Of a DNA stretch of 64,000 bases, positions 1-64,000 are shown one piece after another. Below the pieces are notes generated by a model, which was not told where the DNA came from, did not search any database, and saw only the letters and a list, made by a program, of their open reading frames with translations. The stretch's first letter is position 1; each line of letters opens with the position of its first letter. This DNA comes from an uncultured Candidatus Saccharibacteria bacterium. GTDB taxonomy: Bacteria > Patescibacteriota > Minisyncoccia > Phycocordibacterales > CSBR16-119. The stretch is from positions 6,411 to 70,410 of the forward strand of contig CAZBAG010000002.1 of the NCBI GenBank assembly GCA_964490365.1, given 5' to 3'. Both the position numbers and the translations under genes were made by a program.

Positions 1-777
1 CTGGCGCTTATCTTACCAATGATTGGTCCGTAGCCATCTGACGTGAAGGTAAAGCAAAACCCTCCTTGAAAAGGAACAGCATCAACGAAAAATTCGTTTT
101 GCCCGTACCCATAGAAGAAGTGGTTCAGAAGAACACCGTCACTCAGTCGGTAAACCGACAGAGAAACATCCCGTCCATTACTTATACCTGTCCCAAACAC
201 GTAGATCGAGTCTCCTTGTATAAAGACTTTCTCTGCATATCTCGAACTGCCAGATCCTTCGAGTTTACTCACCCAGAGCACATTCCCGCTAGAAGAAATC
301 TTCATGGTGAACTCTCTTCGTGTAGTTGCATTCCAGTAATTAATATTGCCGACGGCAACAATGTTACCGAAAGTGTCAATATCAACATCTTGAAACACAA
401 GAATCGAGTCAGTAATCCCAAACGATCGTGTCCACAAAACTGTTCCGAATGGATCAAGTTTTGCGACAAGGGCATTCGTGTTACTCGAGGAGCCAACGGC
501 AACAATTTCACCGCCACCGGTTTTTACAGAAGCATTGAAACGTGACCCTAGGTCAAAGAGTTTTGACCAGAGCGTTGTGCCAACAGGAGTAGTCCTCTCG
601 ATATAGGCTTGCTCTTGAACTCCCCCTTTCCAGCCAACATGTATGAAGTCTCCTCCAACTTCTTCAAGCGATTCGACAATGAGAGACTCAGTCGAAATCG
701 CCGGATCTAAGGTGATCTGCTGACCAAAGGCGTGAAGCGATATAGTCAGAACGACGAAAACGATTAGGTTTCTCATG
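1..777 (-). CDS. Secreted repeat-containing protein, truncated at window edge (C-terminus lies beyond position 1)
   Basis: Reverse-strand translation from ATG (RC of 775-777) gives MRNLIVFVVLTISLHAFGQQ..., a signal-peptide-like start. The body has recurring G-x-IVAVG-type beta-propeller-like repeats. The ORF runs off the window so it is absent from the supplied track. The forward ORF 66..545 is antisense to it. Confidence 0.5.
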
Positions 778-966
778 GGTTTGTTGGTTTTATGTGTGTA
801 CCCGCATACGCGGGTGGTTGTAAATGACAATGTACGGTCTTCTAATATTTATACCATTTTTAGACTAAAAAGTCAAGCATTTCCACATATTCTTTCAAAT
901 AGCCATATTCCCTTGCTTTCTTCTTATTTATATGGTATTATGTAATTAAATAAACACCATCAAACG

Positions 967-2145
967 ATGAAAAAGCTCATGCTTCTCTTTGCTTTGATGG
1001 TCGCCACAGGCACCTTCAAAGCTTATGCTCAGATAGTTGAATACCGCTTTGATGCCACCTGCAATTACACAGCGTGCACAACAGATAACTGTCATGGAAG
1101 GGGTACAGCATTACCCTTTTCATTTAACTCTGGTGTTCTTGCCTCTGCTAGCGCCTTTAATCTTGGACCAGGACTTACTTCTAGCAGTACAACATGTGGG
1201 GGATCACCTATGAATGGATATGCCGCTGGTGACACTGGTCCTCCTGCTCCTATTGTTGGTAGTGGCAGAAGAGCGAGATGGGCAAACAATTGGCTAGTAG
1301 CGCCTCTTGCTGTAAACCCTAGCTCAGATTACTTTACTTTTACACTCACCACACTTCCGTTTCTGAATGTTCAGATAACAGAAATTAGATGGAGAGAACG
1401 AAAAAGTTCACAAGGACCAACGCTGCGCCAACTCAGAACCAGCACAGATGGTTTTGTAACTTCAACAATCTTTGCTGTTGCAAGTAATACAGACACCACA
1501 ACCTGGGTTACGAGAAATGTAACAACTGGATTACCCGTCTTTACGTCTTCAATTGAAATACGTATTTATGGATATTCAGCGACCAGCACAAATGGAACGT
1601 TACGAATAGACAATGTAGTTGTCTTCGCAACACCACTCAACCTCCCTATCGAACTTCTCTCTTTCAACGGAGAAAAAGTTGGCGAGGATGTGAACCTTCA
1701 CTGGTCAACAGCAACTGAGCAAAACAACGAACGCTTTACACTCTATCGATCGCCCGACGCGATGTCGTGGCAAGAGATCGGAAGGGTTCCTGGAGCGGGC
1801 ACCAGTCAAATTCGGATCGACTATCAGTTTGTAGATGGGTCACCACATGTTGGGACAAACTACTACTGTCTTCGTCAGACCGATTTTGACGGAACCTTTG
1901 TTGATTCAGAGGTCATCGCTGTTGATGTGGATGTTGGTAACTCATTTGTTGCCTTCCCTAACCCCATCCAACGCGGTGAACCAGTACAAACCTCCAAGAA
2001 AATCGACTTCATATTCGACGGACTTGGAAAACTGGTACCCTTTGATCCAACGAGCATCGTCATCGAAATCCCCGGAGTCTACACTCTAGTGCATCTCGAT
2101 GAAAACGGTTTCTCGGCTACTAGCCGACTTATCGTCAACCCCTAG
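967..2145 (+). CDS. Secreted protein with T9SS-type (Por secretion) C-terminal sorting domain
   Basis: N-terminal signal peptide MKKLMLLFALMVATGTFKAYAQ. The C-terminal ~70 aa (VAFPNPIQRGEPV...DGLGKLV...PGVYTLVHLDENGFSATSRLIV) fit the T9SS CTD pattern. GC is higher than the window average. Confidence 0.6.
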   Translation: MKKLMLLFALMVATGTFKAYAQIVEYRFDATCNYTACTTDNCHGRGTALPFSFNSGVLASASAFNLGPGLTSSSTTCGGSPMNGYAAGDTGPPAPIVGSGRRARWANNWLVAPLAVNPSSDYFTFTLTTLPFLNVQITEIRWRERKSSQGPTLRQLRTSTDGFVTSTIFAVASNTDTTTWVTRNVTTGLPVFTSSIEIRIYGYSATSTNGTLRIDNVVVFATPLNLPIELLSFNGEKVGEDVNLHWSTATEQNNERFTLYRSPDAMSWQEIGRVPGAGTSQIRIDYQFVDGSPHVGTNYYCLRQTDFDGTFVDSEVIAVDVDVGNSFVAFPNPIQRGEPVQTSKKIDFIFDGLGKLVPFDPTSIVIEIPGVYTLVHLDENGFSATSRLIVNP

Positions 2146-2160
2146 CCTCTAAAGACTAGA

Positions 2161-2194
2161 AGACCTTCGCCCTTGGGCGAAGGTCTTTCTTTTT
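2161..2194 (+). terminator. Rho-independent terminator (agaccttcgccc-ttg-ggcgaaggtct followed by T tract)
   Basis: Perfect 11-bp stem with a 3-nt loop followed by tttcttttt, directly after the stop of the 967..2145 gene. Confidence 0.65.
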
Positions 2195-2280
2195 ATATGT
2201 TGTCAAGAGAATAGTTGACAAATATTATTTTTGTGATATTATTCGCGTAAATAAACCCTGCCCTTTCCAAACCAAAAACC

Positions 2281-3975
2281 ATGAAAAAAGTACTGACGTT
2301 CATCTTCTTGATGATGACTTGCCTTGTGCATGCACAAGACCAGATCAACTGGGTTCCTTTCGAGTGTAACGACGGAAGTTCAACGAGATATGTCTCGCTT
2401 GATAATCGCAAGACGCTGTTCAAAGTGCATGCATCGTGGCCCGAAAATGAAACACGGCCAGTGGTGAAATGGATCAATAACAGCTACCCTGTTTCGATGG
2501 GAGATATGGCTGGTGGAGAATACTTCATCACACTAGAACATCCTGACGAGTGGATGAATCCCATCATTGGATATCAAAGCATCTACATCGTGAGTTTAGA
2601 AGTTCAAACAGGCATCTATCTTCGTTCCGAGGATTGTGATGTTCGCACTGAGCCAACACCTGTTGTTCAGACAACGATGAGTACCACTTCTTCTGAAGAT
2701 GGATCGTTACTCACGATAACTGGCATCTCACATACATCAGATATGACAGCGAGTGATGAAGATGGTTGGGGTGGACTCGGTATTCCGTGTGCATTCCATG
2801 AGATCTCTATCATCACTGATGTAGTCTCGGGAAACACGCTCGTATTCTCTGACACCACCATCTGCGTACCAGGTGTACCAACGGAGTTCTCTACTGAGTT
2901 TCTCTATGAGGGTCCGTTCGCAGAATTGTGCGCACGAAGCCGAATGGAAAAACGGAGCTTGAGTAATCCGCCCACGTTCCCGACACAAGTAATAGCCTCT
3001 GGTAATGAAGTGTGTCAGTTTGCGGGACAGATTGTGCCAAGTGTTCAGTTACTTTTTGACTGTGAAGACGACTTTGTCGGTCGTCCACCAACCACAGGAG
3101 GAAGAGAATTCTTGGTTCGATTCAACATCAACTGGCCAGGAGATGAGGAAGAAAAACTCATCTACTACAACGTACCTAATCATCAAACAGGCTGGGCGGA
3201 TCGCATCAGTAGTGGACAATTTGTTCACCGTGGTGAAAACTACATTGTGATACAGCACGATGATATACAGCCTGTGGTCGGAAGTACGTATTGGCAAGAA
3301 TGGCACAGTCGGTTGTCGTTCTACCATGATGGAGGCTTTATCGAAAGCCAACTGTTCATACCACAAACTGAACCAGCTCCTGTTGTTTATGGGGAATGGC
3401 TTCCAGCACATGGAGACTCTGTCTTATTCTCATACGGAGAACACTCTCAATTGATGGAAACGCTCGGATGGGGATCAATACCTGATATTTGCCCCGAGTA
3501 CGAGCTCATCCTCGTAAAGAGTGTGACGAACGTTGATGGCGAACACATTTTCACAGACACAGTCTTTGTTGCTCCAGGACTACCCATGAGCGAAGAAGAT
3601 GGATTTTCGTATACGGGCGAACTAACGGAACTCTGCCTGGAGGTGAACATGCAACGTGTCCACCTCTCTAGCTCACCTCACTTTGAGCCACAGACAGTGG
3701 TGGTCGTGGATGGTGGATGTATTTCCGTAGGAAGTCCGACGACAATTACCGAAACATCCATCGACAACCAAGTTCGAGTCTTTCCCAACCCAACAACAGG
3801 TCAGGAAGTTCGAATACTTGGTACAACATCAACGTCGAAGTGGTCTGTGTTCACCACGTCAGGGAAGCTCGTCTTCTCTGGTAACGGTGAACTAATCAAT
3901 ACTTCCCCGCTTTCTTCTGGTGTTTACATTGTGAACATCGAAAGTGTTGGAGTTGTCAGACTTATTCGACAATAA
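2281..3975 (+). CDS. Secreted protein with T9SS-type C-terminal sorting domain (564 aa)
   Basis: Signal peptide MKKVLTFIFLMMTCLVHAQ. The C-terminal VRVFPNPTTGQEVRILG...SGKLVFSGNGELINTSPLSSGVYIVNIESVGVVRLIRQ is a classic Por_Secre_tail-like pattern. Confidence 0.65.
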   Translation: MKKVLTFIFLMMTCLVHAQDQINWVPFECNDGSSTRYVSLDNRKTLFKVHASWPENETRPVVKWINNSYPVSMGDMAGGEYFITLEHPDEWMNPIIGYQSIYIVSLEVQTGIYLRSEDCDVRTEPTPVVQTTMSTTSSEDGSLLTITGISHTSDMTASDEDGWGGLGIPCAFHEISIITDVVSGNTLVFSDTTICVPGVPTEFSTEFLYEGPFAELCARSRMEKRSLSNPPTFPTQVIASGNEVCQFAGQIVPSVQLLFDCEDDFVGRPPTTGGREFLVRFNINWPGDEEEKLIYYNVPNHQTGWADRISSGQFVHRGENYIVIQHDDIQPVVGSTYWQEWHSRLSFYHDGGFIESQLFIPQTEPAPVVYGEWLPAHGDSVLFSYGEHSQLMETLGWGSIPDICPEYELILVKSVTNVDGEHIFTDTVFVAPGLPMSEEDGFSYTGELTELCLEVNMQRVHLSSSPHFEPQTVVVVDGGCISVGSPTTITETSIDNQVRVFPNPTTGQEVRILGTTSTSKWSVFTTSGKLVFSGNGELINTSPLSSGVYIVNIESVGVVRLIRQ

Positions 3976-3983
3976 CAAACGAG

Positions 3984-4017
3984 AGAGCCCGGCCAAACAG
4001 CCGGGCTCTTTATTTTT
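3984..4017. terminator. Bidirectional rho-independent terminator (agagcccggc-caaaca-gccgggctct with T tract)
   Basis: 10-bp GC-rich stem followed by ttatttttg. It sits between the convergent genes 2281..3975 (+) and 4021..4881 (-). Confidence 0.6.
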
Positions 4018-4020
4018 GTC

Positions 4021-4881
4021 TTAGTTAGTTTTTGTTTTTACCTCTACTTTTGTTTCTGTTGGTTTAGTTGTCGGCTTCATTATCAGTCCATCTGATCCTA
4101 CAACTGGGTGCGGTACAACATTTACCAGATCATGGGCGTGTAATTTTTTTTCACTTGCTGAAAAGCGGTGTTTCCTTACTTCACTTTCTGTAATATTTCC
4201 ATCATCCACGTCACTGCTTCTTACATAATCTATATGACTAAGAACCATTCGTAGATTTTGTAACTCTGTAAATTGAGAAGATGTAAAATTTGCTACGAAC
4301 GAAAAGTCTCTTGTCTGACCAGCTGGAATTAAGTAGGTGCCAGTATTAAACGGTTCAGCAAAATAATTATAGATAACACTGTTTACACAATCGATACAAT
4401 TAACATTTTCAGAAGAAACCGCACCGCCAAAAATAGTGGTATCATCTGGTCGTGTTACAAATTCACCTAGACTATTTCTATACTCTGCATTAAACAAATC
4501 AAACCCTCCGAAATTAGTAAATTCCTTATACAGCTTTAAAATTCTCACATCATAGGTACATCTATTTCGTACAGAGAAATAAGAAATGAAATTAGAAAAA
4601 CGATTTATTTCACTATTTTCATTCGTGAAATAATCGATCGAATCTTCATTATATTTGTGAGACACAGTTAAACAAGTTCGACTTATGGGATTAAGGACTT
4701 GAGCATTTTGGTTGTCGCTTACCTTACCCTGAATATTTAAAATTGCACTTGTTTGAACAGCTGACCCTATAAACAAAAGAGAGAGAAGCCCCATCAGGAC
4801 TTTATTGTTTTTAATATCGAGACGTTGTAATAATTTCATATTTCCTAAACTACTAATAATATACGTATATAAGTATAGCAA
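4021..4881 (-). CDS. Secreted hypothetical protein (likely start at MKLLQRL, about 4839)
   Basis: ORF with N-terminal hydrophobic segment (LMGLLSLLFIGSAVQTSA) and a Lys/Thr-rich low-complexity C-terminus. No recognisable catalytic motifs. Confidence 0.45.
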   Translation of the reverse strand: MLYLYTYIISSLGNMKLLQRLDIKNNKVLMGLLSLLFIGSAVQTSAILNIQGKVSDNQNAQVLNPISRTCLTVSHKYNEDSIDYFTNENSEINRFSNFISYFSVRNRCTYDVRILKLYKEFTNFGGFDLFNAEYRNSLGEFVTRPDDTTIFGGAVSSENVNCIDCVNSVIYNYFAEPFNTGTYLIPAGQTRDFSFVANFTSSQFTELQNLRMVLSHIDYVRSSDVDDGNITESEVRKHRFSASEKKLHAHDLVNVVPHPVVGSDGLIMKPTTKPTETKVEVKTKTN

Positions 4882-4928
4882 CCTTCTTTATGAAGATATA
4901 CAATAAAAAGAAAGGGTTGTGGAAAACA

Positions 4929-6044
4929 CTATTGATTGAGAGCTTCAATACCAGCCAAGGTGCCAGAAGAAAGGAATTCAAGCATTGCCCCACCGCCCGT
5001 AGAGATAAATGAGATACTGTTTTCTAAATTCATTTCTTTAATCAACTTCACCGTATCTCCCCCACCAACAACAGAAAAAACTTTTGACTCTGCAATGGTT
5101 TTTAATATTTCCTTTGAAGACGTATCAAAACCTTCTTCATAAAGACCAAGTGGCCCATTCCAGAGAACTGTTTTTGAAGACCGAATCGTGTTTTTCAGGT
5201 CTTCCAAAGTTTCTGTACCCATGTCAGTAATCATGTCTGTTGGAAGTAAACTATTAGGAGCTTTTGTCGCACCAGTTTTCACTACAATATCAAACGGAAT
5301 TTTAATATTTGGTTTATCGAAAAACTTCGCCACGTTCACTGATTCATCTAACAGAGAAACACCTGTTTCAAATCCGATTTTCTTTATAAAATTGTTTGCT
5401 AACGCCCCGCCAATAAAGATATGGTCAGCAATTTTAGAAAACTTTTCGATCAAAGGAACTTTTGTTTCAAACTTTGCTCCACCAAGAATAAAAAGGAATG
5501 GTTTGTCTGGCGCATCTAGTTTTTTTAGGTTTTCTACTTCTTTTAAAAACCAAATACCCACATATGAAGGTAAGAATTTTGTTACTCCTGTAATCGATGC
5601 ATGTGATCTATGCGACACAGAAAATGCTTCATTCACATAGAGATCTGCTAAACTTGCTAAGTAGGCTGCAAATTCTTCAGTATTTTTTTCTTCACCTTCA
5701 TTACTTCTTAGGTTTTCAAGGAGAAGAATTTGTCCTTCACTCATATTTTCAGCTATTCCTAATACTTCTTCCCCGTAAAGCATTGGCACAAACGTAACTG
5801 GGATAAGTGTATTTAAATAGTCAGCCACAGGCTTTAATGATTCTTTCGGGTCGCGGCCAATATGACTAATGAGTACAATTTTTGCCCCCATTGTAGAGAG
5901 ATGCTTAATCGTATCAAGCGCTTTTTCTATTCGTGAACCTTCCGTAGGCCCAACAACACCGTCTTTACCGATAGGTACATTGAAATCAACTCGCACCAAA
6001 GCCGTTCTTCCTCGTAAGTTATTAATTTCAAGAATTGATTTCAT
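4929..6044 (-). CDS. pgk: Phosphoglycerate kinase
   Basis: The N-terminal RVDFNVP motif, FILGGAKFETK and the overall PGK architecture are present. The start codon overlaps the tpiA stop at 6044 (a conserved tpi-pgk arrangement). Confidence 0.9.
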   Translation of the reverse strand: MKSILEINNLRGRTALVRVDFNVPIGKDGVVGPTEGSRIEKALDTIKHLSTMGAKIVLISHIGRDPKESLKPVADYLNTLIPVTFVPMLYGEEVLGIAENMSEGQILLLENLRSNEGEEKNTEEFAAYLASLADLYVNEAFSVSHRSHASITGVTKFLPSYVGIWFLKEVENLKKLDAPDKPFLFILGGAKFETKVPLIEKFSKIADHIFIGGALANNFIKKIGFETGVSLLDESVNVAKFFDKPNIKIPFDIVVKTGATKAPNSLLPTDMITDMGTETLEDLKNTIRSSKTVLWNGPLGLYEEGFDTSSKEILKTIAESKVFSVVGGGDTVKLIKEMNLENSISFISTGGGAMLEFLSSGTLAGIEALNQ

Positions 6045-6820
6045 TATTTTTTTAAGAGATCTACTTTTTTAATAATGTCATTAAATTTTTTAGGATCGAG
6101 ACTCGCACGCCCAACAAGGACACCGTCAATACCTCCGTGTTTTAAAATCATTTCTATATTTTTTTCATCAACAGAGCCACCGTAAAGTATTTTTGTTGGT
6201 GGGACCGACTTTGTGTCATAAATATCACTGAGTACTTTCTTGATAAAAATACTTACTTCAAAAATTTCTTTTGCAAGAGGTTCTCGAGTTGCCCCCGTAC
6301 CAATAGCCCAGACTGGCTCATAGGCAATAACAATATCTTTGATTGATGATTTTGAAAGACCGGAGAGTGCAGCGAGAAGTTGGTCTTTTAAATTTTTTAA
6401 AAAGCCACCTGATTCATCACGCTCTTTCTCTCCAATGCAAATAATAGGGGTTATCGTGCCACGTAAACTCGCTTTTACTTTTTTATTCACCATTTCATCT
6501 GATTCACCTTGTACTCTTCGTTCTGAGTGCCCAACTATCGCGTATTTACTACCAAGATTTTTAAGTTGCAAGTAAGAAATATTTCCGGTGAAAGATCCTT
6601 CAGCCTCTTGAAATATATCTTGTGAACCCAATACGCATCGATGTCCCGATGTTTTTAGACTTTCCATATAGATATATGGCGGACAAATAACCGTGTCAGT
6701 GTTACGTGTCTTGTTTGCAACTTTTTTAATAGAAGAAAAGATTTGTTTCGCAAGCTTTCCCGAGACCGGATTCATTTTCCAGTTTCCAACAATAAGCCAT
6801 TTTTGTTTATCTTGTGCCAT
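6044..6820 (-). CDS. tpiA: Triosephosphate isomerase
   Basis: NWKMN, AYEPVWAIGTG and ILYGGSV motifs typical of TIM. Confidence 0.9.
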   Translation of the reverse strand: MAQDKQKWLIVGNWKMNPVSGKLAKQIFSSIKKVANKTRNTDTVICPPYIYMESLKTSGHRCVLGSQDIFQEAEGSFTGNISYLQLKNLGSKYAIVGHSERRVQGESDEMVNKKVKASLRGTITPIICIGEKERDESGGFLKNLKDQLLAALSGLSKSSIKDIVIAYEPVWAIGTGATREPLAKEIFEVSIFIKKVLSDIYDTKSVPPTKILYGGSVDEKNIEMILKHGGIDGVLVGRASLDPKKFNDIIKKVDLLKK

Positions 6821-6860
6821 GTCCCTAATTATATCAGATCTTGATTAGTCAGAAACAATG

Positions 6861-6892
6861 GAAAACAAAAAACACTCTTTCGAGTGTTTTTT
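6861..6892. terminator. Bidirectional terminator hairpin (aacactc-tttc-gagtgtt flanked by A and T tracts)
   Basis: 7-bp stem with a tetraloop, an A tract upstream and a T tract downstream. It lies downstream of the minus-strand 6908..9862 gene. Confidence 0.5.
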
Positions 6893-6907
6893 GTAGTAGT
6901 CATTTCA

Positions 6908-9862
6908 TTACCATGAGATTCGTACTCGTCCATCTTGTGCAGAACCTTGGTACACGTTAAGTGTAGGATCAATACATTTTCTTGGTTCACCCTTACCGAA
7001 TCCAAGAGTTATTGGCACGTTCTCACCAGCAAGATTACATGGCGACCCTCCATTATCTGGCGGCAATCCTTCTTGACCCCTGTTATAGTCAGGTCCCGCA
7101 ACGTGTCCAGTATAACCATTGGTTGGCGAACCTGGGTTACTTACCCAACCACCACCTTTTCCTGCTGCATCTGGTGCACTACTGCTTAGACCCCATCCCC
7201 CTTGAGCAAGCTGATACTGAGATCCGTAGCCACTTACCTGTGTTGTTCCACCTCTAGATCCATTGACACCCTTTGCACCAACTGTGAAAGTCCTGTTAAG
7301 GAGTATAGTTCTAGGTAGTGTCATTCTTATATATTCACCCGAACCACCGCCTTGTGTTCTAACAACTGAAGACGCTGTTGCCGGAACTGGACCAGCACCT
7401 CCTCCCGCCCCCCAAAGTTCAACAGTAAAGTTTTGTACGTCGGAAGGAATCATGTTATTGATCTGGAACTGAGTAAGTGAGTGATTTCCTGGTGTATCAA
7501 ATACTATTTCGCTTACTTGACCTCCTCCTGGTAGACCAGAAATGAGTACATAGCCGGAACCACCACAACCCCCTGTTCCACCTCTGAATTTAAACCCACC
7601 ATCAAAACTATTTGCTCTATAGTATCCACCGAACCCTCCACCTCCACCTCCACCTCCATGACCTGGTGCACCACAATATCCAGCTCTTCCAAATCGATCA
7701 GCATACGAATCTGTTCCACCAGGTGTTCCTCCTCCTCCTCGTGCACTTGTTTGATTACTCGTCAAGTTTGTTCTTAGAGTTCCATCTGAATCATATGCTT
7801 CACCCCAACCTCCGACACCTCCACAAGATTCACATGGCGCAGTGTTTATTGTTGCTCCTGCACCACCGTTAAATCCCCATGCATATGAGCCAGTTGCTAA
7901 AGCCAGGTTTCCGTGTAAACCAATAAGAGGTAGTCCACCCTGAAGCCCTTCTCGGACTGAACCACCCTTACCTCCCCCAAAACCACCCAGAACTGTTTGA
8001 CCAACCTGAGCATCAGGGTCAGCACCTGCTGGATCAAACGAAATAGATGTTGTTCCTCCTGTTTGACCTGAATAGGCGTTGTTGTTTTCTGGACTACCAT
8101 TAGTGACCACTGTCCAAGCTGCACCATATCCTCCATTTCCTCCTTGTCCGATATTCCATCCAAGAGAACTTCCTGGCTCTACGTTAACCGATTCTGTAAG
8201 ACACTTTCCTGCCTCTCCACCTCCTCCTCCACTACCGCCTGTTCCCCAGCTATCCATACCAGGGTTTTGTCCTGGTGCACCAATTCCTCCGCCACCTCCT
8301 CCTCCTCCGCCACCACAATACTTTACAGTAACTGTTCCTGTAAAATTAAATTGATGTCGCAAGTCGTTATCTTCAACAGTATACATCACGGTTCCATTTC
8401 CTGGACCACGTGGAGGTTGGTTTTCTGGATATTCACCATCATAGCTTGTTGCTGTAGGACACTTTACAACCTTCTTATCTGTTTCTATATAGCAAAGGTG
8501 TTTTACAAGCCCATCTGATACCAAGTTTATGTTTGCACCTTCTAACCCTTCAAGATATAGATGACCATTGTCACTAATTATTGTATCGTTTCCAAGCCAC
8601 GAGACACCTGCGTTAGCGAAGATTGCAAGTGAGTTTTCTGGATTTGCAAGAGTAAGTTGTCCAACATTTAGACCAGGAATCAAGTCAAATTGATTGTAGG
8701 TTAGATTTTTATTCCATTTAAATGTTCCGTCTGCGTCCACAGACATTGGAATTCTACCAACACCAGCATCTAGATACTCTGGATGTTGGGGTGGTCCTTT
8801 GAATTTAACTGAAGAAGAATTGAAAGTTACAGATTGAGGAACATAGTCATCCCCCGCAATACCGAAATCGACTGTATCTGATTGGATGTCGAGATCTTGA
8901 TCTTCTGTTGGCGAAAAGGGATTAAAAACAACATTTTGTGATCTTAAGTGTGTTTTAGTAGAAGGTGTATTTACCCCATTCATCACACCACCTGAACCTA
9001 ATGTAATCGTATTAAACCCTCGTACATTGAATGATCTACTATTTACTACAGTTTCATTTGTCCCCGTTGATAGTGGTAATTTACCAATAGCTACAATTGG
9101 AGAATTCAACATGGTCACGTTAGTATTTGTTCTTATGGTATCCATGTTTGCACCAGTATGTTCAATTTTGTTTGTAGCCTGCCATGAGTTTGTTGTGTTA
9201 TCAAACCATAGTGTTTGACCCGCAGTACCCGGAGGCAGGGCTGCCCCAGTTACAGTTGTTGGTCCAGTAGTCCAGCAGTTACAAGTTTCATCCCAGATAA
9301 GTGTGTCTCCATCATTACCGCCATTTGGCATACCTGGCCCCCACACAAGACTTCCTTGTGCATCTGCTGACTTCAAAACATATCCAGCCATAGGTTGCGC
9401 ACCTTGAACATCAGAGCCATTTGGATTTGTTGGTTTATATTTTAGTCGTCCAAAAATATTAAAATCAACACCAGCATTTTGCTGACCAACATCTACACGG
9501 TTAAGAAAAGTAGCTGGAATAAAGGATGCCATGAAGTCATTTCCTTGTCCGGCTGTATCAAAGAAGGTAAACCCTTTAAGGTTTGAACCATATTCAACAC
9601 TAAGATCAGAGCCAGCTGTAAGAGTACCTTGCACTCGAAGTGGACCTGCTTTTGTTTGTTGGTTTGGACCAATATTTACAGGAGCTGGAGTGTTAGTGCC
9701 TGTCACTGGACCACCCACCGGAGGAGTCCAGTTGTTTTCTTGAGCGAACAGAGATGTTGGTGCTATGAATACTACAACAAAAATTGCTAATAAAACCTTT
9801 GATAAAAATGCACGCATAATTATTACTAATAAATTTATAAATTGCTTCTTATATAATAACAC
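6908..9862 (-). CDS. Large glycine-rich secreted or surface protein (984 aa)
   Basis: N-terminal membrane or signal segment (VLLAIFVVVFIAPTSLFAQ) and long Gly runs (GGGGGGGGGGIGAPG, GGGGGGGGGFGG). The Gly runs are encoded by (ggtgga)n-type hexanucleotide repeats. No catalytic motifs recognised. Confidence 0.6.
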   Translation of the reverse strand: MLLYKKQFINLLVIIMRAFLSKVLLAIFVVVFIAPTSLFAQENNWTPPVGGPVTGTNTPAPVNIGPNQQTKAGPLRVQGTLTAGSDLSVEYGSNLKGFTFFDTAGQGNDFMASFIPATFLNRVDVGQQNAGVDFNIFGRLKYKPTNPNGSDVQGAQPMAGYVLKSADAQGSLVWGPGMPNGGNDGDTLIWDETCNCWTTGPTTVTGAALPPGTAGQTLWFDNTTNSWQATNKIEHTGANMDTIRTNTNVTMLNSPIVAIGKLPLSTGTNETVVNSRSFNVRGFNTITLGSGGVMNGVNTPSTKTHLRSQNVVFNPFSPTEDQDLDIQSDTVDFGIAGDDYVPQSVTFNSSSVKFKGPPQHPEYLDAGVGRIPMSVDADGTFKWNKNLTYNQFDLIPGLNVGQLTLANPENSLAIFANAGVSWLGNDTIISDNGHLYLEGLEGANINLVSDGLVKHLCYIETDKKVVKCPTATSYDGEYPENQPPRGPGNGTVMYTVEDNDLRHQFNFTGTVTVKYCGGGGGGGGGGIGAPGQNPGMDSWGTGGSGGGGGEAGKCLTESVNVEPGSSLGWNIGQGGNGGYGAAWTVVTNGSPENNNAYSGQTGGTTSISFDPAGADPDAQVGQTVLGGFGGGKGGSVREGLQGGLPLIGLHGNLALATGSYAWGFNGGAGATINTAPCESCGGVGGWGEAYDSDGTLRTNLTSNQTSARGGGGTPGGTDSYADRFGRAGYCGAPGHGGGGGGGGFGGYYRANSFDGGFKFRGGTGGCGGSGYVLISGLPGGGQVSEIVFDTPGNHSLTQFQINNMIPSDVQNFTVELWGAGGGAGPVPATASSVVRTQGGGSGEYIRMTLPRTILLNRTFTVGAKGVNGSRGGTTQVSGYGSQYQLAQGGWGLSSSAPDAAGKGGGWVSNPGSPTNGYTGHVAGPDYNRGQEGLPPDNGGSPCNLAGENVPITLGFGKGEPRKCIDPTLNVYQGSAQDGRVRISW

Positions 9863-9930
9863 TTTTGTAGTTGTAAATTGACAGCAAACATTTATAGTGT
9901 GGAAAACTTTCGCGTAACAGACTTAAGAAA

Positions 9931-9966
9931 AAATAAAAAACATCTCGCAGTGCGAGATGTTTTTTA
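9931..9966. terminator. Bidirectional terminator (catctcgca-g-tgcgagatg with flanking A and T tracts)
   Basis: 9-bp perfect stem. T tract on the plus side and A tract (T tract in minus sense) on the other, immediately 3' of the minus-strand 9971..12235 gene. Confidence 0.6.
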
Positions 9967-9970
9967 TTTT

Positions 9971-12235
9971 TTAGAACTCTTCGTAACCTGGAATATTTGA
10001 GCCCGGTGGAGGTGAACATGGAGGAATCATTGTCGGTGGACAAGCCATGCCATCTACGAGAACAGTAACCTGACTACTGTCTGAAGCTCCGTCATCATTT
10101 GTACATGTAAGAATAAATGTTGAGTTTGCATACGATGCTGAGCTAGGAGTCATATCCATTGTTCTTGATCCTGAACTTGGAGCAAACGAGTAACTATCCC
10201 AACTATTATTTGAATCTTGGAATGAACCAGTTGTGACAACAGATGAGCCTGTACATGACGTCGCATTCTGAACAGACCATCCAAGATTGACGATACCACC
10301 AGTATCCGGAAGAATTTCATAATACGGACCATATCCATTATCAGGAGTAAGAATTCTTAGATCAACAATTGGAAGTGGAGATGGTGGAACTACTGCACTA
10401 TCCATAATAATCGTATCCTCATCTGTTAAGGTTGTTCCGCTTGTTGTCTGACAACGTATCATGAACCTGAAGATTGTTCCATCTGGCGCACTGTTTGCAA
10501 AACTTGCTACGTTAATGCTTGCGATTGATTGATTTGGATTAGCTCTTGAACCAGACCAACCAGTAAGTGTTTGCAGTGTACTGTTTACCCGGAATGTTCC
10601 TACGCATGAATTTGGCTGTATGAGAGATGGATTGCTTGAAGACCAAGTAATAGCTTCTGTACCATAGTCACTACTTCCAACAATAAACACATCTTCTTCT
10701 ACTTCAAGATTAAGGGTTGGCGTTTCTGGCGGTGTCATATCTTGGAAAACAACTTCTGCTCCATTACCAAATGGATTACCCTCAATATCAAGACATTCTA
10801 TTCTAAACGCAAAGATATCTCCTGCAACCACCGTTCCTGAAGATGCAAATGAGCCAACATTATGAGTTCCAGAGTGAGGTCCAACCCAATAACCATTGTT
10901 TGCAGTAGGTGTTGCTAAGTCAGCATTTGTCCAACCAAGAAGGGATTGTTCATTTCCATTATCATCGAAGAATTTTCCTGTACAAGAATCAACGCGTGAC
11001 GGACTGGTAAATGTCCATCGTGGACTTAGTTGGTAATCAAAAGGTGTAGAGCTACCGACCGGTAAGAAATTTGGTGGGAAGTTCGTAACAAGAGTAAGGC
11101 TTACTGATGGTGTGTCGGTGTCATACGTACAATCATCTGGCATTGTAGCTAATGGATTATAGTTTGTAGCAATTGGATCCATACAACCTTTGATTGCTTC
11201 AACAACGGTTACAGTAGCTATCTTTTGAGGTAATGTGCCTCCATCTGAAGTCTGACAATTTAATGTATATGTAGTTGTTTGAGTCAATCCACCGATCGGA
11301 TGACTTCCATTTGGAAGGTTACCTGCCCCAGTGCTTATCGTCCCAACATTTGTACTATCTCCACCAGTTGATTGCCAGTGTGAATAGCCATTTGTATTGT
11401 TGTATGTCGTACATGAGACAACTGATTTTTGAAGACTATTTACGGCTTCCCAACGAAGCGTGGTACCTTGACCCTCAGGAACAACAGTGTCTTCTGCCCA
11501 GAAATTAATATTTGCAGTTCCCGGTATTGAAACCGAAGTATCGCAGTAACGACACTCTGGGTTTTTAAAGCTAATCCAACCGACAACATCACTACCCCAC
11601 GCCCAACCTGCGAGATCACCCGTTGCGAGATCGAGTGTAACCCCATATGGTTCTCCTCCATTAAAATTTACACAGCCATCCCAGCCGTCATTAGGATCAT
11701 CATCGCCAGCAATAAATTTTGCCCAACCGGCAACCTTTCTTGTATTTCCATAGCTTGGATCTGTAATATCTAGATTGGTAACCCTTGCAACATTATTTGA
11801 TGCGGTTGTAGAGGGATTATTTTGCCAACAACTTCTTACGATCGTAGGGTCAAATGAAAGCCATCCGTAGTTATTACTCCATGCTTCACCAGTCAGCAGA
11901 CCCTGGCTTCTTCCAGAATCAAGATTAATTTTTACCCCCCAAGGACGTGATAACCGACCCGAATCTTCACAATATTCGGGTTCACAATTAAATTTAAGCC
12001 AACCACCACCACCTTCACTTTGTTCTGGATTTTCAATACCTGTTCCCATCCATGCAAAACCATAAATGTTTGCGGTGCCTCGCATTGGTGCAGGTCGTAT
12101 TGGTCGTCCTGGTCCGATTGGATTGATAACCTGGGCAAATACGGTTGAAGAAATACCTAAGATAACTCCTACCACTGCAAAAATAGCGAGTTGTTTGGAG
12201 TATTTTTTAAAGAAATTTCTAAAAGAAAAGATCAT
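9971..12235 (-). CDS. Large secreted hypothetical protein (754 aa)
   Basis: N-terminal signal or anchor (LAIFAVVGVILGISSTVFAQ). Cys/Pro-rich C-terminus (CPPTMIPPCSPPPGSNIPGYEEF) and Trp/Gly-rich beta-like repeats. Confidence 0.55.
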   Translation of the reverse strand: MIFSFRNFFKKYSKQLAIFAVVGVILGISSTVFAQVINPIGPGRPIRPAPMRGTANIYGFAWMGTGIENPEQSEGGGGWLKFNCEPEYCEDSGRLSRPWGVKINLDSGRSQGLLTGEAWSNNYGWLSFDPTIVRSCWQNNPSTTASNNVARVTNLDITDPSYGNTRKVAGWAKFIAGDDDPNDGWDGCVNFNGGEPYGVTLDLATGDLAGWAWGSDVVGWISFKNPECRYCDTSVSIPGTANINFWAEDTVVPEGQGTTLRWEAVNSLQKSVVSCTTYNNTNGYSHWQSTGGDSTNVGTISTGAGNLPNGSHPIGGLTQTTTYTLNCQTSDGGTLPQKIATVTVVEAIKGCMDPIATNYNPLATMPDDCTYDTDTPSVSLTLVTNFPPNFLPVGSSTPFDYQLSPRWTFTSPSRVDSCTGKFFDDNGNEQSLLGWTNADLATPTANNGYWVGPHSGTHNVGSFASSGTVVAGDIFAFRIECLDIEGNPFGNGAEVVFQDMTPPETPTLNLEVEEDVFIVGSSDYGTEAITWSSSNPSLIQPNSCVGTFRVNSTLQTLTGWSGSRANPNQSIASINVASFANSAPDGTIFRFMIRCQTTSGTTLTDEDTIIMDSAVVPPSPLPIVDLRILTPDNGYGPYYEILPDTGGIVNLGWSVQNATSCTGSSVVTTGSFQDSNNSWDSYSFAPSSGSRTMDMTPSSASYANSTFILTCTNDDGASDSSQVTVLVDGMACPPTMIPPCSPPPGSNIPGYEEF

Positions 12236-12239
12236 ACAA

Positions 12240-12551
12240 CTAGTATTTTCTCTTTAAGTCCTCTGTAATTTGAGCTTTTTGTTCTGCTGTAAAAGTAGTT
12301 TCTGTACTATTATTTTTTTTAATATTTTCAACAGCTCTATCTTTTTGTTCTTGAGTTAGTGCCGGCTCATTTGCCATTGATTGACGTAGTTGATTCTTTA
12401 TTTGTTCTTTTTCCGCCGCAGAATACCTTTCATTTGAAGGAATTATCTGGATATTAGGATTTTTCTTAATAAGGAGAGCAATTACAACAACAATGATGAC
12501 ACCGAGAAGAATAATGATAATTTTTTTACTACTATGTTTTTGATTATCCAT
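12240..12551 (-). CDS. Small membrane-anchored protein (103 aa)
   Basis: Single N-terminal TM helix (IIIILLGVIIVVVIALLI) followed by a charged soluble tail. Confidence 0.45.
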   Translation of the reverse strand: MDNQKHSSKKIIIILLGVIIVVVIALLIKKNPNIQIIPSNERYSAAEKEQIKNQLRQSMANEPALTQEQKDRAVENIKKNNSTETTFTAEQKAQITEDLKRKY

Positions 12552-12649
12552 AAAAATGATTTAGAAATTATTAACTATTACTTATCAACATCATAACACC
12601 ACACATATAAGAAAAGAAAAGTTTTACACAAGATATGTGGATATCGATG

Positions 12650-12958
12650 TTAGTTTTTTTCTTCTGGTGCCTTAAGTGCTTCATATGCTTCTGCATACAT
12701 TTCCTCTTCGGTTAGTTGTGGAACTTCGCCTGGACTTTTCAATGCTTCATATGCTTGGGCGTGAAGTTCTGCTTCTGTATAAGTTGGGATTTCACCTGGA
12801 CTTTTCAATGCTTCATATGCTTGGGCGTGAAGTTCTCGCATCTCTTTTCTTTTACCCAAATATTTCACAAACACAATAAGGAATATAACAACTAATGCGA
12901 TGATGAGAATCGTCATTGTTTTTTTATCTCGGGCAGAGAGTGCTACGTTTGACTTCAT
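12650..12958 (-). CDS. Small membrane-anchored protein with internal tandem duplication (102 aa)
   Basis: N-terminal TM helix. A ~22-aa unit (ELHAQAYEALKSPGE.P..TE) is repeated twice, visible as a ~66-bp tandem DNA repeat at about 12700-12860. Confidence 0.45.
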   Translation of the reverse strand: MKSNVALSARDKKTMTILIIALVVIFLIVFVKYLGKRKEMRELHAQAYEALKSPGEIPTYTEAELHAQAYEALKSPGEVPQLTEEEMYAEAYEALKAPEEKN

Positions 12959-13150
12959 AATAGATATATTTATTATTAATTATTTTACGAGATAATTATA
13001 CCACCTCCCTTTTTAAAAATTTCTATATTTCAACACCATTTGTGGATAATTTGACCAAGGAAAAAAAATAGTTTATGATGTGTAGGTAAATCGTCCTGCT
13101 CGTGCCGGACTTTTTTTAATGAAATAACCATTACAATTAAATATAAATAT

Positions 13151-14335
13151 ATGTTAGATCTAAAAGCGTTAAAGTCAGCACTGTTACAGCTCGAAGAAGA
13201 AAAGAAAATTCCGAAAGATAAGATTATTGATGCCATTGAGCAATCATTAGCTGCTGCCTACAAAAAAGATTACGGAAAGAAGGGCCAAATCATTCGAGTA
13301 AAGCTCGATCTTGATTCTGGTGCAACAGAATTTTACCAAGTAAAAATCGTTGTTGATGAATCAACCGTACGATTTCTCGAAGAAAACGAGAATATTGAAG
13401 ATTTCCTTGAAGAAAACACCGACAATCTTGAAGAAAATGTAAAACCAGTATTCAACCCAGAAAAACACATTCTTCTTGCTGATGCAAAAATGATGAAGAA
13501 TGATGCAAAACTTGATGAAGAAATCATTTTCCCTCTTGAAATGAAAGATGATTTCGGACGTGTTGCTGCACAAACAGCAAAACAAGTTATTATCCAACGT
13601 ATTCGTGAAGCAGAACGCGGAGCGGTCATGGAAGAATACGGAGACCAAGAAGGTGAAATTATTAATGGTATCGTTCAAAAAGTAGAACGAGGTATTGTGT
13701 TTGTTGACTTTAACAAAGCAACAGGAATTATTCCTCGAGAAGAGCAAATATTTGGTGAACGATTCATGACAGGGCAACGAATAAAAGCATATCTAACAAA
13801 AGTTGAAGAAGGTCACCGAGGTATTAACCTTTTCCTTTCACGAACACATCCAAAATTTATTGAAAAACTTTTTGCTGTTGAAGCACCAGAAATCGCTAAC
13901 GGTGTTGTTGAAATTCGAAGTATTGCACGAGAAGCTGGTGCACGATCAAAAATTGCAGTGCTCTCTCATGACAACAATGTAGATCCAATTGGAGCATGTG
14001 TCGGTCAACGAGGAGTACGTGTAACAACCGTTATGAATGAGCTTGGTGGAGAAAAAATCGACATTATTCCATGGAGTGAAAACCCAGAAGAGTTCGTAGC
14101 ATCAGCAATATCTCCTGCAAAAATCCTTTCGATTAAACTTGTAGAACGAAAAAATGAAAAAGGAGAAGATGAAAAGGTTGCAGAAATCGAAGTAGCGAAC
14201 GACCAGCTTTCACTTGCTATCGGCAAAGGAGGACAAAATGTACGATTGGCTGCAAAACTCACCGGATGGAAAATCGACATTAAAGGATCTGACGCCCCTG
14301 AACCAACTGTAGAGTCAGATGAAGAAGTTGCATAA
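13151..14335 (+). CDS. nusA: Transcription termination/antitermination factor NusA
   Basis: NusA N-terminal domain, an S1-like segment (GEIINGIVQKVERGIVFVDF) and KH regions (GACVGQRGVRV, LAIGKGGQNVRLAAKLTGWKIDI). A DnaA-box-like tgtggataa lies at 13041-13049 upstream. Confidence 0.9.
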   Translation: MLDLKALKSALLQLEEEKKIPKDKIIDAIEQSLAAAYKKDYGKKGQIIRVKLDLDSGATEFYQVKIVVDESTVRFLEENENIEDFLEENTDNLEENVKPVFNPEKHILLADAKMMKNDAKLDEEIIFPLEMKDDFGRVAAQTAKQVIIQRIREAERGAVMEEYGDQEGEIINGIVQKVERGIVFVDFNKATGIIPREEQIFGERFMTGQRIKAYLTKVEEGHRGINLFLSRTHPKFIEKLFAVEAPEIANGVVEIRSIAREAGARSKIAVLSHDNNVDPIGACVGQRGVRVTTVMNELGGEKIDIIPWSENPEEFVASAISPAKILSIKLVERKNEKGEDEKVAEIEVANDQLSLAIGKGGQNVRLAAKLTGWKIDIKGSDAPEPTVESDEEVA

Positions 14336-14365
14336 ATTTAATTACACATTAATTACAAAAAATAT

Positions 14366-14905
14366 ATGAATCTTTGGCACGAAGTATCAAAAGGTGAAAA
14401 CATTCCAAACGAAATAAATGTTATTATCGAAATTCCTAAAAACTCACCAAACAAATACGAGATTGATAAGGAAACAGGATTGATCAGTCTTGATCGAGCA
14501 AACTACAGTTCAGCGCCCTACCCTTTTGATTACGGATTTGTACCGCAAACTCTTTGGGAAGATGGTGACCCGCTTGATGTGGTAGTGCTCACTACGTTTC
14601 CTCTCCACCCTGGTATCTTAGTAAAGTCACGACCAGTCGCTGTTATGGAAATGATTGACGACGGCGAATCTGACTACAAGATCATCGCGGTTCCTGTTGA
14701 TGACAAACGATGGGACGACACACATGACCTACAAGACTTGAACAAACACATGATAAAAGAATTTGTTCACTTCTTTGAAACATATAAAGAGCTCAAGAAA
14801 GGACAAAAAGATGTAGTAAAAATTCCAAAAATATCTGGCAAACAAGAAGCGCTGGATGCAGTACTAAAATCAATCGAAATCTACAATCAAAAATTTGGAA
14901 AATAA
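14366..14905 (+). CDS. ppa: Inorganic pyrophosphatase (family I)
   Basis: Conserved DPLDVVVL and DDGESDYKIIAVPVDD metal-binding motifs of soluble PPase. Confidence 0.9.
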   Translation: MNLWHEVSKGENIPNEINVIIEIPKNSPNKYEIDKETGLISLDRANYSSAPYPFDYGFVPQTLWEDGDPLDVVVLTTFPLHPGILVKSRPVAVMEMIDDGESDYKIIAVPVDDKRWDDTHDLQDLNKHMIKEFVHFFETYKELKKGQKDVVKIPKISGKQEALDAVLKSIEIYNQKFGK

Positions 14906-14910
14906 TAAAA

Positions 14911-14940
14911 ATCTGGCACAAGTTGTGCCAGATTTTTATT
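14911..14940 (+). terminator. Rho-independent terminator (atctggcacaa-gtt-gtgccagat with T tract)
   Basis: 10-bp stem followed by ttttatttc directly after the ppa stop. Confidence 0.65.
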
Positions 14941-15002
14941 TCTTTACCTCACTACCCATAAGGTATACAATATACGTATTATCAGATTAGTTAATATATA
15001 TC

Positions 15003-15647
15003 ATGAAATCATATACATATATCACCATATTTATAGTATTAGCGGCACTTTTCCCGGCAACAGGAAAAGCGATGATTGAATTAGAATCTGAAGCAAAAGT
15101 TAACGTTGAGGCGAAGCAAGAAGGTGGCATACATTTACGAAAACTAGATCTTCAAAAGAGACTTTTCCAAGAACGAGTAGAAGATCATCGAGCTGATTTT
15201 CATAAGGCTCGAGAAGCATATAAAAATGCAGGACCAGAGACACGAAACATGATGAGAGCTGACTTTCGACAAAAGTTTATCAATCGTTTTGATTTCGCGT
15301 ACAAAAAACTAGGTGACTTCCAAGCCCGAATGGACGCTCGAATTACAAAAGAAGCGGGTACCGATGTTGATACGTCAAAAGCAAAGATGAAGTTAGATGA
15401 ATCAATTTCTGTGATGGCATCAATCCAAGCTGATATTGCAAGCTTAAAAGATTTGCTCAGCGAGCGATACACCGATGAAGAACGAGAAGCAAAGAAGGAA
15501 GAAGTAAAGAAACTTGTTGAAGAGTTAAAAGCAGATATTAAGTTCTCTCATAACACCCTTAAAGAATCATTTAAAGAACTTAGAGCGGCAATGGAAGCAA
15601 AGATGAATGTCGAAGCATCTATTAATACTAACGCATCTGTAAACTAG
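15003..15647 (+). CDS. Secreted coiled-coil hypothetical protein (214 aa)
   Basis: Signal peptide (ITIFIVLAALFPATGKA). The remainder is Lys/Glu-rich and predicted helical. Confidence 0.45.
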   Translation: MKSYTYITIFIVLAALFPATGKAMIELESEAKVNVEAKQEGGIHLRKLDLQKRLFQERVEDHRADFHKAREAYKNAGPETRNMMRADFRQKFINRFDFAYKKLGDFQARMDARITKEAGTDVDTSKAKMKLDESISVMASIQADIASLKDLLSERYTDEEREAKKEEVKKLVEELKADIKFSHNTLKESFKELRAAMEAKMNVEASINTNASVN

Positions 15648-15658
15648 TAACCTTACCT

Positions 15659-15907
15659 ATGGAACCAGAAAAAAAGAGCGGAGTATTTGGTATCATTTTA
15701 GCAGTCATCATTCTCTTGGGTCTTGTTGTCTACTATCTTTCAAACAAAAAAAGTATGGAGGAAGTACCAGAAACAACGATAAGCCAAACAGATGAACGTC
15801 AGTCTATAGAATCAAATACCCTTGAAACAGATGCCTCACTTGAAACTGAAGTAGAAAACCTAGACACCAACTTCGACGACATGAACTCAGAAGATCTGGA
15901 TATGTAA
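15659..15907 (+). CDS. Small single-TM protein with acidic C-terminal tail (82 aa)
   Basis: TM helix (VFGIILAVIILLGLVVYYL) followed by an Asp/Glu/Thr-rich tail. Confidence 0.4.
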   Translation: MEPEKKSGVFGIILAVIILLGLVVYYLSNKKSMEEVPETTISQTDERQSIESNTLETDASLETEVENLDTNFDDMNSEDLDM

Positions 15908-15919
15908 TACATACTAAAA

Positions 15920-15944
15920 CTCGCCGGTTATGCCGGCGAGTTTT
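15920..15944. terminator. Terminator hairpin (ctcgccgg-ttatg-ccggcgag with T tract)
   Basis: 8-bp GC stem flanked by aaaa and tttt. Confidence 0.6.
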
Positions 15945-15967
15945 AGTATGTGTAAAAAGTAGACAAA

Positions 15968-17053
15968 ATGAGTCATATCAGTAATATAATGATTATGAAA
16001 ATACATAATCTAGAAATAACAAAGAAAGAGGGGTCGATTGTTGAGATCAAAGGAGAAGTAGAAAGTTCTGACTTTGAACTATCTCGAGAAGGAGCTATAG
16101 CAAAACTATCTGAACACATCGAACTTGATGGATTTCGAAAAGGCAAAGCCCCAAAAGATATGGTGGTGAAGAAACTTGGCGACCACATTATCTTAGAAGA
16201 AATGGCACAAATTACTTTAGGAAAAGTGTATCCTCAAATCATTACTGAACAAAAAATCGACGCAATCGGCTATCCTCAAATACAAATTACAAAATTAGCA
16301 AATGGAAACCCTCTTGGCTTTACTATTCAAACTGCTGTTATTCCTGAAATCAAACTACCTGACTACAAAACTCTTTCAAAGAAAATTCTAGAAACAGAAG
16401 AAAAAGCCGAAGTAAAGGATGAAGAGTACGAAGGCTTTATCAAACAAATCAAACGTGCAAAAGCTCACGATGATTTTCACAAGGCAAACCCTGATGTGAA
16501 AGGTCACGATCACGCAGAAATTAAAGATGAGGATTTGCCAGAGTTAGATTTGGAATACCTAAAAACTCTTGGAAACTTTTCTGATATGCAGGATTTTGAA
16601 ACAAAAGTGCGTGCAGATATTTTAAAAGATAAAGAATTCAGAGCAAAAGAAAAAAATCGACTTGCACTCATTGAAAGTATTGAAAAAGAAACAACGATTG
16701 AAGTACCTGAAATACTCATTCAATCAGAAATAGAAAAGATTATCGCCAGAATGAAAAGTGATGTTGAACACATGGGACTCAAGTACGAAGACTATCTAAC
16801 AAGTCTTGGAAAATCTGAACAAGATATGCGAAAAGATTTCAGAGCTGACGCTGAGAAACGAGCAAAAATTCAGATGATCGTCGGTGAGATAGCAGTTAAA
16901 GAAGGATTAAAGCCTAATGAAGAAAAAATCAGAGAAGAAACAAAGAAAGTTATGGATGCCTACAAAGACGCTGATGAACGCAACGTGAGAATGTATATCG
17001 AAAGCGTTCTGGTAAATGAAGAAGTGTTTCAATTTTTAGAAAATCAAAAATAA
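15968..17053 (+). CDS. tig: Trigger factor, short form apparently lacking the PPIase domain
   Basis: N-terminal ribosome-binding signature GFRKGKAPK plus TF N- and C-domain-like sequence. At 361 aa (or fewer if it starts at MKIHN), no FKBP-like PPIase segment is recognisable. Confidence 0.8.
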   Translation: MSHISNIMIMKIHNLEITKKEGSIVEIKGEVESSDFELSREGAIAKLSEHIELDGFRKGKAPKDMVVKKLGDHIILEEMAQITLGKVYPQIITEQKIDAIGYPQIQITKLANGNPLGFTIQTAVIPEIKLPDYKTLSKKILETEEKAEVKDEEYEGFIKQIKRAKAHDDFHKANPDVKGHDHAEIKDEDLPELDLEYLKTLGNFSDMQDFETKVRADILKDKEFRAKEKNRLALIESIEKETTIEVPEILIQSEIEKIIARMKSDVEHMGLKYEDYLTSLGKSEQDMRKDFRADAEKRAKIQMIVGEIAVKEGLKPNEEKIREETKKVMDAYKDADERNVRMYIESVLVNEEVFQFLENQK

Positions 17054-17064
17054 AACCATATAAA

Positions 17065-17084
17065 ATCCCTTCGGGGGTTTTTTG
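17065..17084 (+). terminator. tig terminator (atccc-ttcg-ggggt followed by tttttg)
   Basis: Short GC stem with a UUCG tetraloop and a T tract 12 nt after the tig stop. Confidence 0.5.
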
Positions 17085-17090
17085 TTTACC

Positions 17091-17288
17091 CTTACTTTTT
17101 TCATGACAAAAAAGTAACAAAAACTCTAGACCCACACTTCACACCTAAAACTAATAGATGTTAAGCCAACAAAACTTCAAACTCAGAACGTCTATACGTT
17201 CCTCAAACAGTGAAGTTTTGTAGAGCAACATACTATTAGTTTCTTAACGGTGTTCTCGTGTAGGGTCGGAGGATCTTAATTAAAAAAA
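17091..17288 (+). repeat. Copy A of a ~190-bp conserved element (candidate structured RNA leader or insertion-associated element)
   Basis: The first ~95 nt (cttacttttttcatgacaaaaaagtaa...gacccacacttcacacctaaaa) and last ~35 nt (acggtgttctcgtgtagggtcggaggatcttaatt) are near-identical to the reverse complement of 50556-50750. The middle differs but keeps a hairpin. Details are in the findings. Confidence 0.55.
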
Positions 17289-17315
17289 ATAGAAGAGCAA
17301 TATATAAAAAGAAAA

Positions 17316-17345
17316 AGGGCGTCTCGATGTCGAGACGCCCCGTTC
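17316..17345 (-). terminator. Rho-independent terminator of the GC-rich islet gene (gggcgtctcga-tg-tcgagacgccc, T tract in minus sense)
   Basis: Perfect 11-bp GC-rich inverted repeat. In minus sense it is followed by ctttttctttttatat. Confidence 0.6.
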
Positions 17346-17485
17346 TGTACACAACTCCACGTAGGGGGAGAATATGCAAAGAACACCCTATTCTTTGTGG
17401 CTTGTCGCCACGAACCTGGACTTACAGTCCATCTCGTGCACGACGCACTTTTGCGATCACGTACGCGCCACTCGGCACGCGATCA

Positions 17486-17998
17486 TCAGCATCGCAAGGG
17501 CACCGCCATCCAGGCAGGACGCCTCATCACCGACGCCTCAAGGCGCGGGTGCAGGGCTGCCATACTGGCAAGGCCGGTCGCATGTTCTTTGAGGTTATCG
17601 CTGATGTTCACTCGCATATTGCTGGCGCACGATCGTCGATCGCACCAGGCCCGCGGATGTTCACCATCGTACTTGCCCACGTTCACCAACTTGCTGCTTT
17701 CACTGCCGAAGAAGACCTTCTTGTTCAAGATATAATGCGTCGTCGCGACCGAATGGTCGGATCGATGCAACACGGTCTCCTGGCCGCTGGCTTGCACCGC
17801 TGTGCTGAAATAGTTGTTGGTGATGCTGACCTGGAAAACCCCTTGCTCGGGCATGATCAGGTTGGCCGATGCGCTGTTGTGGTCGTTTACTTCGATGTTG
17901 TCCACCTTCGGACCCGTGTCGGGTGCCGCGAAGGCGGGTTGGGGGCTGAACACCAAACAGGCGCCCAGCACCATGGTAAGGTGCAAGATCTTCTTCAT
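17486..17998 (-). CDS. Secreted hypothetical protein encoded on a ~57% GC islet (possibly 3'-degenerate)
   Basis: Signal peptide MKKILHLTMVLGACLVFSPQPAFAAPD and a plausible beta-rich mature region. The last ~60 aa are Arg/Ala-rich and may be frameshifted junk. The overlapping + ORF 17327..18034 is antisense noise. GC is far above the flanks. Confidence 0.4.
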   Translation of the reverse strand: MKKILHLTMVLGACLVFSPQPAFAAPDTGPKVDNIEVNDHNSASANLIMPEQGVFQVSITNNYFSTAVQASGQETVLHRSDHSVATTHYILNKKVFFGSESSKLVNVGKYDGEHPRAWCDRRSCASNMRVNISDNLKEHATGLASMAALHPRLEASVMRRPAWMAVPLRC

Positions 17999-18074
17999 GT
18001 GTATGGAAAAGATTGGTTTTGTCGGATTGTGTGAGCCCGACGTTCAAGTGCAAGTATAGCATATCTAAAAAACT

Positions 18075-18103
18075 TGTCAAGTCTTTTATTTCATGGTATA
18101 GTC
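18075..18103 (+). promoter_or_regulatory. Sigma70-like promoter for clpP (-35 TTGTCA, 17-bp spacer, -10 TATAGT)
   Basis: ttgtcaagtcttttatttcatggtatagt lies about 40 nt upstream of the clpP ATG. Confidence 0.5.
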
Positions 18104-18144
18104 AAAGACACAAATAAGCATTATTTATCAATATATTTTATAGT

Positions 18145-18735
18145 ATGTTAATCCCAACAGTAATCGAAAAAACACATAACGGTGAACGAGCGTATGACAT
18201 CTACTCTCGCCTACTAAAAGAGCGGATTGTCTTTCTTGGCACAGGAGTTGAAGAAAATTCATCAAGTAACATTATTGCCCAACTTCTTTTCCTTGAATCT
18301 GAAGATCCTAAAAAAGATATTTATCTGTATGTAAACTCTCCGGGAGGAAACGTAAAAGATGGCCTTGCTATTATCGACACCATGAACCATATCAAACCAG
18401 ATGTTGCGACAGTATGTGTTGGTATGGCAGCTTCAATGGGAGCAGTCATCCTTTCTGCAGGAGCAAAAGGAAAACGATTTATCCTACCAAATGCAGAGGT
18501 GATGATTCACCAACCACTTGGTGGTGTAGAAGGACAAGCTTCTGATATTGCTATTACGGCAGACAGAATTATTAAGACAAAAGCGAAATTGAATAAGATC
18601 CTCGCAGAAAATACTGGACAAAAACTTGAAAAGGTTGAAAAAGATGGCGACCGAGATTACTGGATGGACGCAAAGGATGCATTAAAGTACGGCATCGTTG
18701 ATAAAGTGATGGAAAAACCAAAAACAAAGAAATAG
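18145..18735 (+). CDS. clpP: ATP-dependent Clp protease proteolytic subunit
   Basis: Strong ClpP signature (VNSPGG...[19 protein letters not shown]...MIHQPLGG). The catalytic Ser and His context is present. Confidence 0.92.
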
Positions 18736-18744
18736 AAAATAAAA

Positions 18745-18772
18745 ATCCGATGCCAGGGCATCGGATTTTTAT
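18745..18772. terminator. Bidirectional terminator (atccgatgcc-agg-gcatcggat with T tract)
   Basis: 10-bp stem between convergent clpP (+) and 18773..20359 (-). Confidence 0.65.
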
Positions 18773-20359
18773 TTAGAGTTTACTTAAGTTTATTCCGTAC
18801 AAGTTCATATCGTGTTTGTTGATAAAGATGAAGTAGTCTTGCTTGTCGTTTACCATAGGACTTGTTACATCCATCTGTGCTGATGCTTTAGCACTATCAA
18901 GAATAATTTTTGAAGTATTTGTTGTTGCATCAATTTTCCATAATGCATCCATGAACAGAGACTCTCCTTTGTACCAATCATCAGGATAAAGAGCGAGTGG
19001 AACAGATGTTGGGGCTCCGCAGTATAATGTCTTGCTGTCTTTTGTCCAAGTACATTTTTCTGGAAGTGTTGTCGGAGAAAAATCAGACACCTTCCCTGTT
19101 GCGATAGTAAGTAACATTGTTTTCAGTGCGCCATTTTCATATGAACTATACAAGACCATCTTACCGTCTGGACTCACGTTTGTTGTCAGTCCATTTACGT
19201 TGGAAATAATATTCTTAAGGCTGTTGTTTTTTATATCAAGCATGTACGCATTTCCAGGATAGCGACCAGAAGCCCTTGTAGTCAGTGACACCATATTCTC
19301 AGTAATTACTTGTGGAAGAAAATCAGAGAACTTTGTATTCCAGACTCTCTTTGACTGACTTGTCTTAAAGTCATAGAGGTTCACACTCGCACCTGTTGCT
19401 TCTTTGGTCATATAGAGCGCCTTTTGACCACTTGGTAACAGTGACACGAACGATATTTTATTCGTAAGAAGAGTAGTATCGAGTGTTGCGTAGGTTCGCG
19501 CTGTTTCTGAAATGATGACAGGTTTTTTAATAGTTGCGACGAGATTCTCAACAACGTTACCTTTTAAATAACGCATAAGCACGATATTTTTTGTAGCATC
19601 AAAATACGCTTCGTACACTTTTGCAATCTGAGAACTTGTAACTCTGGCGAGTGGTTCTTCACGAGTTGTTGTTTTATCGTACACATAGCCATTTGCACGG
19701 TCAATAAAACGAACAAATTCTATTGTTTCTTTTTCAGGCGCTTTTACAACCTTTGGTTTAATACCTTGAAATTCATTTAGTTTTTTATAGGTAGTAGCTC
19801 CCACTACCCCATCTGGAGTAAGTCCATTTTTTGCCTGAAATTCAATAATTGCATTTTTAAGTGTTGTGTCAAAAGCATTATCAATAGCAAGCGCCGGTGA
19901 AGGAATTTGTCGATTGAGTACTGTCTTTATGTCGACAACTTCTTTTCTATCATCGCCAAATTTAAGCGATGGATACCCTGTAAAATCATAACCTTCAACA
20001 AGGTTTGCAGACACTTCTTCAGGAAGTTTAATTTCTCGCTCAACATACATGAACGTTGCACCAGCAACAGGCTCTTCACTTATTTTTTGCATGATTGGAG
20101 AATTTTCGTTGGCTATGAAGTCGGGGGTAATTGGTGTTTGGTCTTCACCTGTTTCTCCGTTTTCAGTAGTGCCTCCATTTGAGTTGTTTGTGCCACCAAG
20201 AGATGTGTCGTCTGAATCAATACCGAAAGGATTTTCTATATTTGTTTGTATTTGCGTTGCATCTTTTTTATTTTTTGCCCGCACAAGAATAACACCCAAA
20301 ATAACAAGTCCGATGACTAGCACTGAGATAAGTAAAATTTTAAAAAGTTTTTCTGACAT
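18773..20359 (-). CDS. Membrane-anchored protein with peptidoglycan-binding domain and TolB-like beta-propeller (start likely MSEKLF)
   Basis: N-terminal TM (LLISVLVIGLVILGVILV). PG_binding_1-like segment (NAIIEFQAKNGLTPDGVVGATTYKKL). C-terminal PD40/TolB-like repeats (SPDGKMVLYSS). Confidence 0.55.
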   Translation of the reverse strand: MSEKLFKILLISVLVIGLVILGVILVRAKNKKDATQIQTNIENPFGIDSDDTSLGGTNNSNGGTTENGETGEDQTPITPDFIANENSPIMQKISEEPVAGATFMYVEREIKLPEEVSANLVEGYDFTGYPSLKFGDDRKEVVDIKTVLNRQIPSPALAIDNAFDTTLKNAIIEFQAKNGLTPDGVVGATTYKKLNEFQGIKPKVVKAPEKETIEFVRFIDRANGYVYDKTTTREEPLARVTSSQIAKVYEAYFDATKNIVLMRYLKGNVVENLVATIKKPVIISETARTYATLDTTLLTNKISFVSLLPSGQKALYMTKEATGASVNLYDFKTSQSKRVWNTKFSDFLPQVITENMVSLTTRASGRYPGNAYMLDIKNNSLKNIISNVNGLTTNVSPDGKMVLYSSYENGALKTMLLTIATGKVSDFSPTTLPEKCTWTKDSKTLYCGAPTSVPLALYPDDWYKGESLFMDALWKIDATTNTSKIILDSAKASAQMDVTSPMVNDKQDYFIFINKHDMNLYGINLSKL

Positions 20360-20367
20360 AAAATAAT

Positions 20368-21912
20368 TTATTGAAACGTAACATGCCAATGCTGGGCAGT
20401 AGTGTTGTTTGTAGAACCGGAAGGTTCAGCATAAAAACTACCAAAACCAGGAACATTTATTGTAGCACCTCGCGGAAAATTTGAGCTTTGATTTGGTCCA
20501 CCAGGTAACGATGTAAGATACGAATTTAAGGTTAGCGTTGCTCTCATATCTACTACTTTTTTATTTGGGCCATGAGTTCTATGAAGCCATGCCTCACTCC
20601 CTCCCGTTATAACCAAATCACAGTTACATTGATTTTTAAAACTAATTATTTGAGAAATAAGATCAGAGGCTGAGCCTTCAAAATAAACAGATGTACAGCC
20701 TGATCCTCCTGCTGTTGGAGAACAGTCGTTGGGAGTATTGACAGTAACTCCAGCCGCTGCAAGCTGATTTCTTTGAGCAGTATCACTTGGCCAAGGCATT
20801 CCCTGGACAATTGGCTGACCACCAAGACTTGCAGTTGGGGCAATATTTGTACCTGGAGCAGCGTTACCATTGTTCCACTCCTCTGTTGGACCATCAAGAG
20901 AAACTGTTGGTATCTCTAGACTCAAATCTTCTGCTAAATCTGGATTTACTGTATTTAAAATAACCCAAGCACCTAATGCCAAGATGAGTCCCACAATGGC
21001 GTTAATAATATATTCTTTTGCTTGACCCTTTCCTCCAAACGACTCAGAAGTCATGTAGGTAATACCGCCAACAATAATCATAATGAGCGCAAGAAGACCC
21101 GCAATAACGATTAGTATCGTAAACAAAGATTCAAACCATTGCCCAAGGTTTAGGTCAGCTGTAAAACCAGGGAGAGGCGCCAGCGGTTCGGTTGAATATT
21201 CGCTTGGTACAACAGTATTACTTCCACCGGTACCTGGGGTAGTAACATTTACTGTTCCCGTGTCGGTTGAACATATGTTTGGAGGGCCGTACGACAACAC
21301 ATTTGGGGTAGAGCCTTGACCCTGTGGACAACCAACAACCCAATCAAAATTACATATAAAATCACATTCGTACTGTATTCCCGTAGAAGGAAGATCAAAG
21401 AGTTCTGGACTACCTTGAGCGCTTGTATTAAATATTTTTATCGACAAATTACAATCTTCAATTGTTGGAGTTGCCTCGCACGAACCAAGATTCCCTTCTT
21501 CGCCCACAATGAGCGGAATAGTAAAGTTTGAACTTGTTGTTTCAAAATGAACACTTCCTCCCTGCTGAGAGTTTGATCCTACTTGTTTCACTCGAATTCT
21601 AATATCCTGAATAGGTTCAACCTCAAATGTAGGTGCTGATGGGTTTACTGAGATATCCACATCAACATTTTGAATCAATATCCTTAAAACATTTCCAGTA
21701 GTAGTATCACAGTTCGTAGTCTGAATATCCATATAAAAATATGGCGGTGCTTCATCGTTATAGTTGTTGATTGTTGACCCTGTCGGTATTCTTGGTGTAA
21801 ACGATGTTACCTGACATGCTTCTGCAGACGAAGTACCGAAAAACAAAAAGAAGCCGAGACAAAAAGAACTTACTAAAAGAAATTGTTTGAAAAGCTTATT
21901 CATTGTTTGCAA
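20368..21912 (-). CDS. Secreted protein with central pilin-like double-TM segment (possible VirB2/TrbC-like pilin or adhesin)
   Basis: Signal peptide (LLVSSFCLGFFLFFGTSSAEA). The mid-protein has two adjacent hydrophobic helices separated by a short Gly-rich loop (LFTILIVIAGLLALIMIIVGGITY...AIVGLILALGAWVILNTV), reminiscent of TrbC/VirB2 pilins. A ~200-aa C-terminal domain has no recognised motifs. Confidence 0.45.
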   Translation of the reverse strand: MQTMNKLFKQFLLVSSFCLGFFLFFGTSSAEACQVTSFTPRIPTGSTINNYNDEAPPYFYMDIQTTNCDTTTGNVLRILIQNVDVDISVNPSAPTFEVEPIQDIRIRVKQVGSNSQQGGSVHFETTSSNFTIPLIVGEEGNLGSCEATPTIEDCNLSIKIFNTSAQGSPELFDLPSTGIQYECDFICNFDWVVGCPQGQGSTPNVLSYGPPNICSTDTGTVNVTTPGTGGSNTVVPSEYSTEPLAPLPGFTADLNLGQWFESLFTILIVIAGLLALIMIIVGGITYMTSESFGGKGQAKEYIINAIVGLILALGAWVILNTVNPDLAEDLSLEIPTVSLDGPTEEWNNGNAAPGTNIAPTASLGGQPIVQGMPWPSDTAQRNQLAAAGVTVNTPNDCSPTAGGSGCTSVYFEGSASDLISQIISFKNQCNCDLVITGGSEAWLHRTHGPNKKVVDMRATLTLNSYLTSLPGGPNQSSNFPRGATINVPGFGSFYAEPSGSTNNTTAQHWHVTFQ

Positions 21913-22864
21913 TATTTAATCGTAATATTCGTGCATTTTGCTGTAGTAACTGTGAAGTATTATTTGTACTAAAACCAACCTCAACATTTGTTATCCTATC
22001 TGCAATGGTAAGAAGAATGCTGTTTTTAACATCGGTTGGAGTAGCACGCCCGTTAAGCTTCCATTCTGTTTGAAGTGATGGATCGTTTAAACTATTGGTA
22101 AATATAAAATATGGCTCTGCAATAAGATTGATCGATCTCTTTGTAAACGTTTGATTGTTTTTAACTGCCTTGTTATACAAAGGTCCGTACGAAACATTGT
22201 ATTCATAGAAATGAATTTCGCTTGATGCTGGAGCAATAAGAATATTTCGAGCAAGAGATCTTGAAAAGCCCGTTCCGGCAACTTCAATCGTGTTTTCTTT
22301 ATCAAGAGCAGAAGACAAATACGTAAAACTATTCAGGCCGTATCCTGATTGTCCTGCAAAATTAGAACCATCTTTTCGCCATGCATAGCTGTACAAAGCG
22401 GCGTCAGGAACAAGTCCTTTGTCGTTTTTTATTTGAGGTAGTGCTACCACTTTAACCCGTGAGCCTTTAATCGGAAATACTTTTCCTTTATAGAAAGGTG
22501 GTTCGTAGCCACCAACAACCTCCCACAACACATCAATAGATGAAGGTTGTATTTTAATAGATTGCTCAACAAGCTGATTTTTTATTTTAAGTGTCGCACG
22601 TATCGTATTTCCACTATCGCCAACAACGAAGCTGTAGTTTTTCATGCCAATTCCCTTTTTATCAAGCTTTCCATCTTTATACCAAGACACTTCTACAGCG
22701 TTTATGTCGGTGTCGAAAGACGTAAGAGATAAAGAAACGCTATCACCCGTTGGTGGATACAGAGACGACGCCTGTAGCTCAAGCGACTGCGCATGAGAAA
22801 AAAGAGGTAGCGCTAAAAAAAGAAAGGTTCCACCTATAACTTTTTTTAGCAATGAAGTACTCAT
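21896..22864 (-). CDS. Secreted hypothetical protein (322 aa)
   Basis: Signal peptide (GGTFLFLALPLFSHAQS). The start of the downstream gene overlaps its 3' end, suggesting co-transcription. Confidence 0.5.
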   Translation of the reverse strand: MSTSLLKKVIGGTFLFLALPLFSHAQSLELQASSLYPPTGDSVSLSLTSFDTDINAVEVSWYKDGKLDKKGIGMKNYSFVVGDSGNTIRATLKIKNQLVEQSIKIQPSSIDVLWEVVGGYEPPFYKGKVFPIKGSRVKVVALPQIKNDKGLVPDAALYSYAWRKDGSNFAGQSGYGLNSFTYLSSALDKENTIEVAGTGFSRSLARNILIAPASSEIHFYEYNVSYGPLYNKAVKNNQTFTKRSINLIAEPYFIFTNSLNDPSLQTEWKLNGRATPTDVKNSILLTIADRITNVEVGFSTNNTSQLLQQNARILRLNIANNE

Positions 22865-22870
22865 AATAAC

Positions 22871-23509
22871 CTAAGATTTTAATTCCTCTGCAACTTCTTT
22901 TTCTATGTTTGATATTTCTCCTGTCAGAGTTTCTACTTTATGTAATTGATCTTCGATTTTTCCTTTTGAATCTTCGAGTTCTTTAATATTTTGAATTCCT
23001 TTCGCAATATCTTCTTTGACATGTTTTAGATTATCGAGTTCTTTTTGAACTTCTGTTTTTTTCAGACCAAGCTTTTCTTGGATTTTTGACAACATGCCAC
23101 GAAGACTGAAGACTTTTTCGTTTAATGATTCATTTTTTACTGGGATTGTTTGTCCAACAGTTTTTTTAAACTCTTGCTCAAGATCCGAAGCACTTGCCAT
23201 AGTTTCTGCTTGTTTTGGAGCAGGTGCCACAGGATTTGGCACTACAGGCGTTGTAGGTTTGGCGGCCGCAGCATTCATATCCATTTTTTCTTTAAGTGCG
23301 CTTAGGTCTTCTTTGTTTTCTGGTGCAACAAAATTAATACCAATATCTTTAAGATCTGCATCATCTTTTGAAGATGGTGCACTGTCTATATCGACAAATG
23401 TTTCTGTTTTTTCTTCTGTAGACGACAAATCAACCCCTGCATTGTGTAGTGTGTCCTTTTCTCCTCCTGTTATATTATTTGCTGTTTTATTATCTGTATC
23501 CATTGGCAT
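22871..23509 (-). CDS. Coiled-coil or disordered hypothetical protein (212 aa)
   Basis: Acidic, low-complexity N-terminal half and a Lys/Glu-rich heptad-like C-terminal half. It sits directly downstream of VirB4. Confidence 0.4.
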   Translation of the reverse strand: MPMDTDNKTANNITGGEKDTLHNAGVDLSSTEEKTETFVDIDSAPSSKDDADLKDIGINFVAPENKEDLSALKEKMDMNAAAAKPTTPVVPNPVAPAPKQAETMASASDLEQEFKKTVGQTIPVKNESLNEKVFSLRGMLSKIQEKLGLKKTEVQKELDNLKHVKEDIAKGIQNIKELEDSKGKIEDQLHKVETLTGEISNIEKEVAEELKS

Positions 23510-23555
23510 TATTATACCAAGAAGATTCAGAAAGAGTATTTAACTATTGTGAATA

Positions 23556-25613
23556 TTAGGCCTGTTCTTTGAACATTCGCTCAAGCTCTTCAATTTCAGC
23601 ATCAAGCCGTTTACGTTCATCTTCCATGGTTTCTGCCTCGGTTTTTGAAGTAGGAGAAGATTCTAGGGCTTCTGACACTACTTCCGCTTGTTTTTCCATG
23701 ACAGGCCCTGGTTCAACTGGCTCAGGAGACGCCTCTACAGAACTTTCGTAGGTTATAGGGTATTCTTCTTTTGCTGGCTGACTTGACCCCTCTTCTTCTT
23801 GCATATACTCGTCTTTTGCCTTTTTAATAGCAAGGATTTGAGACGGATCGGAGGTAATAATTTGATCTTCAGTATATGAGGCAATGATTTTAATGGCTAC
23901 GTGCTTAAGACCCGCAAAGAAAATTCCTTCTCCAACTTCAGATTCAAGAAGTAGGTATTTTTCTTCATCGGTTAAATTAAACACTTTTTGCAAAGCATCA
24001 GCAGAGCTTGTCGATTGCTTTAAGAGAAGTTGCATCGATGAGTTTGTAACGATCGGCATGCCGTACGGAGAGTTAATAAAATCATTTACGTCCTGAGTAA
24101 TTGTTGAAAGGCCGAGATAATATTTTCGTCCTCGTTTTGCGATCGAATACAAGAAACTCGCCGTATCCTCAGATTTCATCATCCACCACGCCTCATCAAC
24201 GATCAGTAATCGTTTTTTTAGATTTTTTCTAACCGCGTTCCAGATAAAGTGCGTAATAATATACATAGCAACAGGTTTGAGGTCGTCTTCCATGTCTCGC
24301 ACAGAGAACACAATAAATTTTCTATTAATATCAACGTTTGTTGGCTGATTCAAGAAATTTTTCCATGTTCCTTGTGTATATTTTAAAAGTCGTGTTACGA
24401 CTGACTCACTTCCCTCGAGACCAGAAAGAACCATTTCAAAATCAGAAAGAAGCGGTGGTTCAATATTTGCAAAGTCTGACTCTGCAGAAATATCTTTCAT
24501 GGCATAGGTTTCCGTAATTGCCTTATCGATCAACGCATCTTCTTCTGGTGTAAGACCGCCGAGCATAATACGAAAGAGTCCAACAAGCTGAATCGTGTTT
24601 CCTCGAAGTACATCTTCAGGTGTTTCGTCGCCTGTCGGCATTGGAAGGTCAAATGGGTTGATATGATGCTCTGAAGAAAGCGAAATATTGAAATATCGTC
24701 CACCAATCGCCTCGGCCAAATATTCGTATTCTCGTTCAGGGTCAATAACAATCACCTCTGCATCAAACATAAGCGTTCGAAGAATTTCAAGTTTTGTTGA
24801 ATATGATTTACCGGAACCAGACTTCGCAAACGTTACCGAGTTATAGTTTTCAAGAGAAAATCGATCGAAAATAATGAGCGACGAGTTGTGTCGATTCACC
24901 CCATACAAAATACCCTTGTCTGAAGATAGGTCAAACGAAACGAATGGAAACAGACTTGAAAGTGGTTCAGAATTTAATTTTTGGTGAATTGCCAGAAAGT
25001 CATTCCCTGTTGGAATCACACTGTTGAATCCAACATCTTGCTGGAACAATGCTGGCTTAATGTATACGAGCTTTGATTCGAGCATTGATTTCACTTCGCT
25101 CTCTATTTTTGAAAGCTCTTTTTCATTGTCAGCATAGAGTGTGATATACAAACCAACATCAAACATTTTTTGTTGGGCTTGTTGTAAGCTGTCTCGAAGA
25201 CTTTCAAGATCTTGATACGCTGTATCAAGCACGGGGTCGCGAACCAAACCTTTTGATTCACGAACATTGATTTGACTTTGCACTTCAGCAACTTTCTTTT
25301 GGAATTTTTTTAGAATATCTTCAGTGTTGATGTCGTGAATATGAATTGCAACATCAAAAATTTTGTCGAGGTTAATGATTGGTGTAAACCAGTTATCTGA
25401 CAAATATCGTGGATATGAGATCACGAAATATGTTCTTGTTATTTTGTCACCAAGGTTAAGATTTTTTGGCGACACCTTAAGAGCAGAAGGAGCGAGAATA
25501 TCTTGAAGCTCAAGCGTAGCCGCTTCATAAATCTCTTTCGGCAACACTGGCATGATTTCACGCTTTTTTGATCCGGTTTTATTTGATTTTAAGATAGTAT
25601 CAAGAAAACCCAT
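23556..25613 (-). CDS. virB4: VirB4/TrbE/CagE-family type IV secretion ATPase (Gram-positive/CPR type)
   Basis: Walker A TFAKSGSGKSYSTK and Walker B LLIVDEAWWMM. The N-terminal LGDKITRTYFVISYPRYLSDNWF matches the conserved D/YPRYL..GW block of TcpF/PrgJ/TraE-type VirB4. It has an acidic C-terminal tail. Confidence 0.85.
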   Translation of the reverse strand: MGFLDTILKSNKTGSKKREIMPVLPKEIYEAATLELQDILAPSALKVSPKNLNLGDKITRTYFVISYPRYLSDNWFTPIINLDKIFDVAIHIHDINTEDILKKFQKKVAEVQSQINVRESKGLVRDPVLDTAYQDLESLRDSLQQAQQKMFDVGLYITLYADNEKELSKIESEVKSMLESKLVYIKPALFQQDVGFNSVIPTGNDFLAIHQKLNSEPLSSLFPFVSFDLSSDKGILYGVNRHNSSLIIFDRFSLENYNSVTFAKSGSGKSYSTKLEILRTLMFDAEVIVIDPEREYEYLAEAIGGRYFNISLSSEHHINPFDLPMPTGDETPEDVLRGNTIQLVGLFRIMLGGLTPEEDALIDKAITETYAMKDISAESDFANIEPPLLSDFEMVLSGLEGSESVVTRLLKYTQGTWKNFLNQPTNVDINRKFIVFSVRDMEDDLKPVAMYIITHFIWNAVRKNLKKRLLIVDEAWWMMKSEDTASFLYSIAKRGRKYYLGLSTITQDVNDFINSPYGMPIVTNSSMQLLLKQSTSSADALQKVFNLTDEEKYLLLESEVGEGIFFAGLKHVAIKIIASYTEDQIITSDPSQILAIKKAKDEYMQEEEGSSQPAKEEYPITYESSVEASPEPVEPGPVMEKQAEVVSEALESSPTSKTEAETMEDERKRLDAEIEELERMFKEQA

Positions 25614-25614
25614 A

Positions 25615-26250
25615 TTATTCTTTATTAAAACTTATCTTTGATTCAGCATCTCCGGGGTTAAATACTCGGTAAAAAAGCTCAACTTCTTCGTCTGTTTTCA
25701 GTGCCACGGTTCGCACGCCGACACGAGAAAGACCCTGTTGCACAAGTGAAACTCTTTGTTCAAGTTGAGATCTATATGATTCAAATTCTGCCTTTTTATC
25801 CTTTTCAATTTTTGAGCTTGGTAAAATTTTATCAAGAAAACCACCAGAGGTTGGCAATACTGCGGGTGTATACGGAACAATGATAAAGAAGTGTTTCGTC
25901 ATAATATTTACATTATCCGTGAAGTTTTGGATAAATTGCATATATTCTTGAGTTTGTATTTTCAAAAGAGGTTCCGTCTGAATTTTCAACTTCTCTTCAA
26001 GTGTTGCTAGGTACGACGTAACATCATATTTTCGAGATTGAATTGAAATTTGCACTGAGAAATCAAGTGTATTTAGGAAGTTTTGAAACTGCATGATAAT
26101 TGCATTTTGTTCATCTTCTGACTTAAGCGAGATGTTTACCGATGACGCCATCAACACTGAACGCAATCCGCCATCTTTTAAAACAACGATTCCATCTTGA
26201 ATCTCTTTTATAGGAACAAATTCTTGTGATGCGCGTGCATTTAATGCCAT
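25615..26250 (-). CDS. T4SS-associated hypothetical protein (211 aa)
   Basis: Ends 1 nt before the virB4 start, consistent with translational coupling. It is soluble, and its N-terminus (IKEIQDGIVVLKDGGLRSVLMASSVNISLKSEDEQ) loosely resembles the VirB4 N-terminal region consensus. Confidence 0.4.
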   Translation of the reverse strand: MALNARASQEFVPIKEIQDGIVVLKDGGLRSVLMASSVNISLKSEDEQNAIIMQFQNFLNTLDFSVQISIQSRKYDVTSYLATLEEKLKIQTEPLLKIQTQEYMQFIQNFTDNVNIMTKHFFIIVPYTPAVLPTSGGFLDKILPSSKIEKDKKAEFESYRSQLEQRVSLVQQGLSRVGVRTVALKTDEEVELFYRVFNPGDAESKISFNKE

Positions 26251-26276
26251 AGAGGTAAGTATATTCTATCACACAA

Positions 26277-26696
26277 CTATTTTTGTCTTTTGTTCATATC
26301 CAATACATCGAGACTCCATGATATGTCTTTTAATTTACTTTCGGTAAGCCGAGGCAAATTATCCGAAGAAGTGGGGTTCAGCGATGCACGACTTGGTAAG
26401 ACTTTTTCTTTCTTTGGAGCTCGTTGTCGCCAAATAAAAAGTTTACTTCTGAAAAAATAGACGAATGATGATTGAAGAACTTCTGAAAATTCTCGGCCAT
26501 TTACTTTGTAAAATGTGAGAAGGAGTGCAAGTCCAACAATAACAAGTATCGCTGGGATAGCAATAAGGATAGGCAGTGTTTTATAAAACACATATCCCCC
26601 ACCAGCGCCACCTAAAAGATAGATGAATTGTTTAAAGGTAAAAGGACCAAAAATTTTATCTTCTATTTCAATAAATTGTGGAACTTGGAATCGCAT
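26277..26696 (-). CDS. PrgI-family (VirB3-like) small membrane protein
   Basis: N-terminal MRFQVPQFIEIEDKIFGPFTFKQFIYLLGGAGGGYVFY matches the hallmark start of PrgI/TcpE-like proteins. Two TM helices follow. Confidence 0.6.
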   Translation of the reverse strand: MRFQVPQFIEIEDKIFGPFTFKQFIYLLGGAGGGYVFYKTLPILIAIPAILVIVGLALLLTFYKVNGREFSEVLQSSFVYFFRSKLFIWRQRAPKKEKVLPSRASLNPTSSDNLPRLTESKLKDISWSLDVLDMNKRQK

Positions 26697-26749
26697 GTCT
26701 TTATTATAAATCAGGAAGTAGTAAGTAAAAAGTAGGAAGTAGTGAGTAA

Positions 26750-27097
26750 CTATTTATTAACGAAATAGTTAAGAAGCTTCATGGTTTCATTAAGAAGGGT
26801 ATCTGTCTTTGAAAAATCAAATTTCTTTGTTAATTTCAATCGTTTAATAATCTCTATTTGTGTTTCAAGCTCAGCACCAGAACCAAAAGCAATGAGTAAG
26901 AATTGCTTAAATGATTTACTTGAATTTATTCTAAATCCCTCTGCAATATTTGATGGAATGGATACTGACGCTCTTGTTATTTGTGATGATAAACCAAATT
27001 TTTCTTCAGAGGGTAATTGTTTTACAAGTTTGTAAATCTCCTCAACAAGACTCATAGATTTTTGCCATACAATGAGATCTTTATGTCCGTTTTTCAT
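26750..27097 (-). CDS. Four-helix-bundle protein (23S rRNA intervening-sequence protein family)
   Basis: 115 aa. DLIVWQKSMSLVEEIYKLVKQLPSEEKFGLSSQITRASVSIPSNIAEG is characteristic of this family. Confidence 0.6.
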   Translation of the reverse strand: MKNGHKDLIVWQKSMSLVEEIYKLVKQLPSEEKFGLSSQITRASVSIPSNIAEGFRINSSKSFKQFLLIAFGSGAELETQIEIIKRLKLTKKFDFSKTDTLLNETMKLLNYFVNK

Positions 27098-27139
27098 AAA
27101 GTTTTTACTTACTACTCTCTACTCACTACTTTTTACTTG

Positions 27140-27733
27140 CTATTCTATTGGTTCACGGTATGGATCAAAAGCAACTTTTGGCATAGTAACCACATTATCT
27201 TTCACTTGTTGTTCGGGAACACTGACTGGTGGTTTTTCTGGTTCTGGAGGAGGAACAGCCACTACTAACTTTTCCTGTGTTGGTTTTTGAGTATCCACCA
27301 TAGTAATAAGGGGTTTTTTGTCAGTTCGTGGAACATAGTTATCCTCCAATTCAACACCAGCATGGTGAAGTTCGTCTTTTTCTTCATCGGCCATAATTTC
27401 TCCTGCACTTACCTTTTCATAGTGCACTTTCAGAGCATCACGAATCTTTGAAAACAGTCGATTGTTTATTTCGTCAACAATATTCATGAGTTCGTCATCG
27501 TTTAAACCAATTCTTTTTTGAATATTGTCGGGAAAGTGTTTTGGGTGTTCAAGTCCGATCATGGTTAAGATTGTTTCAACAGACAAGATATCGATGTCAT
27601 CGATATGCATTTTATGTTCACGACCAATGTTGAACACTGTTCTCTCCCAATCAGAAAGCTTAATAGCCTCAGCAACTTCTGCTGGAATTTTATGCATTTG
27701 ATCGGCTATTAACTTTTTTTGATTGTCATCCAT
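27140..27733 (-). CDS. Hypothetical protein (197 aa), part of the T4SS-like locus
   Basis: Soluble, with a Pro/Glu-rich C-terminus. Its start is 3 nt from the stop of the VirB6-like gene. Confidence 0.4.
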   Translation of the reverse strand: MDDNQKKLIADQMHKIPAEVAEAIKLSDWERTVFNIGREHKMHIDDIDILSVETILTMIGLEHPKHFPDNIQKRIGLNDDELMNIVDEINNRLFSKIRDALKVHYEKVSAGEIMADEEKDELHHAGVELEDNYVPRTDKKPLITMVDTQKPTQEKLVVAVPPPEPEKPPVSVPEQQVKDNVVTMPKVAFDPYREPIE

Positions 27734-27736
27734 ATA

Positions 27737-29911
27737 TTATTTTCCACCTTCATCTTTCTTTTCCTCCTTTGGTTTTTCGTCTTTTTTCTCTTCTTTTGGT
27801 TTTTCGTCTTTCTCTTTAGATTCTGATTCTTGTTCTTCTTTTACAAATGCTAGCGCCGCCTCTGCTGCCTTTTCCTTTTTACTCTTTTCTTTTGAAAGTC
27901 CTCTTATCTTTTCAGCAGTCTGTTTTGCATTACCGGTTGCAAGATCGTACGGATTAAACACTCCTTTTATCCAACCATCTTCAACTTCTCGAGCATATTC
28001 AAATTGTCTTCGCTTAGTTTCATCCTTAACGATTGCATCCTTATTGTTAAGTTCTTTTTTCTTTTTAATATCATTGTCAATTTCAGAAATTTTTTCATCT
28101 TTTTCTTTTTTAGCCTTTTCAAGATCTGCCTTAAGTGTTACCTCTTCATCTCTCTCTCTCTGACTCATGGCACCGAAACCTGCTTTAGATTTTTTACCAA
28201 GTTCTTCTAGTCGTTTAGATATTGTTTCTGTGTTTGTCTTGAAACCACTCTCAACGGCGTTTCTATTTTCTTCTAAAGCATTTATTTCTTTAGTAATTTC
28301 TCCTTGGCGTTGTTTAACAAGCGTATCTTTCTCTCCGGAACGCACAGTTCCTAATTCTTTAGCGAGTTCAACACGACGTTTTTCAGCAGACTCTTCATAT
28401 TTCTTTCTGCTCTGATCACTACCCTTACCAGCGTTAAAATCTTTGCCACCAAAACCAGTCATGCCGTACCCAAGACCAGTTCCAACCACTCCTGAAATCT
28501 TACCTGCTAAACCTTTTGCCTTTGATGCATTTCTAATATCCAAACTGCTTTCATTTACTTTCTTAAGTGCACTTCTTTGAACCATAAGCTGCCATTTGTT
28601 TAGACCTTTTGCATCAGCAATTCTTTTTTCATAATTACCAGTCTCAAGGGCACCACCTGCAAACCGTCCCACAGTTGCTCTTCCCACAAAAGCGGTTGCA
28701 CCGAGTGCCGCGCCACCAACAAACCCAAGTGCTTTTCCAACAAAACTTTTAACCATGCCGCCAAATTCACCCGCCATACTATCTGCTGTTTTTTTAGCAA
28801 CTTGCAGGAGTGTGATAATAAATAGGAATGGGATAAACACTTTCATAAGAGCCACAAACATACTTGAGCCCTCTGCAGGAGCTAATGATTCACCTGTTCC
28901 TAGAATTGAGAGGAATGAAATAGTTAAGTAGAGAAAGAAAATAAACACAGGCGCAAGAAACGCAAGTTTGATCACATTGTCTTTCCATGAATCGAAGCTC
29001 AGTTGCTTGAAGAACCCACCACTACCTGGAACAGCAAGCGTAATAAACGCAATTGGAGAGAAGATCATGGCAAACCAAAGACCAATTACTCGACCAATAA
29101 AAGTGAGAGAGACAGATAAAAACGTCCACGCTAACACAAGGTTAACAACTGTCATTAAAATAAATATGAGGAAAATTGTACCTGTGTTTCCAGATATATC
29201 TGGGGTGACTGTTCCTTGAAACTGACCTGTCGTCTGATCAATGGAACCAATTTGCCCGCCCGCACCAGATTCAAAAAGTGCCGTGCTTAATAAATTCTGA
29301 GGATTAATCTTGTCGACAATACCATAGGTGATTGATTTGTAACCTTCAACATCTTCGTATGTTGTATCATTTTCAATAACAATACTGTTGTAGAATGCTC
29401 TGGCAAGAATATTACCAGCATCAATAACAACTTTAGTAAAAAAGAGACTGAAGTTAAGAAGCAAAGCAACGATAATAAGCGTTGGAATATATTTTTTAGA
29501 ACTTGATCCTAAAATATGTTTTATCGCAAGATAGAGAAGTGTAAAAATAAATGCAATATTTGAAATATCCCTAATCAAACCCCAGCCTTTCACAATAAAG
29601 TCTGATCGGTAGGCATTTGAATCAAGACTGTAACCAAGGAAGAAGTCGAGAAGCTGAGCAACGAGCCCAACTAAACCAAAGCTGGGTTGCAAAATAACGT
29701 TATAAAAAGCATAGAGGAGACAATTTGCACTAAATGGATTAGATAGTCCTGAACAATTTTGATCTACAGCATTTTCAATACCTGTATTAACAGAGAGAGC
29801 TGAAGGCGTAGTTGTTTGTGCGTGCACAAAAGAGACCGGAGAAACGAAGTATCCACTAAAAACAACGAATATTGAAGCCGTCAAAATTGCTATTTTTTTC
29901 ATTACACGCAC
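27737..29911 (-). CDS. VirB6/TrbL-like polytopic membrane protein with charged coiled-coil C-terminal tail (724 aa)
   Basis: Signal peptide plus at least 6 TM helices across the first ~400 aa. The C-terminal ~300 aa are Lys/Glu-rich and end in a KEKDEKPKEEKKDE tandem repeat. The size and topology are typical of VirB6-like channel subunits in minimal T4SS loci. Confidence 0.55.
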   Translation of the reverse strand: MRVMKKIAILTASIFVVFSGYFVSPVSFVHAQTTTPSALSVNTGIENAVDQNCSGLSNPFSANCLLYAFYNVILQPSFGLVGLVAQLLDFFLGYSLDSNAYRSDFIVKGWGLIRDISNIAFIFTLLYLAIKHILGSSSKKYIPTLIIVALLLNFSLFFTKVVIDAGNILARAFYNSIVIENDTTYEDVEGYKSITYGIVDKINPQNLLSTALFESGAGGQIGSIDQTTGQFQGTVTPDISGNTGTIFLIFILMTVVNLVLAWTFLSVSLTFIGRVIGLWFAMIFSPIAFITLAVPGSGGFFKQLSFDSWKDNVIKLAFLAPVFIFFLYLTISFLSILGTGESLAPAEGSSMFVALMKVFIPFLFIITLLQVAKKTADSMAGEFGGMVKSFVGKALGFVGGAALGATAFVGRATVGRFAGGALETGNYEKRIADAKGLNKWQLMVQRSALKKVNESSLDIRNASKAKGLAGKISGVVGTGLGYGMTGFGGKDFNAGKGSDQSRKKYEESAEKRRVELAKELGTVRSGEKDTLVKQRQGEITKEINALEENRNAVESGFKTNTETISKRLEELGKKSKAGFGAMSQRERDEEVTLKADLEKAKKEKDEKISEIDNDIKKKKELNNKDAIVKDETKRRQFEYAREVEDGWIKGVFNPYDLATGNAKQTAEKIRGLSKEKSKKEKAAEAALAFVKEEQESESKEKDEKPKEEKKDEKPKEEKKDEGGK

Positions 29912-29969
29912 ATAAAATGCACTATGAAGAAATTATATCATTCTTCTTGAAAACGATATGTGCAAATCC

Positions 29970-32309
29970 CTAGAAAAGAGACTGGAGAGCGTCGGCAAAA
30001 GTTTGTGTACTTGTTGTCGGCACCGTAATGTTTTGACCGTTAAAGTCTGAAAGATCAATTTGTCCAGCGTCATCGCCAAAACTCATGTTATTGAGGTAGT
30101 AGTTTGGATTCGGTCCTGGTGTTGGGATTTGTCCAAATGATGGGTTTTGAGAAATTGATGGGAATGGATAGGTGGTTCGTTCGTTGAGTCCAGGATAGCC
30201 ACTTGCTGTAACCTCTTGAATACATTGACCAATATAGTTGTTTACCGCAAAAATCTGAGATTCATAATTTAAAATATCCTGAGCCAACTGACTTAATTGT
30301 GATTGGTTCACCAAAACACCTTGATTAGCAACTTGAGCCAAAAGCGATGAGATAGTCTGCATTTCTGGACTACTTGTATTAGCCTGCTGAGCCGGTGTAA
30401 GAGCGTTTAACTGACTTTGAATAAGCTGAAGTTGTGGCATAACAGACATGAGGCCAGTAATTTGACCCTGAAGCGTCGTAATGCGGTTAGTGAGAGTATC
30501 TAACTGTAGATAGAGATTTGTGGCAATTGGACGAACGGTTGGGGGAGTGCCGACAAGCGGATATGCTGCGAACATTGCATCTCGATACTTTCCAAACGTG
30601 AAGTTCATAAACGACATAAACTGTTCGTAGTTAGGAACAACAGCATCTGCAATGTTGATACCCGTAATAGACTGCACTTGGTCACCATAGTACGCGTTTG
30701 TTTGACCTGGTAAAACACTGCTCAAAGCATTTTGTAAATATACCTGGCCGTCTTCATACCATGCTGGATTTGGTCCCGGTATACAGTAATCAAGTGTTTG
30801 AATATCTCTAATAAGGGTTGTAATAGAAGTAATAGCTTCAGAAGCTTCAAGTAGGTAATTTTGTTGCACCATAACCAAACCTGGGTCAGTTGGACTTCCG
30901 TTCACTGCCGTAGTAACTGGTGTTTGTTGAGAGCCTGCACCAAAACCAGGATTATTATTTTGTGCCCATACAGGGTTATAGTTTGGATCATTAGGATTTG
31001 AACTGTACTGACTACCTGTTTGATAGAGCGATCGCAGACCTCCTGCCACACTCTTAAAGAGCTGTGCTGCCAATGCATCAAAAATAAGTCCGAGATTTTC
31101 GTTTAACTCATCGCCAAGTTCAAGATTACGAAGCGGAGAGCCCAATACCTGTGTGGTTTGTTCTGCAAGAAGTCGTCCTGGTGTTACGGTGGTCCATTGA
31201 ACACAAGTACTTCGTTTAACAATATTATTATACTCAAGCGCTTGAGCATCTGTACCATTTTGAGCATCAAGATAATCTCTTACCGCTTGAGGTAATCCTT
31301 CGTACACTGTCTGGGTCATGGTTTGGCCAGCTGGAATAAGTGGGTAATTCCCCAGGTGAAGTGGATTTGTTGGATCAATATAATCATCACCTGAGGTGTA
31401 GAAGCTATCGCTCAGTGCAGTTCGTGCACATTCTCGTTGGTTTAAAAAACCGGCACCTTCGTTAAGCTCTGCTTGGAAATTTTTCGCAATCGTAATGTTA
31501 GTGCCTGCGGTTTGACGCGCTAAATAACTATTTGCCATCAAATAGTTACCGAATACGTTGTTGTTTGGTTGTGCAAATGCAGTGTATCCCGCCCATCCAC
31601 CAACACTAAATCTCGCTTGGAAGTTTGAATAGCTCGCATATTGATTATTATGTTGTAATACTTGATTCAAAGAAAAACGGAGATTGTCTTGCAATCTGTT
31701 TTGAACAGTAAGGAGAATTGTTTCTGAAATAATTTGTCCAAAAGGATAATCTTCTGGGTTTGCAGAAAACCAGCTTGTAAAGCTGAGCACTTCATCTTTT
31801 GCAATTTGTTCAAAGAAGTTTGGTCTATCTTCTGGATAAAATGGATTTCCTTGGAAACCACTATTAATCCATTCAACAGTCATAAGGGTAATTTTGTCGA
31901 TAACTTTGAGCACTGCGTAACGAGCGATGGCGTCTAGACATTGTTCTTTTTTGTTATTATCCTTTACCTCATCTCGAGTTGCGCTTGTATTAGCTCGAGT
32001 ACCGCGATCTTTTGTCGGAACAGCAGTGGCATCACTTGCTGCAATAGCAGCAGCTTCCGCAGCACCTGCTGGATCAGTAACATCGCCACCAAAACCAAGT
32101 GCATTTCCAATAGCATTAAGACCGTCAGAAATAAGCCCTGGTAAATCAATACAGCTTGCAGCCACAGCGCCAACACCTTGAATATTAAAACCTCCACTTG
32201 CATTTCCGGCACCAGCAACTTGAGCAGAGGCAGTTTGTGGAAGTAGTGGAAATGAAACAAGAAAGAGGATAAAAAACGAAAGTATAACGTTTTTAAAAAA
32301 GTAGTTCAT
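29970..32309 (-). CDS. Large secreted hypothetical protein (779 aa)
   Basis: Signal peptide (ILSFFILFLVSFPLLPQTASAQ). Gln/Asn-rich with no catalytic motifs. Confidence 0.5.
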   Translation of the reverse strand: MNYFFKNVILSFFILFLVSFPLLPQTASAQVAGAGNASGGFNIQGVGAVAASCIDLPGLISDGLNAIGNALGFGGDVTDPAGAAEAAAIAASDATAVPTKDRGTRANTSATRDEVKDNNKKEQCLDAIARYAVLKVIDKITLMTVEWINSGFQGNPFYPEDRPNFFEQIAKDEVLSFTSWFSANPEDYPFGQIISETILLTVQNRLQDNLRFSLNQVLQHNNQYASYSNFQARFSVGGWAGYTAFAQPNNNVFGNYLMANSYLARQTAGTNITIAKNFQAELNEGAGFLNQRECARTALSDSFYTSGDDYIDPTNPLHLGNYPLIPAGQTMTQTVYEGLPQAVRDYLDAQNGTDAQALEYNNIVKRSTCVQWTTVTPGRLLAEQTTQVLGSPLRNLELGDELNENLGLIFDALAAQLFKSVAGGLRSLYQTGSQYSSNPNDPNYNPVWAQNNNPGFGAGSQQTPVTTAVNGSPTDPGLVMVQQNYLLEASEAITSITTLIRDIQTLDYCIPGPNPAWYEDGQVYLQNALSSVLPGQTNAYYGDQVQSITGINIADAVVPNYEQFMSFMNFTFGKYRDAMFAAYPLVGTPPTVRPIATNLYLQLDTLTNRITTLQGQITGLMSVMPQLQLIQSQLNALTPAQQANTSSPEMQTISSLLAQVANQGVLVNQSQLSQLAQDILNYESQIFAVNNYIGQCIQEVTASGYPGLNERTTYPFPSISQNPSFGQIPTPGPNPNYYLNNMSFGDDAGQIDLSDFNGQNITVPTTSTQTFADALQSLF

Positions 32310-32317
32310 AATCGCGC

Positions 32318-33211
32318 TTACTGTAGTATACCATTTTGAGAAAAATAAGAAGCCAATGTCCCCAAGGCACTATCAATATTATTTGAATATTCGTTGTATT
32401 TACTCAAGTACGTAGTTACTTTGAGCGGATCGTTGTTAATGTTTCTTGACTCAACAAGAATTTTAGAAAGTTTATCGATATTATTAAGCAAAAATAGATG
32501 TCCACCCGATGCACCATATGGTACATCCATACGAACAAGTCCGTCAATCAACTTGCTATATGAAAGATGAATATTTGATATTTTTTCAATAGTTGCTGTA
32601 TCCTCTGGATTTTGAATAACCAGAGCAAGTGTTTCAAGTTCTGGAATACCCTTATGTGGCAGTGAATTATAGAGGGTTTTAAAAGAGGTATAGTATAAAT
32701 CAGCTGAAATAGGAGATAATTTTAAATCTGAGAGTGCATACGTGTCTTTAAGATTGAAGTTCACGATTGACTGATCAACTCCTGACGAAAACTGACCAAT
32801 TGTTTCCTGGTTAAATGCACCACCTTGATTTAAAACTGCGGCCGTTGTAAAAAACTGTTTTGCAAACACTTCTGTTTCGTTTGATGAATCTGGTTTGTAT
32901 GTTTCATCAAAATCACTTTCTTTTCTTTTATTTTCGACAAATTTTTTATCGTCTACTCCGTCACCATCAGTATCTTTGAGTGCTGGGTTGGTGCTCCAAA
33001 GCGCCTCTTCCCAATCATAGAGACCATCGCTGTCGGTATCTTTTGAAAAAAAATCAGTGCTTGCAGATGCAGAAGCAACTTCATCTGAAGAATCATTGTT
33101 CCATGTTGTTTTGTTATTTAAGAGTTTGCCCCCAAAGAAAATAACAAGTCCGACTACTGCAGTTACAAGGATTATCCTTACAAATTGTTTACTTGGTAAA
33201 TAGTTTTGCAT
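32318..33211 (-). CDS. Membrane-anchored protein with thrombospondin-type-3-like calcium-binding repeats
   Basis: N-terminal TM (IILVTAVVGLVIFFGG). Repeated DxDxDG motifs (DTDSDGLYDWEE, DTDGDGVDD). Confidence 0.5.
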   Translation of the reverse strand: MQNYLPSKQFVRIILVTAVVGLVIFFGGKLLNNKTTWNNDSSDEVASASASTDFFSKDTDSDGLYDWEEALWSTNPALKDTDGDGVDDKKFVENKRKESDFDETYKPDSSNETEVFAKQFFTTAAVLNQGGAFNQETIGQFSSGVDQSIVNFNLKDTYALSDLKLSPISADLYYTSFKTLYNSLPHKGIPELETLALVIQNPEDTATIEKISNIHLSYSKLIDGLVRMDVPYGASGGHLFLLNNIDKLSKILVESRNINNDPLKVTTYLSKYNEYSNNIDSALGTLASYFSQNGILQ

Positions 33212-33214
33212 ATT

Positions 33215-33607
33215 TTATTGAGCAACCTTTACAGATGTTCCGTGTAAAAAGGTCCGGAAACCAGATACTGGAGCCGGCGGAGCTGATTGTGTGGCACATT
33301 CTGGTATTGGTATAGGGTTATAAAGACCTAATATCCAGGCCCCTGGTACTAGTTGATAGTTGAGTGATATTGGATGATAGTCGCCCACAAAAGGTCCAAC
33401 TACCGATGGGGTGTTCGGTGCTAGCATAAATGGACTTCCAGGCTGTCGACCAGCGGGGCAACTTATTCCTGGGGTTGGAGCTGTAATAATTTTTCCACCA
33501 AACGGTTGAAGTATCGAGATTTGTGCAAAAGCCGTGTTTACGAATAACACAAACATAAGAATGGAGCTTAGAAATATGACTTTCTTCATAGGATTATTAT
33601 ATACCAA
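33215..33607 (-). CDS. Small secreted hypothetical protein (130 aa)
   Basis: Signal peptide (VIFLSSILMFVLFVNTAFAQ) and a Pro/Gly-rich mature region. Confidence 0.45.
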   Translation of the reverse strand: MVYNNPMKKVIFLSSILMFVLFVNTAFAQISILQPFGGKIITAPTPGISCPAGRQPGSPFMLAPNTPSVVGPFVGDYHPISLNYQLVPGAWILGLYNPIPIPECATQSAPPAPVSGFRTFLHGTSVKVAQ

Positions 33608-33631
33608 AGGAGGAACTTCTCGTGTGGATAG

Positions 33632-34405
33632 TTATAGAGATTTGACCAGAGAAATCCAATCAGAAATTTTAAGGTTTTCAGCTCTTACAGTAGCTGGAAA
33701 ACCTAGTGAATTTACTAACACCTCGAGTTTTTCTTTATCAAAGCCTGCTCCGCCTAGATTTTTTAGTAATGTTTTCCTTTTTTGAGCAAAACCAGCCTTT
33801 ACAAGCTTGAAAAATAGCTCTTTTTCTTTGTTTTTGAGCTTATGTTCTATATGATCAATTAGTAAAATTGCCGAATCAACCTTTGGTTCTGGAGAAAAGT
33901 ATCGTGCAGGGATTTTATCAACAAATTTTGGCTCTCCGAATACTCGAACACTCATTGAAAGAATGCTCTCTTTTCCATCACGAGCAACTACACGCTCGGC
34001 AACCTCTTTTTGAACAATAAGCCCCATACAAGCCGGCTGATTATGAGATTCAAGAAATTTTTCAAGAATAGCACCAGTAATATAGAACGGAATATTAGCC
34101 ACCAGCTTATAGCTTTTTGGTAATTTTGAAATATCAAAGGTAAGAATATCATCCTGAAGCAACACAAGCTTTTTACTTGCAATTGCATCTTGAAACATCT
34201 CGGTAAGTACCGGTATAAGATCTGTATCTTTTTCTATAGCAATCACTTTTCCGGCAGATTCAAGAAGTTTTACCGTTAAAGCACCTTTTCCCGGGCCAAT
34301 TTCAACCACCGTGTCAGCTTCTGTAATACCGGTTGCAAGAATAATGTCTCGGAGAGCTTTTCCAGATTTTAAGAAGTTTTGACCTAAATGCTTTTTCGCT
34401 TTCAT
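33632..34405 (-). CDS. rsmA: 16S rRNA (adenine1518/1519-N6)-dimethyltransferase RsmA/KsgA (ATG start at 34405; the track ORF extends to 34426 via an alternative start)
   Basis: MKAKKHLGQNFL start, SAM motif VVEIGPGKGALT and overall KsgA architecture. Confidence 0.85.
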   Translation of the reverse strand: MKAKKHLGQNFLKSGKALRDIILATGITEADTVVEIGPGKGALTVKLLESAGKVIAIEKDTDLIPVLTEMFQDAIASKKLVLLQDDILTFDISKLPKSYKLVANIPFYITGAILEKFLESHNQPACMGLIVQKEVAERVVARDGKESILSMSVRVFGEPKFVDKIPARYFSPEPKVDSAILLIDHIEHKLKNKEKELFFKLVKAGFAQKRKTLLKNLGGAGFDKEKLEVLVNSLGFPATVRAENLKISDWISLVKSL

Positions 34406-34533
34406 CCCGTTAGAGACCGCAGTCAAATAGTGATAAACTTACTATACGTAACAAATACATAAAGATAGTATATCGTTAATCTACGATAATGTCTCGGGCG
34501 ACTGAGACCTGTCTCTAACGGGATTCATGTATA

Positions 34534-36486
34534 TTAAATATACACAATATTATTTCCAAAACCACTATTGTCTCGTTCTTCCCTATAGATCAAATCTTCT
34601 GGAAGATCATCAAGAAATTCTGATCGGTAGCGAAGTTCGGTATTTCCAAATACCATCCGAATAGTTGCATAACTTAAAAACAATTTCTTTTTTGATCGGG
34701 TTACTGCAACATAGAAGAGTCTCCGCTCTTCTTCTTCGTTATAGTCTTTATTCATCGACTTTTTGCCGTGAGGAAATAGATCATCTTCGAGCCCTACGAT
34801 AAACACATAATCGAATTCAAGACCCTTTGAAGCATGCACAGTCATAAGTTTTACTCCACGTTTTGGTTTCTTTTGCACTGTTTCACTCAATGTGTCCTGG
34901 TCTGATGCAAGCGCAGCTTCTTCAAGCAACAATTCTATCCCTTCAGTTCCAGGAAGTTCATCATATTTTGTAGCAAAGGTAACAAGTTCTTTCACGTTTT
35001 CTAATCGCTCAAGATCTTCTTCAAGTCCTGACGCCTGTAACTCTTTTTCTATACCGGACTGCTTAATCGTATAGGAAATGAGCTCTGAGGGTTTGTGATC
35101 GAGAGAAAAGTTTTTAATCGCTTCAAGCAACTCATAAAAAGATTTTATCTTGAGGCGTGTTTTAAGTGGTAGTTCTTCCTCTTTTCCAGAAAAATATTTA
35201 TCGAGCGTAGTTTTACCAAGACCACGTTTCGGTTCATTAATAATTCTTCGTATATCCGAGAGCGATTCAGGATTTAAGCTTGCACGAATATATGACAAAA
35301 CATCTTTAATTTCTTTTCGATCAAAAAATCGCACACCAAGAACTTGATACGGAAGCGAATATTTCAACATATATTCTTCAAATATTCGTGACTGAAAATT
35401 TGCTCTATAGAGAACCGCAATCGTGTCTGGATTAACCCCTTTATCAAGAAGTGAGGTTACTGTGTCAGCGACAAATTCAGCTTCGTATTTATCATTATAT
35501 GCTTCAAAGAGTGAGATTTGCTCACCTGCTTCGTTTTCCGTAAACAAATGTTTGTGTTTTCTCTGCTTATTTTTTTGAATAATATGATTTGCAACCTCAA
35601 TAATATTTTTTGTTGAACGATAGTTTTGCTCAAGCAGTACGACATCTGCACCAGGATAGTCTTCTTCGAAGTTTAAAATATTGGTGATGTCAGCCCCACG
35701 CCAACTGTAGATATTTTGATCTGAGTCACCAACAACACAAATATTTTTATACTTCTTCGCAAGAAGCTTTGTCAGCAAATATTGAACTGTATTGGTATCT
35801 TGATATTCATCAACATGAATATACTTCCACCTCTCATGGTAAAGCTCTAAAATATCTTTGTGATCTTGAAACAAAAGTACTGTTTTCAAAAGAAGATCAT
35901 CAAAATCAAGCCCTTTTTCTTTAACTTTCTTTTCTTCATATTTTTGCCATACACGAGCAATCACTTGGGCTTGGTATGAATTTGCATTTTTACCAAACTC
36001 ATCAAGACTTGTGAAATTATTTTTTTGATTCGAGATAACACTCTTAAACATTCTCACCGGACTTTGCTTTGGATCAATGTTCAAGTCTTTTAAAACTTCT
36101 CGTATCAAAGAGTTAGTGTCAGCATCATCAAGTATCACAAAATGGCGATGAAGACCTATTTTTTCAGCATGTTCCCGTAAAATTTTTACCGCAAGAGAGT
36201 GAAATGTAGCAATCATCGGACGAAACGTTATATCTTTTGGAAGCATGTGAAAAACACGCTCAGACATTTCTTTCGCAGCTTTGTTTGTAAAAGTAACCGC
36301 TAAAATATGTTGCGGTGAAACACCTTTATGTATGAGATGAATGATTCGATGCGTGACTGTTTTTGTTTTTCCAGCACCAGCACCAGCGATAATGAGAAGT
36401 GGTCCTTCTATATGAAGTACAGCCTGTCGTTGTCGTTCATTAAGTGAAGATAGATAGTCCATGAGGGATACTATACCATAAAACAA
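34534..36486 (-). CDS. uvrD: ATP-dependent DNA helicase UvrD/PcrA family
   Basis: Walker A AGAGAGKTKTVTHR and helicase motifs across 650 aa (DEYQDTN, VGDSDQNIYSWRGA, VHASKGLEFDYVFIVG). Confidence 0.88.
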   Translation of the reverse strand: MFYGIVSLMDYLSSLNERQRQAVLHIEGPLLIIAGAGAGKTKTVTHRIIHLIHKGVSPQHILAVTFTNKAAKEMSERVFHMLPKDITFRPMIATFHSLAVKILREHAEKIGLHRHFVILDDADTNSLIREVLKDLNIDPKQSPVRMFKSVISNQKNNFTSLDEFGKNANSYQAQVIARVWQKYEEKKVKEKGLDFDDLLLKTVLLFQDHKDILELYHERWKYIHVDEYQDTNTVQYLLTKLLAKKYKNICVVGDSDQNIYSWRGADITNILNFEEDYPGADVVLLEQNYRSTKNIIEVANHIIQKNKQRKHKHLFTENEAGEQISLFEAYNDKYEAEFVADTVTSLLDKGVNPDTIAVLYRANFQSRIFEEYMLKYSLPYQVLGVRFFDRKEIKDVLSYIRASLNPESLSDIRRIINEPKRGLGKTTLDKYFSGKEEELPLKTRLKIKSFYELLEAIKNFSLDHKPSELISYTIKQSGIEKELQASGLEEDLERLENVKELVTFATKYDELPGTEGIELLLEEAALASDQDTLSETVQKKPKRGVKLMTVHASKGLEFDYVFIVGLEDDLFPHGKKSMNKDYNEEEERRLFYVAVTRSKKKLFLSYATIRMVFGNTELRYRSEFLDDLPEDLIYREERDNSGFGNNIVYI

Positions 36487-36510
36487 AAAGCTCTCGGTCG
36501 AGAGCTTTTT
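36483..36510 (-). terminator. Terminator of the giant-protein gene (agctctc-ggtc-gagagct, T tract in minus sense)
   Basis: Hairpin flanked by an A tract and a T tract, lying between the giant-protein stop (36517) and the uvrD start (36486). Confidence 0.5.
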
Positions 36511-36516
36511 GTAGAG

Positions 36517-39500
36517 CTATTTCAATATATCAACATACTTTGCTTTGAAAGCATTAACCTGTGAAAGTAAATATTTGTATTCTAGAGAATTTGGTGTGAA
36601 TTTTCCTTCTTCAAGAATAATCAGGTGCTCTTTGAGAGCCTTCATATCACTGCGAATTTTTTTAATACCAGTAGCTTCATCAATACTGTATTGTTTTACT
36701 TTTGTCATCCAATCATCTTTCAGAAGTGTCTCAGGACGATCAAGCCCTTTAATAACGGTAAATGTTGAATCTTGAACATCGGTAATAGCGCCACGTTCAT
36801 CAAAAACAAATCGTATTTTACCTTTTATATTCTCGGTATTAAAAGAATATGTCTTTTCGTTTGCACTCAGAGAAACGACACTGACTCCACTTTCTGAAGG
36901 GCTTTTAACTGGGGACTCAGGTGTGTTAGCTTGAGCTAATTTTTCTTCACGTATTTTTTGAATTCTCTCAAGTGCATCAGCTGGCTTTCTTCTGCCTACA
37001 CTTTCTTCCGCTGGAACAGTTGCTTTTTGACTAGTAGACGGTGAGTCTTCAATTGTTGATGTTATACTCGGATTTACTTTTGGCTCTATCGGATTATCAG
37101 TACTGAAATGTATTGGCTTTCTGCCAAGTTGCTCAGCAATAGCTACTTCATCATACTTTCCATTAAATGCTCCACCTGTTTTTAAGACAATTTCTTTGTT
37201 TAATTTGAGTACATTTTGTTTTAAGAATAGTGATTCTTCAGCGGTTAAGTTGGCAGTCGGTGTATTCAAAATATTTTTCTGCACAAGAAGTTGCTCAATT
37301 AATTCCCTATTATTAGTTAGTGTTTTTACAGCAAATGAGTCAGTTTTTGCGAGAAGTGTTGTTGATGAAAGATCTTCAGTCATGAAACTTCGTGGATTTC
37401 TGCGGAAGCGAAGTACGTCTTCAGAAATTGTTTTTGAAGTATTGATACCAGTAATTTTACCTTCAGGAGAAGTGGTAAATTTCCACTCGCCACGAACAGA
37501 AGGGTTCGTTGCTTCTAGCGGATTTACCACGGTTCTCTGTCCTGGTCTCGTGTCCGCAATGCTTCCCCTTTCTTCTGGTATTGATCCCCTTACTGTGCTG
37601 TTTTGATTTGAAGTATCCAAAGCACCAGAAGTAGCAGGGGTTCGTGATTCAGATAATACTTCCGTTTCAACAACGGATGGCTTTTGAGCTACATTAGCAC
37701 TTTCCATTTGACTTGCATCAAAAAACTTTCTTTCTGACCCTGGAACAGTAACATCTTTTACATTTTCTGGTACATACACCTCCTCAGCACCATTAAGTCC
37801 GGCAAATCGAATAACACCTCTTTGATCGATAGAGAATCCTTCCCCCTTTTTAATAACAGCGCTCTCCTCGGCTTCGCCAGGTTTATAGAAACCCCATTCT
37901 TGTGCTAATTTATTTGGATCTTTCGACAAAAACTCTTGGTATTGTTCTGGAACCGCTGTGCCAAATTTGTCTCGAAGCTTGTCTTGCAAATCGTCGATAG
38001 CTCCAATGGCACCGCGTGCACCGGCCATAACTTTTTCAACCTCGACATTCGTTTGATTAGGGCTTGGAGTATTTGAAGATTCGAGTATTGCACCCTTTGA
38101 TGTACCAAATTCAGCATCTTCTGAAGAGAGACTTGAAAGTAGTTCTTTTGCTTTATTGAAACCTTCTGCACCTTTTTCAGAGATTACTTCCCATACTGCG
38201 CCCAAGTACCCATGTTCTTGTGCATATCGAAGTCCGTATCCAATTTCAAAACCAAGCAAACCTACAGCCGCACCCTTTGTAAGAGCTAGAGCTCTTACAG
38301 TATTTTTTTCATTTTGAACATCGCTGTCTTGTACAAATTCTTTAAATCGCTCAAGAAGTTCTTCTTCTTTTGTTTTTTCTTTAGTAAATCCACCATTCAT
38401 TTCAACTGAAATCGCTGCTTTCGACATCATTTCAGCCAGCTTAAATTCATTGGCGGTTTGTTCTTTTTGATTACCAAAGTTAATACGTCCATCGCGCATT
38501 AATTCTTCGGTGACAAAGATTCTTGTTTTTATTGTTTCAAGGATTTTTTGCTTGCTCTTTTCGTCTGTGGTTTTTTCTAATTGACCAACAAGCTTCTCGA
38601 GTCTTCCGTACACGTTTGAAGAATTTGCAGGCTTTTTAAGCCATAGATCATTTGATTCTTTCCCATACCGTTGTCGCAATTCTTTTTCTGTATATTCAAG
38701 ATTTTTCTTTCGGTATGCCATATAGCCACCAACTGCTGCTGATGCCCCAAGACCAACACCTGTAACAGCCATTGATCTTCCAAGCCACTTAGTTGCAAAG
38801 CCCGCACCAGCAAACAGTGCGCCACGAGTAAAATCATTCGCTTTGGCACCTAACACTTTTTCAACGAAGCTCGCTGACAGTGTTTCCATTTCTGGATTTT
38901 GCGTGATAAAACTGCCAAATCTTACTTTTGCATCTGTGCGCATCATTTCGAGTCGTGCTTTTTTTTCAAGTGTCGTTCTTTCTTCAGAACTTAGATTCGG
39001 ATTTTTCTTCGCCGCTTCATCAAGAATACTTTTTACGTATGACTCTTTTGCACCGGTATAACTTGAGAAGGCTTGTTGGTACATTTCACGCTGTCTACTT
39101 GTTGCAGAAGGTAGTGACCATTCAAAAGGAACTTCACCAAATCGACTTGCTGAAATATTGAGGAATGTTTTTGGTGTTTCAAACTTTTTGTCTGATGAAG
39201 CAGTATCAACGTATTCAAAATACGGAACAAGACGACCTTTTTCATTTGGTTCATAGCGAAGTTCTGGAGTATCAAGCAAGTAGGTATTAAGCGCAGAAAT
39301 ATCTTGACCGTATTCAAGAATACCGCCTGACTTAATCTTTTGAATCATTTGTTCACGCAAAGAAACTTGTCGTTGACCTTTTGCAAAACTCGCACTGAGT
39401 CTTTTCCAAAAACCCATCTTCTTCATTTCTTCTTCATTTTTATCTTTTGAAGCAAAGTCAGTGTCTCGATATATTTTTTGCTCGAGCTTCGAGAAAAGAT

Positions 39501-42321
39501 ACATCTGCTTTTCAGAAGAAAGAGAGAAGAATTCAGGCGAAAGTTTGAGCATTTGCTTTTCAGACAAACTATAGTCTGCTAGTTTATTTTTTACCTGTTC
39601 ACTCGCAAAACCAAAGTCTTCTCTATTTTTTTCAGCATCGTCTTTTGCGATCCTTTCTATCAGAGTCTGATTGTCTCCACCTGAGGGAAGTCCTCGCCCT
39701 TTTGCGATTTCAATAAGTTTTGTCTTGTCAAAGTTTTCATAACCTTTTTCTAAAACTTCTGCAAAAGATTTTTGTTCACGCGCCACTTCCGCTGCACCTC
39801 TCTCTTGTTTTAGGAAGACCTTTGCACCTTCAGAAACCCCTCGTGCGCTTAATTCATATTGCTCTTTTCTTTGAGCGTCTCTTCTACTCATTTCTGCATC
39901 GACTTGATCTTTGTACTTGTTGTAAAAAACCATCTCTGACTCTGTCAAAGAAATTTTTCCTTCTTTAATTCTATCTCCTGTAACAAGTGAATCAACAAAC
40001 TCATCTACTGTTTCTTCTTCTGAGGCTTGTTCAGTAGTACTCTCAGTTGAAACATTTCCATCTCCTTCTTTTTTAAAATCTCCTGCTTTCACATGGTGCC
40101 AAAAGACAAACTGTCTTTCTGTTTCGGTGAGATTTCCGTAAGTTTCAAGACTCCAGCCATTACGCTCGAGCTCTTCCTTATTCTTTTCAAAATCATCTAA
40201 GGCCTGTCTTCTTAACCTCTTTTCTTCGATGAGTTTTTTGATTTCTTCTGGGTTTGCTGGGGCAACTTTTTCTATAACCGATGGTGTGAGCCCTCCTACG
40301 GTTTTTTGTTCAGCAATACGAGAAACATCTGCACTATTTTTATTGTTTAATAAATCGATGAGTTCGCCCTTGGACACTTTACGGGTTGATGAATAGTAGC
40401 TTCCATCATGGCCAGCATATTCTTCTTTAAACGTATAGAAACCTTCCCCTGAAGTAACAGGTGCTGACTCTTTTAAAGAATCTTGTTGTGGGAATTGTGC
40501 AACAACAGTAGGTGCACCTTCTTTTCGTATTTGTTTTTTAAAAATTTCGTCTCGTTCTTCAATTGAAAAATTGAGGATTTCTTCTCGAGAGTAACCAAGG
40601 TCAAAAAGAGATAGGCTGCCAGATCCTTCTTTTGTAGTATCGAGTACTTCTTTTACCTCTTCAACAGATGCACTTTGTTCATCAATTTTGAATGGATCAA
40701 CAAGATCTTTGGCTCCTCCGCGAAAAACTTCTGGACTCAAGGCTGGAGTAACAGGTGGCCAGTGACGAACAACGCCGTCTTTGAGCTGGACGTCTTGTGG
40801 CGGCCAATGATGTATTTTTTCACCACCCTTAAGTGAAGACGCTCTAGACATTAAGATCTCTATGTCTCCATCGATTTTTCTGACTTCGTCTTGATTCTTC
40901 TCCTGCTCGGCCTTTCTTCTGTCTTTTCTAAAAGCTTCAATGAGAAAATTAATATTTTTTAACTCATGTTCACTGGTTGACCTTTTAAAGGGATCCTCGA
41001 GATCTTTCGCCCCTCCACGGAAAGTTTCTGGTGATTGAACAGAGCTTTTATTTTCATTTGAATATTTTTTACGACTCTCGACAATCCATTCATCGCGAGA
41101 CATTTTTTTATCAAGAATATTTTTTCTATCTTCTTCGGAAACAACATGAAGGATTTCGTTTGCACTAAATCCTAATGCTAAAAGATCTTTAGATTCGGGA
41201 ATTTTATTAAGAGAAAATTGTATTTCTTTTTCTTCTGAATCATCGAATGAAGAAATCCAGTCCTTTTTGTTGATATGCGTATGTAAAATAGTATGAATTT
41301 CTCTATCAGAAAGACCAATAACATCTTCATTGGAAAAACCTAATTCATGGAGCGAATCTATGTTATTTCCAAGAGATTCTATTTTTTTTATCTTTCGTCG
41401 TTCTTCAATATAAAAATTAATGTCTTCATCTGAGAAAGCTTCGATTTCTTTTAAATCAATACCTGTATCAATCATTTCAAGTAATGATTCTTTATATTCA
41501 AGATCATTACTTATACGATCAATGAATTGATTGAGGCCTGCTATTCTAGAAGATAGCTCAGTGGTGTCTTGACCTTTATTTGTTTGATCTTTCTCCTCTC
41601 TTGTAAGCTGTGCAATAATTCTTTGTGTTTCAGGAATTTTCTCACGAAGCTTGCTCACCTCACCTTCAAGATTAATGCGCTCACTGACATATAAAATATT
41701 TTCTCTATCTTTACTCTTTTTATTTTCGCGTAGAGCAGCAAGTTGATCTTCCACAATTCCTACTGATTGTTCTTTAGAGTAAGGGCGTTTTCTAGAATCT
41801 CCACTTGCAGTGAAATATCTTTCGGCAATAGTAAGATAACCTTTTGCATGTTGCAATTCACCATTATAGGTATCTCCGTCTTTTACCCTCCTCTGTTCTT
41901 TAATTTCTTCCAATCTTTGTAATACCCTTTCTTTAATTTTAAGATCTCTTTTATTTGGCTCCTTTAACTCTTGAACCACTTGAGTATAAAAGAGGCCTTT
42001 TCTGTCCACGGGCTCTCCGGAACCTTGGACAGCATCGATTAAGCCTAGTTTTGGTGTCGGATTTTCTTGTGTTTTATCATAGAAAACGTGAGCAGAAGAA
42101 AAACCCCCTCCGGCTTTCTCTGACCATGTATCATCGGCAGATTTTCTAGAAACTAGCCCCTGTGAAGGTTCAGAATTGGTATCCTCGACCTCACTTACTG
42201 TTGATACGGGCGATGATTCTTCGGCTCTTTTTCTTCTATATTCAAAGGCTTCATCAGATAGTCCAATTCTTTGCCTCTCTAATCTATTTTTGGGAGCCAT
42301 AATGAAATTATTATACAACAA
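36517..42321 (-). CDS. Giant membrane protein (1934 aa) with charged low-complexity regions and central TM helices
   Basis: Single uninterrupted ORF with no signal peptide. It has long Glu/Lys-rich coiled-coil-like stretches and internal repeats (EVFRGGAKDL.DPFK x2, HWPP... x2). Two or three TM helices occur near residues ~1180-1330 (ALFAGAGFATKWLGRSMAVTGVGLGASAAVGGYMAY, AAVGLLGFEIGYGL). Confidence 0.6.
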   Translation of the reverse strand: MLYNNFIMAPKNRLERQRIGLSDEAFEYRRKRAEESSPVSTVSEVEDTNSEPSQGLVSRKSADDTWSEKAGGGFSSAHVFYDKTQENPTPKLGLIDAVQGSGEPVDRKGLFYTQVVQELKEPNKRDLKIKERVLQRLEEIKEQRRVKDGDTYNGELQHAKGYLTIAERYFTASGDSRKRPYSKEQSVGIVEDQLAALRENKKSKDRENILYVSERINLEGEVSKLREKIPETQRIIAQLTREEKDQTNKGQDTTELSSRIAGLNQFIDRISNDLEYKESLLEMIDTGIDLKEIEAFSDEDINFYIEERRKIKKIESLGNNIDSLHELGFSNEDVIGLSDREIHTILHTHINKKDWISSFDDSEEKEIQFSLNKIPESKDLLALGFSANEILHVVSEEDRKNILDKKMSRDEWIVESRKKYSNENKSSVQSPETFRGGAKDLEDPFKRSTSEHELKNINFLIEAFRKDRRKAEQEKNQDEVRKIDGDIEILMSRASSLKGGEKIHHWPPQDVQLKDGVVRHWPPVTPALSPEVFRGGAKDLVDPFKIDEQSASVEEVKEVLDTTKEGSGSLSLFDLGYSREEILNFSIEERDEIFKKQIRKEGAPTVVAQFPQQDSLKESAPVTSGEGFYTFKEEYAGHDGSYYSSTRKVSKGELIDLLNNKNSADVSRIAEQKTVGGLTPSVIEKVAPANPEEIKKLIEEKRLRRQALDDFEKNKEELERNGWSLETYGNLTETERQFVFWHHVKAGDFKKEGDGNVSTESTTEQASEEETVDEFVDSLVTGDRIKEGKISLTESEMVFYNKYKDQVDAEMSRRDAQRKEQYELSARGVSEGAKVFLKQERGAAEVAREQKSFAEVLEKGYENFDKTKLIEIAKGRGLPSGGDNQTLIERIAKDDAEKNREDFGFASEQVKNKLADYSLSEKQMLKLSPEFFSLSSEKQMYLFSKLEQKIYRDTDFASKDKNEEEMKKMGFWKRLSASFAKGQRQVSLREQMIQKIKSGGILEYGQDISALNTYLLDTPELRYEPNEKGRLVPYFEYVDTASSDKKFETPKTFLNISASRFGEVPFEWSLPSATSRQREMYQQAFSSYTGAKESYVKSILDEAAKKNPNLSSEERTTLEKKARLEMMRTDAKVRFGSFITQNPEMETLSASFVEKVLGAKANDFTRGALFAGAGFATKWLGRSMAVTGVGLGASAAVGGYMAYRKKNLEYTEKELRQRYGKESNDLWLKKPANSSNVYGRLEKLVGQLEKTTDEKSKQKILETIKTRIFVTEELMRDGRINFGNQKEQTANEFKLAEMMSKAAISVEMNGGFTKEKTKEEELLERFKEFVQDSDVQNEKNTVRALALTKGAAVGLLGFEIGYGLRYAQEHGYLGAVWEVISEKGAEGFNKAKELLSSLSSEDAEFGTSKGAILESSNTPSPNQTNVEVEKVMAGARGAIGAIDDLQDKLRDKFGTAVPEQYQEFLSKDPNKLAQEWGFYKPGEAEESAVIKKGEGFSIDQRGVIRFAGLNGAEEVYVPENVKDVTVPGSERKFFDASQMESANVAQKPSVVETEVLSESRTPATSGALDTSNQNSTVRGSIPEERGSIADTRPGQRTVVNPLEATNPSVRGEWKFTTSPEGKITGINTSKTISEDVLRFRRNPRSFMTEDLSSTTLLAKTDSFAVKTLTNNRELIEQLLVQKNILNTPTANLTAEESLFLKQNVLKLNKEIVLKTGGAFNGKYDEVAIAEQLGRKPIHFSTDNPIEPKVNPSITSTIEDSPSTSQKATVPAEESVGRRKPADALERIQKIREEKLAQANTPESPVKSPSESGVSVVSLSANEKTYSFNTENIKGKIRFVFDERGAITDVQDSTFTVIKGLDRPETLLKDDWMTKVKQYSIDEATGIKKIRSDMKALKEHLIILEEGKFTPNSLEYKYLLSQVNAFKAKYVDILK

Positions 42322-42471
42322 ATTTTGACAAAAACCCCAAGCTTTGGTTTATCCACAAATCGATTGACTCTCTTCTTGGGGTAGGATACCATCTTACTTA
42401 CGTGTTGATTTGAGGGTACGAACTGTAAACCAAATTTCAAATATACATTGTGAAATAAAGGTTTTTCTGGA

Positions 42472-43602
42472 ATGTTAATCAACAATAAACCAAAAAGGCT
42501 TATTAAAACACCACAACAAGACCCAGATTCCTCTCAATATAAAAAGTTTTCGGGACGGGTATCAAATAGCTTTAAGAAATGGCTTTTCATTGGAAAAGCT
42601 TCTATCCCTTTTGCCCTTACATTCTCTCTTGTGGTGTTACCTATCGCACAATCAGGTGCTGATGAAGTGATAAAATCAAAAAATTTGAACTCAAATTCTC
42701 AAAATCTTAAGATTTTGAGATCTGAAATGTCACTTGGAACTGGAGGACCTACCGGCGGAGCTGAAATCATGATTGAAGAAAACGCCCTTATGGCAACAGC
42801 GCCAGGAACAGAAGGTGAGAAAACAAAGATAACAAGCTCTACGAACGATGAAATTAGCGTCTATACAGTACGAGAAGGAGATACTCTCTCTCAAATAGCA
42901 GAAATGTATGGTGTAAAAGTAAGCACGATACGAGGATTTAACAACATTCGAAAAGATAGCGATCTTAAAGTGGGACAAGAAATTCTTGTGCTTCCAGTAG
43001 ATGGTGTTGCTTACACGGTAGAAAAAGGAGACACGCTCGCAAGTGTTGCAAAAAAATGGAAGAGTGACGAAACAGATATTGCTATTTTCAATGATATTAG
43101 TGAAGATGGAAAACTAGTTGTTGGTTCTGAGATTATTATTCCAAACGCGGAGGCGCTTCCTGTTGAACCAGTAAAACCAGCCACAGGAACAAAGGTTACG
43201 GTGTCTACAAAAACATCTACTGCTCCAAATGGTAGCTATCCGGCAGGGTTCTACGGCCACCCAGTACCACGAGGTTCTGTAAAAAGCCAAGGGTTCCATG
43301 GTCCATACCAAGCACAAGATCTTGCGGCAAAAGAAGGGACTGATATTGTTGCTTCATCTGCTGGTCGAGTAATTGCTGTTCGATACGGCTGGAGCGGAGG
43401 ATACGGAAATATGATCATCATTGACGATGGACGAGCAAATGTACTCTACGCTCACATGAGTAAAATCGAAGTAACCCAAGGTCAAACGATTTCACAAGGA
43501 GAAAAAATTGGTGAAGTTGGAAACACGGGACGTTCAACAGGTCCACACCTACACATTGAATACCGAGGAAAGAAAGGCCCGATGAAAACCCCAGTATGGT
43601 AA
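42472..43602 (+). CDS. LysM-domain M23-family peptidoglycan endopeptidase
   Basis: N-terminal TM, two LysM motifs (YTVREGDTLSQIAEMYGV, YTVEKGDTLASVAKKW) and the M23 catalytic signature (HLHIEYR with upstream HGP...D and GNTGRSTGPH). Confidence 0.8.
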   Translation: MLINNKPKRLIKTPQQDPDSSQYKKFSGRVSNSFKKWLFIGKASIPFALTFSLVVLPIAQSGADEVIKSKNLNSNSQNLKILRSEMSLGTGGPTGGAEIMIEENALMATAPGTEGEKTKITSSTNDEISVYTVREGDTLSQIAEMYGVKVSTIRGFNNIRKDSDLKVGQEILVLPVDGVAYTVEKGDTLASVAKKWKSDETDIAIFNDISEDGKLVVGSEIIIPNAEALPVEPVKPATGTKVTVSTKTSTAPNGSYPAGFYGHPVPRGSVKSQGFHGPYQAQDLAAKEGTDIVASSAGRVIAVRYGWSGGYGNMIIIDDGRANVLYAHMSKIEVTQGQTISQGEKIGEVGNTGRSTGPHLHIEYRGKKGPMKTPVW

Positions 43603-43605
43603 AAA

Positions 43606-43633
43606 AACGCTCTCAGTTGAGAGCGTTTTTTAT
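43606..43633. terminator. Bidirectional terminator (aacgctctc-agtt-gagagcgtt with T tract)
   Basis: 9-bp stem between convergent genes, flanked by A and T tracts. Confidence 0.65.
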
Positions 43634-45129
43634 ATATACTCTTTTGGTCGATAGGCCAATGCTTCAAGAATATGCTTGTTTACAATATTGTCACTATTAT
43701 CAAGATCAGCGATTGTTCGAGCGAGCTTAATCACTCGATGGTACGCACGTGCGGAGAGTCCAAGTTTTTCAGCCGACATATTCAAAATCTGCTTCACTTC
43801 AGGAGAAAGAATAACTGTTTTTTCTAAATCTCGAACAGACATTTCACTATTTGTTTTAGCTTCAGAATTTTGAAGCCTTTTGTTCTGACGTTCACGAGCT
43901 CGCAACACTCTTTGTGTAATAACACTACTTGATTCTCCACTTTTTTCTTTGGTACTTAAGAGTTCATAGTCAATTTTTGGAACATCAACCCACATATCTA
44001 TTCTATCGATAATGGGTCCAGAGATTTTCTTTTTATATCTTACAATATCACTTGCCGTAGCATTGTCTGGTGGAGGGTTCATCGCCGCAATAAGAATAAA
44101 ATTTGTAGGAAACACTGCTGTACCTTTTGAACGAGCAATATGTACAACTCTATCTTCAAGTGGTTGCCGAAGAGACTCAAGTACTCGTCTATCAAACTCT
44201 GGAAATTCATCTAAAAATAAAACTCCTTTGTGAGCGAGTGTAACCTCTCCCGGCTTTGGAAATGTTCCCCCGCCGATAACAGATACATAACTTGATGTAT
44301 TGTGGGGCGAGCGAAACGGTGACTGTGTTACAAGAGCTCCGTCCAATATTCCAGCAACACTATGTATTTTAGTAATTTCTAAAATATCTTCTTTCGAGAG
44401 TGGTGGCAAAATACCAGAAAAAGCACGAGCCAACATTGTCTTACCTGTTCCCGGTGGTCCATACATGGCAATATTGTGTCCACCAGCAGCCGCTATCTCA
44501 AGCCCGCGCTTTGCAACATCTTGTCCGCGAATATCAGAAAAGTCATTATGTGCTTTTGTTTGCTGTGAAATAATTTCTGTTATAGGTTGGACCACCAAAG
44601 AAAACTGCTCTTCTTCTTTAAGATGGTTAATAACGTCGAGCAATGTTTTTGCTGGGAAAATAGCTATTCCTTCTACAAGAGCGGCTTCTTCTCTATTCGC
44701 GAAAGGAACGAACACCTCTTCGAAACCAAGATCGTAAAGCGTTGTTACAAGTGCCAAGATTCCTTTTACCGGTTTAAGGTCACCATTTAAAGAAAGTTCT
44801 CCGATAAATGCCTTCTTGTCAGGGTTAAAGAGTAGTGCGTCATTAGAAAGCAAATAACCAAGAGCTATCGCTAAATCAAAATATGATCCTTCTTTCTTAA
44901 CCGAAGCAGGAGAAAGGGAAACGGTAATTTTTTGATTACTCTGTTTAGGAGATGTAAGCCCTGAATTTTTGATAGCTGAGCCGACTCGATCACGAGCCTC
45001 TTCAACAGCTTTGTCAGCAAGACCAACAACCGAGAAGTTGTGCAGACCTCTCGAGATATCTGTTTCTATGGTTATCAATTGCCCGTCCAAAACATTCACT
45101 TGAGCAGAATACACTCGTGAGAATGACAT
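43630..45129 (-). CDS. comM: Mg-chelatase-like AAA+ ATPase ComM/YifB
   Basis: N-terminal Lon-like domain, AAA+ Walker A (GPPGTGKT) and Walker B (LFLDEFPE), and a C-terminal ChlI/YifB region. Confidence 0.85.
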   Translation of the reverse strand: MSFSRVYSAQVNVLDGQLITIETDISRGLHNFSVVGLADKAVEEARDRVGSAIKNSGLTSPKQSNQKITVSLSPASVKKEGSYFDLAIALGYLLSNDALLFNPDKKAFIGELSLNGDLKPVKGILALVTTLYDLGFEEVFVPFANREEAALVEGIAIFPAKTLLDVINHLKEEEQFSLVVQPITEIISQQTKAHNDFSDIRGQDVAKRGLEIAAAGGHNIAMYGPPGTGKTMLARAFSGILPPLSKEDILEITKIHSVAGILDGALVTQSPFRSPHNTSSYVSVIGGGTFPKPGEVTLAHKGVLFLDEFPEFDRRVLESLRQPLEDRVVHIARSKGTAVFPTNFILIAAMNPPPDNATASDIVRYKKKISGPIIDRIDMWVDVPKIDYELLSTKEKSGESSSVITQRVLRARERQNKRLQNSEAKTNSEMSVRDLEKTVILSPEVKQILNMSAEKLGLSARAYHRVIKLARTIADLDNSDNIVNKHILEALAYRPKEYI

Positions 45130-45190
45130 ATTTCTATATTAACAACAGATAGAACATTTATTAAATAGATAATTTTAAACGTGTGTAAAA

Positions 45191-45216
45191 ATCCCACACA
45201 GAGTGTGGGATTTTTG
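45191..45216. terminator. Bidirectional terminator (atcccacaca-g-agtgtgggat)
   Basis: Perfect 10-bp stem with A and T tracts on either side, immediately 3' of the DksA-like gene. Confidence 0.6.
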
Positions 45217-45576
45217 TTAGTCGTTCATATGCTCTTTACATGTTCGTGCTGCAGGGTTTGCAAGGAGTCTGTCTTCTTCAATATCTTTGCCTGAAATTTC
45301 ACACTTTCCGAAACTTCCATCTGCGCGCTCAATTTTTGCAAGTGCATTTTTAACATCAAGATAACGTTTTTCAAGTTGCCCCAACATATTTGCTCGTATC
45401 GCAAAATCTTCATCAAAATCTGCGGCGTCATTTTTGTCTGAGACTTCTGCTTCGCCTTCTTTTTGATATGCACCCCAATCTCCTGTTTCAGGATCCATAA
45501 TACCAAGATCAGAAAGTTCCATTTCAAGTTTTGCACGTTCTTCTAAGAGTATTCCTCTTAACGTTTGTATATCCAT
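45217..45576 (-). CDS. DksA/TraR-family C4 zinc-finger protein
   Basis: Coiled-coil N-terminus and a C-terminal CEISGKDIEE...CKEH four-Cys motif. Confidence 0.65.
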   Translation of the reverse strand: MDIQTLRGILLEERAKLEMELSDLGIMDPETGDWGAYQKEGEAEVSDKNDAADFDEDFAIRANMLGQLEKRYLDVKNALAKIERADGSFGKCEISGKDIEEDRLLANPAARTCKEHMND

Positions 45577-45592
45577 ATAGTTATAGTAACAA

Positions 45593-46528
45593 TTATTTAA
45601 TACTTTGTGAATTTATTCTTTTAACAATTTCTTCAACGGAAGCACTATGATTTGTCATAAGAATGGTACTTCTGTCGAGATACACATACGAAAACACAAG
45701 TGTCCCATCTTCATCATATAGATTTCTTGATTCTTTATTAAAAGTAACACCACTTTGAAATTCTCTAAAAAAGATATCTCCCGTAAACGATTTTGGATCT
45801 ATCTGGAAAAGTCGTACGAGGTCATTTGCCATTGAAATTTCCCAATCTTTCATAGCAGAAAATGACTGATTAAAATCTTTTACTTTAAAAATTAAGAAAA
45901 GATTACCTTCATCTTCAACCTTGTATACACCCAGCATAAATTGACCCGTTAGGGTGTTCACAACACTTTCTGGAATTTTTATACCAAGCTTATTAAATAA
46001 GATAGTGACAGGAATAAGTGTACGACCAGCGGCTGCCTGGCTCGTCATAGACATATTGGTAATGGTTTCATTTTCAGCGAAAGAAGCTTTGGCTGTGGTA
46101 TGTATTGTAGTAAACAGATTTCCTCGCGTGAGATTTGTAACATCTGTCTGAGTTTGATTTTCAGAATAAATAAGACTTGGAGATGTAATTGGTGCGACCA
46201 CAGAAACCGGTGCCTCTCTGTTCATAATGGTATATACAAAAATAAGAATACCGGCGACGATAAACATCACACCAAGCAAGATGACAATAAGATTTCGTGT
46301 ACTTGTTGGATCTTTTTGCTCTTTATAGGCTTGTCGTCGTTCCTGTTCGGCGAGAGCAATCTTAATCACCGAACCTTTTTCACGCCGCATAATATCACCA
46401 ATATCGGCAGCATACGTTCGAATACCAACACCAACTTTTTTGGTTTCTGTTGTCTCCTTTGCTCCAGAGGTATCGGTTGTTTTTTCTAATTCATTTTTTA
46501 AGATATCTCTATCTTGATCCAAAGTCAT
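45593..46528 (-). CDS. Membrane-anchored hypothetical protein (311 aa)
   Basis: Single TM helix (LIVILLGVMFIVAGILIFVYTIM) after a charged N-terminus, then a large extracytoplasmic domain. Confidence 0.45.
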   Translation of the reverse strand: MTLDQDRDILKNELEKTTDTSGAKETTETKKVGVGIRTYAADIGDIMRREKGSVIKIALAEQERRQAYKEQKDPTSTRNLIVILLGVMFIVAGILIFVYTIMNREAPVSVVAPITSPSLIYSENQTQTDVTNLTRGNLFTTIHTTAKASFAENETITNMSMTSQAAAGRTLIPVTILFNKLGIKIPESVVNTLTGQFMLGVYKVEDEGNLFLIFKVKDFNQSFSAMKDWEISMANDLVRLFQIDPKSFTGDIFFREFQSGVTFNKESRNLYDEDGTLVFSYVYLDRSTILMTNHSASVEEIVKRINSQSIK

Positions 46529-46600
46529 AGAAATAGTTTACCATACGTTGTTTGTTTTAAGAGAAAGAAAAAGCCCGCTTGCAATTGCAAACAGGCTTCG

Positions 46601-46674
46601 TGGAGGGGACAGGATTTGAACCTGCGACACCAAGACTTATACCCTTGTGCTCTACCAGCTGAGCTACGCCCTCC
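46601..46674 (-). tRNA. tRNA, identity not confidently assignable (3' CCA encoded)
   Basis: The minus-strand sequence GGAGGGCGTAGCTCAGCTGGTAGAGCA...GCAGGTTCAAATCCTGT...CCA has canonical D and T arms. As I read it, the anticodon loop is GUAUAAG (anticodon AUA, implausible) and there is an acceptor-stem mismatch. I may have the register wrong. Check with tRNAscan-SE. Confidence 0.55.
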
Positions 46675-46702
46675 TCTCTAATACTAAGGTCCTTAAACTT
46701 CG

Positions 46703-46776
46703 AGCTGGGGGTGGGACTCGAACCCACGACCTTGTGTATGTGAATCACACGCTCTAACCAGCTGAGCTACCCCTGC
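46703..46776 (-). tRNA. tRNA-Val (CAC), tentative
   Basis: The minus-strand GCAGGGGTAGCTCAGCTGGTTAGAGCG-TGTGA-TTCACAT-ACACA-AGGTC-GTGGGTTCGAGTCCCAC-CCCCAGC-T has canonical D and T arms. The anticodon loop UUCACAU gives CAC. An alternative register would give UCA; it is rejected because genes here are intact under standard stops. Confidence 0.55.
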
Positions 46777-46838
46777 TTATTTCCGAACACAATGAACGTA
46801 CTCGAACTATATTACTTACTAGTTTAAAATTGTCAAAG

Positions 46839-46871
46839 AAAAAACCAGCATCTTATAGTGCTGGTTTTTTC
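46839..46871. terminator. Bidirectional terminator (accagca-tcttatag-tgctggt) downstream of pnp
   Basis: 7-bp stem. In minus sense it follows the pnp stop and is followed by a T tract. It is also followed by tttttt in plus sense. Confidence 0.55.
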
Positions 46872-46875
46872 TTGT

Positions 46876-48978
46876 TTATGCTTTAGGATTTTTTATAAAA
46901 TCCTTGTTAGCTTCTTTAATAGAAAGTCCAAGTTTACCCATTTCGTTTTTAATAACTTTAACTGGAACAACTTGTCCGAGTTTTAAAACCTCTTCTACTT
47001 TTTCTACTCGAAATGGTGCAATTTCAGAAATATGTATCATGCCTTCTTGTCCATTCATCATTTTCGCAAAGGCGCCAAAGTCTTTAATACCGACAATCTC
47101 TGCATTCGAAACATCTCCTACTTTCCACTCGTGTGTCATATTTTCAATAATCTTTTTCGCTTGTTCTGGACCCTCTGCCTTTCCTGTAATAAATACCGTT
47201 CCGTCATCTTCAATAGTAATTTCAGTTTTTGTCTTTTCTCGAATTTCATTAATTGTCTTTCCTCCCGATCCAATCACCATACCAATTTTTTCTGGACTTA
47301 TTTTCACCACCACAATCTTTGGAGCAAATGGTGAAATATCTTTTCGCGGCGCTGGTATTGCCTCTTTAATTGTCTGTAAAATTGCACTTCGTGCTTTCAA
47401 ACTCTGCATCATTGCTTCAGTAAGAATTTTTCTTGAAACACCATCAACTTTTACATCAAGTTGTATCGCAGTGAGCCCATGCTCTGTTCCGGCAACTTTA
47501 AAATCCATATCACCATAATGATCTTCTGGGCCTTGTATGTCAGTTAAGATTTTATAGTTCTGTTCATCTTTATACATAAGCCCCATAGCAATACCTGCAA
47601 CAGGTGCTTTGATTGGAACACCGCCATCCATGAGGGCAAGCGTCGAAGCACAAATAGAAGCTTGAGATGTTGAACCGTTGGACGACATAGCTTCCGAAAC
47701 TAATCGGATCGTGTACGGAAAATCAACCTTACTTGGTAGCACAACTTCAAGAGCTTTTTCTGCAAGTGCCCCGTGTCCTACCTCACGACGGTTTACAAAA
47801 CCTGCTCGGCCCATCTCACCAACTGAAAACGGTGGGAAATTGTAGTGATGCATGAAGCTCTTACTTTCTTCTGTTTCCATGCCATCAATAAGCTGAGCAT
47901 CTTCTGGTCCACCCAAGGTAAGCGCTGTAAATATATGTGTTTCACCTCGATAGAAAATACCACTGCCGTGAAGCACAGTCGAAAAACCACCTGCTTGCGC
48001 GTACAGTCCACGAAGTTCATCCATGGCTCGGCCATCTGCTCGCACATTGTTTTCTATCGCTTCACTGTGCAAAAAACTATCGAGCTCTGCTTCAAAATAA
48101 TCTATCTCTTTTTTAAAGTTTTCTTGTTCTGGAAACTGTGTCTTTAGGAGCTCCTTCCACATACTTTTTAGTTCTTCCATTTTCGCTTTTCCAGAGGTAC
48201 CAGTAATTGCATGCTCCTTCAGCACAGGACGAATCTTGTCTTCAAACAACGCCAATACTTCATTGGTTAACGTTAAAATTTCTAAAACTTTTTTCGGCGC
48301 TCCAATATCTTTACGAATCTCTTGTTGCCACATTTCAAGTTTAGCGATTTCGACTTCTGCTTTAGCTAAGCCCGCTGCAATAACATCTTCGGGTATTTGA
48401 TATGCAACTGCTTCAATCATATTTATTTTATTATCCTTTCCGCAGACAATAAGATCGTATTCAAAACCTTCTCCTCGAGTTTTTTGTGATGGATTCACAA
48501 GGTATTCTCCATTTCGTTCTATAACACGAACCGCGCCAATTGGCCCATTCCAAGGAATGTTTGAAGTATGAAGAACGAGAGAGGCACCATTCACCGCAAG
48601 AATTCCAGGGTCAATACTTTCATCCATCGCCAAAACTGTAGCGATCACCTGCACGCCATATTCCATGTGCTGATGAAAGAGTGGCCTGAGTGTTCTATCG
48701 ATAACACGCCCAGCGAGAATCGCTTCATCGGTTGGCTTACCTTCTCGCTTCATAAAACGTCCACCTCCAATTTTTCCTGATGCGTAAAACTTTTCAATAT
48801 AGTCAACCGTAAGATTAAAGAAATCAGTAGTGCTTTTTTCTTTTGACATCACCGCTGTCACAAGCACCCTAGTTTCTCCACACGCCATAATTACAGATGG
48901 TGATTGTTCTACTAAATTAGAAAAAGTTGCTGTTATCTTTTTACCTCCAATCTCCACTCCATATTCTTTTTTATTCAT
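46876..48978 (-). CDS. pnp: Polyribonucleotide nucleotidyltransferase (PNPase)
   Basis: 700 aa with two RNase PH-like domains, a KH domain (IGMVIGSGGKTINEI) and a C-terminal S1 domain (KVGDVSNAEIVGIKDFGAFAKM). Confidence 0.92.
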   Translation of the reverse strand: MNKKEYGVEIGGKKITATFSNLVEQSPSVIMACGETRVLVTAVMSKEKSTTDFFNLTVDYIEKFYASGKIGGGRFMKREGKPTDEAILAGRVIDRTLRPLFHQHMEYGVQVIATVLAMDESIDPGILAVNGASLVLHTSNIPWNGPIGAVRVIERNGEYLVNPSQKTRGEGFEYDLIVCGKDNKINMIEAVAYQIPEDVIAAGLAKAEVEIAKLEMWQQEIRKDIGAPKKVLEILTLTNEVLALFEDKIRPVLKEHAITGTSGKAKMEELKSMWKELLKTQFPEQENFKKEIDYFEAELDSFLHSEAIENNVRADGRAMDELRGLYAQAGGFSTVLHGSGIFYRGETHIFTALTLGGPEDAQLIDGMETEESKSFMHHYNFPPFSVGEMGRAGFVNRREVGHGALAEKALEVVLPSKVDFPYTIRLVSEAMSSNGSTSQASICASTLALMDGGVPIKAPVAGIAMGLMYKDEQNYKILTDIQGPEDHYGDMDFKVAGTEHGLTAIQLDVKVDGVSRKILTEAMMQSLKARSAILQTIKEAIPAPRKDISPFAPKIVVVKISPEKIGMVIGSGGKTINEIREKTKTEITIEDDGTVFITGKAEGPEQAKKIIENMTHEWKVGDVSNAEIVGIKDFGAFAKMMNGQEGMIHISEIAPFRVEKVEEVLKLGQVVPVKVIKNEMGKLGLSIKEANKDFIKNPKA

Positions 48979-49204
48979 CCCGTTAGAGATAGTACATTTT
49001 TAATGTGCGTATCTTATTATAAATTTATAAATATCTTCTATCTTCTACTTCTCCACCATGTTCCGTAGAGATTATATAAACTGAACATCTCTAACGGGAT
49101 AAATCCTCTATAAGCTTATTTTCGAGCCTTAGGATTGAAACTTTTGTTTCAACGCTACTCGCCCGAAAATAAACAAATTAAATTTAATATTTTGAGTATA
49201 AATT

Positions 49205-49238
49205 TTTCTACATATAAAAACAAGAACACCGACCCATT
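49205..49238 (-). terminator. Terminator of the 4-TM protein gene (acaccgaccc-att-gggtcggtgt, T tract in minus sense)
   Basis: 10-bp stem. In minus sense it is followed by tcttgtttttat. Confidence 0.55.
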
Positions 49239-49267
49239 GGGTCGGTGTATCTCTTTGGTTGGTTTGA

Positions 49268-49873
49268 TCAAGCAATAATGCCATTCCTTTTCAGAAGAGC
49301 CACTTTGGCTTCAATATCTGATTTGGACAGGCCACGTTTTTGGAACTCGAGCCTTGCATCATGTTCACTACCGTACCATGTCTCGTGGTAAATATGAAAT
49401 CTCCACGATAACAGTGATATGACGAAGGAAAACAAAGCGCACAGAGTAAAAACCTGTGCTCTTGCGTAGAAACTGGGAAAATGACCATCTTCAGCTGTAT
49501 GAGATATAATGAGCATTCCCAGCAATAATAACAATGCGATGCTGTAAAGCAAGACCAGAATGCTAGGTAATCCGAGCACAGAGAATTTTCCCTTCTTGAT
49601 AATACCAACTCCATGGCCCGTCAACTGAGACGAAGCGTAGTACATCTTGAAAGACACGTAGGCACTAATCACTCCGACAATAAGAGCAAAACCTGGGTCA
49701 CCATCTTTTATCCATGTATACCCTATTGTCGATATCGCAATCACCAGCGCTATTAGAAATGGATGAAAGATGGTGTGCACCACTTTGCTATGTGACGGAA
49801 ACTTCATGAGATGAGAACTCATGAGTTGCTCGTATGTCATCCCTTTGTCTGATTTGTTTTGTTGCTTATTCAT
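49268..49873 (-). CDS. Four-TM membrane protein of unknown function (201 aa), co-oriented with and immediately downstream of the NYN gene
   Basis: Four predicted TM helices (FLIALVIAISTIGYTWI, FALIVGVISAYVSF, VLGLPSILVLLYSIALLLLLGMLII, VFTLCALFSFVISLLSWRF). The short C-terminal tail is SHOCT-like (DIEAKVALLKRNGII). Confidence 0.5.
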   Translation of the reverse strand: MNKQQNKSDKGMTYEQLMSSHLMKFPSHSKVVHTIFHPFLIALVIAISTIGYTWIKDGDPGFALIVGVISAYVSFKMYYASSQLTGHGVGIIKKGKFSVLGLPSILVLLYSIALLLLLGMLIISHTAEDGHFPSFYARAQVFTLCALFSFVISLLSWRFHIYHETWYGSEHDARLEFQKRGLSKSDIEAKVALLKRNGIIA

Positions 49874-49964
49874 AACTTAATGTTCTTTTAGAAACCTTAT
49901 ATCATATATAAGCGGTTTTGTCAATAATAAAAGACTTCTTTTTGAAGTCTTTTATTATTGATTA

Positions 49965-50555
49965 TTACTCTGGTTTTACTCGACTTATCGTCACGTTTCC
50001 TTTTGTAGCTTGATGATGTTTCTGTTTTTTCTTATTTTGTTTTCGCGGTCGGAATCCAATCAAATATTTTTCTGGATGTTTTGATAAATCCATAAAATCG
50101 TCTGAGGCGTCTATCAGTCTTTGAGATGACGATTGCCCAAATGACGCAACCTCTACTTGAATACCAGAGTGAATTTGTAAATATTCAACAAGTGGAACAA
50201 AGTCTCCGTCTCCAGAAACAATAATCACGGCGTCTAGTTTTGGCGCCATGGTAATAGCATCAACAGCAAGACCGACATCCCAGTCACCCTTTTTAGATCC
50301 TCCAAAAAATACTTGTAGATCTTTTGTTTTTGTTTCAATACCATTCTTGTGAAGAGCTTCAAAGAAACCTTGTTCGTCTCCCGCTTCAGACGTAATCACA
50401 TACGCAATCGAGCGAATGAGTTTTCTACCCGCAAGAGCGTCTTTCACAATTTCTGCAAAGTTCACTTTGTGACCAAACAAATTTTTTGCTGAATGGTATA
50501 AATTTTGTGTGTCGATAAAAATTCCGACACGTTGTTCTGTATGTTTTATTATCAT
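49965..50555 (-). CDS. NYN-domain (LabA-like, PIN-like) predicted ribonuclease
   Basis: VGIFIDTQNLYHS at the N-terminus and the SGDGDFVPLVEYLQ motif with a conserved acidic cluster, typical of NYN/LabA (DUF88) nucleases. It has a basic C-terminal tail. Confidence 0.7.
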   Translation of the reverse strand: MIIKHTEQRVGIFIDTQNLYHSAKNLFGHKVNFAEIVKDALAGRKLIRSIAYVITSEAGDEQGFFEALHKNGIETKTKDLQVFFGGSKKGDWDVGLAVDAITMAPKLDAVIIVSGDGDFVPLVEYLQIHSGIQVEVASFGQSSSQRLIDASDDFMDLSKHPEKYLIGFRPRKQNKKKQKHHQATKGNVTISRVKPE

Positions 50556-50750
50556 ATTTAAAAATTAAATCTTCCGACCCTGCACGAGAGCACCGTAAAA
50601 AATAATATTGTTTTGCCTTAGAAATGAGTACTGTCTGAGCAAGCCTCATGGCTTGCGAGTTTAGTCATTTCTTGGCTTAAAACATATTATTTTTAGGTGT
50701 GAAGTGCGGGTCTAGATTTTTATTACTTTTTTGTCATGAAAAAAGTAAGC
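50556..50750 (-). repeat. Copy B of the ~190-bp conserved element; forms the entire leader of the NYN gene
   Basis: The reverse complement matches 17091-17288 at both ends (~90% over about 130 nt) and runs to within ~5 nt of the NYN ATG (...agggtcggaagatttaatttttaaatATG). It lies immediately downstream, in minus sense, of the rpsO terminator. Confidence 0.55.
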
Positions 50751-50816
50751 AAACATCTTTTATAAAAATCACAAGAGTATGAAACTCTCACGTATATATA
50801 GTAACACCTAAAAACA

Positions 50817-50845
50817 AAAACCCCTTTCGAGAAGGGATTTTTGTT
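50817..50845 (-). terminator. rpsO terminator hairpin (ccctt-tcgag-aaggg with T tract in minus sense)
   Basis: Hairpin flanked by A and T tracts within 35 nt of the rpsO stop. Confidence 0.5.
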
Positions 50846-50849
50846 TTGA

Positions 50850-51113
50850 TTAACTGATTTTTAGATCAGCGACAATCTTATCGTAGGCAACTTTATCTGT
50901 TCTTTCAAGATATTTGAGGTGCTTTCGTCTCTTTGAAACCATTTTGATAAGTCCTCGTCGTGAGTGATTATCTTTTTTGTGAGTCTTCAAGTGAGAAGAA
51001 AGTTCCTTAATCGCTTCAGACAGCAAGGCAATTTGAACATGTGAAGACCCTGTGTCTTTGTCGTTCAAAGCTGCTTTTTTGATTATCTTACTTTTTTTCG
51101 CTGTTTTTAACAT
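50850..51113 (-). CDS. rpsO: 30S ribosomal protein S15 (likely start MLKTAKK; the track ORF extends to 51158)
   Basis: GSSHVQIALLSEAIKELSSHLKTHKKDNHSRRGLIKMVSKRRKHLKYL matches the S15 signature. Confidence 0.85.
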   Translation of the reverse strand: MLKTAKKSKIIKKAALNDKDTGSSHVQIALLSEAIKELSSHLKTHKKDNHSRRGLIKMVSKRRKHLKYLERTDKVAYDKIVADLKIS

Positions 51114-51325
51114 GGGCCTGATATTACTATATAAATTTCTATTTCGCAAGAGTCTCACCCTTCGTTTGACCTAAGGCCACCCATACGGCAAGAGTATTTT
51201 AAAAATCCCTTTATGAAAATATATTCTTACGAAACTGCATACATAATAGCATAAAATATACTTGTTTGTCAATAGCTCATCTTTATGTGTTTTATTTTCC
51301 GACACATACGATACAATAGAAGATA

Positions 51326-52252
51326 ATGAATACAAGCTCAGCAAAAACACAATTTCTTGAATACCTAGAAATCGAAAAAGGTCTTAGTTTAAAAACGGTT
51401 GAAAATTACGACCGATACTTAACTCGTTTTTTTGAATTTGCAAATGTAAAAGATGTTTCAAAAATTACCGAAGACAAGCTCAGAGAATTTAGAATCCACC
51501 TAAACCGACAACTCGGTGTAAAAGTAAAGGGCCAATCTCAGGCAAACCTGAAAAAAAATACCCAGAACTACCATCTCATAGCTCTTCGAACTTTTTTAAA
51601 ATACATGATGAAACGTGGTGTCACCACAATGACTCCGGACAAAATAGAGTTGGCAAAGATTTCACAGCGTAGCCTTGATCTTATTTCAGGAAACGAACTC
51701 GAAAGACTTTTAAACGCCCCAGAGGGTGACTCCCCTTCTGCTTTTCGTGACAGAGCCGTACTTGAACTTTTTTTCTCAACAGGACTCCGAGTATCCGAGC
51801 TCGCAAGTCTTAATAAAGACCTAGATCTTTCAAAGGATGAATTTTCTATTCGAGGAAAAGGAGAAAAAGTTCGTGTTGTATTTCTTTCTGAATCTGCAAA
51901 AGACGCTGTTCGTAAATATTTAAAGTCACGGAAAGATTTTGATGAAGCAATGTTTGTACAATTTAGTAACAACAAAAGCGAAAAGAAAAATATGCGCCTT
52001 ACTCCTCGTTCAATTGAACGTCTTGTTAAAAAATATGCGATTAAAGCTGGTATCTCAAAAAAGGTAACTCCTCACGTTATTCGCCACTCATTTGCCACAG
52101 ACCTCCTTCAAAACGGCGCCGATATTCGCAGTGTACAAATGATGCTTGGCCACGCGAACATTGCAACAACACAAATCTATACCCATGTCACTGATAGCCA
52201 ACTAAAAGATATTCATAAGAAATTTCATAGTAGGAAAAAATCTGATCTATAA
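51326..52252 (+). CDS. xerD: Tyrosine site-specific recombinase, XerC/XerD-like
   Basis: N-terminal SAM-like core-binding domain and a C-terminal catalytic domain with RHSFATDLL...LGHANIATTQIYTHV (R-H-R-Y tetrad context). Confidence 0.75.
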   Translation: MNTSSAKTQFLEYLEIEKGLSLKTVENYDRYLTRFFEFANVKDVSKITEDKLREFRIHLNRQLGVKVKGQSQANLKKNTQNYHLIALRTFLKYMMKRGVTTMTPDKIELAKISQRSLDLISGNELERLLNAPEGDSPSAFRDRAVLELFFSTGLRVSELASLNKDLDLSKDEFSIRGKGEKVRVVFLSESAKDAVRKYLKSRKDFDEAMFVQFSNNKSEKKNMRLTPRSIERLVKKYAIKAGISKKVTPHVIRHSFATDLLQNGADIRSVQMMLGHANIATTQIYTHVTDSQLKDIHKKFHSRKKSDL

Positions 52253-52495
52253 AAAGTGAAAACCTCTTGCGAGATTTTCACAAGAGGCTGTATGGTCTAC
52301 GTAGAAATGTGGGAGGGGTTGTCGGAGCCGACTCCGCACCTGCTGATGATGAAGAGAGACCCTGAGAAAAGTATGGCGAAAAGCAGTACCGCATCCATGG
52401 CAGAGAAGGGTTTAGTGAGTAAAAAACAATCTTTGCTCATCTTATACACTTTTGTATAAAAAATCCAGAGGACAACATGATAAACTATTCCTAAC

Positions 52496-53143
52496 ATGTC
52501 GTACGAGGAAAATAAAAAATATTTTGAACTCGCCTATCGAACTGGTTCTGATATTTGGACGCATAAAAATTACCGTTCAAAAGTATTTGAATATATTTCA
52601 TATATTCCTAAGGGTGGCACAGTATTGGACCTTGGTAGTGGTCGCGGGGTTTGGCCTTTTCTTTTTGTTGATGCAGGATTTAAAGTAATTGGTATTGATT
52701 ATATTCAAAGCATTATTGATGCAAATAACCAAGAAGTATATTTTCGAAAAATAGAAGACCGTATTCGATTTCTTGCTGCCGACATATTTGATATGCCGTT
52801 TGCTGAAAATGCATTTGATGTGATTACCGACTTTGGACTCGTGCAACATCTTCACTCAGAAGATTTTAAAAAGTATCGAGAAGCGCTCCATAAAGTATTG
52901 AAACCTGGTGGACATATATTAAATGTATCGTTTTCTAAAAACACAGAACAGTTTCTGTCGTTTCACCCTAAAGAATCAGGGGTAAGTAACTACGAGGCTG
53001 AGGGACTACCTTACTATTTCTTTGGTGATGATGAAATTATAGATCTTTATGGAGACAACATGAATGTTATCAACCAGGAACATATTATTATCCCTGAACA
53101 CCACAACGAAGTATTTGTCATTACGCTTCTTCAAAAAAACTAA
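52496..53143 (+). CDS. Class I SAM-dependent methyltransferase
   Basis: Motif I VLDLGSGRGVW, motif II (ADIFDMPF) and a downstream acidic loop. The substrate is not inferable. Confidence 0.65.
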   Translation: MSYEENKKYFELAYRTGSDIWTHKNYRSKVFEYISYIPKGGTVLDLGSGRGVWPFLFVDAGFKVIGIDYIQSIIDANNQEVYFRKIEDRIRFLAADIFDMPFAENAFDVITDFGLVQHLHSEDFKKYREALHKVLKPGGHILNVSFSKNTEQFLSFHPKESGVSNYEAEGLPYYFFGDDEIIDLYGDNMNVINQEHIIIPEHHNEVFVITLLQKN

Positions 53144-53148
53144 AGAAA

Positions 53149-53172
53149 AAGCCCCGCATAACGGGGCTTTTC
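53149..53172 (+). terminator. Rho-independent terminator (aagccccg-cataa-cggggctt with T tract)
   Basis: 8-bp GC stem directly after the methyltransferase stop. Confidence 0.65.
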
Positions 53173-53510
53173 AGTATGGCGATCTTCCCGCTCAACAAAA
53201 TCCAGTACACGCGAGCAAAAAGATTATCAGAACAAGACCTAGTGAGTATGTCCCACCCTCACTTTCCACCCAATTTCGAAATTGTTCCATGCTCTATTTT
53301 ATCTTAGAGTTTTTCCAATATCATTCTCAGCATGGTGAGGGCTGGAAGGATCGACATAAGGCCGATCGTGAGAAAGCGCGACTTTACTTCCTGACATGTC
53401 GTATGTTTCATGGTACGAGTGTTTGGTTCTCTATATTTATATCATATTTATACTATTTTGTCAAGTATCTCTCCGTATCTCTTTTTCAAAGGCTACGATA
53501 TAATCACACT

Positions 53511-54275
53511 ATGCGAATTATCTCATGGAACATAAATGGTATTAGGGCGGGTGTAAAAAAGGGTGCATTTGCTGAAGCTTTTAAGCTAAAGCCAGACATT
53601 CTCTGTCTTCAAGAAACAAAAGCGGAAATTTCACAGCTCACCAAAGAAATCCTAGAGCCAAAAGGATACGTCTCATTTTTCTCGAGCTCAAAAATAAAAA
53701 AGGGTTACAGTGGAGTAGCTATCTATACAAAACAAAAACCAGAAAAGGTTACCTATGGTATTGGTATGCCAGGTGATGACGATGAAGGACGAACCGTTGT
53801 GGCGTACTTTAAAGATTTTGTATTAATTAATTGCTACTTCCCTAACGGTGGAGGTGGTCCAGTACGTTTAGCGTATAAATTAGAATTCTATGATGCATTT
53901 TTAACATTCATCAATAAGCTAAAAAAATCTGGTAAACAAATAATCTTCACAGGAGATGTAAACACTGCACACACAGAAATCGATCTTGCTCGCCCAAAAG
54001 AAAATGAAAAAAATACAGGATTCTTACCCGAAGAACGCGCATGGATCGATGAAGTGATTAGCGATGGATATGCTGATGTCTTTCGAAATTTCTATCCAAA
54101 CAAAAAAGATGTCTATACATACTGGGACCAAAAAACTCGAGCGCGAGAACGAAACGTTGGCTGGCGTATCGACTACTTCTTTGCTTCCCCAAAAATACTT
54201 TCAAAAATACAAAACTTTAAAACACACGCAAACTTTATTGGCTCAGATCACTGCCCGATTGAAATTAACTTGTAG
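53511..54275 (+). CDS. xth: Exodeoxyribonuclease III (ATG at 53511; the first 149 codons of the track ORF are spurious)
   Basis: MRIISWNINGIRA, LCLQETK, GDVNTAHTEIDL and GSDHCPIEI motifs of the ExoIII/APE family. A TATAAT box lies at 53499-53504. Confidence 0.85.
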   Translation: MRIISWNINGIRAGVKKGAFAEAFKLKPDILCLQETKAEISQLTKEILEPKGYVSFFSSSKIKKGYSGVAIYTKQKPEKVTYGIGMPGDDDEGRTVVAYFKDFVLINCYFPNGGGGPVRLAYKLEFYDAFLTFINKLKKSGKQIIFTGDVNTAHTEIDLARPKENEKNTGFLPEERAWIDEVISDGYADVFRNFYPNKKDVYTYWDQKTRARERNVGWRIDYFFASPKILSKIQNFKTHANFIGSDHCPIEINL

Positions 54276-54287
54276 TACACTATATCT

Positions 54288-54686
54288 ATGAAGAATAAAA
54301 ATCATAAATCAGAAAAACAAATTTTTAGTATTGTAAAAAGAGTACAGAGTTTTGAAAACGCTTTTTATGGTTTAAAAGTTTTTCTCACAACAACACACAA
54401 CTCTTGGATACAAATTAGTGTTGGACTGATCACTGTTTGGCTTGGATTTGTATTCGATATTTCACAGACTGAGTGGTTATTTGTAGTTCTCTCAATCGGT
54501 TTTGTATTGGCAGCAGAAGCATTCAACACCGCCCTTGAATTTGATATTGATCTTACCTCTCCGGAATATCACCAATTTGCAAAGTACACAAAAGACGTCG
54601 CTGCTGGCGCAGTACTTATTGCTTCTATTACAGCTTCAGTTGTAGGACTTATAATTTTCCTACCTAAATTCTTGATGGTGTTGTAG
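54288..54686 (+). CDS. dgkA: Diacylglycerol kinase (prokaryotic DgkA family)
   Basis: 132 aa, 3 TM, with SFENAFYGL and AAEAFNTALE signature segments. Confidence 0.65.
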   Translation: MKNKNHKSEKQIFSIVKRVQSFENAFYGLKVFLTTTHNSWIQISVGLITVWLGFVFDISQTEWLFVVLSIGFVLAAEAFNTALEFDIDLTSPEYHQFAKYTKDVAAGAVLIASITASVVGLIIFLPKFLMVL

Positions 54687-54770
54687 TTGGGTATACTTGA
54701 CAATATGGTATATTTATGTTATATTTAATCTTGAGAAACGCTTGTTCAATTAACAAAACCGTCTGTAGAG

Positions 54771-55175
54771 ATGAATAGCAACACCCTCCTAATGTCTCAG
54801 ACCGATCTCGTTAAAAAGATCGGTAAAGTGATCGCTGGAATGCAAATCCACAAAAACGAGAAGTCTACTGTGGAGAATCTCCGTGTTCTGCTGGGACAGA
54901 AGATCATTAGCCGAATGACAAAAAGCGAATATCTCCGGAATAAATTCGCCGAAATGTTCGTCGGGGAAGATGCAGACACGAACGAGTTCGCTGCCAAGTG
55001 CTTGGCCATTGCTTTCGACAACTACTTCAGCGAAAGGGTCAGAGATGCGGCAATGGGCCAACTCATGAATGCGCTCTGTCTGAGTAAGTTTGGATACTCT
55101 TTCGAGATCCAAACGATCGTAAGGAAGATGGCACCATTCGAATGGGAAGCCCCCGAAGGTATGGCCGCCGCATAG
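54771..55175 (+). CDS. Hypothetical protein (134 aa) with locally elevated GC
   Basis: ORF with its own strong terminator. No recognisable domains. GC is higher than the flanking core genes. Confidence 0.4.
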   Translation: MNSNTLLMSQTDLVKKIGKVIAGMQIHKNEKSTVENLRVLLGQKIISRMTKSEYLRNKFAEMFVGEDADTNEFAAKCLAIAFDNYFSERVRDAAMGQLMNALCLSKFGYSFEIQTIVRKMAPFEWEAPEGMAAA

Positions 55176-55194
55176 TTATATACAGATCATGACC

Positions 55195-55228
55195 GAAGCC
55201 CGCCCCATCGGCGGGCTTCTTTCTTTTT
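55195..55228 (+). terminator. Rho-independent terminator (gaagcccgcc-ccatc-ggcgggcttc with T tract)
   Basis: 10-bp GC stem followed by tttctttttat. Confidence 0.7.
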
Positions 55229-55294
55229 ATAATTGACAAAAATAACTTACTCAGTACTATCTATGTAAACATACATGTACTAATACAACAGAAA

Positions 55295-56266
55295 ATGGTA
55301 CGGATTGGAGTATTTTACGATGGTTTTCATTACGGCAAGATCAACAAGTACTACAAGTACGAACACTCTTGGAAAAGCCCTTTATCTTTCGAGGGTCTTC
55401 ATATGTATATCGAAAAACAAGTTTCTAGATGGGAAAGAAAAAACCCCTTAACTTGCAAAGTTGTTTCTGCTCACTATTTCAGAGGCAGACTCAGAACACA
55501 AGAGATCAAAGAAGATGCGTTGGATAGGCTGACCAAAGAGAGGGGGTTTGATGAAACTTTACAGTATCACAATATCACTACTCACTACCTCCCTCTTCGA
55601 GAAGACTCGAACGGCACCAAAAGAGAAAAAGGTATCGACAGCCTTATGGCAATTGAAGTACTCGATCAAGCGGTAATTAGGAAAGAACTCGATATTGTAG
55701 TTCTTATCACTGGTGATGTAGATCATGTAGGAGTTGTTCGAAAACTTCATAAGTATGGAGTGCCAACACTCCTTCTTGCATGGAATTTGGAATACAAACA
55801 TAGCGAAACCGGTGAGACCGAGTCAACGTGGACAAGTAAAGAACTTCAGGCGGAAGTCATGTCTTACTTTCCAATGGGCAAGATCATTGAACGTGGCATT
55901 GAGCAAAAAGACCCTCTCATTCTAAATATTTTTCGTAACGAGAAACCGATTCAACCAGAGGAGCGATCTGATACCGAAGAAAAAGTCGACGAAGTACCTC
56001 CAGAACTCTACGGAGCAGGTCAAATCTTTGACCCGAACATGCGACACTCAAGTACCATCTCTCGTGTCTTTACACAGCATGGGTACGGATTCATTCATTA
56101 TGAATATGGTGGCTTGTATTTTCATAGAAGCGATGTCGCGGGAGAAGTTCCATTTGAACAACTAAAGAATGGTGGTGGACTTACGTTTAAGATCATTCTG
56201 AACACGAAGATGCAGAGACAAGCTGTGGAGGTCTCTGTTGACGATACTGAACCCAAAAAAGAATAA
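55295..56266 (+). CDS. NYN-domain nuclease fused to a C-terminal cold-shock-like (CSD/OB) domain
   Basis: N-terminal VRIGVFYDGFHY and ITGDVDHVGVVRKLHKYGVPTLLLAW match the NYN/LabA pattern. The C-terminal GTISRVFTQHGYGFIHYEYGGLYFHRSDVAGE resembles the cold-shock-domain RNP1/RNP2 region. Confidence 0.6.
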   Translation: MVRIGVFYDGFHYGKINKYYKYEHSWKSPLSFEGLHMYIEKQVSRWERKNPLTCKVVSAHYFRGRLRTQEIKEDALDRLTKERGFDETLQYHNITTHYLPLREDSNGTKREKGIDSLMAIEVLDQAVIRKELDIVVLITGDVDHVGVVRKLHKYGVPTLLLAWNLEYKHSETGETESTWTSKELQAEVMSYFPMGKIIERGIEQKDPLILNIFRNEKPIQPEERSDTEEKVDEVPPELYGAGQIFDPNMRHSSTISRVFTQHGYGFIHYEYGGLYFHRSDVAGEVPFEQLKNGGGLTFKIILNTKMQRQAVEVSVDDTEPKKE

Positions 56267-56274
56267 CGACCTGA

Positions 56275-56306
56275 GGGTTTCGCTTTCGCGAAGCCCTTTT
56301 TCTTTT
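56275..56306 (+). terminator. Rho-independent terminator (gggtttcgc-tttcg-cgaagccc with T tract)
   Basis: 9-bp stem (one G-U) followed by tttttctttttaa. Confidence 0.6.
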
Positions 56307-56394
56307 TAACACGCCGATTAATATTTATAGACAAAAATATATTTTTCAGTATTATAAAAACGAACCAGCTCTTTGAGCACAAACCAAACCAAAC

Positions 56395-56913
56395 ATGCAA
56401 TTAAGGAAAAGGAATGGATTTCGTCGAAGAAATTACTCGAAACTCGTCCAGCCCCTCGAACAAAAAGAAGTGCCTCGAGTGGTAGTATGGAAAATGTCTT
56501 GGACACCCTCAACTGAAAAGGAGCGTGTCGACACTAGGGCCCTCCATTCACTTCGTGACAGATTACTAAGGATACGAGCAAGTCACTACGAGAAAAGACT
56601 CACCTTTTTGCTCCTTCTGGCATTCTTCAAGGAATTCCCCCTCGAAGAACTCGGGGAACGAACAATGAAAGAGATCGCTTTATCGATCTCACGAGGCTCG
56701 ATGAGTCTTGATGAGTCTTTGTCCATGCTTGAAATGTACGAGATAGCAACAGAAACCCTATCAAGGGCTGAAGTACTATGCGAGAAGCTCCAGCATGTTG
56801 GATTTCCTACAACAAAGGAAGGATTACAAAAAGCAAGCAGGCTTCACCTTGCCATCAAACATTGGACGAGGAGCCTGCAACAAGAAAGAAGGATTCACAA
56901 CATTGCTGCCTAA
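56395..56913 (+). CDS. Hypothetical protein (172 aa)
   Basis: ORF with a basic N-terminus and a strong terminator downstream. No recognisable motifs. GC is slightly elevated. Confidence 0.4.
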   Translation: MQLRKRNGFRRRNYSKLVQPLEQKEVPRVVVWKMSWTPSTEKERVDTRALHSLRDRLLRIRASHYEKRLTFLLLLAFFKEFPLEELGERTMKEIALSISRGSMSLDESLSMLEMYEIATETLSRAEVLCEKLQHVGFPTTKEGLQKASRLHLAIKHWTRSLQQERRIHNIAA

Positions 56914-56931
56914 GGCAGCACAGGTGCTAAA

Positions 56932-56966
56932 ATGCCCGACCTCACAGGTCGGGCATTTTCTTTTTT
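56932..56966. terminator. Bidirectional terminator (atgcccgacc-tcacag-gtcgggcat with T tract)
   Basis: 10-bp stem between the convergent 56395..56913 (+) and cca (-) genes. Confidence 0.7.
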
Positions 56967-58443
56967 ATTTCACATTATATTCTTTGCGGATTTTTTTTAC
57001 TTCAGCATCTTCAGCATCATCTTTTGCATCCTTCCCTGCTTCACCTAATGCCTGTAATCTTTCTTTCGGTAATGCAAAAAGTTCTTTTGATTTTTCTTCT
57101 AAATATTCTTTTGTATTTTTCATTGGATCATCTAACACCTCTTCAAGAAGTGTGTGGAGCACCCATCCCATTTCCCTTCCCGGCTTATACCCCATCTCCA
57201 CAAATCTATCTCCACTAATATTTAGCATGGCTACCGACACAGGATCTCGCATCACCTCTTCAATCATCGATTCATATTTACGAAGTCTATATGGCTCTTC
57301 TTTTGGCCTACCCATACCAATACGATCACAAATTCGCAGATTAACTAAATCCCACACATTCTCCTTCCCTACTTTTGCAACAAGTCTTCGTACTGCTGAG
57401 TGTGTGATCGTATCTGGATCAGCAAAAAACATATGGTGTCTGACAAGTTTTGTTACTGTTTCAGTAAGATCATTTGAAAGTCGCAGCCTTTCACAAATCT
57501 TTTTTGTTATTTTTGCACCAACAACTTCGTGTCCATAAAACGTATAGTCGTTTTTTTCTTTTGACCATTCGCGAGTTGCCGGTTTACCGATATCATGAAG
57601 TAATCCAGAAAGACGAATATGAAGTGGCCATTCTTTATCTGCTGCGTGTTGCATGGTGCGAAGATTGTGTTCCCAGACATCGTAGACATGGCTTCCATTT
57701 TGTTCTACACCAATTCCTATTTCAAGTTCTGGAATAATATATTTTAAAATCCCAAGCTTTTCAGAAAGAATAATTCCTGTCATTGGTTCTGAAGACATAA
57801 GCATTTTTAAAAACTCATCACGAATACGCTCAGCAGAAATATTTCCAAGTAAATCGGCATGGTCCACAATCGCGACCATCGTTTCATGAGAAATCGCAAA
57901 ACCATGTTGTGAAGCAAAACGCACTGCTCGCAAAATACGCAAAGCATCTTCTTTAATGCGCTCGGTTGGATTCCCTACCGCAATAATCATCTTGTCGTAA
58001 ATTGCCTGAACACCGTCATACAAATCGATCATCTCTTGCTTCGAGACAGAGTATGCAATGGCGTTCATAGTAAAATCTCTTCTTTTTAAATCATCTTCTA
58101 GGCGCTGACTAAAAGAAACGCTGTCTGGATGCCTGTTGTTTGAATAACTACCTTCAACTCGATATGGGGTCACTTCTACAACTTTAAGTTTTTCATCTTC
58201 AGCGTTTTCGTTTTTAACTCCAACCGTTCCAAAACTGTTTTCATAAAAAGATTCTGGAAAAAGTGATTGAATTTGTTCGGGAGTAGCATTTGTGGTTACA
58301 TCCCAATCTTGGGGAGTCTTCCCTGTTAAAAGATCTCGGACACACCCTCCGACAATAAAAGCTTCAAAGTTATGACTTTCTAGCTTTTCTGTGATTATTT
58401 TTATTTCTTTGGGAACATCAAAGATTTGCTTCATGATACACAT
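56965..58443 (-). CDS. cca: CCA-adding tRNA nucleotidyltransferase with HD domain
   Basis: GGCVRDLLTGKTPQDWDVTT polymerase-beta-type head motif, plus a C-terminal HD phosphohydrolase region (HDIGK). Confidence 0.85.
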   Translation of the reverse strand: MCIMKQIFDVPKEIKIITEKLESHNFEAFIVGGCVRDLLTGKTPQDWDVTTNATPEQIQSLFPESFYENSFGTVGVKNENAEDEKLKVVEVTPYRVEGSYSNNRHPDSVSFSQRLEDDLKRRDFTMNAIAYSVSKQEMIDLYDGVQAIYDKMIIAVGNPTERIKEDALRILRAVRFASQHGFAISHETMVAIVDHADLLGNISAERIRDEFLKMLMSSEPMTGIILSEKLGILKYIIPELEIGIGVEQNGSHVYDVWEHNLRTMQHAADKEWPLHIRLSGLLHDIGKPATREWSKEKNDYTFYGHEVVGAKITKKICERLRLSNDLTETVTKLVRHHMFFADPDTITHSAVRRLVAKVGKENVWDLVNLRICDRIGMGRPKEEPYRLRKYESMIEEVMRDPVSVAMLNISGDRFVEMGYKPGREMGWVLHTLLEEVLDDPMKNTKEYLEEKSKELFALPKERLQALGEAGKDAKDDAEDAEVKKIRKEYNVK

Positions 58444-58470
58444 TTTATAGCAATTCCCTCCTTTGTGCTA

Positions 58471-58498
58471 TTTGTAAAATGGTAAAATCGTGTATAAT
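58471..58498 (+). promoter_or_regulatory. Promoter for the tRNA-Arg/tRNA-Gly unit (-35 TTGTAA, 16 bp, extended -10 TGTATAAT)
   Basis: ttgtaaaatggtaaaatcgtgtataat lies about 12 nt upstream of the tRNA 5' end. Confidence 0.55.
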
Positions 58499-58509
58499 GA
58501 CACAATCCT

Positions 58510-58581
58510 GCACCCGTGGTGAAATGGATATCACAACGGTCTTCGGAACCGTTATTCCAGGTTCGAGTCCTGGCGGGTGCA
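58510..58581 (+). tRNA. tRNA-Arg (TCG)
   Basis: GCACCCG/CGGGTGC acceptor. D arm GTGA-AATGGATA-TCAC. Anticodon stem ACGGT/ACCGT with loop CTTCGGA. T arm CCAGG-TTCGAGT-CCTGG. Confidence 0.8.
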
Positions 58582-58708
58582 CAAAAAACAATAGTTTGAT
58601 ATCATTGTTTTCGATGATCACTTTGCGGCTATAAAAGCGTAAACCTTGTATAGCCGCTACATTCGAAGAAAATAAGAATATATGGTATTCTTATTTCACT
58701 TCTCACTT

Positions 58709-58779
58709 GCGGCTATGGTTTAGTGGTAAAATACGTCCTTGCCAAGGATGAGTCGGGAGTTCGATTCTCCCTAGCCGCA
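58709..58779 (+). tRNA. tRNA-Gly (GCC)
   Basis: GCGGCTA/TAGCCGC acceptor. Anticodon stem CGTCC/GGATG with loop TTGCCAA. T arm GGGAG-TTCGATT-CTCCC. Confidence 0.8.
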
Positions 58780-59064
58780 CACAAATATAAAAGCCTAGAT
58801 ATTCAAATATCTAGGCTTTTATATTTGTCTTTTATTATTCATGTCCTTTATAAGGGACATCTTATCAAACTTATTGTATATGTCCTTAAATTATACTAAG
58901 TGGTAAGTTGTTGATAAATAAGGTTTTATTTACAAAGATATGTGGATAACCATGTTAGTATTGTTGGTAACTAGCCTATTTTGTCCCTTTTATACTAAAA
59001 ATTATTATGAGTTTTTCTAAAAAACGTTGATAAATAAGGGTTATATACTAACATTGATTATATA

Positions 59065-59140
59065 TGTTTCACGTGAAACATATATAATGTTTCATCTGAA
59101 ACACTTTGATATATACTGAACTCAGGTTTCACCTGAAACA
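59065..59140. promoter_or_regulatory. Array of three 14-16-bp palindromes (TGTTTCA-NN-TGAAACA) overlapping a TATAAT box; candidate operator sites
   Basis: tgtttcacgtgaaaca (59065-59080), tgtttcatctgaaaca (59088-59103) and ggtttcacctgaaaca (59125-59140). tataat at 59083-59088 sits between sites 1 and 2, about 140 nt upstream of the 59227 gene. Confidence 0.45.
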
Positions 59141-59226
59141 ATCGCGTCCCGTTAGTGATTAAGGTTATTAGAAAGCTGTTTTTGGTAAATCATAAAATTA
59201 TGAAGTTTTAAATAATCACTATTGGG

Positions 59227-59649
59227 ATGAAAAAATTTACATCAAAAACACAGAAAATAGGGGAAATTGGTGAAAACCTAGCCTGTAGAAAGTTTGTAAG
59301 GCTTGGATTTGAGATATTGTGCAGAAACTACACCAAACAAGGTGGGGAAATAGATATTGTAGCTCAAAAAGAGGGCATTCTTCATTTTATTGAAGTTAAA
59401 AGTGTTTCATGTGAAATATCAACGATATATAAAGGAGGAAATGTTACATATGAAACAAAAAATACTTATAGACCTGAGGAAAACCTTAGTTTTCAGAAAT
59501 TTTTAAAAATAACAAGAACTATAGAGGTTTACTTCTTGGAGAACAATGTTTCAAATGAAACACCTTGGCAAATAGATTTAGCCTGCGCCCATATTGACCC
59601 TCAGAGAAAGATAGGGAAGGTCGAGATCCTAGAAAATATCATTTTATAA
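59227..59649 (+). CDS. YraN-like (UPF0102) predicted endonuclease
   Basis: GEIGENLACRKFVRLGFEILCRNY...GGEIDIVA...LHFIEVKS matches the UPF0102/YraN restriction-endonuclease-like fold pattern. Confidence 0.65.
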   Translation: MKKFTSKTQKIGEIGENLACRKFVRLGFEILCRNYTKQGGEIDIVAQKEGILHFIEVKSVSCEISTIYKGGNVTYETKNTYRPEENLSFQKFLKITRTIEVYFLENNVSNETPWQIDLACAHIDPQRKIGKVEILENIIL

Positions 59650-59844
59650 ACAAAAACTTATTGACGAATCAATTATTTGGGATTATAGTATTCTCCTGCA
59701 ACGTTCATTCATTTAAAAACCACAGGACAATGGGAAAGGAGGATCTGGAAACGGTAGCTGCAGAGATAGGTATACCTATCGTAGTAGCCAACGACAGGGG
59801 TGTGGTTAAAAAAGAATAGGCGCATAAAGCGCATATAAAGAGGT

Positions 59845-60279
59845 GTGTCAAAGGACGCACCTCTTTATCTACCTACAACACTTTTGACAAAATCATTCTT
59901 TTGTTTAAACTGCAATCAAACGTTCCACATGAAACATGGATTGATAATCATTGGTTTTTTTAAAGAAGACATTTCTTTGGATGCTCCATATGAGACCCTA
60001 CTTGAGGATATAGACCTTAATATGGCCATGGTAAACATAAGCACAATCATCCTCATGAATAGCAACCGACCTCCTGTGGTGGATATCCATGAAATGATAG
60101 TTCAAGAAGCACAAAAAGTAGAACCTATCGTCATCACCCAGAACCATTTAGACATTCCATTTGTTCCAAAGCCAGCTCCTAAAGTTTGGCCAAAGGATCG
60201 CCTGCTCAAGCAACGAAAAAACAAGGTTGTTGGGGGAAATCGATATGGAAAAAAGATATATCGCAAGAGGCCGTTCTGA
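59845..60279 (+). CDS. Hypothetical protein (probable true start MKHGL at 59929)
   Basis: The ORF track start lies inside a hairpin (aagaggtgtg...cgcacctctt). TTGACA and TAAACT promoter-like boxes at about 59883-59912 precede the internal ATG at 59929. The basic C-terminus has no known motifs. Confidence 0.35.
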   Translation: MSKDAPLYLPTTLLTKSFFCLNCNQTFHMKHGLIIIGFFKEDISLDAPYETLLEDIDLNMAMVNISTIILMNSNRPPVVDIHEMIVQEAQKVEPIVITQNHLDIPFVPKPAPKVWPKDRLLKQRKNKVVGGNRYGKKIYRKRPF

Positions 60280-60335
60280 CGGCCTCTTTTATTGTATTAA
60301 ATAGAAAGTATGCTAATATATCTTTTGTTACTACA

Positions 60336-60408
60336 CGGGGTGTGGTGTAACGGCTAACATTCTCGTTTTGGGTACGAGCGACTCCGGGTTCGAATCCCGG
60401 CACCCCGA
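60336..60408 (+). tRNA. tRNA-Pro (TGG)
   Basis: CGGGGTG/CACCCCG acceptor. Anticodon stem CTCGT/ACGAG with loop TTTGGGT. T arm CCGGG-TTCGAAT-CCCGG. Confidence 0.8.
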
Positions 60409-60463
60409 CCAATAGGGAATTGAGAATATGTTAGATATTTGATATCCTTGTTTTATAACAATT

Positions 60464-60534
60464 GCGGGATTAGTTTATCGGTAAAACAACAGTTTTCCAA
60501 ACTGTGGTGAGGAGTTCGACTCTCCTATCCCGCA
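60464..60534 (+). tRNA. tRNA-Gly (TCC)
   Basis: GCGGGAT/ATCCCGC acceptor. D stem GTTT/AAAC. Anticodon stem ACAGT/ACTGT with loop TTTCCAA. T arm AGGAG-TTCGACT-CTCCT. Confidence 0.8.
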
Positions 60535-60546
60535 CACATAGCAAAG

Positions 60547-60572
60547 AAAACCTGGTTTAAACCAGGTTTTCT
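60547..60572 (+). terminator. Terminator after the tRNA pair (aaacctggttt-aaaccaggttt with T tract)
   Basis: Perfect 10-bp palindromic stem followed by tttctttg. Confidence 0.6.
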
Positions 60573-60686
60573 TTGTTTAAGATAATCTTTTCGAAAAGAC
60601 TATGATTATTAGCGACGTAGGGCGAGAGAAATGAAAACATTTTCATTTCCGAGCCGAGGAGCTAATATGAGAGATTATATCTGCTC

Positions 60687-60959
60687 TTATTTAACTGCAT
60701 CTTTAAGAGCTTTTGCGGCTCGGAATTTTGGTACTTTTTGTGCAGCAACTTTTACTGTTTCTCCTGTTCTTGGGTTTCGTGCTGTTCTAGCAGCTCGCAA
60801 CTTTGCTGAGAAAATACCGAATCCTGAGATTGACACTTCATCTCCTTTCTTAAGAGATTTTGTAATAGTGTCAAAAATACCATCTACAACTTGTTCTGCT
60901 TGAGTTTTTGTTCCTCCAAGCATTTCGTGTACTGCTTCAACAAGTGATGCTTTATTCAT
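60687..60959 (-). CDS. hup: HU/IHF-family DNA-binding protein
   Basis: 90 aa. MNKASLVEAVHE...GFGIFSAKLRAARTARNPRTGETVKV shows the HU arm and the signature RNPxTGE motif. Confidence 0.85.
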   Translation of the reverse strand: MNKASLVEAVHEMLGGTKTQAEQVVDGIFDTITKSLKKGDEVSISGFGIFSAKLRAARTARNPRTGETVKVAAQKVPKFRAAKALKDAVK

Positions 60960-61086
60960 ACGTTAATATAATCTAAAAATAATAATAAACTATCTTACCG
61001 CACAACGCGGTGACAAAAGCCTAGGTATATTATATAGCAAGCAAAAAACCTTGCAATAGCAACACAATTAAGTGTTGGGGAAGTAG

Positions 61087-61110
61087 AAAACCCTCATTTC
61101 TGAGGGTCTT
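61087..61110 (-). terminator. rny terminator (ccctca-tttc-tgaggg, T tract in minus sense)
   Basis: Hairpin 7 nt downstream of the rny stop on the minus strand, flanked by an A tract in plus sense. Confidence 0.5.
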
Positions 61111-61116
61111 CCAATT

Positions 61117-62643
61117 TTAACGTGCGTAATTGATGATTCTTTGTTCTCGTATAACCACAACTTTTATTTCTCCTGGATATTTTAGTTCACTTTCTATCTT
61201 TACTGCAATATCTCGAGAAAGGTCTTTTGCCGCAATATCTGTTATATTTTCAGGGTTTACGAAGACTCTCACTTCTCGTCCCGCCGCTATGGCATAGGCT
61301 TTTTCAACGCCATTGAATCCTGTAACCAAAGACTCTAGTTCTGTAAGACGTTTTATGTAGTTTTCAGCAGAATCACTTCGGGCACCTGGTCGTCCACCAG
61401 AGATAGCGTCAGCGGTTTGAACAATGTGCGCTTCTATTGTTTCATACGGGAATTCATCGTGGTGAGATTTCATTGCATCAATAATCTTTTGATCAGTTCC
61501 AAACTTCTGAAGAATTCTCATTCCAATTTCAACGTGCGTACCTTGTACTTCATGCGTAAGTGCTTTTCCAATATCATGAACAAGTGCTCCAGCTTTCGCC
61601 ACAGCAACATCCGCTCCTAGTTCTTCTGCGAGAATTCCTGCAACATGAGCCATTTCTACAGAGTGAGCTAATACATTTTGGCCGTAACTTGTTCTAAAAT
61701 GTAGACGACCAACAATCGCAACAACACGTGGATCGAGATTAAATATTCCGCACTCGTACACCGCTTCTTCTCCTTTTTGTTTAATAATCTTATTAATATC
61801 TTCTTGGGCCTTTTGGATCATCTCTTCAATTTTTGCAGGCTGTATTCTTCCGTCGATAATGAGGTTTTCGAGAGCAACACGAGCAACTTGTCGACGCACT
61901 GGATCAAATGACGAAACAATGATTGACCCAGGAGTATCGTCAACAATAAGCTCGACACCAGATGCTCGTTCAAAAGCCCTTATATTTCTACCTTCTTTCC
62001 CGATAATCTTTCCTTTAATATCTTCGGATGGAATATTTACTGTCGTTGCCATCATTTCTGAAACACTGTCATTGGCAATACGTTGAATTGATGTCGCAAG
62101 AATATCTTTTGCTCTTCGCTCAAGCTTTTCAGTTGCAGTATTTTCAAGTTTTTGCATCCGTACCAGAAAATCTTCTTCATATTTTTCTTCGATTTGTGCA
62201 ACGAGTCTTTCTTTTGCTTCATCTTCAGAAAGTCTTGATATTTCTTCAAGTTTTTTCTGTTCTTCTTCTTTTTTTCTTTCTACGTCTTCTTTTATCTTTT
62301 GAACTTCTTCAATTTTCTGTTTTACTTTTTCTACTTCTTTTGAAAGTTCTTCTTCTTTTTTAAGTAGGGAATCATCTTTTTTATTTAAACGCTCTTCATT
62401 TTTTCGAATCTCTTCATTTTTCTTCTTTTCCTCTTCTTCAGTTTCTTTAAGGCGCTCTTCTGCTTTTTCTTGTGCCTCGGTGATTATTTTTTGAGCTTCT
62501 TCTTTGGCTTCAATCATCTTTTGCTTTATTTCAAGCTCTACACCCCCTTTTTTACCCAAAGAAATCGCAATTCTCAAAAAATAACCAGCAACACCTCCGA
62601 CCACAAGAGAAGTGATGAAAATTACTATACTAACTGTACTCAT
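61117..62643 (-). CDS. rny: Ribonuclease Y
   Basis: N-terminal TM, long coiled coil, KH domain (GKIIGKEGRNIRAFERASGVELIVDD) and HD domain (HSVEMAHVAGILAEE...VHDIGK). Confidence 0.88.
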   Translation of the reverse strand: MSTVSIVIFITSLVVGGVAGYFLRIAISLGKKGGVELEIKQKMIEAKEEAQKIITEAQEKAEERLKETEEEEKKKNEEIRKNEERLNKKDDSLLKKEEELSKEVEKVKQKIEEVQKIKEDVERKKEEEQKKLEEISRLSEDEAKERLVAQIEEKYEEDFLVRMQKLENTATEKLERRAKDILATSIQRIANDSVSEMMATTVNIPSEDIKGKIIGKEGRNIRAFERASGVELIVDDTPGSIIVSSFDPVRRQVARVALENLIIDGRIQPAKIEEMIQKAQEDINKIIKQKGEEAVYECGIFNLDPRVVAIVGRLHFRTSYGQNVLAHSVEMAHVAGILAEELGADVAVAKAGALVHDIGKALTHEVQGTHVEIGMRILQKFGTDQKIIDAMKSHHDEFPYETIEAHIVQTADAISGGRPGARSDSAENYIKRLTELESLVTGFNGVEKAYAIAAGREVRVFVNPENITDIAAKDLSRDIAVKIESELKYPGEIKVVVIREQRIINYAR

Positions 62644-62873
62644 AAGCGATTGTGTCGCTCTAAAAAATTACCTAGAAAAGGCTTTGATGTTTATGAAATA
62701 GGCTTACGTCTTGAGAAATTTTATAAAACATACGGAAATTCTGGTTTTTCTGGAATAAATCTTAGATTGACTTTGTTTAATTATTAATCGGTACCCTCAA
62801 TATACCAGAGGAAAAAGTTTGTGTCTAACTATATAAAAGAAAAGGACATGGGTTCACCATATCCTTATTCCTT

Positions 62874-63335
62874 TTAATTTTCCTTATTAAAACGTATTAC
62901 TACGTGTCGATCCTTAGCAAAACCAGCTGATTCGGAAGACAAGTCACTATGTTTAGAAACATATTCATGAACAATCCTTCTTTCAAATGAATTCATGGGT
63001 GGAAGCTCGATACTACTTTTGAAAAACCTTGCTCGTTCAGACATCATATGCGCAATCGTTTTAATTTTATCTATTTTTGCTTTTTGATAGTTATTGATAT
63101 CAATCAATATTTGGGGTGCACCTTCCTTATATTTTTTATCAAGGAATCTTTTTACAAGATAATTAATACTTTGGATAGTTTCACCGTCTTTTCCGATCAA
63201 AAATCTTGAGTCGTTACTCTCAATACTAAAGATAAACGACCCAGAATCCATATCGAGATCACTTGAAACAGCACTAACATCAAAACCAGTCTTTGTGAGA
63301 AATTCTTGTATGATGTTTTTGATATCTGTTTCCAT
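62874..63335 (-). CDS. jag: Jag/KhpB-family RNA-binding protein (KH plus R3H)
   Basis: C-terminal R3H motif (ELPPMNSFERRIVHEYVSKHSDLSSES). It sits adjacent to yidC, as in the canonical rnpA-yidC-jag locus. Confidence 0.75.
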   Translation of the reverse strand: METDIKNIIQEFLTKTGFDVSAVSSDLDMDSGSFIFSIESNDSRFLIGKDGETIQSINYLVKRFLDKKYKEGAPQILIDINNYQKAKIDKIKTIAHMMSERARFFKSSIELPPMNSFERRIVHEYVSKHSDLSSESAGFAKDRHVVIRFNKEN

Positions 63336-63346
63336 AAAGCTTTCTG

Positions 63347-64000
63347 TTATTTAGTAATAACCTCGGCTTCTATAATGTTTTGTCGTTTTTCCATCTTTTT
63401 ATTAATAACAACCTCTTGGATGGTGGTGAAAATATTGTTCACAGACCAGTAGAGCGCAATTGCTCCTGATATTTGGTATGAAATAAAACCAACAAAGACT
63501 GGCATAATAAATCTCATTTGTTTACTCATCATGTTTGAGATATTTGCCTGCATTGAGCCATCATTTTTAGTTTGAGGGTTTCGTTTTACCGCTAAATCAA
63601 TTTGGAAAAACTGCGTGATTCCAGCTAAAACAGCCAAGAAAAGATTTCGCACTGAAAGATCAAATACTCCAAGGAAGTTTATATTTACTGATTCTGGAGA
63701 TGAAATGAATGAATAGAGGTGTTCTCCTGAAGAAAAATCAAATCCGTTAAGAAATACTTTGTAGAGTGCAAAAATAATAGGAAGTTGTATCAAAATTGGC
63801 AAACAACCTGAGAGCGGGTTTATTTTTTCTTGTTTATAAAGTTCAAAGGTTTTTGCCGCTTGTTCTTGTTTGTCAGTATATTTTTCTTTGATTTCGTTTA
63901 TTTTTGGCTCGAGTTGTTTGAGTTTTATTTGACTCACAATAGCCTTTCGGTGAAGGGGAAGGAGGATGAGTTTAATGATAATAGTAAGTAAAATAACAGC
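63347..64000 (-). CDS. yidC: Membrane protein insertase YidC/Oxa1, 5'-truncated at window end (the coding frame continues upstream of the track's GTG start)
   Basis: KLKQLEPKINEIKEKYTDKQEQAAKTFELYKQEKINPLSGCLPILIQLPIIFALY is the conserved YidC core. The frame remains open through 64000 (..LLTIIIKLILLPLHRKAIVSQIKLKQ..). Confidence 0.8.
   Translation of the reverse strand, partial: AVILLTIIIKLILLPLHRKAIVSQIKLKQLEPKINEIKEKYTDKQEQAAKTFELYKQEKINPLSGCLPILIQLPIIFALYKVFLNGFDFSSGEHLYSFISSPESVNINFLGVFDLSVRNLFLAVLAGITQFFQIDLAVKRNPQTKNDGSMQANISNMMSKQMRFIMPVFVGFISYQISGAIALYWSVNNIFTTIQEVVINKKMEKRQNIIEAEVITK

Follow-up and report, generated by a model that had tools for sequence, protein, structure and literature searches.

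Introduction

Correia and ERIC elements are intergenic repeats of bacteria. Promoters and RNase III cleavage have been documented for Correia elements, and effects on mRNA stability have been documented for ERIC (PMC10969869). For ERIC/IRU-type repeats in general, effects on mRNA stability and on termination are documented or proposed. In addition, PATEs and REP/RAYT elements are mobilised in trans as single-stranded DNA. Meanwhile, the Patescibacteria (CPR) have tiny, streamlined genomes, and these are usually said to contain little mobile DNA and few known non-coding elements.

In this study, we analysed a stretch of 64,000 nucleotides (hereafter the window) from an uncultured Candidatus Saccharibacteria bacterium (GCA_964490365.1). 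An earlier, sequence-only reading of the window had noticed a duplicated element and had proposed that it was a structured RNA leader or the end of a small mobile cassette. We found that the element belongs to a repeat family which is multicopy and polymorphic, and whose structure is constrained without strand bias. We propose that it is probably a new structured, non-autonomous intergenic repeat, which spreads, recombines and decays at permissive sites and some copies of which come with a portable promoter and ORFans.

Results

Two Copies of the Element in the Window

The features of the two copies, together with the evidence by which they were delimited, are as follows. SH1 and LH denote the two hairpins.

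17091-17288, plus strand: copy A, aligned to copy B in inverted orientation
17092-17117, plus strand: SH1 of copy A, TTACTTTTTT-CATGAC-AAAAAAGTAA, with a 10-bp A/T stem (fold)
17118-17128, plus strand: A-rich linker of copy A between SH1 and LH, CAAAAACTCTA (alignments)
17129-17267, plus strand: LH of copy A, GACCCACAC...GTGTAGGGTC (fold and family covariation)
17179-17210, plus strand: apical module of copy A, in which unpaired AAACTC (17179-17184) and CTCAAACAG (17202-17210) lie around a variable apical hairpin (17186-17201)
17268-17289, plus strand: tail of copy A, class (i), GGAGGATCTTAATTAAAAAAAA with a small A/T palindrome (tail classification)
50750-50556, minus strand: copy B, aligned to copy A over its whole length
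50723-50748, minus strand: SH1 of copy B, identical to that of copy A
50576-50712, minus strand: LH of copy B, GACCCGCAC...GTGCAGGGTC, with the apical hairpin at 50639-50656
50556-50575, minus strand: tail of copy B, class (i), GGAAGATTTAATTTTTAAAT, which reaches the start codon of NYN

The full-length alignment of copies A and B confirmed that the same element is present twice in inverted orientation. The identity between them was 86% at positions 1-95, 67% at positions 96-160 and 79% at positions 161-198. The pattern of similar ends around a diverged core was therefore as first described, with figures slightly lower than the ~90% given for the ends. In addition, a 27-nt block at the 5′ side and a 24-nt block at the 3′ side each occurred twice in the window, where shuffled sequences lead to an expectation of zero. 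Neither a whole-window repeat search nor an unfiltered covariance-model scan found a third copy in the window.

Both copies share one fold, consisting of SH1 and the long hairpin LH (-61 and -63 kcal/mol, z ~ -8.5). The reverse strands of both copies fold at least equally well and are slightly more stable. The fixed irregularities of LH in copy A are a UUC/UCUC internal loop, a bulged A and AA bulges, and part of its linker pairs with the tail (CUCU/GGAG) in the predicted fold. The identical 5′ hairpin had been taken to be 8 bp long; it is indeed shared, and its stem has 10 bp (UUACUUUUUU/AAAAAAGUAA). Near the base of LH, the compensatory exchange of an A-U for a G-C pair between the copies is real (alignment columns 48/220). 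The two copies also have different apical hairpins at one position, as had been claimed, namely gaacgt-ctat-acgttc at 17186-17201 in copy A and gcaagcc-atga-ggcttgc at 50656-50639 in copy B.

Members and Hosts of the Repeat Family

An exact scan with the 19-mer AGACCCNCACTTCACACCT against one representative genome per species returned 31 loci. Of these, 25 were true copies, full or partial, distributed over seven Patescibacteria MAGs, and JGI metagenomes yielded 17 more. Furthermore, a covariance model was built from 23 copies, and it also retrieved diverged and broken copies that do not contain the 19-mer. Overall, pattern scans together with this model yielded over 50 copies beyond the two of the window, in seven related Patescibacteria MAGs and 17 metagenome contigs; a search of related genomes had been among the checks proposed in the sequence-only reading. 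There were about ten copies in MAG SRP329715_co2_21 and five or six in others. The only cluster was at L061 (related loci are given here as L numbers), where three copies lie in 4.9 kb.

The names of the host MAGs are inconsistent (Paceibacterota, 'Saccharibacteria' and WWE3). Amino-acid identity among the host genomes was 96% for clpP, 88-91% for xer and 96% for rpoB. Since the shared proteins are 81-96% identical, the hosts form one narrow clade. As far as could be detected, the family is confined to one Patescibacteria clade of genus or family level (Paceibacteria-like). In addition, short-read contigs of the window's own strain and of its relatives stop inside SH1, which is typical of assembly breakage at a repeat.

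Rfam searches of the window, both copies and 24 related loci, in gathering and E-value modes, found only tRNA and 23S rRNA. At Rfam 15 gathering thresholds there were six tRNAs in the window and nothing else, and E-value scans of both copies gave only weak chance matches far below threshold. This agrees with the initial impression that the element matches no known RNA family. BLASTN against plasmid and phage collections gave no match, and in viral contig scans two blocks gave chance seed matches only. A literature search on Patescibacteria/Parcubacteria repeats, MITEs and hairpin RNAs returned nothing relevant. By these searches, the family is previously undescribed and shares no sequence with any known family.

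Anatomy of a Unit

A unit of ~190-230 bp includes, from 5′ to 3′, SH1, an A-rich linker, LH and a tail. SH1 is a 10-bp A/T hairpin. Its stem covaries, and there are at least five variants, all of them Watson-Crick (TTACTTTTTT/AAAAAAGTAA, TTTCTTTCTT/AAGAAAGAAA, GTTCCTTTTT/AAAAAGGAAC, CCTACTTTTT/AAAAAGTAGG and others). LH is a long hairpin of ~140 nt, imperfect but nearly perfect, with a stem of ~60 bp. Its G+C-rich base, GACCCACAC/GTGTAGGGTC with a bulged A, is present in nearly all copies. Above the base there is a UUC/UCUC internal loop, followed by a second helix (ACACC/GGTGT), and the upper part is a long A/U-rich stem with fixed AA bulges. At the apex, conserved unpaired AAACUC and CUCAAACAG surround a hairpin of 6-15 bp that can have essentially any sequence. 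This unpaired apical motif is retained even in diverged subfamilies (L046:270-450 and L085).

The tails of 38 copies could be sorted into three classes. Class (i), to which both window copies belong, has GGAGGATYTTAATTAAAAA plus a small A/T palindrome, often followed by a terminator (8 copies). Class (ii) has GRARGTGGYTA and then a promoter, TTGACAAAA-N-TATRTGATATAAT (11 copies). Class (iii) has GRAAYCTCTYCG, which is CTCTTCG-type (10 copies), and the remaining 9 copies have other tails. Alternative sequences start directly past GGGTCG, and because the tails are alternative, the 3′ boundary of the element is fuzzy. A conserved small ORF or a type I toxin within the element was considered and rejected, since the longest stop-free stretch is only 30-36 codons and the variation is stem-compensatory.

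Structural Constraint without a Strand Signature

We examined 54 consensus pairs in 37 full-length copies. Paired cells amounted to 96.4%, compared with 81% when partners were shuffled and ~43% when the columns were slid by 1-3. Changes on both sides were found in 29 of the 54 pairs, although common ancestry and the exchange of modules inflate these counts. The pair statistics agree with the original claim of a conserved structured element whose stems are held by compensatory changes, and the proposed stems do covary in homologous copies. In L085, even the most conserved, basal block of the family, ACACTTCACACC/GGTGTTCTCGTGT, has been swapped for the unrelated but complementary ATGAAATATCTC/GAGATATTTCAT. 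Small, nested G+C-rich palindromes have invaded some copies, and these are confined to unpaired parts. Furthermore, the alignment shows that stem modules are mosaic among copies, that is, they have been exchanged symmetrically between copies.

The 1832 pair cells included 1752 Watson-Crick pairs, 14 G-U, 23 A-C or C-A and 43 others. It should be noted that an A-C or C-A cell is a G-U when read on the other strand. Wobble was thus tolerated no more than other mismatches on either strand, and an attempt to assign a strand gave no asymmetry. Because G-U is no commoner than A-C, neither strand shows the signature of an RNA. This Watson-Crick-only pattern may reflect selection on folded DNA. It would also suit a need to fold in the transcripts of both strands, or a hairpin-templated correction of the quasi-palindrome in which selection keeps the conserved bulges. 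A stem that evolves almost wholly by double changes offers a case for separating selection on folded DNA, or templated repair, from selection on RNA structure. It is also a caveat for covariation-based RNA discovery.

Genomic Context of the Copies

All copies are intergenic. Their neighbours are unrelated genes, including tig, rpsO, rpoB, clpB, tuf, rpmE, rpsI, gatB, thyA, ligA, fba, rpiB, a VirB4-like gene and 23S rRNA. It had been asked whether other copies also precede NYN or other accessory genes, and the neighbours were unrelated housekeeping genes instead. About half of the copies share their strand with the gene downstream; the gene upstream runs co-directionally in ~17 cases and divergently in ~13. 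Tandem, convergent and divergent arrangements all occur. The start of a copy lies 7-12 nt past a stop codon or just behind a terminator, or else a divergent promoter has its -35 box 10-40 nt away. The units spread and turn over among intergenic sites that lie past terminators or stop codons or upstream of -35 boxes. The best-scoring and most intact copies (~10) sit between divergent promoters, where read-through is not expected.

These positions bear on the possibility that the element is a host-domesticated RNA hairpin which is read either way, as a bidirectional terminator or insulator, an mRNA 3′-end stabiliser or an RNase III site (REP/ERIC/SPRITE-like). Folding would then be needed on both strands, and this would explain the Watson-Crick-only covariation. 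Many copies do lie 7-12 nt past a stop codon without another terminator (both L061 a and b, L055, L031, L077, L085 and L088). U-rich runs follow the stem on the reverse strand, where LH is directly followed by GUUUUUGUUACUUUUUU, and also on the forward strand in tail (i), which has GAUUUUAAUU past the extended stem. The slightly more stable reverse-strand folds, the copy downstream of tig that is kept across the clade, and the precedents of ERIC, Correia and SPRITE point the same way. A simple terminator scan does not call the element, the stems of which exceed the design of the scan. However, the ~10 intact, top-scoring copies are found exactly where no read-through is expected, whereas the decaying or replaced copies are those in clearly transcribed spacers (rpsO-NYN). 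Several copies are already placed behind a good canonical terminator, and ~60-bp stems with conserved bulges far exceed what termination needs. We consider that domestication as an RNA hairpin, which is partly compatible with our main reading, is possible but doubtful as the full explanation.

We could not find a sigma-70 promoter ahead of the element itself; the loops of SH1 often resemble TTGACA and are thus -35-like, but they are without a -10. This matters for the idea of a multicopy family of trans-acting sRNA genes, each a long hairpin with its own promoter and terminator. The strong structural conservation, the TTGACA-like loops and the intrinsic terminators past several tail-(i) copies on the forward strand (L054, L069, L061b and L070) would suit such genes. 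However, an acceptable -10 is lacking at the required spacing from the SH1 loop, no upstream promoter was found, and copies often begin 7-12 nt past a stop codon or a terminator. In addition, G-U is tolerated no more than A-C, the tails and 3′ ends are heterogeneous, and copies are freely gained, lost and degraded. An sRNA family is therefore very unlikely.

On the 3′ side, 11 copies at no fewer than 7 distinct loci have a common outward promoter (TTGACAAAA-N-TATRTGATATAAT), followed by ORFans that have no Pfam match and are often GC-rich. A Pfam search of nine cargo or islet ORFs found no family. In 8 of 38 copies, the 100-400 nt past the tail have at least 47% G+C compared with a background of ~37%, and this was never seen on the 5′ side. 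Many copies are without cargo (for example, at L061 and L055). ORF clustering over ~400 kb of loci found no transposase, integrase or other repeated protein gene adjoining any copy, and all clusters were groups of syntenic orthologues. Within ~8-20 kb around each copy, there was no parent IS that shares the ends of the element. Meanwhile, a candidate right-end motif, 'TAATTTTACA', was seen after the cargo terminators in L039 and L074 and not elsewhere; it is probably a mere T-tract and was rejected.

The tig-clpP and rpsO-NYN Loci

The features around copy A in the tig-clpP gap are as follows.

17062-17081, plus strand: intrinsic terminator of tig, directly 5′ of copy A
17316-17341, minus strand: terminator of the islet gene, abutting the tail of copy A and equally placed in L085 and L088
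17486-17998, minus strand: GC-rich (58%) secreted ORFan, the 'islet', with its promoter at 18080-18053

The element directly follows tig throughout the clade (the window, L035/L077, L065/75, L085, L087 and L088). It is followed by a terminator that belongs to a secreted ORFan, which is convergent, fast-evolving and G+C-rich (58-61%) and has 36% amino-acid identity where clpP has 96%. In the outgroup L086 (tig identity 55%), the tig-clpP spacer has 58 nt and contains neither the element nor the islet. Since the gap is filled throughout the clade and empty in the outgroup, copy A and the islet represent an old, persisting insertion. That the copy downstream of tig is held at one locus clade-wide would also fit a host function. 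The GC-rich islet had been described as following copy A in place of an ORF. There is indeed no downstream ORF on the strand of copy A, but the islet is a real gene on the minus strand with its own promoter and terminator.

The features around copy B are as follows.

50821-50836, minus strand: intrinsic terminator of rpsO, upstream of copy B
49965-50555, minus strand: NYN (LabA/DUF88) gene, downstream of copy B, a core gene of the xer-rpsO-NYN-pnp block

With the tig and rpsO terminators located (17062-17081 and 50836-50821), both copies do follow intrinsic terminators, as had been noticed. Both had also been said to abut an apparent insertion. This is true of copy A, as the clade retains the islet and an outgroup lacks it, but not of copy B, as NYN is a conserved core gene in a block that is widely conserved.

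The element at rpsO-NYN varies. The window and L053 have an intact copy, L079 has a hybrid whose base is broken, L039 and L080 have a shortened variant, and L067 and L074 have unrelated sequence in place of the element. In L081 and L083, whose NYN is 71-77% identical, the rpsO-NYN spacer has 66-88 nt and no element. L067 and L053 are 98% identical in rpsO, yet in L067 the element occupies the xer-rpsO spacer, and rpsO-NYN is filled by unrelated sequence. Because of this 98% identity, the turnover at rpsO-NYN is taken to be recent.

The proposal that the element is a cis-regulatory 5′ leader or riboswitch for the gene downstream (NYN or another accessory gene) can be judged at this locus. In L053 the orthologous copy is placed as in the window, where copy B reaches the start codon of NYN. 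NYN is probably transcribed through copy B, since copy B abuts the start codon and no separate NYN promoter is seen. Copy B had been described as running up to the ATG of NYN with an RBS-like GGAAG; it does end at the ATG (50555), but GGAAGA lies 14 nt upstream, which is far for an RBS. Against a leader, the NYN orthologues at 71-77% identity lack the element, and in-clade copies are broken or replaced. Elsewhere the copies are dispersed in mixed orientation next to unrelated genes, with the downstream gene on the opposite strand in about half, and copy A has no downstream ORF on its strand. Furthermore, there is no Rfam match, wobble is not preferred, and the conserved parts are stems with no core resembling a ligand pocket. 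A leader or riboswitch is thus scarcely tenable.

Mobility, Turnover and Cargo

Between xer and rpsO, the window and L053 have an empty spacer (~170 nt), whereas that of L039, L073/74 and L067 is filled. In L039 it contains a unit of ~660 nt, which includes SH1, LH and the tail (ii) promoter, followed by a 107-aa ORF and a terminator. In L073/74 there are the element, the same promoter as in L039 and a 36-aa membrane ORF. In addition, MAG BC1.90 has two copies with 97.6% identity, one ahead of rpoB (L041) and the other ahead of clpB (L043). The matching stretch opens ~30 nt before SH1, includes the promoter and reaches into the start of an 88-aa G+C-rich membrane ORF, and the flanks are unrelated. 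Near-identical variants also occur at non-orthologous loci of different genomes. The units swap stem modules, and some of them carry or drive small ORFan genes.

At the only site with two junctions (L039 versus the window and L053), no target-site duplication is evident, and the flanks there have diverged. True terminal inverted repeats could not be defined in the unit, as LH is internal and the unit starts 0-30 nt before SH1 and runs into the tail or cargo. The element matched no known IS or MITE end, and no target-site duplications were seen. It should be noted that part of the presence/absence pattern could be caused by deletion, segment replacement or repeat-mediated assembly chimerism (L077 versus L035). 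The suggestion of a structured end of a small mobile cassette is thus partly supported, by the polymorphism between close relatives, by the duplicated unit of element, promoter and ORF, and by the sites that are empty or filled with ~660 nt.

One form of mobility would make LH a cassette recombination site of folded DNA (attC-like or Xer/CTX-phage-hairpin-like), which a tyrosine recombinase recognises once LH is extruded or single-stranded, and behind which ORFan cassettes are swapped on the 3′ side. The structure is conserved while its sequence is replaceable, there are conserved extrahelical or unpaired bases and a variable apex, and alternative sequences begin directly after GGGTCG. GC-rich ORFans lie 3′ in 8 of the 38 copies and never 5′, the cargo ORFs beside the element at xer-rpsO differ by species, three copies are clustered at L061, and an Xer-type recombinase gene adjoins one hot spot. 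However, this gene is the only tyrosine recombinase near the copies, and it is a conserved, single, housekeeping-type gene that is present also without the element (L081 and L083). Sequence inspection found no RYYYAAC/GTTRRRY core, and there is no integron integrase and no ordered array. Furthermore, the cargo uses the promoter of the element itself and can be inverted (copy A in the window), and many copies are free of cargo (L061 and L055). Such a cassette site is in our opinion quite improbable.

Discussion

The evidence above is best explained by a new non-autonomous, structure-dependent repeat that spreads among intergenic sites. In such a repeat it would be the element itself that requires the hairpin, most likely in the form of folded DNA which a putative trans-acting recombinase or transposase recognises. 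Alternatively, the complementarity may be upheld by hairpin-templated repair. Read-through from a neighbouring gene would produce a long RNA hairpin that could terminate transcription, affect transcript stability or be cut by RNase III, and copies with a promoter may act as portable promoters, by analogy with Correia elements. Copy A has long resided in the tig-clpP gap, as has copy B between rpsO and NYN, and neither is a dedicated regulator of the gene downstream.

A more specific proposal is that LH, as folded DNA, is the target of a putative structure-specific recombinase or transposase, with a system that would move a portable insulator and promoter unit and swap small ORFans on its 3′ side. 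This would be an integron-like or single-strand-transposon-like capture system of the ultra-small Patescibacteria. We think this unlikely as it stands. If gene capture by folded DNA were true, conservation of structure only and Watson-Crick-only covariation would be its signature.

The repeat has practical consequences in any case. Some ten or more copies per ~1-Mb genome break short-read assemblies, including those of this organism. In addition, the element marks hot spots of ORFan gain and loss, and some copies carry a predicted strong promoter, which makes the element a candidate driver of accessory-gene expression. Because it breaks assemblies, marks ORFan hot spots and supplies promoters, it is a practical marker of strain variation and rearrangement in the clade.

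Several known systems were compared with the element. 6S RNA is a single-copy hairpin of ~180 nt with a large central bubble. The element was rejected as a 6S RNA, because it gave no 6S match even at E<10, is multicopy and has a near-perfect stem in which the only sizeable loop is apical. A retron ncRNA (msr-msd) was also rejected, since no RT-like or repeated ORF adjoins any copy and there are many copies per genome.

The attC sites of integrons resemble the element in being imperfect hairpins of up to ~140 nt, in which structure is kept over sequence, unpaired or extrahelical bases lie near the base, the apex is variable and the neighbours are ORFans of odd composition. The element, too, folds into an imperfect hairpin, keeps certain bases unpaired and varies in its terminal structure. 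However, the base is GACCCACAC...GTGTAGGGTC and has no core of R'' (RYYYAAC) and R' (GTTRRRY), the copies are single and dispersed and form no ordered arrays, an integron integrase is absent, and the present cassettes come with a promoter. We thus rejected the element as an integron attC.

PATEs derived from IS200/IS605, together with REP/RAYT elements, are likewise hairpin-dependent and non-autonomous, and they too have no terminal inverted repeats or target duplications. They differ in their short stems (~10 bp versus ~60 bp here), and no Y1/HUH transposase was seen near any copy. A single-stranded mobilisation like that of PATEs or REP would fit the Watson-Crick-only constraint.

As in MITEs, the unit is short (~190-230 bp), non-coding and without a transposase gene, and its dispersed copies show presence/absence polymorphism. 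It differs from MITEs in that its inverted repeats are not at the ends of the unit. ERIC/IRU repeats (and also RUP, BOX, SPRITE and SMAG) are similar as imperfect palindromes of ~100-150 bp in transcribed intergenic regions with a copy number that varies by lineage. ERIC differs in that its sequence is unrelated and that it has no arrangement of SH1, LH and alternative tails and no portable promoter, whereas here many copies lie between divergent promoters.

Correia elements, which are MITEs of Neisseria, are non-coding, intergenic, multicopy repeats of ~100-200 bp, the arms of which pair into a long hairpin when transcribed (PMC10969869). Some of their subtypes have outward sigma-70 promoters, and they lie just upstream of genes and vary in presence among strains (PMC10969869). 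However, Correia elements are bounded by terminal inverted repeats of 26 bp and duplicate a TA target, whereas here the inverted repeat is internal, with SH1 on one side and a variable tail on the other, and a duplication was not seen. There is also no sequence similarity between the two; the present hosts are Patescibacteria, the whole stem of ~60 bp is kept compensatorily, and its base can be swapped. Among the systems compared, the behaviour of the element is closest to that of the Correia/ERIC-type MITEs.

Gene between the element and clpP

On the clpP side of copy A (the element copy in the tig-clpP gap), a secreted ORFan gene is located with its own promoter and terminator:

17486-17998 (-): secreted ORFan gene, 170 aa, between the element and clpP
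18080-18053 (-): promoter of the ORFan gene
17341-17316 (-): terminator of the ORFan gene

The G+C content of this gene is 58%, compared with a background of about 37%. The -35 boxes of its promoter and the divergent clpP promoter overlap inside the palindrome CTTGTCAAG. Members of the clade keep the gene, whereas an outgroup is without it. In addition, the protein evolves very fast, showing 36% amino acid identity to its counterpart at L035 (a locus from a relative), whereas that of clpP is 96%. The Pfam search of the 170-aa protein matched no family.

Spacers around rpsO, and a tRNA-Tyr call

The xer-rpsO gap of relatives is occupied by a G+C-rich stretch of 200-450 nt, with a promoter at one end and a terminator at the other:

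L079:8815-9440, L081:3270-3650 and L083:9112-9650: G+C-rich stretch

No gene was called and no Rfam match was obtained in these three stretches, which may represent an undescribed RNA or small-ORF locus. The xer-rpsO spacer of the window itself (51159-51325) is empty. On the other side of rpsO, a second terminator-like hairpin was found:

50770-50792 (-): CGTGAGAGTTTCATACTCTTGTG with a T-run after it, lying past the rpsO terminator and ahead of copy B (the element copy in the rpsO-NYN gap)

Elsewhere in the window, ARAGORN called a tRNA with an unusual anticodon, whose Rfam tRNA score (44 bits) is the lowest among the six tRNAs of the window:

46600-46674 (-): tRNA-Tyr, anticodon 'ata'

Element copies in related genomes

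Three element copies were found within one short contig (L061, co2_76, 4.9 kb). Two of them share a strand and are interspersed among rpiB, fba and an rpe-like gene, each starting 7-12 nt past a stop codon, and the third, at the contig end, belongs to a diverged subfamily. The metagenome contig L077, compared with L035 and L054, joins the SH1 hairpin downstream of tig to a long hairpin (LH) and flank found on another contig of the MAG SRP329715_co2_21. Either the repeat mediated a rearrangement here or the contig is an assembly chimera.

A second repeat family, consisting of small G+C-rich palindromes (CCCGCC...GGCGGG, 20-45 nt), is nested within element copies:

L036:~2120-2170, L048, L057, L065/L075 and L068: nested palindromes

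They are confined to unpaired parts of the element, namely the SH1-LH interval or the 3' internal loop preceding CGGTG.

Downstream of promoter-bearing tails (L050, L056 and L068), different cargo ORFs have the element promoter in common, and their terminators are alike as well (GCCCCGAGCGCAnTGCGCCGGGGC). Furthermore, the 107-aa ORF of L039 and the 154-aa ORF of L050 have basic and acidic N-termini that appear homologous.

Follow-up and report, generated by a model that had tools for sequence, protein, structure and literature searches.

Gene array and genomic setting

Does a chromosomal gene cluster built around a conjugation-type VirB4 ATPase serve plasmid transfer, DNA uptake or macromolecule exchange between an ultrasmall bacterium and its host? 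The cluster in question is a tightly packed, co-directional array with operon-like gene spacing (-22 to +58 nt) on the minus strand of the window, i.e., the whole 64-kb stretch of DNA that was analysed, of which it occupies positions 18773-33607 with unremarkable G+C content. All twelve ORFs listed in a preliminary description of the region were found in place on this strand, and one ORF of 197 aa (27140-27733, minus strand) was added. Besides a PrgI/VirB3 protein and a VirB4 ATPase with a separate TrsD-like N-domain ORF, the array encodes a polytopic membrane protein whose tail is charged, a pilin hairpin protein of VirB2-like type and several secreted or anchored proteins. In order of transcription, the features are:

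33632-36486 (-): uvrD/pcrA (34534-36486) and ksgA (33632-34426) (Pfam, synteny)
33215-33607 (-): small secreted protein, 130-aa ORF (hydrophobic N-terminus)
32318-33211 (-): 297-aa N-terminally anchored protein with Ca-binding repeat (TM aa 13-31; Bap match)
29970-32309 (-): 779-aa secreted protein (signal peptide)
27737-29911 (-): 724-aa polytopic membrane protein in VirB6 position (topology, synteny)
27140-27733 (-): 197-aa soluble protein (no TM; synteny)
26750-27097 (-): 23S rRNA intervening-sequence-type four-helix-bundle protein (PF05635)
26277-26696 (-): PrgI/VirB3-like two-TM protein (PF12666)
25615-26250 (-): TrsD-like protein, separately encoded VirB4 N-terminal-domain homologue (NCBIfam profiles)
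23556-25613 (-): VirB4-family ATPase, 685 aa (NF045971, P-loop_TraG)
22871-23509 (-): 212-aa low-complexity/coiled-coil protein without TM
21896-22864 (-): 322-aa secreted three-repeat protein (repeat comparison)
20368-21912 (-): VirB2-like pilin hairpin fusion protein, 514-aa ORF (PF18895, AF2 models)
18773-20389 (-): PG-binding/propeller-like N-terminally anchored protein, 538-aa ORF (PF01471)
18737-18774 (-): strong terminator-like hairpin, 17-bp stem and T-run (terminator scan)

In our reading, to which we assign a probability of about 0.8, the region would be a chromosomal, vertically inherited type IV secretion system (T4SS) of a Paceibacteria (Parcubacteria/OD1-type CPR) bacterium, of the Patescibacteria VirB4 clade and with a role in macromolecule transport between epibiont and host. 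The system as such is not new; the cluster is the Paceibacteria form of an already known chromosomal T4SS that is widespread in ultrasmall CPR/Patescibacteria, and it stands out in one respect only, the fusion of a pilin-like membrane hairpin to a swappable, putatively cell-wall-cutting enzyme domain.

The flanks are housekeeping genes, with ClpP on one side and KsgA and UvrD on the other. The terminator-like hairpin at 18737-18774 ends the array and is shared with the convergent clpP. At the other end, 24 nt separate the ksgA stop from the first gene of the cluster, and uvrD is preceded by a further terminator-like hairpin (36483-36512, terminator scan). The conserved upstream neighbours ksgA and uvrD/pcrA may be co-transcribed with the cluster. 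The gene order [uvrD-ksgA]-297-779-724-197-PrgI-TrsD-VirB4-(variable)-322-pilin-538 (numbers are protein lengths in aa) recurs in 81 Paceibacteria loci, among them loci of Nomura-, Kaiser-, Campbell- and Taylorbacteria, and because of this identical order the cluster is far beyond chance. Median identity in these loci is 77% for VirB4 versus 56% for UvrD and 48% for KsgA, and only 27-38% for the extracytoplasmic subunits. Ten genes make up the fixed order, so that the initial label 'minimal' fits the locus only in relative terms.

Motor core and putative translocon subunits

VirB4 is the motor of the system. It scored above the curated cut-off of the NCBIfam CD1110 family NF045971 (377.8 versus 325 bits, profile positions 183-733), matched P-loop_TraG with 93.9 bits in the profile search and carries Walker A (GSGKS), Walker B (LLIVDEAW) and the YPRYL block noted in the preliminary description. 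The protein has no N-domain of its own and ends in a variable acidic tail (aa ~610-685). More than 8000 database relatives were found; identity is 72-81% in 80 Paceibacteria species genomes and 28-34% to the nearest plasmid-encoded VirB4s, which are CD1110-family proteins of Firmicutes/Actinobacteria. The Patescibacteria VirB4 clade derives from monoderm conjugation machinery (MPF_FATA), with the CTn2/CD1110 type nearest.

The ORF that stops 1 nt ahead of the virB4 start, previously described only as small and coupled, is real and identifiable as a homologue of TrsD and the VirB4 N-terminal domain. Its NCBIfam matches, all below curated cut-offs, are to VirB4_plasma (positions 103-233, E 1.6e-11), TrsD (NF041427, E 2.7e-5) and CD1110 (positions 2-118), and the Pfam family TraC-like (PF26593) is on record for an identical protein. 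The TrsD-like protein was present in 80 of the 81 related loci (median identity 58%), and the split TrsD and VirB4 arrangement was likewise kept in 80. PrgI, whose assignment survived the profile search (PF12666, 38.2 bits, cut-off 27), is the membrane anchor for VirB4 and was found in 76/81 loci with a median identity of 47%.

Behind its signal peptide, the 724-aa protein has about eight TM segments and a tail of 294 aa, 44% of them charged; its gene lies directly upstream of the 197-aa-PrgI-TrsD-VirB4 genes in 63/81 loci. No TrbL/VirB6 Pfam match was obtained with 38 members of its family, nor any NCBIfam or PDB match, and hhalign gave a probability of 1.3% against CD1112-family VirB6; weak similarity (hhalign 41%) exists to a 779-aa protein in the same slot of a Pontibacillus plasmid locus. 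The topology and long charged tail noted in the preliminary description are therefore correct, but VirB6 homology was undetectable by Pfam, NCBIfam, PDB and hhalign, and we call this presumed translocon subunit 'VirB6-like' by position and topology only. No VirB8-like component was identified. The 197-aa protein (54/81 loci at this slot) combines a conserved N-terminal helical domain with a conserved C-terminal D-P-Y-R-E motif, had no PDB, Pfam or NCBIfam match and is probably a cytoplasmic partner.

A pilin-like hairpin fused to a probable cell-wall enzyme domain

The pilin-like double-TM hairpin seen at first inspection was borne out by the T4SS_pilin family PF18895 (aa 258-321 of the 514-aa ORF, 33.3 bits, cut-off 26.6), alongside weak matches to TrbC (PF04956), and proved to be the centre of a three-part fusion. 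The protein, 511 aa long from the likely ATG at 21903, starts with a signal peptide and a Cys-rich Ig-like beta-sandwich (aa 33-225). The two-helix TM hairpin follows at aa 256-322, and the C-terminus is formed by a globular domain (aa 340-514) with the invariant residues E440, H444, H447, D455, H508 and H510. AF2 modelled the whole protein with a pLDDT of 81 and the C-domain alone with a pLDDT of 92.4 and a pTM of 0.88.

Homology between the window's protein and P0158 breaks off at aa ~346. At the syntenic slot of relatives, the C-domains are exchanged among at least ten peptidoglycan-enzyme families (NlpC/P60, VanY, M15_4, YkuD, SLT, SLT_2, 3D, Amidase_2, Amidase_5 and CHAP). Most relatives' hairpin proteins measure about 300-770 aa, and 65 of 78 copies are extended C-terminally by 100 aa or more. 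Sequence and fold comparison of the window's own C-domain with hydrolases gave no significant match; it is a probable cell-wall enzyme domain of an unannotated, possibly LAS-like/LAS-type family. The literature that we found on such systems makes no mention of a hairpin-enzyme fusion.

Accessory extracytoplasmic proteins

The 297-aa protein contains a DxDxDG-type repeat (aa ~55-90) and a helical C-terminal domain. A profile of 31 homologues matched the Bap Ca-binding region (E 8e-5), in line with the Ca-binding repeat reported initially, and the protein itself gave weak matches to a thrombospondin-type-3-like NCBIfam. In the 779-aa protein, whose predicted secretion agrees with its signal peptide, a W-I-N-x-G-F motif and Cys residues are conserved and the C-terminal part is coiled-coil-like; it had no Pfam, NCBIfam or PDB sequence match. 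Both are conserved accessory subunits that keep their slots, in 34 and 43 of the 81 loci, respectively.

The 322-aa protein is among the most widely retained accessory subunits (80/81 loci). It consists of three related beta-rich repeats of ~100 aa with a W-x-x-[DN]-G motif and invariant W61, W162 and W268, which align to each other with hhalign probabilities of 83-94%; no PDB, Pfam or NCBIfam match was found. The final gene of the array, a 538-aa ORF (528 aa from the likely start at 20359; TM aa 18-36), had been described as PG-binding and TolB-like. PG_binding_1 (PF01471) matched with 41 bits at aa 149-204, and the conserved ~320-aa C-terminal domain, present in 70/81 loci, yielded weak beta-propeller signals (TolB TIGR02800, E 8.6e-5; PD40, E 0.021). 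Among orthologues at this slot, only those of loci L004 and L005 have the PG-binding segment, which is thus lineage-specific and confined to the window's close relatives.

Comparison with known systems

The Patescibacteria-clade T4SS described by Quinonero-Coronel et al. (2025, PMC12102498) comprises TrsD, PrgI, VirB6 and VirB2-like genes without a relaxase and with ksgA close to virB4, and the T4SS of S. epibionticum (SEML1_0006-0019) is essential for its epibiotic growth (Wang et al. 2023, PMC10633639). Our locus shares with these systems (PMC12102498, PMC10633639) its chromosomal location, an MPF_FATA-related, CPR-specific VirB4 clade, a TrsD-like protein encoded just ahead of virB4, PrgI/VirB3, a large polytopic protein in the VirB6 slot, PF18895 pilin-like protein(s), the lack of a relaxase or coupling protein in cis and a nearby ksgA. 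This match, including the ksgA adjacency (PMC12102498), supports the view of the preliminary description that the cluster is a chromosomal, non-conjugative T4SS-like apparatus of CPR type. In S. epibionticum, six small stand-alone pilins are arrayed on the opposite strand and the lysozyme/glucosaminidase is a protein of its own, whereas our locus has a single pilin-like gene, downstream of virB4 and fused to Ig-like and enzyme-like domains, and the extra Paceibacteria-specific conserved genes for the 297-, 779-, 197-, 322- and 538-aa proteins.

Firmicutes MPF_FATA systems of the CTn2/CD1110 type (C. botulinum pCDC3875, C. perfringens and Brevibacillus plasmids) have in common with the window the VirB4 family (score above the CD1110 cut-off), PrgI, the order membrane protein (VirB6 in those systems) - PrgI - x - VirB4 - x - cell-wall (PG) hydrolase and a monoderm architecture without VirB7, VirB9 and VirB10. 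They differ in carrying, on plasmids, a VirD4-like coupling protein (T4CP; CD1115), DUF3801 and a relaxase, in a VirB4 formed by one polypeptide of about 780-950 aa (28-31% identity to the window's VirB4) and in a 260-aa CD1112-family VirB6 for which no similarity to the 724-aa protein could be detected. The VirB4 split into a TrsD-like protein and an ATPase of ~620 aa is found in pGO1/pSK41-type TrsD and TrsE and on a Pontibacillus megaplasmid (NZ_CP062975). The latter also encodes a pilin-like Mbov_0395 family protein, the 779-aa VirB6-slot protein and a large hydrolase after virB4, but its pilin-like protein has 151 aa and no enzyme fusion, its hydrolase is encoded apart, as an M23 protein of 1050 aa, and identities are low (VirB4 31%, TrsD-like 29%).

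According to literature cited in PMC12102498, PrgK (pCF10), TraG (pIP501) and CwlT (ICEBs1) are T4SS cell-wall hydrolases of Gram-positive conjugation. Like the Paceibacteria proteins they are membrane-anchored modular peptidoglycan enzymes encoded beside virB4, and their families (SLT, NlpC/P60/CHAP, M23/LAS-type) are those fused to the hairpin in Paceibacteria relatives. Their anchor is a single N-terminal TM helix, in contrast to the VirB2/TrbC-type hairpin after a secreted Ig-like domain; the Paceibacteria proteins have one catalytic domain each, exchanged between close relatives, and the window's own domain falls in no annotated family. With diderm VirB2/TrbC pilins the hairpin protein shares a signal peptide followed by two hydrophobic helices with a short basic loop. 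Canonical pilins of this kind have ~70-120 aa when mature, whereas ~220 aa precede and ~190 aa follow the hairpin here. Because of the large flanks on both sides of this 511-aa protein, pilus polymerisation is unproven and sterically doubtful.

Putative function

We propose an ATP-driven membrane channel in which VirB4 and TrsD dock on PrgI and the 724-aa VirB6-slot protein. The hairpin protein would lie at or around this channel with both flanking domains extracellular, and its C-terminal enzyme domain could open peptidoglycan, of the own cell or the host, by analogy with VirB1/PrgK/CwlT-type hydrolases of conjugation systems. The 297-aa Ca-binding, 779-aa, 322-aa three-repeat and 538-aa PG-binding/propeller-like proteins would make up the extracellular part that contacts wall or host cell. 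Transport between epibiont and host would most likely concern macromolecules (proteins, or nucleic acid as nutrient), not plasmids. To our knowledge, there has been no experimental study of a Paceibacteria T4SS, and ideas on its substrate, direction and host contact therefore rest on extrapolation from a Saccharibacterium of differing locus layout.

An unlikely, though arguable, alternative is a ComB-like machine in which VirB4 drives the import of DNA, from the host or the environment, to supply nucleotides or for transformation. DNA uptake would need neither relaxase nor T4CP, neither of which is present, and has been raised in the literature, with comF/recG/radA beside T4SS genes in class ABY1 (PMC11665869, PMC12102498). 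DNA-processing genes also lie near, namely the adjacent uvrD, a ComM/YifB-like ATPase at 43630-45129 and, in the Nomurabacteria genome L003, recJ and comEC within 10 kb; uvrD-ksgA are, however, ordinary housekeeping genes whose linkage may reflect chromosomal position only. No cluster component resembles a DNA-binding or DNA-translocating protein, and S. epibionticum, according to the summary in PMC12857230, loses competence without comEC yet stays viable, whereas its T4SS is essential.

It is quite improbable that the downstream half of the array (three-repeat, hairpin-enzyme and PG-binding/propeller genes) is a merely co-located module for maintenance of the cell's own envelope, with the hairpin as anchor and not pilin. 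Some fused domains are non-lytic (YkuD L,D-transpeptidase, VanY-type carboxypeptidase), a large hairpin protein is hard to pack into a VirB2-type helical filament, and CPR genomes retain few wall-remodelling enzymes. Against this, the three genes hold their place directly after virB4 in 70-80 of the 81 loci, the PF18895/TrbC hairpin is a T4SS-specific module, the gene after virB4 in conjugative relatives encodes a dedicated T4SS hydrolase, and the window-type C-domain occurs almost only on such hairpins (138/150 representatives).

As noted at the outset, the cluster contains no relaxase, VirD4 or integrase. Pfam and NCBIfam scans of all window ORFs of at least 400 aa, and of all but four of those of at least 110 aa, detected no relaxase or VirD4, and CD1115-type T4CPs and a MOBP relaxase as BLAST/HMM queries matched neither window ORFs nor those in the retrieved parts of the 81 related loci; either protein could be encoded elsewhere, outside the 64-kb window. 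The only integrase of the window is a XerC/XerD-type tyrosine recombinase (51326-52252), 18 kb from the cluster and separated from it by PNPase, tRNA and other housekeeping genes. An integrative conjugative element or plasmid transfer region, intact or as decayed remnant, is thus largely refuted and very improbable, even though VirB4, PrgI, TrsD and the pilin-like protein are all of conjugation-type families, the best non-CPR relatives sit on conjugative or mobilizable plasmids and a tyrosine recombinase gene is present, given the same housekeeping genes as flanks across many Paceibacteria lineages, conservation of VirB4 above that of KsgA and UvrD and inconspicuous G+C content.

Variable genes

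Three genes of the array lie outside the conserved order of the T4SS. The 130-aa ORF, first gene after ksgA and confirmed as a small secreted protein with a classical signal peptide if translation starts at the likely M7, had no Pfam or NCBIfam match and homologues in only 3/81 loci; it is a lineage-specific accessory gene. The slot of the 212-aa protein, for which Pfam gave weak spurious matches only, is variable, with homologues in 3/81 loci and elsewhere no gene or unrelated ORFs. The four-helix-bundle ORF exists as first described and belongs to 23S_rRNA_IVP (PF05635, 128.7 bits), but its membership of the apparatus did not hold: the gene is absent from L004 and L005, the closest genome-collection relatives, and occurs in 14/81 loci at four different intergenic slots, as a sporadic co-directional insert and no core T4SS component.

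Architecture and genomic context of the secretion locus

The cluster (window 18773-33607) consists of thirteen co-directional ORFs, all on the minus strand and spaced by -22 to +58 nt, the first of which starts 24 nt past the ksgA stop codon. Its G+C content (0.35-0.41) is the same as that of the flanks, and the remainder of the window encodes housekeeping proteins (PGK, TIM, NusA, pyrophosphatase, trigger factor, ClpP, PNPase, CCA-adding enzyme, RNase Y, YidC) together with an M23/LysM peptidase, YifB/ComM, a DksA-like protein and six tRNAs. Two strong terminator-like hairpins bracket uvrD-ksgA and the cluster; the arrangement suggests one transcription unit of ~17.7 kb, or at least the lack of a strong internal terminator. 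A consensus promoter scan returned background level (49 found vs. 47.7 expected) and was not used.

Features of the locus and its borders
18737-18774, minus: terminator-like hairpin, 17-bp stem and T-run, common to the convergent clpP
20368-21912, minus: pilin-like hairpin protein
23556-25613, minus: VirB4
25615-26250, minus: TrsD-like 211-aa ORF
26277-26696, minus: PrgI
26750-27097, minus: 23S_rRNA_IVP protein
33632-34426, minus: ksgA (Pfam), upstream neighbour of the array
34534-36486, minus: uvrD/pcrA (Pfam), preceding ksgA
36483-36512, minus: terminator-like hairpin, 13-bp stem and T-run, directly after the gene of a 1934-aa protein and before uvrD

The VirB4, TrsD and PrgI core

Profile searches, named in the preliminary description as a check on its VirB4 and PrgI assignments, upheld both. 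VirB4 scored 377.8 bits against NF045971, the NCBIfam model of the CD1110 family (VirB4 of MPF_FATA, the conjugation machinery of monoderm bacteria; curated cut-off 325), and 93.9 bits against P-loop_TraG (PF19044), and its translation shows Walker A (GSGKS) and Walker B (LLIVDEAW) motifs as well as the YPRYL block that had been pointed out. PrgI, a small two-TM protein encoded beside virB4, scored 38.2 bits against PF12666 (cut-off 27). The TrsD-like ORF matches positions 103-233 of a Mycoplasma VirB4 model, positions 2-118 of the CD1110 model and the TrsD model NF041427, with E-values of 1.6e-11 to 2.7e-5 across models that remain below the curated whole-protein cut-offs; PF26593 (TraC-like) is recorded for an identical protein. 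Since the VirB4 match begins only at position 183 of the CD1110 model and the TrsD-like ORF covers the N-terminal part, VirB4 is split, as in TrsD/TrsE of pGO1, and the "small coupled ORF" upstream of virB4 is its missing N-terminal domain. VirB4 further carries an acidic, Pro/Glu/Ser-rich C-terminal tail of ~75 aa (aa ~610-685; window 23556-23810, minus strand), which is also present in the closest relatives; most Paceibacteria orthologues (~608 aa) are without it.

Gene order and conservation among related loci

VirB4 has >8000 database relatives, and the best carry the name Paceibacterota or Nomurabacteria. Scanning a single genome for each species yielded 80 loci with VirB4 72-81% identical to that of the window; together with one complete Nomurabacteria genome, these made up a set of 81 Paceibacteria loci. 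The comparative synteny analysis that the preliminary description had suggested revealed a gene order that is conserved across these Patescibacteria relatives, namely [uvrD-ksgA]-297-779-724-197-PrgI-TrsD-VirB4-(variable)-322-pilin-538, where numbers are ORF lengths in aa. In the 28 related loci in which ksgA was found, it lies upstream of the cluster each time, as in the window and in agreement with PMC12102498.

Homologues of cluster ORFs in the 81 related loci (ORF-by-ORF BLAST; because many loci end short upstream, the lower counts are underestimates)
TrsD: 80/81
322-aa: 80/81
PrgI: 76/81
Pilin-like: 72/81
538-aa: 70/81
724-aa: 63/81
197-aa: 54/81
779-aa: 43/81
297-aa: 34/81
130-aa: 3/81
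Coiled-coil: 3/81

Median identities are 77% for VirB4, 58% for TrsD, 47% for PrgI and 27-38% for the extracytoplasmic proteins, compared with 48% for KsgA and 56% for UvrD from the same loci; the VirB4 motor is thus more constrained than the adjacent housekeeping genes, and the surface parts diverge fast. With ten conserved genes, a VirB4 under unusual constraint and surface parts that evolve rapidly, the locus represents a clean, fully syntenic Paceibacteria reference.

VirB6-like protein and accessory subunits

The product of the 724-aa ORF has a signal peptide, ~8 TM segments and a tail of 294 aa, 44% of which is charged. Its position is that of VirB6 and its topology is of the "extended VirB6" type, a term used for polytopic proteins with a long hydrophilic tail (PMC12857230). 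The label "VirB6-like" therefore stands for position and topology, whereas homology was not detected: per-member scans of 38 homologues gave no TrbL/VirB6 Pfam match, the protein itself had no NCBIfam match (including the VirB6 family CD1112) and no PDB profile match, and the family aligned to four CD1112-type plasmid VirB6 proteins with an hhalign probability of 1.3%. Outside the family, the only similarity is a weak one, to a 779-aa protein of a Pontibacillus megaplasmid (24% identity over 182 aa, hhalign 41%). The 724-aa protein probably works like VirB6.

Sequence-profile searches of PDB, run with alignments of the 724-, 779-, 322-, 538- and 197-aa protein families, returned nothing useful, and no relatives of known structure were detected in this way for the 779-aa protein. 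The 322-aa protein is composed of three related repeats of ~100 aa (repeat-vs-repeat hhalign probabilities 83-94%), and the soluble 197-aa protein ends C-terminally in a conserved DPYRE motif. The 297-aa family profile matches Bap in its Ca-binding region (E 8e-5), in agreement with the Ca-binding repeat protein described from the sequence. For the 538-aa ORF, described as a PG-binding/TolB-like protein, the first half of the name is backed by PG_binding_1 (41 bits), while TolB/PD40 signals are weak; among positional orthologues the PG_binding_1 segment is confined to the window and its two closest genome-collection relatives (L004, L005), and the C-terminal domain of ~320 aa is general. No cluster protein had a Pfam or NCBIfam match to VirB8/PrgL/TcpC; VirB8-like proteins are rare in Patescibacteria (PMC12102498).

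The ORF previously noted as a four-helix-bundle protein was given the right fold type and can now be named as a 23S_rRNA_IVP protein (PF05635, 128.7 bits). A 23S-rRNA-IVP gene lies inside the T4SS cluster, always co-directional, in 14 of the 81 relatives (L024, L032, L035, L037, L045, L049-L051, L059, L072, L073, L075, L078, L079), two of which have two copies. It occupies four slots, 197/PrgI (the commonest), 779/724, PrgI/TrsD and TrsD/VirB4. It behaves like a small gene cassette inserting between members of the array.

A hairpin protein with an exchangeable C-terminal domain

The pilin-like double-TM hairpin of the preliminary description was confirmed by a match to T4SS_pilin (PF18895, 33.3 bits, cut-off 26.6) at aa 258-321, shared by 35 of 36 positional homologues, and by an AF2 model of the whole protein (34 sequences, mean pLDDT 81). 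The model opens with a signal helix, followed by a Cys-rich beta-sandwich (aa 33-225, pLDDT 85-93). Next come two long helices (aa 256-291 and 295-322), connected through a basic loop, and then a compact C-terminal domain (C-domain; aa 340-514, pLDDT > 90). For the two domains flanking the hairpin, the positive-inside rule predicts an extracytoplasmic location. Foldseek with the whole model returned only antibody and Ig-like matches, all from the N-domain, and a PDB sequence-profile search with the family found nothing useful.

A C-terminal extension of at least 100 aa is present in 65 of the 78 pilin-like ORFs that relatives carry in the same position. Grouping the 66 extensions that reach 90 aa or more with that of the window gave 19 sequence clusters, among which we identified the Pfam families NlpC/P60, VanY, Peptidase_M15_4, YkuD, SLT, SLT_2, 3D, Amidase_2, Amidase_5 and CHAP. 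Beginning at the signal peptide and as far as aa ~346, the hairpin protein of one relative, P0158, is 63% identical to that of the window; there is no homology beyond this point, where P0158 continues as an NlpC/P60-like domain and the window protein with its own domain. In L004 and L005 (VirB4 80-81% identical), too, the N-domain is shared and the C-terminal domain is NlpC/P60. Close relatives therefore exchange the catalytic domain, and the joint is fixed. Two hairpin-enzyme genes with differing C-terminal domains flank or follow the 538-aa gene in L011, L057, L063, L071 and L077 (in L071, one unknown domain and one Amidase_2); more than one "warhead" per system is therefore possible. We found no mention of a hairpin-enzyme fusion in the searchable literature, which is not proof that it is undescribed.

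The C-domain of the window protein is not significantly similar to known hydrolases. A word-indexed search with the C-domain alone recovered only 2 proteins, and a profile query and exhaustive phmmer were needed for more; phmmer of 1.84 billion representatives recovered relatives in 526 clusters (50% identity) at E <= 1e-3. The pilin hairpin lies just upstream of the domain in 138 of the best 150 representatives, the others being mostly fragments. Nine residues (C397, C406, T407, E440, H444, H447, D455, H508, H510) are invariant across 98 diverse members. The C-domain seems to represent an unannotated His/Asp/Glu-rich family that occurs almost only on such hairpins. The zinc-ligand order of LAS (M15/M23/Hedgehog) enzymes is present (H447-x7-D455, then H508-W-H510). 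Modelled alone, the domain reached a pLDDT of 92.4 and a pTM of 0.88; Foldseek against PDB and BFVD gave nothing at E <= 0.001, and LAS enzymes (Sonic hedgehog, MepA, LdcB and phage "Peptidase M15A") recurred only among the weak matches. By hhalign, the family showed no significant alignment to the VanY, M15_4, NlpC/P60, YkuD and SLT clusters of sister loci, the only local match to the VanY-type cluster placing the H..G..VD segment on the S-x-H-x-x-G-x-A-x-D motif (P 0.007, not significant). Its context makes the C-domain a likely cell-wall enzyme, and a putative LAS-type peptidase is a plausible hypothesis.

Relation to known systems and proposed function

The locus is exactly the system reported by Quinonero-Coronel et al. 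2025 (PMC12102498) and nothing categorically new. These authors described a Patescibacteria-specific VirB4 clade related to MPF_FATA, in which TrsD is the gene most commonly associated. In their data, PrgI/VirB3, VirB6 and VirB2-like pilins occur close to virB4, relaxases are almost absent, T4CP homologues are seldom linked and, in Paceibacteria, ksgA and replication genes are frequent nearby. In S. epibionticum, the one species tested, growth on a host requires the T4SS genes (Wang et al. 2023, PMC10633639). The two studies support the interpretation given in the preliminary description; the system is already known. The chromosomal, non-conjugative apparatus of CPR type put forward in the preliminary description is further supported by the housekeeping context and conserved synteny. 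The hairpin-enzyme fusion of the window contrasts with S. epibionticum, in which six small pilins stand alone and the lysozyme is a protein of its own.

The analysis shows the families to which the components belong, the split of VirB4, a conserved gene order, a chromosomal setting without DNA-processing partners nearby, and the modular hairpin-enzyme fusion. We propose that VirB4 and TrsD would act on PrgI and the 724-aa protein to form a membrane channel, to which the hairpin protein would deliver a wall-cutting domain; anchored and secreted proteins would make up the extracellular part of the machine, which probably serves exchange between epibiont and host rather than conjugation. Tentatively, at a probability of about 0.3, the VirB2-like subunit of Paceibacteria would be more than a simple pilin: a modular carrier composed of a secreted Ig-like domain, the hairpin and an exchangeable extracellular wall-enzyme "warhead", which close relatives swap at a fixed point directly behind the hairpin and which comes from at least ten catalytic families plus several unannotated ones, with that of the window perhaps a new LAS-like peptidoglycan peptidase. 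T4SSs are among the few conserved envelope machines in CPR bacteria. If the C-terminal domain acts on host peptidoglycan, the T4SS would be linked directly to breaching of the host wall and to host specificity; if the T4SS presents fused enzymes to the host wall, their rapid swapping would follow the chemistry of host cell walls and act as one determinant of the host range. The exchanged catalytic domain is a testable handle and, with the unannotated domain family, the one feature worth follow-up.

Reviews call T4SS function in these bacteria "completely unknown" and propose effector delivery or nucleic-acid acquisition (PMC12857230, PMC11665869); for the window's locus we consider DNA uptake unlikely. 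A role of the downstream half of the cluster in envelope maintenance is likewise unlikely; its hairpin-enzyme gene keeps a fixed place behind VirB4 in the relatives.

A conjugative element is highly improbable. The machinery has plasmid counterparts: tblastn of VirB4 against plasmids matched mostly CD1110-family VirB4 of Firmicutes and Actinobacteria, all at <35% identity, from loci of the order VirD4(CD1115)-x-VirB6(CD1112)-PrgI-x-VirB4-x-hydrolase, the hydrolase being of SLT, NlpC/P60 or M23 type. Closest in layout is the Pontibacillus megaplasmid, with a small pilin-like gene, the 779-aa protein at the VirB6 slot, an M23 hydrolase, a TrsD-like ORF 29% identical to that of the window and a split 621-aa VirB4 (31% identical). 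As stated in the preliminary description, the cluster contains no relaxase, VirD4 or integrase. Pfam and NCBIfam detected no relaxase or coupling-protein families in the cluster proteins or in 35 window ORFs scanned outside the cluster, and four CD1115-type VirD4 and one MOBP relaxase from related plasmids had no BLAST or HMM match in the window ORFs or the 81 loci as fetched. The sole integrase-family gene of the window (51326-52252) is of Xer type (XerD model 255 bits, XerC 250 bits) and lies 18 kb from the cluster, behind PNPase and tRNA genes. The signs of a nearby integrative conjugative element that the preliminary description had named as its refutation were thus not seen in the window. 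We therefore rejected an ICE or plasmid transfer region, against which synteny conserved across lineages and a G+C content like that of the flanks also speak. A type IV pilus or type II secretion system was rejected as well, as the cluster proteins include no PilB/PilT ATPase, PilC or class III prepilin and the cluster "pilin" is a VirB2/TrbC-type hairpin rather than a type IV prepilin.

Other features of the window

The 1934-aa protein adjoining uvrD upstream (36517-42321, minus strand) is highly charged and of low complexity, with a weak SAP match as its sole domain signal; its gene ends at a strong terminator, and it has a homologue in 0 of the 81 related loci. A secreted LysM and Peptidase_M23 protein (42472-43602, plus strand), whose divergent gene is found ~9 kb upstream, adds a further wall enzyme, which could work with the T4SS or on its own. 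YidC (63347-63937, minus strand) lies at the right window edge with RNase Y close by, and cumulative GC skew drops steadily across the window; YidC and the skew are compatible with a replication origin not far past the right end, as reported for Paceibacteria T4SS loci. ARAGORN called a tRNA-Tyr with anticodon ATA at 46600-46674 (minus strand), with U33-AUA-A37 in a 7-nt loop and, unlike bacterial class II tRNA-Tyr, a variable loop of only 5 nt; either ARAGORN assigned the wrong identity or the tRNA is an unusual one with A34. A 984-aa protein (6908-9862, minus strand) contains a Gly_rich_2 domain, and a 564-aa protein (2281-3975, plus strand) has a Por_Secre_tail domain (T9SS-type C-terminal sorting), a signal unexpected for a monoderm CPR bacterium.

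Follow-up and report, generated by a model that had tools for sequence, protein, structure and literature searches.

The bacterial MITEs that are transcribed together with genes, among them the Correia elements of Neisseria, ERIC, RUP and BOX, are units of about 100-150 bp with terminal inverted repeats (TIRs) and a short target duplication, which are present in many copies per genome and form a long hairpin in mRNA; Correia hairpins are substrates of RNase III. The Rickettsia palindromic elements (RPE) are also small and palindromic, and they lie within coding regions without destroying the gene. Another kind of selfish sequence is represented by the free-standing GIY-YIG homing genes (phage T4 seg and the I-TevI family), in which a nuclease ORF is present or absent at a conserved site and sits tight against host genes. 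A stable stem is also found in the 5′ UTR of Escherichia coli pnp, where the leader hairpin serves autoregulation through RNase III and PNPase.

Here we describe paired motifs in front of three genes of a 64-kb stretch of DNA, hereafter the window. On the basis of sequence comparisons, we interpret these pairs, with a probability of roughly 0.8, as the TIRs of three non-autonomous MITE-like copies, belonging to a family endemic to Patescibacteria whose parent would be a 272-278-bp nuclease cassette. Size, TIRs, target duplication, copy number and the mRNA hairpin are traits that this family shares with the MITEs above; however, it does not descend from an IS that encodes a DDE transposase, and it inserts at start codons, with a strong orientation bias, rebuilding the ATG. 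The resemblance to RPEs concerns some copies of the class B described below, whereas sequence family and host are different, and RPEs have no known coding parent or start-codon specificity. Unlike the GIY-YIG homing genes, the cassette has the catalytic domain alone, 12-13-bp inverted repeats, a 5-nt duplication and many non-homologous host genes; moreover, it borrows the host start, its stop overlaps the regenerated ATG, and it has abundant non-coding miniature derivatives. IS200/IS605 and REP/RAYT systems share with the element subterminal hairpins that are kept as structure and not as sequence, which suggests the recognition of folded single-stranded DNA, but the element has no HUH transposase and those systems have neither TIRs nor target duplication. 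As regards the protein, the best sequence and fold matches are UPF0213 (BH0048, 1zg2; EF2693, 1ywl; E. coli YhbQ) and the nuclease domain of SLX1, a structure-specific nuclease for branched or stem-loop DNA, a property that fits an element defined by hairpins; however, those proteins are not known from mobile cassettes, while the element family forms a tight clade with arm-encoded termini (MNPVRD...SLTG). Finally, the stem described here contrasts with the E. coli pnp leader: the pnp orthologs compared lack it, other genes also carry it, and it appears to be of mobile-element origin. Searches of the literature on the motif sequence, on Patescibacteria GIY-YIG elements and on UPF0213/YhbQ found no account of such an element.

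Paired Motifs at rsmA, pnp and yraN

The sequence-only reading had described a 12-base motif in front of the ATG of rsmA and pnp, with a complementary partner at a distance. This arrangement was confirmed: the arm CCCGTTAGAGAY and its complement delimit about 117 nt immediately 5′ of both ATGs, and the exact 11-mer of the arm occurs four times in the window and never in 100 shuffles. The inverted repeats proved to be longer than first noted, 14 nt at rsmA and 18 nt (94%) at pnp, and at both genes the A and U of the AUG are contained in the extended repeats.

The rsmA miniature element (34406-34522, minus strand) is 117 nt long, including both 12-nt arms. Its gene-proximal arm (34406-34417, minus strand), which reads CCCGTTAGAGAC on the plus strand and GTCTCTAACGGG in mRNA sense, adjoins the ATG (complement of 34403-34405), while the distal arm (34511-34522, minus strand) reads GTCTCTAACGGG on the plus strand and CCCGTTAGAGAC in mRNA sense. 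The distal arm had been placed right after the uvrD stop; it is indeed near, but it does not directly adjoin the stop codon (34534-34536), 11 nt (34523-34533) being interposed, which hold a second ATGAAT. The 5-nt duplication is intact at this locus, both copies being on the minus strand: the proximal ATGAA (34401-34405) supplies the functional start codon of rsmA, while the distal ATGAA with an extra T (34523-34528), 5 nt past the uvrD stop, is the original rsmA start and, as read from the sequence, now begins a 15-codon uORF (MNPVRDRSQSPETLS). A subterminal hairpin, GTCTC..GAGAC, lies on the plus strand (34491-34508) beside the ACCTGTCTCTAACGGG end. The internal polarity of this copy is opposite to that of rsmA, which is the rare orientation, and the nhmmer mini-element profile scores it with 48 bits on the plus and 33 bits on the minus strand.

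At pnp, the miniature element (48979-49098, minus strand) measures 120 nt and has the canonical orientation, with the hairpin end toward the gene. The gene-proximal arm (48979-48990, minus strand; CCCGTTAGAGAT on the plus strand, ATCTCTAACGGG in mRNA sense) adjoins the ATG at 48976-48978, and the distal arm (49087-49098, minus strand) is ATCTCTAACGGG on the plus strand and CCCGTTAGAGAT in mRNA sense. The distal flank, ATTTAT (49099-49104, minus strand), is not a direct repeat of ATGAAT and lengthens the stem to 18 pairs, including a G-U pair; the subterminal hairpin (GCACATT AAA AATGTAC, 48992-49009, minus strand) is weakened. The difference between the two loci at the 12th position, previously taken as compensatory, is explained instead by sub-families of TIRs.

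A weaker third instance had also been reported, and it is genuine: CCCGTTAGTGATTA (59148-59161) pairs with a previously overlooked partner, TAATCACTATTGGG (59213-59226), at 13 of the 14 positions, with one G-U. The two arms delimit a degenerate copy of 79 nt (59148-59226, plus strand) that abuts the ATG (59227) of a UPF0102/YraN gene and has lost its flanking duplication, a clean direct repeat being absent at both the pnp and the yraN copies; similarly short copies, of 62-82 nt, also occur elsewhere. No additional copies were detected by a profile search of the window, no other stem abutting a start codon was found when every long-ORF start in it was scanned, and no full-length cassette is present within the 64 kb. 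An Rfam scan of the window returned only six tRNAs at gathering score, with no RNA family matched by the units.

Distribution and Insertion Sites of the Family

The unit is associated with start codons well beyond these three loci: in genomes and metagenomes of Patescibacteria it stands directly before the ATG of over 100 unrelated genes. Among 120 listed matches of the 14-mer TCTCTAACGGGATG in GTDB species genomes, about 65 have the partner arm approximately 105 nt upstream. These paired matches come nearly all from Patescibacteria or from MAGs of unassigned phylum, apart from two labelled as proteobacterial, L068 (a 2.2-kb contig) and L114; the listed matches in other phyla have no partner arm. 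As judged by their N-terminal sequences, the affected host genes appear to include the ribosomal proteins L17, L35, S20 and L9, as well as topA and pheT. The arm pattern had no match in 2.9 million viral contigs, and a phage origin is therefore unsupported.

A metagenome scan for both arms, in which the ATG was not required, identified 124 elements. Seventy-five of them abut an ATG, which is followed by a real ORF in 67 of 74 cases (one copy with N bases was excluded), and a 13th base pair is present in 121. As the samples were drawn by exact arm sequences, the conservation of the arms is partly an effect of ascertainment. The 5-nt flanking duplication, which recreates the host ATG, is a perfect direct repeat in 73 of the 124 elements, as ATGAA in 45 and ATGGA in 16. 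Tandem copies were found at three loci (L015, L063 and L099), each inserted at the ATG remade by the preceding copy. Polarity is strongly biased, with 61 elements forward and nine reverse. About 40% of the scanned elements belong to class B (flanks GTAAA/GTTTA) and lie away from start codons; thus, the start-codon association is a trait of the A-type majority and not of every member. Some class B copies are in frame within long ORFs.

The flanks obey a rule: the 5-nt repeat is accompanied by one extra base, on one side only, which is complementary to the first base of the repeat, and this complementarity holds without exception for the extra base on the left. This rule is not accounted for by any standard cut-and-paste geometry. 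A 6-bp target duplication was rejected, as the sixth base matches at background level only. A model with a 13-bp repeat and a 4-bp duplication was also discarded, as it leaves unexplained the base before the left repeat, which equals the last base of the element (23 versus 4 among class B copies, in a tally from the flank table).

Comparison with relatives revealed the corresponding empty sites. The pnp site is empty in six orthologs (75-86% identity) and the rsmA site in two (L248 and L249, 78% identity), where a single ATGAA copy is present; relative to these empty sites, the filled rsmA site has 123 additional nt and a duplicated ATGAA. Three copies lie in the 64 kb of the window, several MAGs hold two to four among the sampled loci, and near-identical miniature copies occur at different host genes (99.1% for L219 and L227, 98.3% for L066), as expected of MITEs. 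The family thus combines small non-coding units with TIRs (117, 120 and 79 nt, with arms of 12-14 nt that match perfectly or nearly so), target duplications with empty sites, and multiple near-identical copies.

The Full-Length Cassette and Its Miniature Derivatives

A coding parent with the same ends as the miniature copies was found in the 272-278-bp size class, whose sole product is, by sequence, a GIY-YIG nuclease of the UPF0213/SLX1 type and not a known transposase. The intact ORF of 95 aa is conserved; in seven of nine copies of 272-278 nt the frame is kept from the host-derived ATG onward, and every copy terminates at ..CTAACGGGATG. The ORF starts at the ATG of the host gene and ends in a TGA that shares bases with the regenerated ATG (ATGA). 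The first arm (CCC GTT AGA GAY) encodes residues 3-6 (PVRD), the N-terminus being MNPVRD, while the second arm (TCT CTA ACG GG) encodes the final residues (SLTG), which are followed by the stop. Residue 2 is never K, E or Q but one of N, S, D, Y, G, A or I, as an invariant T following ATGNN would predict.

The 95-aa protein matches the Pfam GIY-YIG family (PF01541) with an E-value of 1e-17, and hmmsearch against the PDB retrieved 1zg2 (9e-10), 1ywl (8e-5), SLX1 (1e-3) and I-TevI (0.14). The structure model (pLDDT 87) has 1zg2 (UPF0213 BH0048) and SLX1 as top Foldseek matches, with probability 1.0 and TM 0.55-0.60. The protein consists of the catalytic domain and one C-terminal helix; a separate domain that could bind a long DNA target is missing. 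The family comprises at least 2866 protein clusters, mostly of 95 aa, in which the catalytic-motif residues are invariant; Y12, Y14, Y25, G27, R35 and E59 are invariant in full-length relatives.

The miniature copies are collinear with positions 1 to about 101 and about 255 to 277 of the full-length profile. From this alignment, the units of about 118 nt can be recognized as deletion derivatives, which are shorter by about 153 internal nt and retain the arms and the subterminal hairpin. The predicted hairpin covaries across the miniature copies: it is paired 7/7 in 54 of 132 copies, versus 0.4% of controls, with 42 distinct stem sequences. It probably arose when two complementary ORF segments were joined by the internal deletion.

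Possible Modes of Mobilization

A first alternative is that the units are ordinary MITEs moved by an unlinked conventional transposase, for example of the DDE type, the GIY-YIG ORF being a chance source of the ends or a passenger. TIRs that occur with a short duplicated target of loosely palindromic consensus (RTNNA) are indeed a hallmark of DDE transposition; moreover, GIY-YIG enzymes are hydrolytic nucleases, and we know of none that acts as a transposase or has strand-transfer chemistry. However, the 1.7 Mb of fetched loci contained no arm pairs 320-4000 bp apart that could bound a larger autonomous element or a transposase gene, the arms are themselves the coding termini of the nuclease ORF in a unit of just 272-278 bp, and thousands of copies retain the catalytic residues, which argues that the nuclease activity is under selection. 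We therefore regard an unlinked transposase as unlikely.

Classical homing alone, in which element-free alleles are cut and the cassette is copied by break repair, with its presence in many genes due to rare illegitimate events, would agree with the selfish GIY-YIG ORF and with its presence or absence at orthologous sites. It would also agree with the distribution of one identical 95-aa protein, which occupies a single conserved locus in 24 contigs, a context in which no recent movement of the full-length copy was seen. Nevertheless, homing depends on long homologous flanks and does not duplicate its target site, whereas here each gene has its own 5-nt duplication; tandem insertions, near-identical non-coding miniature copies at different genes, and a 95-aa protein with no domain to bind a long target also speak against it, making homing as the only process very unlikely.

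The Predicted mRNA Stem at the Start Codon

A long-range stem in front of the AUG had been proposed from the sequence alone, and folding of the leaders bears this out: all three mRNA-strand units are predicted to form a long-range closing stem that covers the first two bases of the AUG, with folding energies of -45.6, -38.2 and -27.1 kcal/mol and z-scores of -4.7, -5.3 and -4.7. Both arms very probably lie inside the rsmA and pnp transcripts, as far as the sequence context indicates: at pnp because an intrinsic terminator (49226-49248) and the conserved pnp leader both precede the copy, and at rsmA because the copy starts 5 nt past the uvrD stop, the uvrD-rsmA gap being 3 nt in relatives. In 21 of 94 miniature copies, versus 8.7 +/- 2.7 in shuffles, the frame opened by the distal AUG runs uninterrupted as far as stop codons in the proximal arm, an excess that could mean selection for translational coupling. 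An obligatory in-frame uORF was rejected, as the element lengths have no 3-nt periodicity, although these open frames are enriched. Shine-Dalgarno signals are absent near the proximal ATG, and the genome has few such sites overall.

These predictions would suit a host cis-regulatory leader, that is a stem evolved to control translation, or decay dependent on RNase III and PNPase, of pnp, rsmA and other genes; an RNase III-processed, pnp-type autoregulatory leader common to the two genes was indeed the original suggestion. This explanation was not supported. The stem is missing at all eight orthologous loci examined, and the unit recurs, with target-site duplications, at more than 100 functionally unrelated genes and is homologous to both ends of the GIY-YIG nuclease ORF. 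Moreover, pnp has a different conserved leader stem-loop (49099-49185, minus strand), which belongs to the host sequence ahead of the insertion, lies outside the element and is kept in all relatives; no Rfam family matches the units, and arm-arm mismatches, compared by eye in the small sample of listed arm sequences, do not favour G-U over A-C. A host leader is thus highly improbable, and the stem over the AUG is a by-product of insertion.

Promoter scans found no sigma-70-like promoters within the units above chance, and the idea of an outward-facing promoter was therefore dropped. A DNA-level site, such as an invertible promoter (inverton), an integron attC-like site or paired operators, is hardly credible: inverted repeats do flank about 95 bp upstream of genes, and there is a loose likeness of GTTAGAG and CTCTAAC to the core sites of attC (GTTRRRY and RYYYAAC), but, besides the lack of promoters, the core-like motifs are ordered GTTAGAG ... 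CTCTAAC on both strands, the reverse of attC, no recombinase or integrase context was seen around hosts that are housekeeping genes, the polarity bias argues against free inversion, and direct repeats and ORF homology are unexpected for any of these sites.

A Model for the Cassette

Returning to the mobile-element reading, the cassette sits directly behind the first 5 nt of the host gene (ATGNN, mostly ATGAA) and thus uses the host start codon and expression signals; a second copy of these 5 nt at its far end restores the ATG of the host gene. The GIY-YIG protein may be the mobilizing enzyme, which would probably recognize the DNA hairpin or cruciform formed by the arms and the inner stem and probably cut RTNNA targets with a 5-nt stagger. 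An excised circle would, according to this model, have an arm-6 nt-arm junction, TCTCTAACGGG-ATGAAT-CCCGTTAGAGA. The host gene might be translated by coupling to translation begun at the distal AUG, through termination-reinitiation at UGA/AUG in full-length copies and through opening of the stem in miniature ones.

Only tentatively, we propose that the whole represents an autonomous transposable cassette, whose sole protein, a 95-aa SLX1-like nuclease, recognizes the cassette's own hairpin, and which inserts at start codons, captures the promoter and start codon of the host to express itself and returns the ATG. Its miniature derivatives would be found at about one in 20 gene starts in some Patescibacteria and may there serve the host as co-opted 5′ stems that tie its translation to initiation at an upstream AUG. 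This model is possible, but we consider it somewhat doubtful as a whole.

Implications for Patescibacteria

If the model is correct, the cassette would represent a novel class of DNA transposons in prokaryotes, and no smaller autonomous one would be known; a nuclease that suffices by itself would also extend what is known of the enzymology of transposition. The strategy itself would be unusual, as the element inserts inside the first two codons, uses the host start and leaves the host a new ATG in overlap with the element's stop. Thousands of Patescibacteria entries annotated as "GIY-YIG nuclease family protein" would then represent a mobile element, and a candidate role to be tested would be suggested for the uncharacterized UPF0213/YhbQ-type nucleases. 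A recurrent annotation artefact would also be explained, namely spurious N-terminal extensions and mis-called starts, such as the 264-aa rsmA call in this genome and the occurrence of a GIY-YIG domain as the N-terminal part of much longer proteins (600 and 237 aa), which probably arose by fusion to a host gene.

As stems of 13-18 bp over the AUG are tolerated by essential genes, in a genome with few Shine-Dalgarno sites, the elements would offer a natural test bed for translation initiation, including leaderless mRNAs, 70S reinitiation and processing. Finally, the elements may be useful as markers of strain-level variation and of horizontal exchange in uncultured Patescibacteria.

Units at the starts of rsmA, pnp and yraN

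The motif that the sequence-only reading had placed directly 5′ of the ATG of rsmA and pnp is present on the minus (coding) strand as GTCTCTAACGGG and ATCTCTAACGGG, and its distal partners are, as proposed, perfect complements, lying 93 and 96 nt upstream of the proximal, ATG-adjoining arms. With 14 nt for rsmA and 18 nt for pnp, the inverted repeats exceed the length first noted, and both take in the start codon's A and U; the 11-mer CCCGTTAGAGA has four exact occurrences in the window versus none in 100 shuffles. The weaker third instance is also real, but its partner had been missed: CCCGTTAGTGATTA (59148-59161) pairs with the proximal arm TAATCACTATTGGG (59213-59226), which adjoins the ATG of a UPF0102/YraN gene. 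No further start-abutting stem was found by scanning every long-ORF start in the window, nor any additional copy by a profile search; tblastn matched no nuclease ORF there, the window copies are all miniature, and none of the full-length copies seen comes from this genome.

The pnp unit is absent from six of six orthologs (75-86% identity), in which a conserved leader, ..GGGCGAGTAG.GTTGAAAC..GTTTCAATCCTAAGGCTCGAAAA.., is followed by 12-35 nt and then by the ATG; in the window the unit is placed between that leader and the ATG. At rsmA, the empty site of two orthologs (78% identity) reads ...GTGTATATTTAG GGA/GGG ATGAAAGCT..., and two more distant orthologs, L250 and L251 (64-65% identity), are likewise without the unit. 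The window site is ...GTGTATATTTAA TATAC ATGAA T [117 nt] ATGAAAGCG..., so that, compared with the empty sequences, it holds 123 inserted nt, ATGAA being duplicated. A clean duplication is lacking at yraN and at pnp; by profile score, the orientation of the copy is the rare, reverse one at rsmA and the common one at pnp.

The pnp leader itself folds into a stem-loop, found in the window (49099-49185, minus strand) and in all six element-free loci (L242-L247), with 25 predicted pairs, 5 of which show compensatory changes; as a genuine regulatory leader of pnp, this stem-loop is a more convincing candidate than the stem of the element. The rsmA of this genome is recorded as a 264-aa product starting at a TTG within the proximal arm (33632-34426, minus strand), a case of gene callers being misled by the element. 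The 14-bp palindrome GTTTCAnnTGAAAC is clustered around and within the yraN gene, with seven copies (four perfect, three with a single mismatch) in 870 bp (59066-59935) and 0.59 expected in the whole window; an array of regulator binding sites, or some other small repeat, could account for them.

Distribution across genes and genomes

One genome per GTDB species was searched with the 14-mer TCTCTAACGGGATG, a pattern that included the ATG. About 65 of the 120 matches listed carry CCCGTTAGAGA roughly 105 nt upstream, and these come nearly all from Parcubacteria/Paceibacterota, Saccharibacteria, other Patescibacteria lineages or unclassified MAGs, with taxonomic labels as recorded; the two exceptions among those listed, L068 (a 2.2-kb contig) and L114, bear proteobacterial labels. 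The matches listed in other phyla have no partner arm and look like chance occurrences. The downstream genes, as judged from N-terminal sequences, are varied housekeeping genes, and appear to include topA, typA, ruvC, murG, adk, rnhA, recR, pheT and those for ribosomal proteins L17, L35, S20 and L9. In the cell-wall cluster of one Paceibacterota MAG (L017), a ftsW-like gene and the neighbouring murG both carry the family (~1294-1420 and ~2531-2800), one with a full-length nuclease copy and the other with a miniature.

Since the first search demanded an ATG, metagenome contigs were then scanned with the two arms alone, in their exact sequences. The matches listed give an unbiased set of 124 elements, 75 of which abut an ATG, and a real ORF follows 67 of 74 of these (one copy containing N bases was dropped). 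The same pattern gave zero matches in viral contigs.

Anatomy of the unit

Written in the direction of the gene, the unit is [ATGNN] T CCCGTTAGAGAY ... (A/T)CCTRTCTCTAACGGG [ATGNN...], NN being the first two bases of the second codon of the host gene in 100 of 108 cases (e.g., ATGAA, ATGGA, ATGAG, ATGCG, ATGCC). A perfect 5-nt direct repeat is found in 73 of the 124 unbiased elements, and in 121 the extra single base before CCCG complements the first base after CGGG (T-A 80, C-G 39, A-T 1, G-C 1); no model that we constructed accounts for this one-sided complementary base. In tandem copies (L015, L063, L099), the ATGAAT that follows one unit opens the next.

About 40% of the unbiased set has the terminal pair C...G, with flanks such as GTAAAC/GTTTAC, and lies for the most part in intergenic regions. 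These relatives away from start codons obey the same flank rule, which supports the origin of the direct repeat from the insertion mechanism and not from translation. Some copies of 103-111 nt are stop-free and in frame inside long ORFs of up to 869 codons (L153, L157, L173, L177, L199, L204), where the inserts they encode, of TPLE...SLTG type, recall Rickettsia palindromic elements. Four GTTTAC-flanked relatives are located precisely at the prepilin cleavage motif, G|FTL(I/V)E, in type IV pilin-like genes (L126, L132, L153, L204), where the insert peptide would be part of the leader removed by prepilin peptidase.

The unit is polar: its gene-adjoining end is conserved further inward, and a local hairpin precedes this end in 61 copies versus 9 reversed. 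Pairing in the subterminal hairpin is complete (7/7) for 54 of the 132 copies, compared with 0.4% of controls; its stem takes 42 different sequences, each position showing several types of Watson-Crick pair. The arms form sub-families that vary at positions 9-12, each matched by the other arm (AGAGAY/RTCTCT, AGAAGC/GCTTCT, AGAGGC/GCCTCT). Sizes cluster mainly at 110-123 nt, with smaller versions of ~100, 62-82 and even 27 nt and larger ones of 272-278 nt. The 27-nt versions (L163, 446-472; L124, 3720-3746) consist of both arms and a 3-nt loop; one of them stands at a gene start, flanked by ATGAAT and ATGAAG.

The parent element and its nuclease

Nine copies of 272-278 nt align well and form an ORF. 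Seven of them are open from the ATG supplied by the host (ATG AAT CCC GTT AGA GAY, MNPVRD) to CGT TTC CTR TCT CTA ACG GGA TGA, ending in KRFLSLTG and a stop that overlaps the regenerated host ATG. Further copies on the same plan were retrieved by tblastn in the fetched loci, and in a widespread metagenomic copy the nuclease gene spans 1201-1488 and the host gene begins at 1485. The ORF encodes a GIY-YIG domain (PF01541, E 1e-17), to which, among solved structures, BH0048 and EF2693 of the UPF0213 group are closest, followed by SLX1; the fold ranking obtained with an AlphaFold model (pLDDT 87) agrees.

A word-indexed protein search returned at least 2866 clusters at 90% identity, mostly of exactly 95 aa, the named ones being 'GIY-YIG nuclease family protein' of Paceibacterota/Patescibacteria. 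In the 50%-identity library, a tight clade of 14 representatives (E <1e-30) lies inside a broad family of 3413 (E <1e-10). None of the motif residues varies, and the two ends of the protein (MNPVRD and RFLSLTG) are conserved. The second residue can be N (73), S (9), D, Y, G, A or I; K, E and Q never appear there, a signature of the invariant T following the host ATGNN. Some library proteins (P0241, P0377, P0371) carry the domain at the N-terminus of much longer chains (600, 237 aa), and are probably read-through products where the host second codon supplies no A for the TGA. More distant, armless GIY-YIG genes of 80-90 aa (34-43% identity; L166, L212, L171, L015) occur in similar genomes and could represent a host-type UPF0213 gene or other mobile lineages.

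The full-length DNA profile is collinear with the miniature copies (best E 1e-12 and 4e-8), positions 1-~101 matching their first ~97 nt and ~255-277 their last ~22 nt; thus, the miniatures are without ~153 internal nt. Through this deletion ..ACGGAAACGC.. and ..GCGTTTCC.., two stretches of the ORF complementary to each other, come together as the tight subterminal hairpin; in the full-length alignment, as read directly, the two stretches covary by synonymous changes (AAA/CGT versus AAG/CGC). Miniature copies at different host genes reach 99.1% (L219/L227) and 98.3% identity (two genes in L066), and members of a sub-family have common interiors across genes, indicating that the miniatures move, as MITEs do; presumably, they are mobilised in trans.

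Proposed mechanism and comparison with known elements

On the evidence of the aligned copies, all of it computational, the cassette in most cases has no start codon of its own and borrows that of the host, its end overlaps the rebuilt host ATG, and 5 nt are duplicated on insertion. We give a probability of about one half to a mechanism in which the encoded nuclease, of a structure-specific type, would recognise the folded arms and inner stem and make the cuts leading to insertion at RTNNA sites, which host repair or ligation would complete.

The element shares traits with free-standing GIY-YIG homing endonuclease genes and with MITEs, although it does not fully fit the definition of either. 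In the literature searched, whose incomplete coverage makes an earlier description possible, no account was found of this sequence, of elements that unite a GIY-YIG gene with inverted repeats and duplications, or of UPF0213-type mobility; GIY-YIG domain proteins are listed among genes predicted to have been transferred from Patescibacteria (PMC12455944).

Possible consequences for host gene expression

All three window units are predicted to fold with a long closing stem (-45.6, -38.2 and -27.1 kcal/mol; z -4.7, -5.3 and -4.7). The arms are very probably transcribed: a terminator lies upstream of the pnp leader, the leader stands between it and the distal arm, and rsmA is packed against uvrD. 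Arm-arm mismatches, inspected by eye in a small sample, have no G-U preference.

Shine-Dalgarno sites are scarce in this genome; even under lenient criteria they precede just 7 of 43 long ORFs. A TATAAT-like box is observed 6-9 nt before the ATG of many genes (e.g., 23509, 6820, 42300, 36462 and 26250, minus strand), which suggests that leaderless or very short-leader mRNAs are widespread. Family-wide, the distal ATG has a peak of such boxes at 6-9 nt upstream (22/108) and SD-like motifs are rare (8/108); many host genes may therefore be leaderless or short-leadered, with the element at the extreme 5′ end of the mRNA.

Among 94 miniature copies, 21 keep the frame of the distal ATG open as far as the stops of the proximal arm (UAA at -7, or a UGA that overlaps the AUG), against 8.7 ± 2.7 in shuffles, and the other two frames are open in 2 and 0; a recent origin would be consistent with this, as would selection for coupling. 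How the host protein is made can be proposed only tentatively: in full-length copies the host gene might be translated by termination-reinitiation at AUGA. In miniature copies, the stem may be opened when translation starts at the distal AUG or, where the mRNA is leaderless, at its 5′ end; processing of the stem, for instance by RNase III, would be an alternative, equally tentative.
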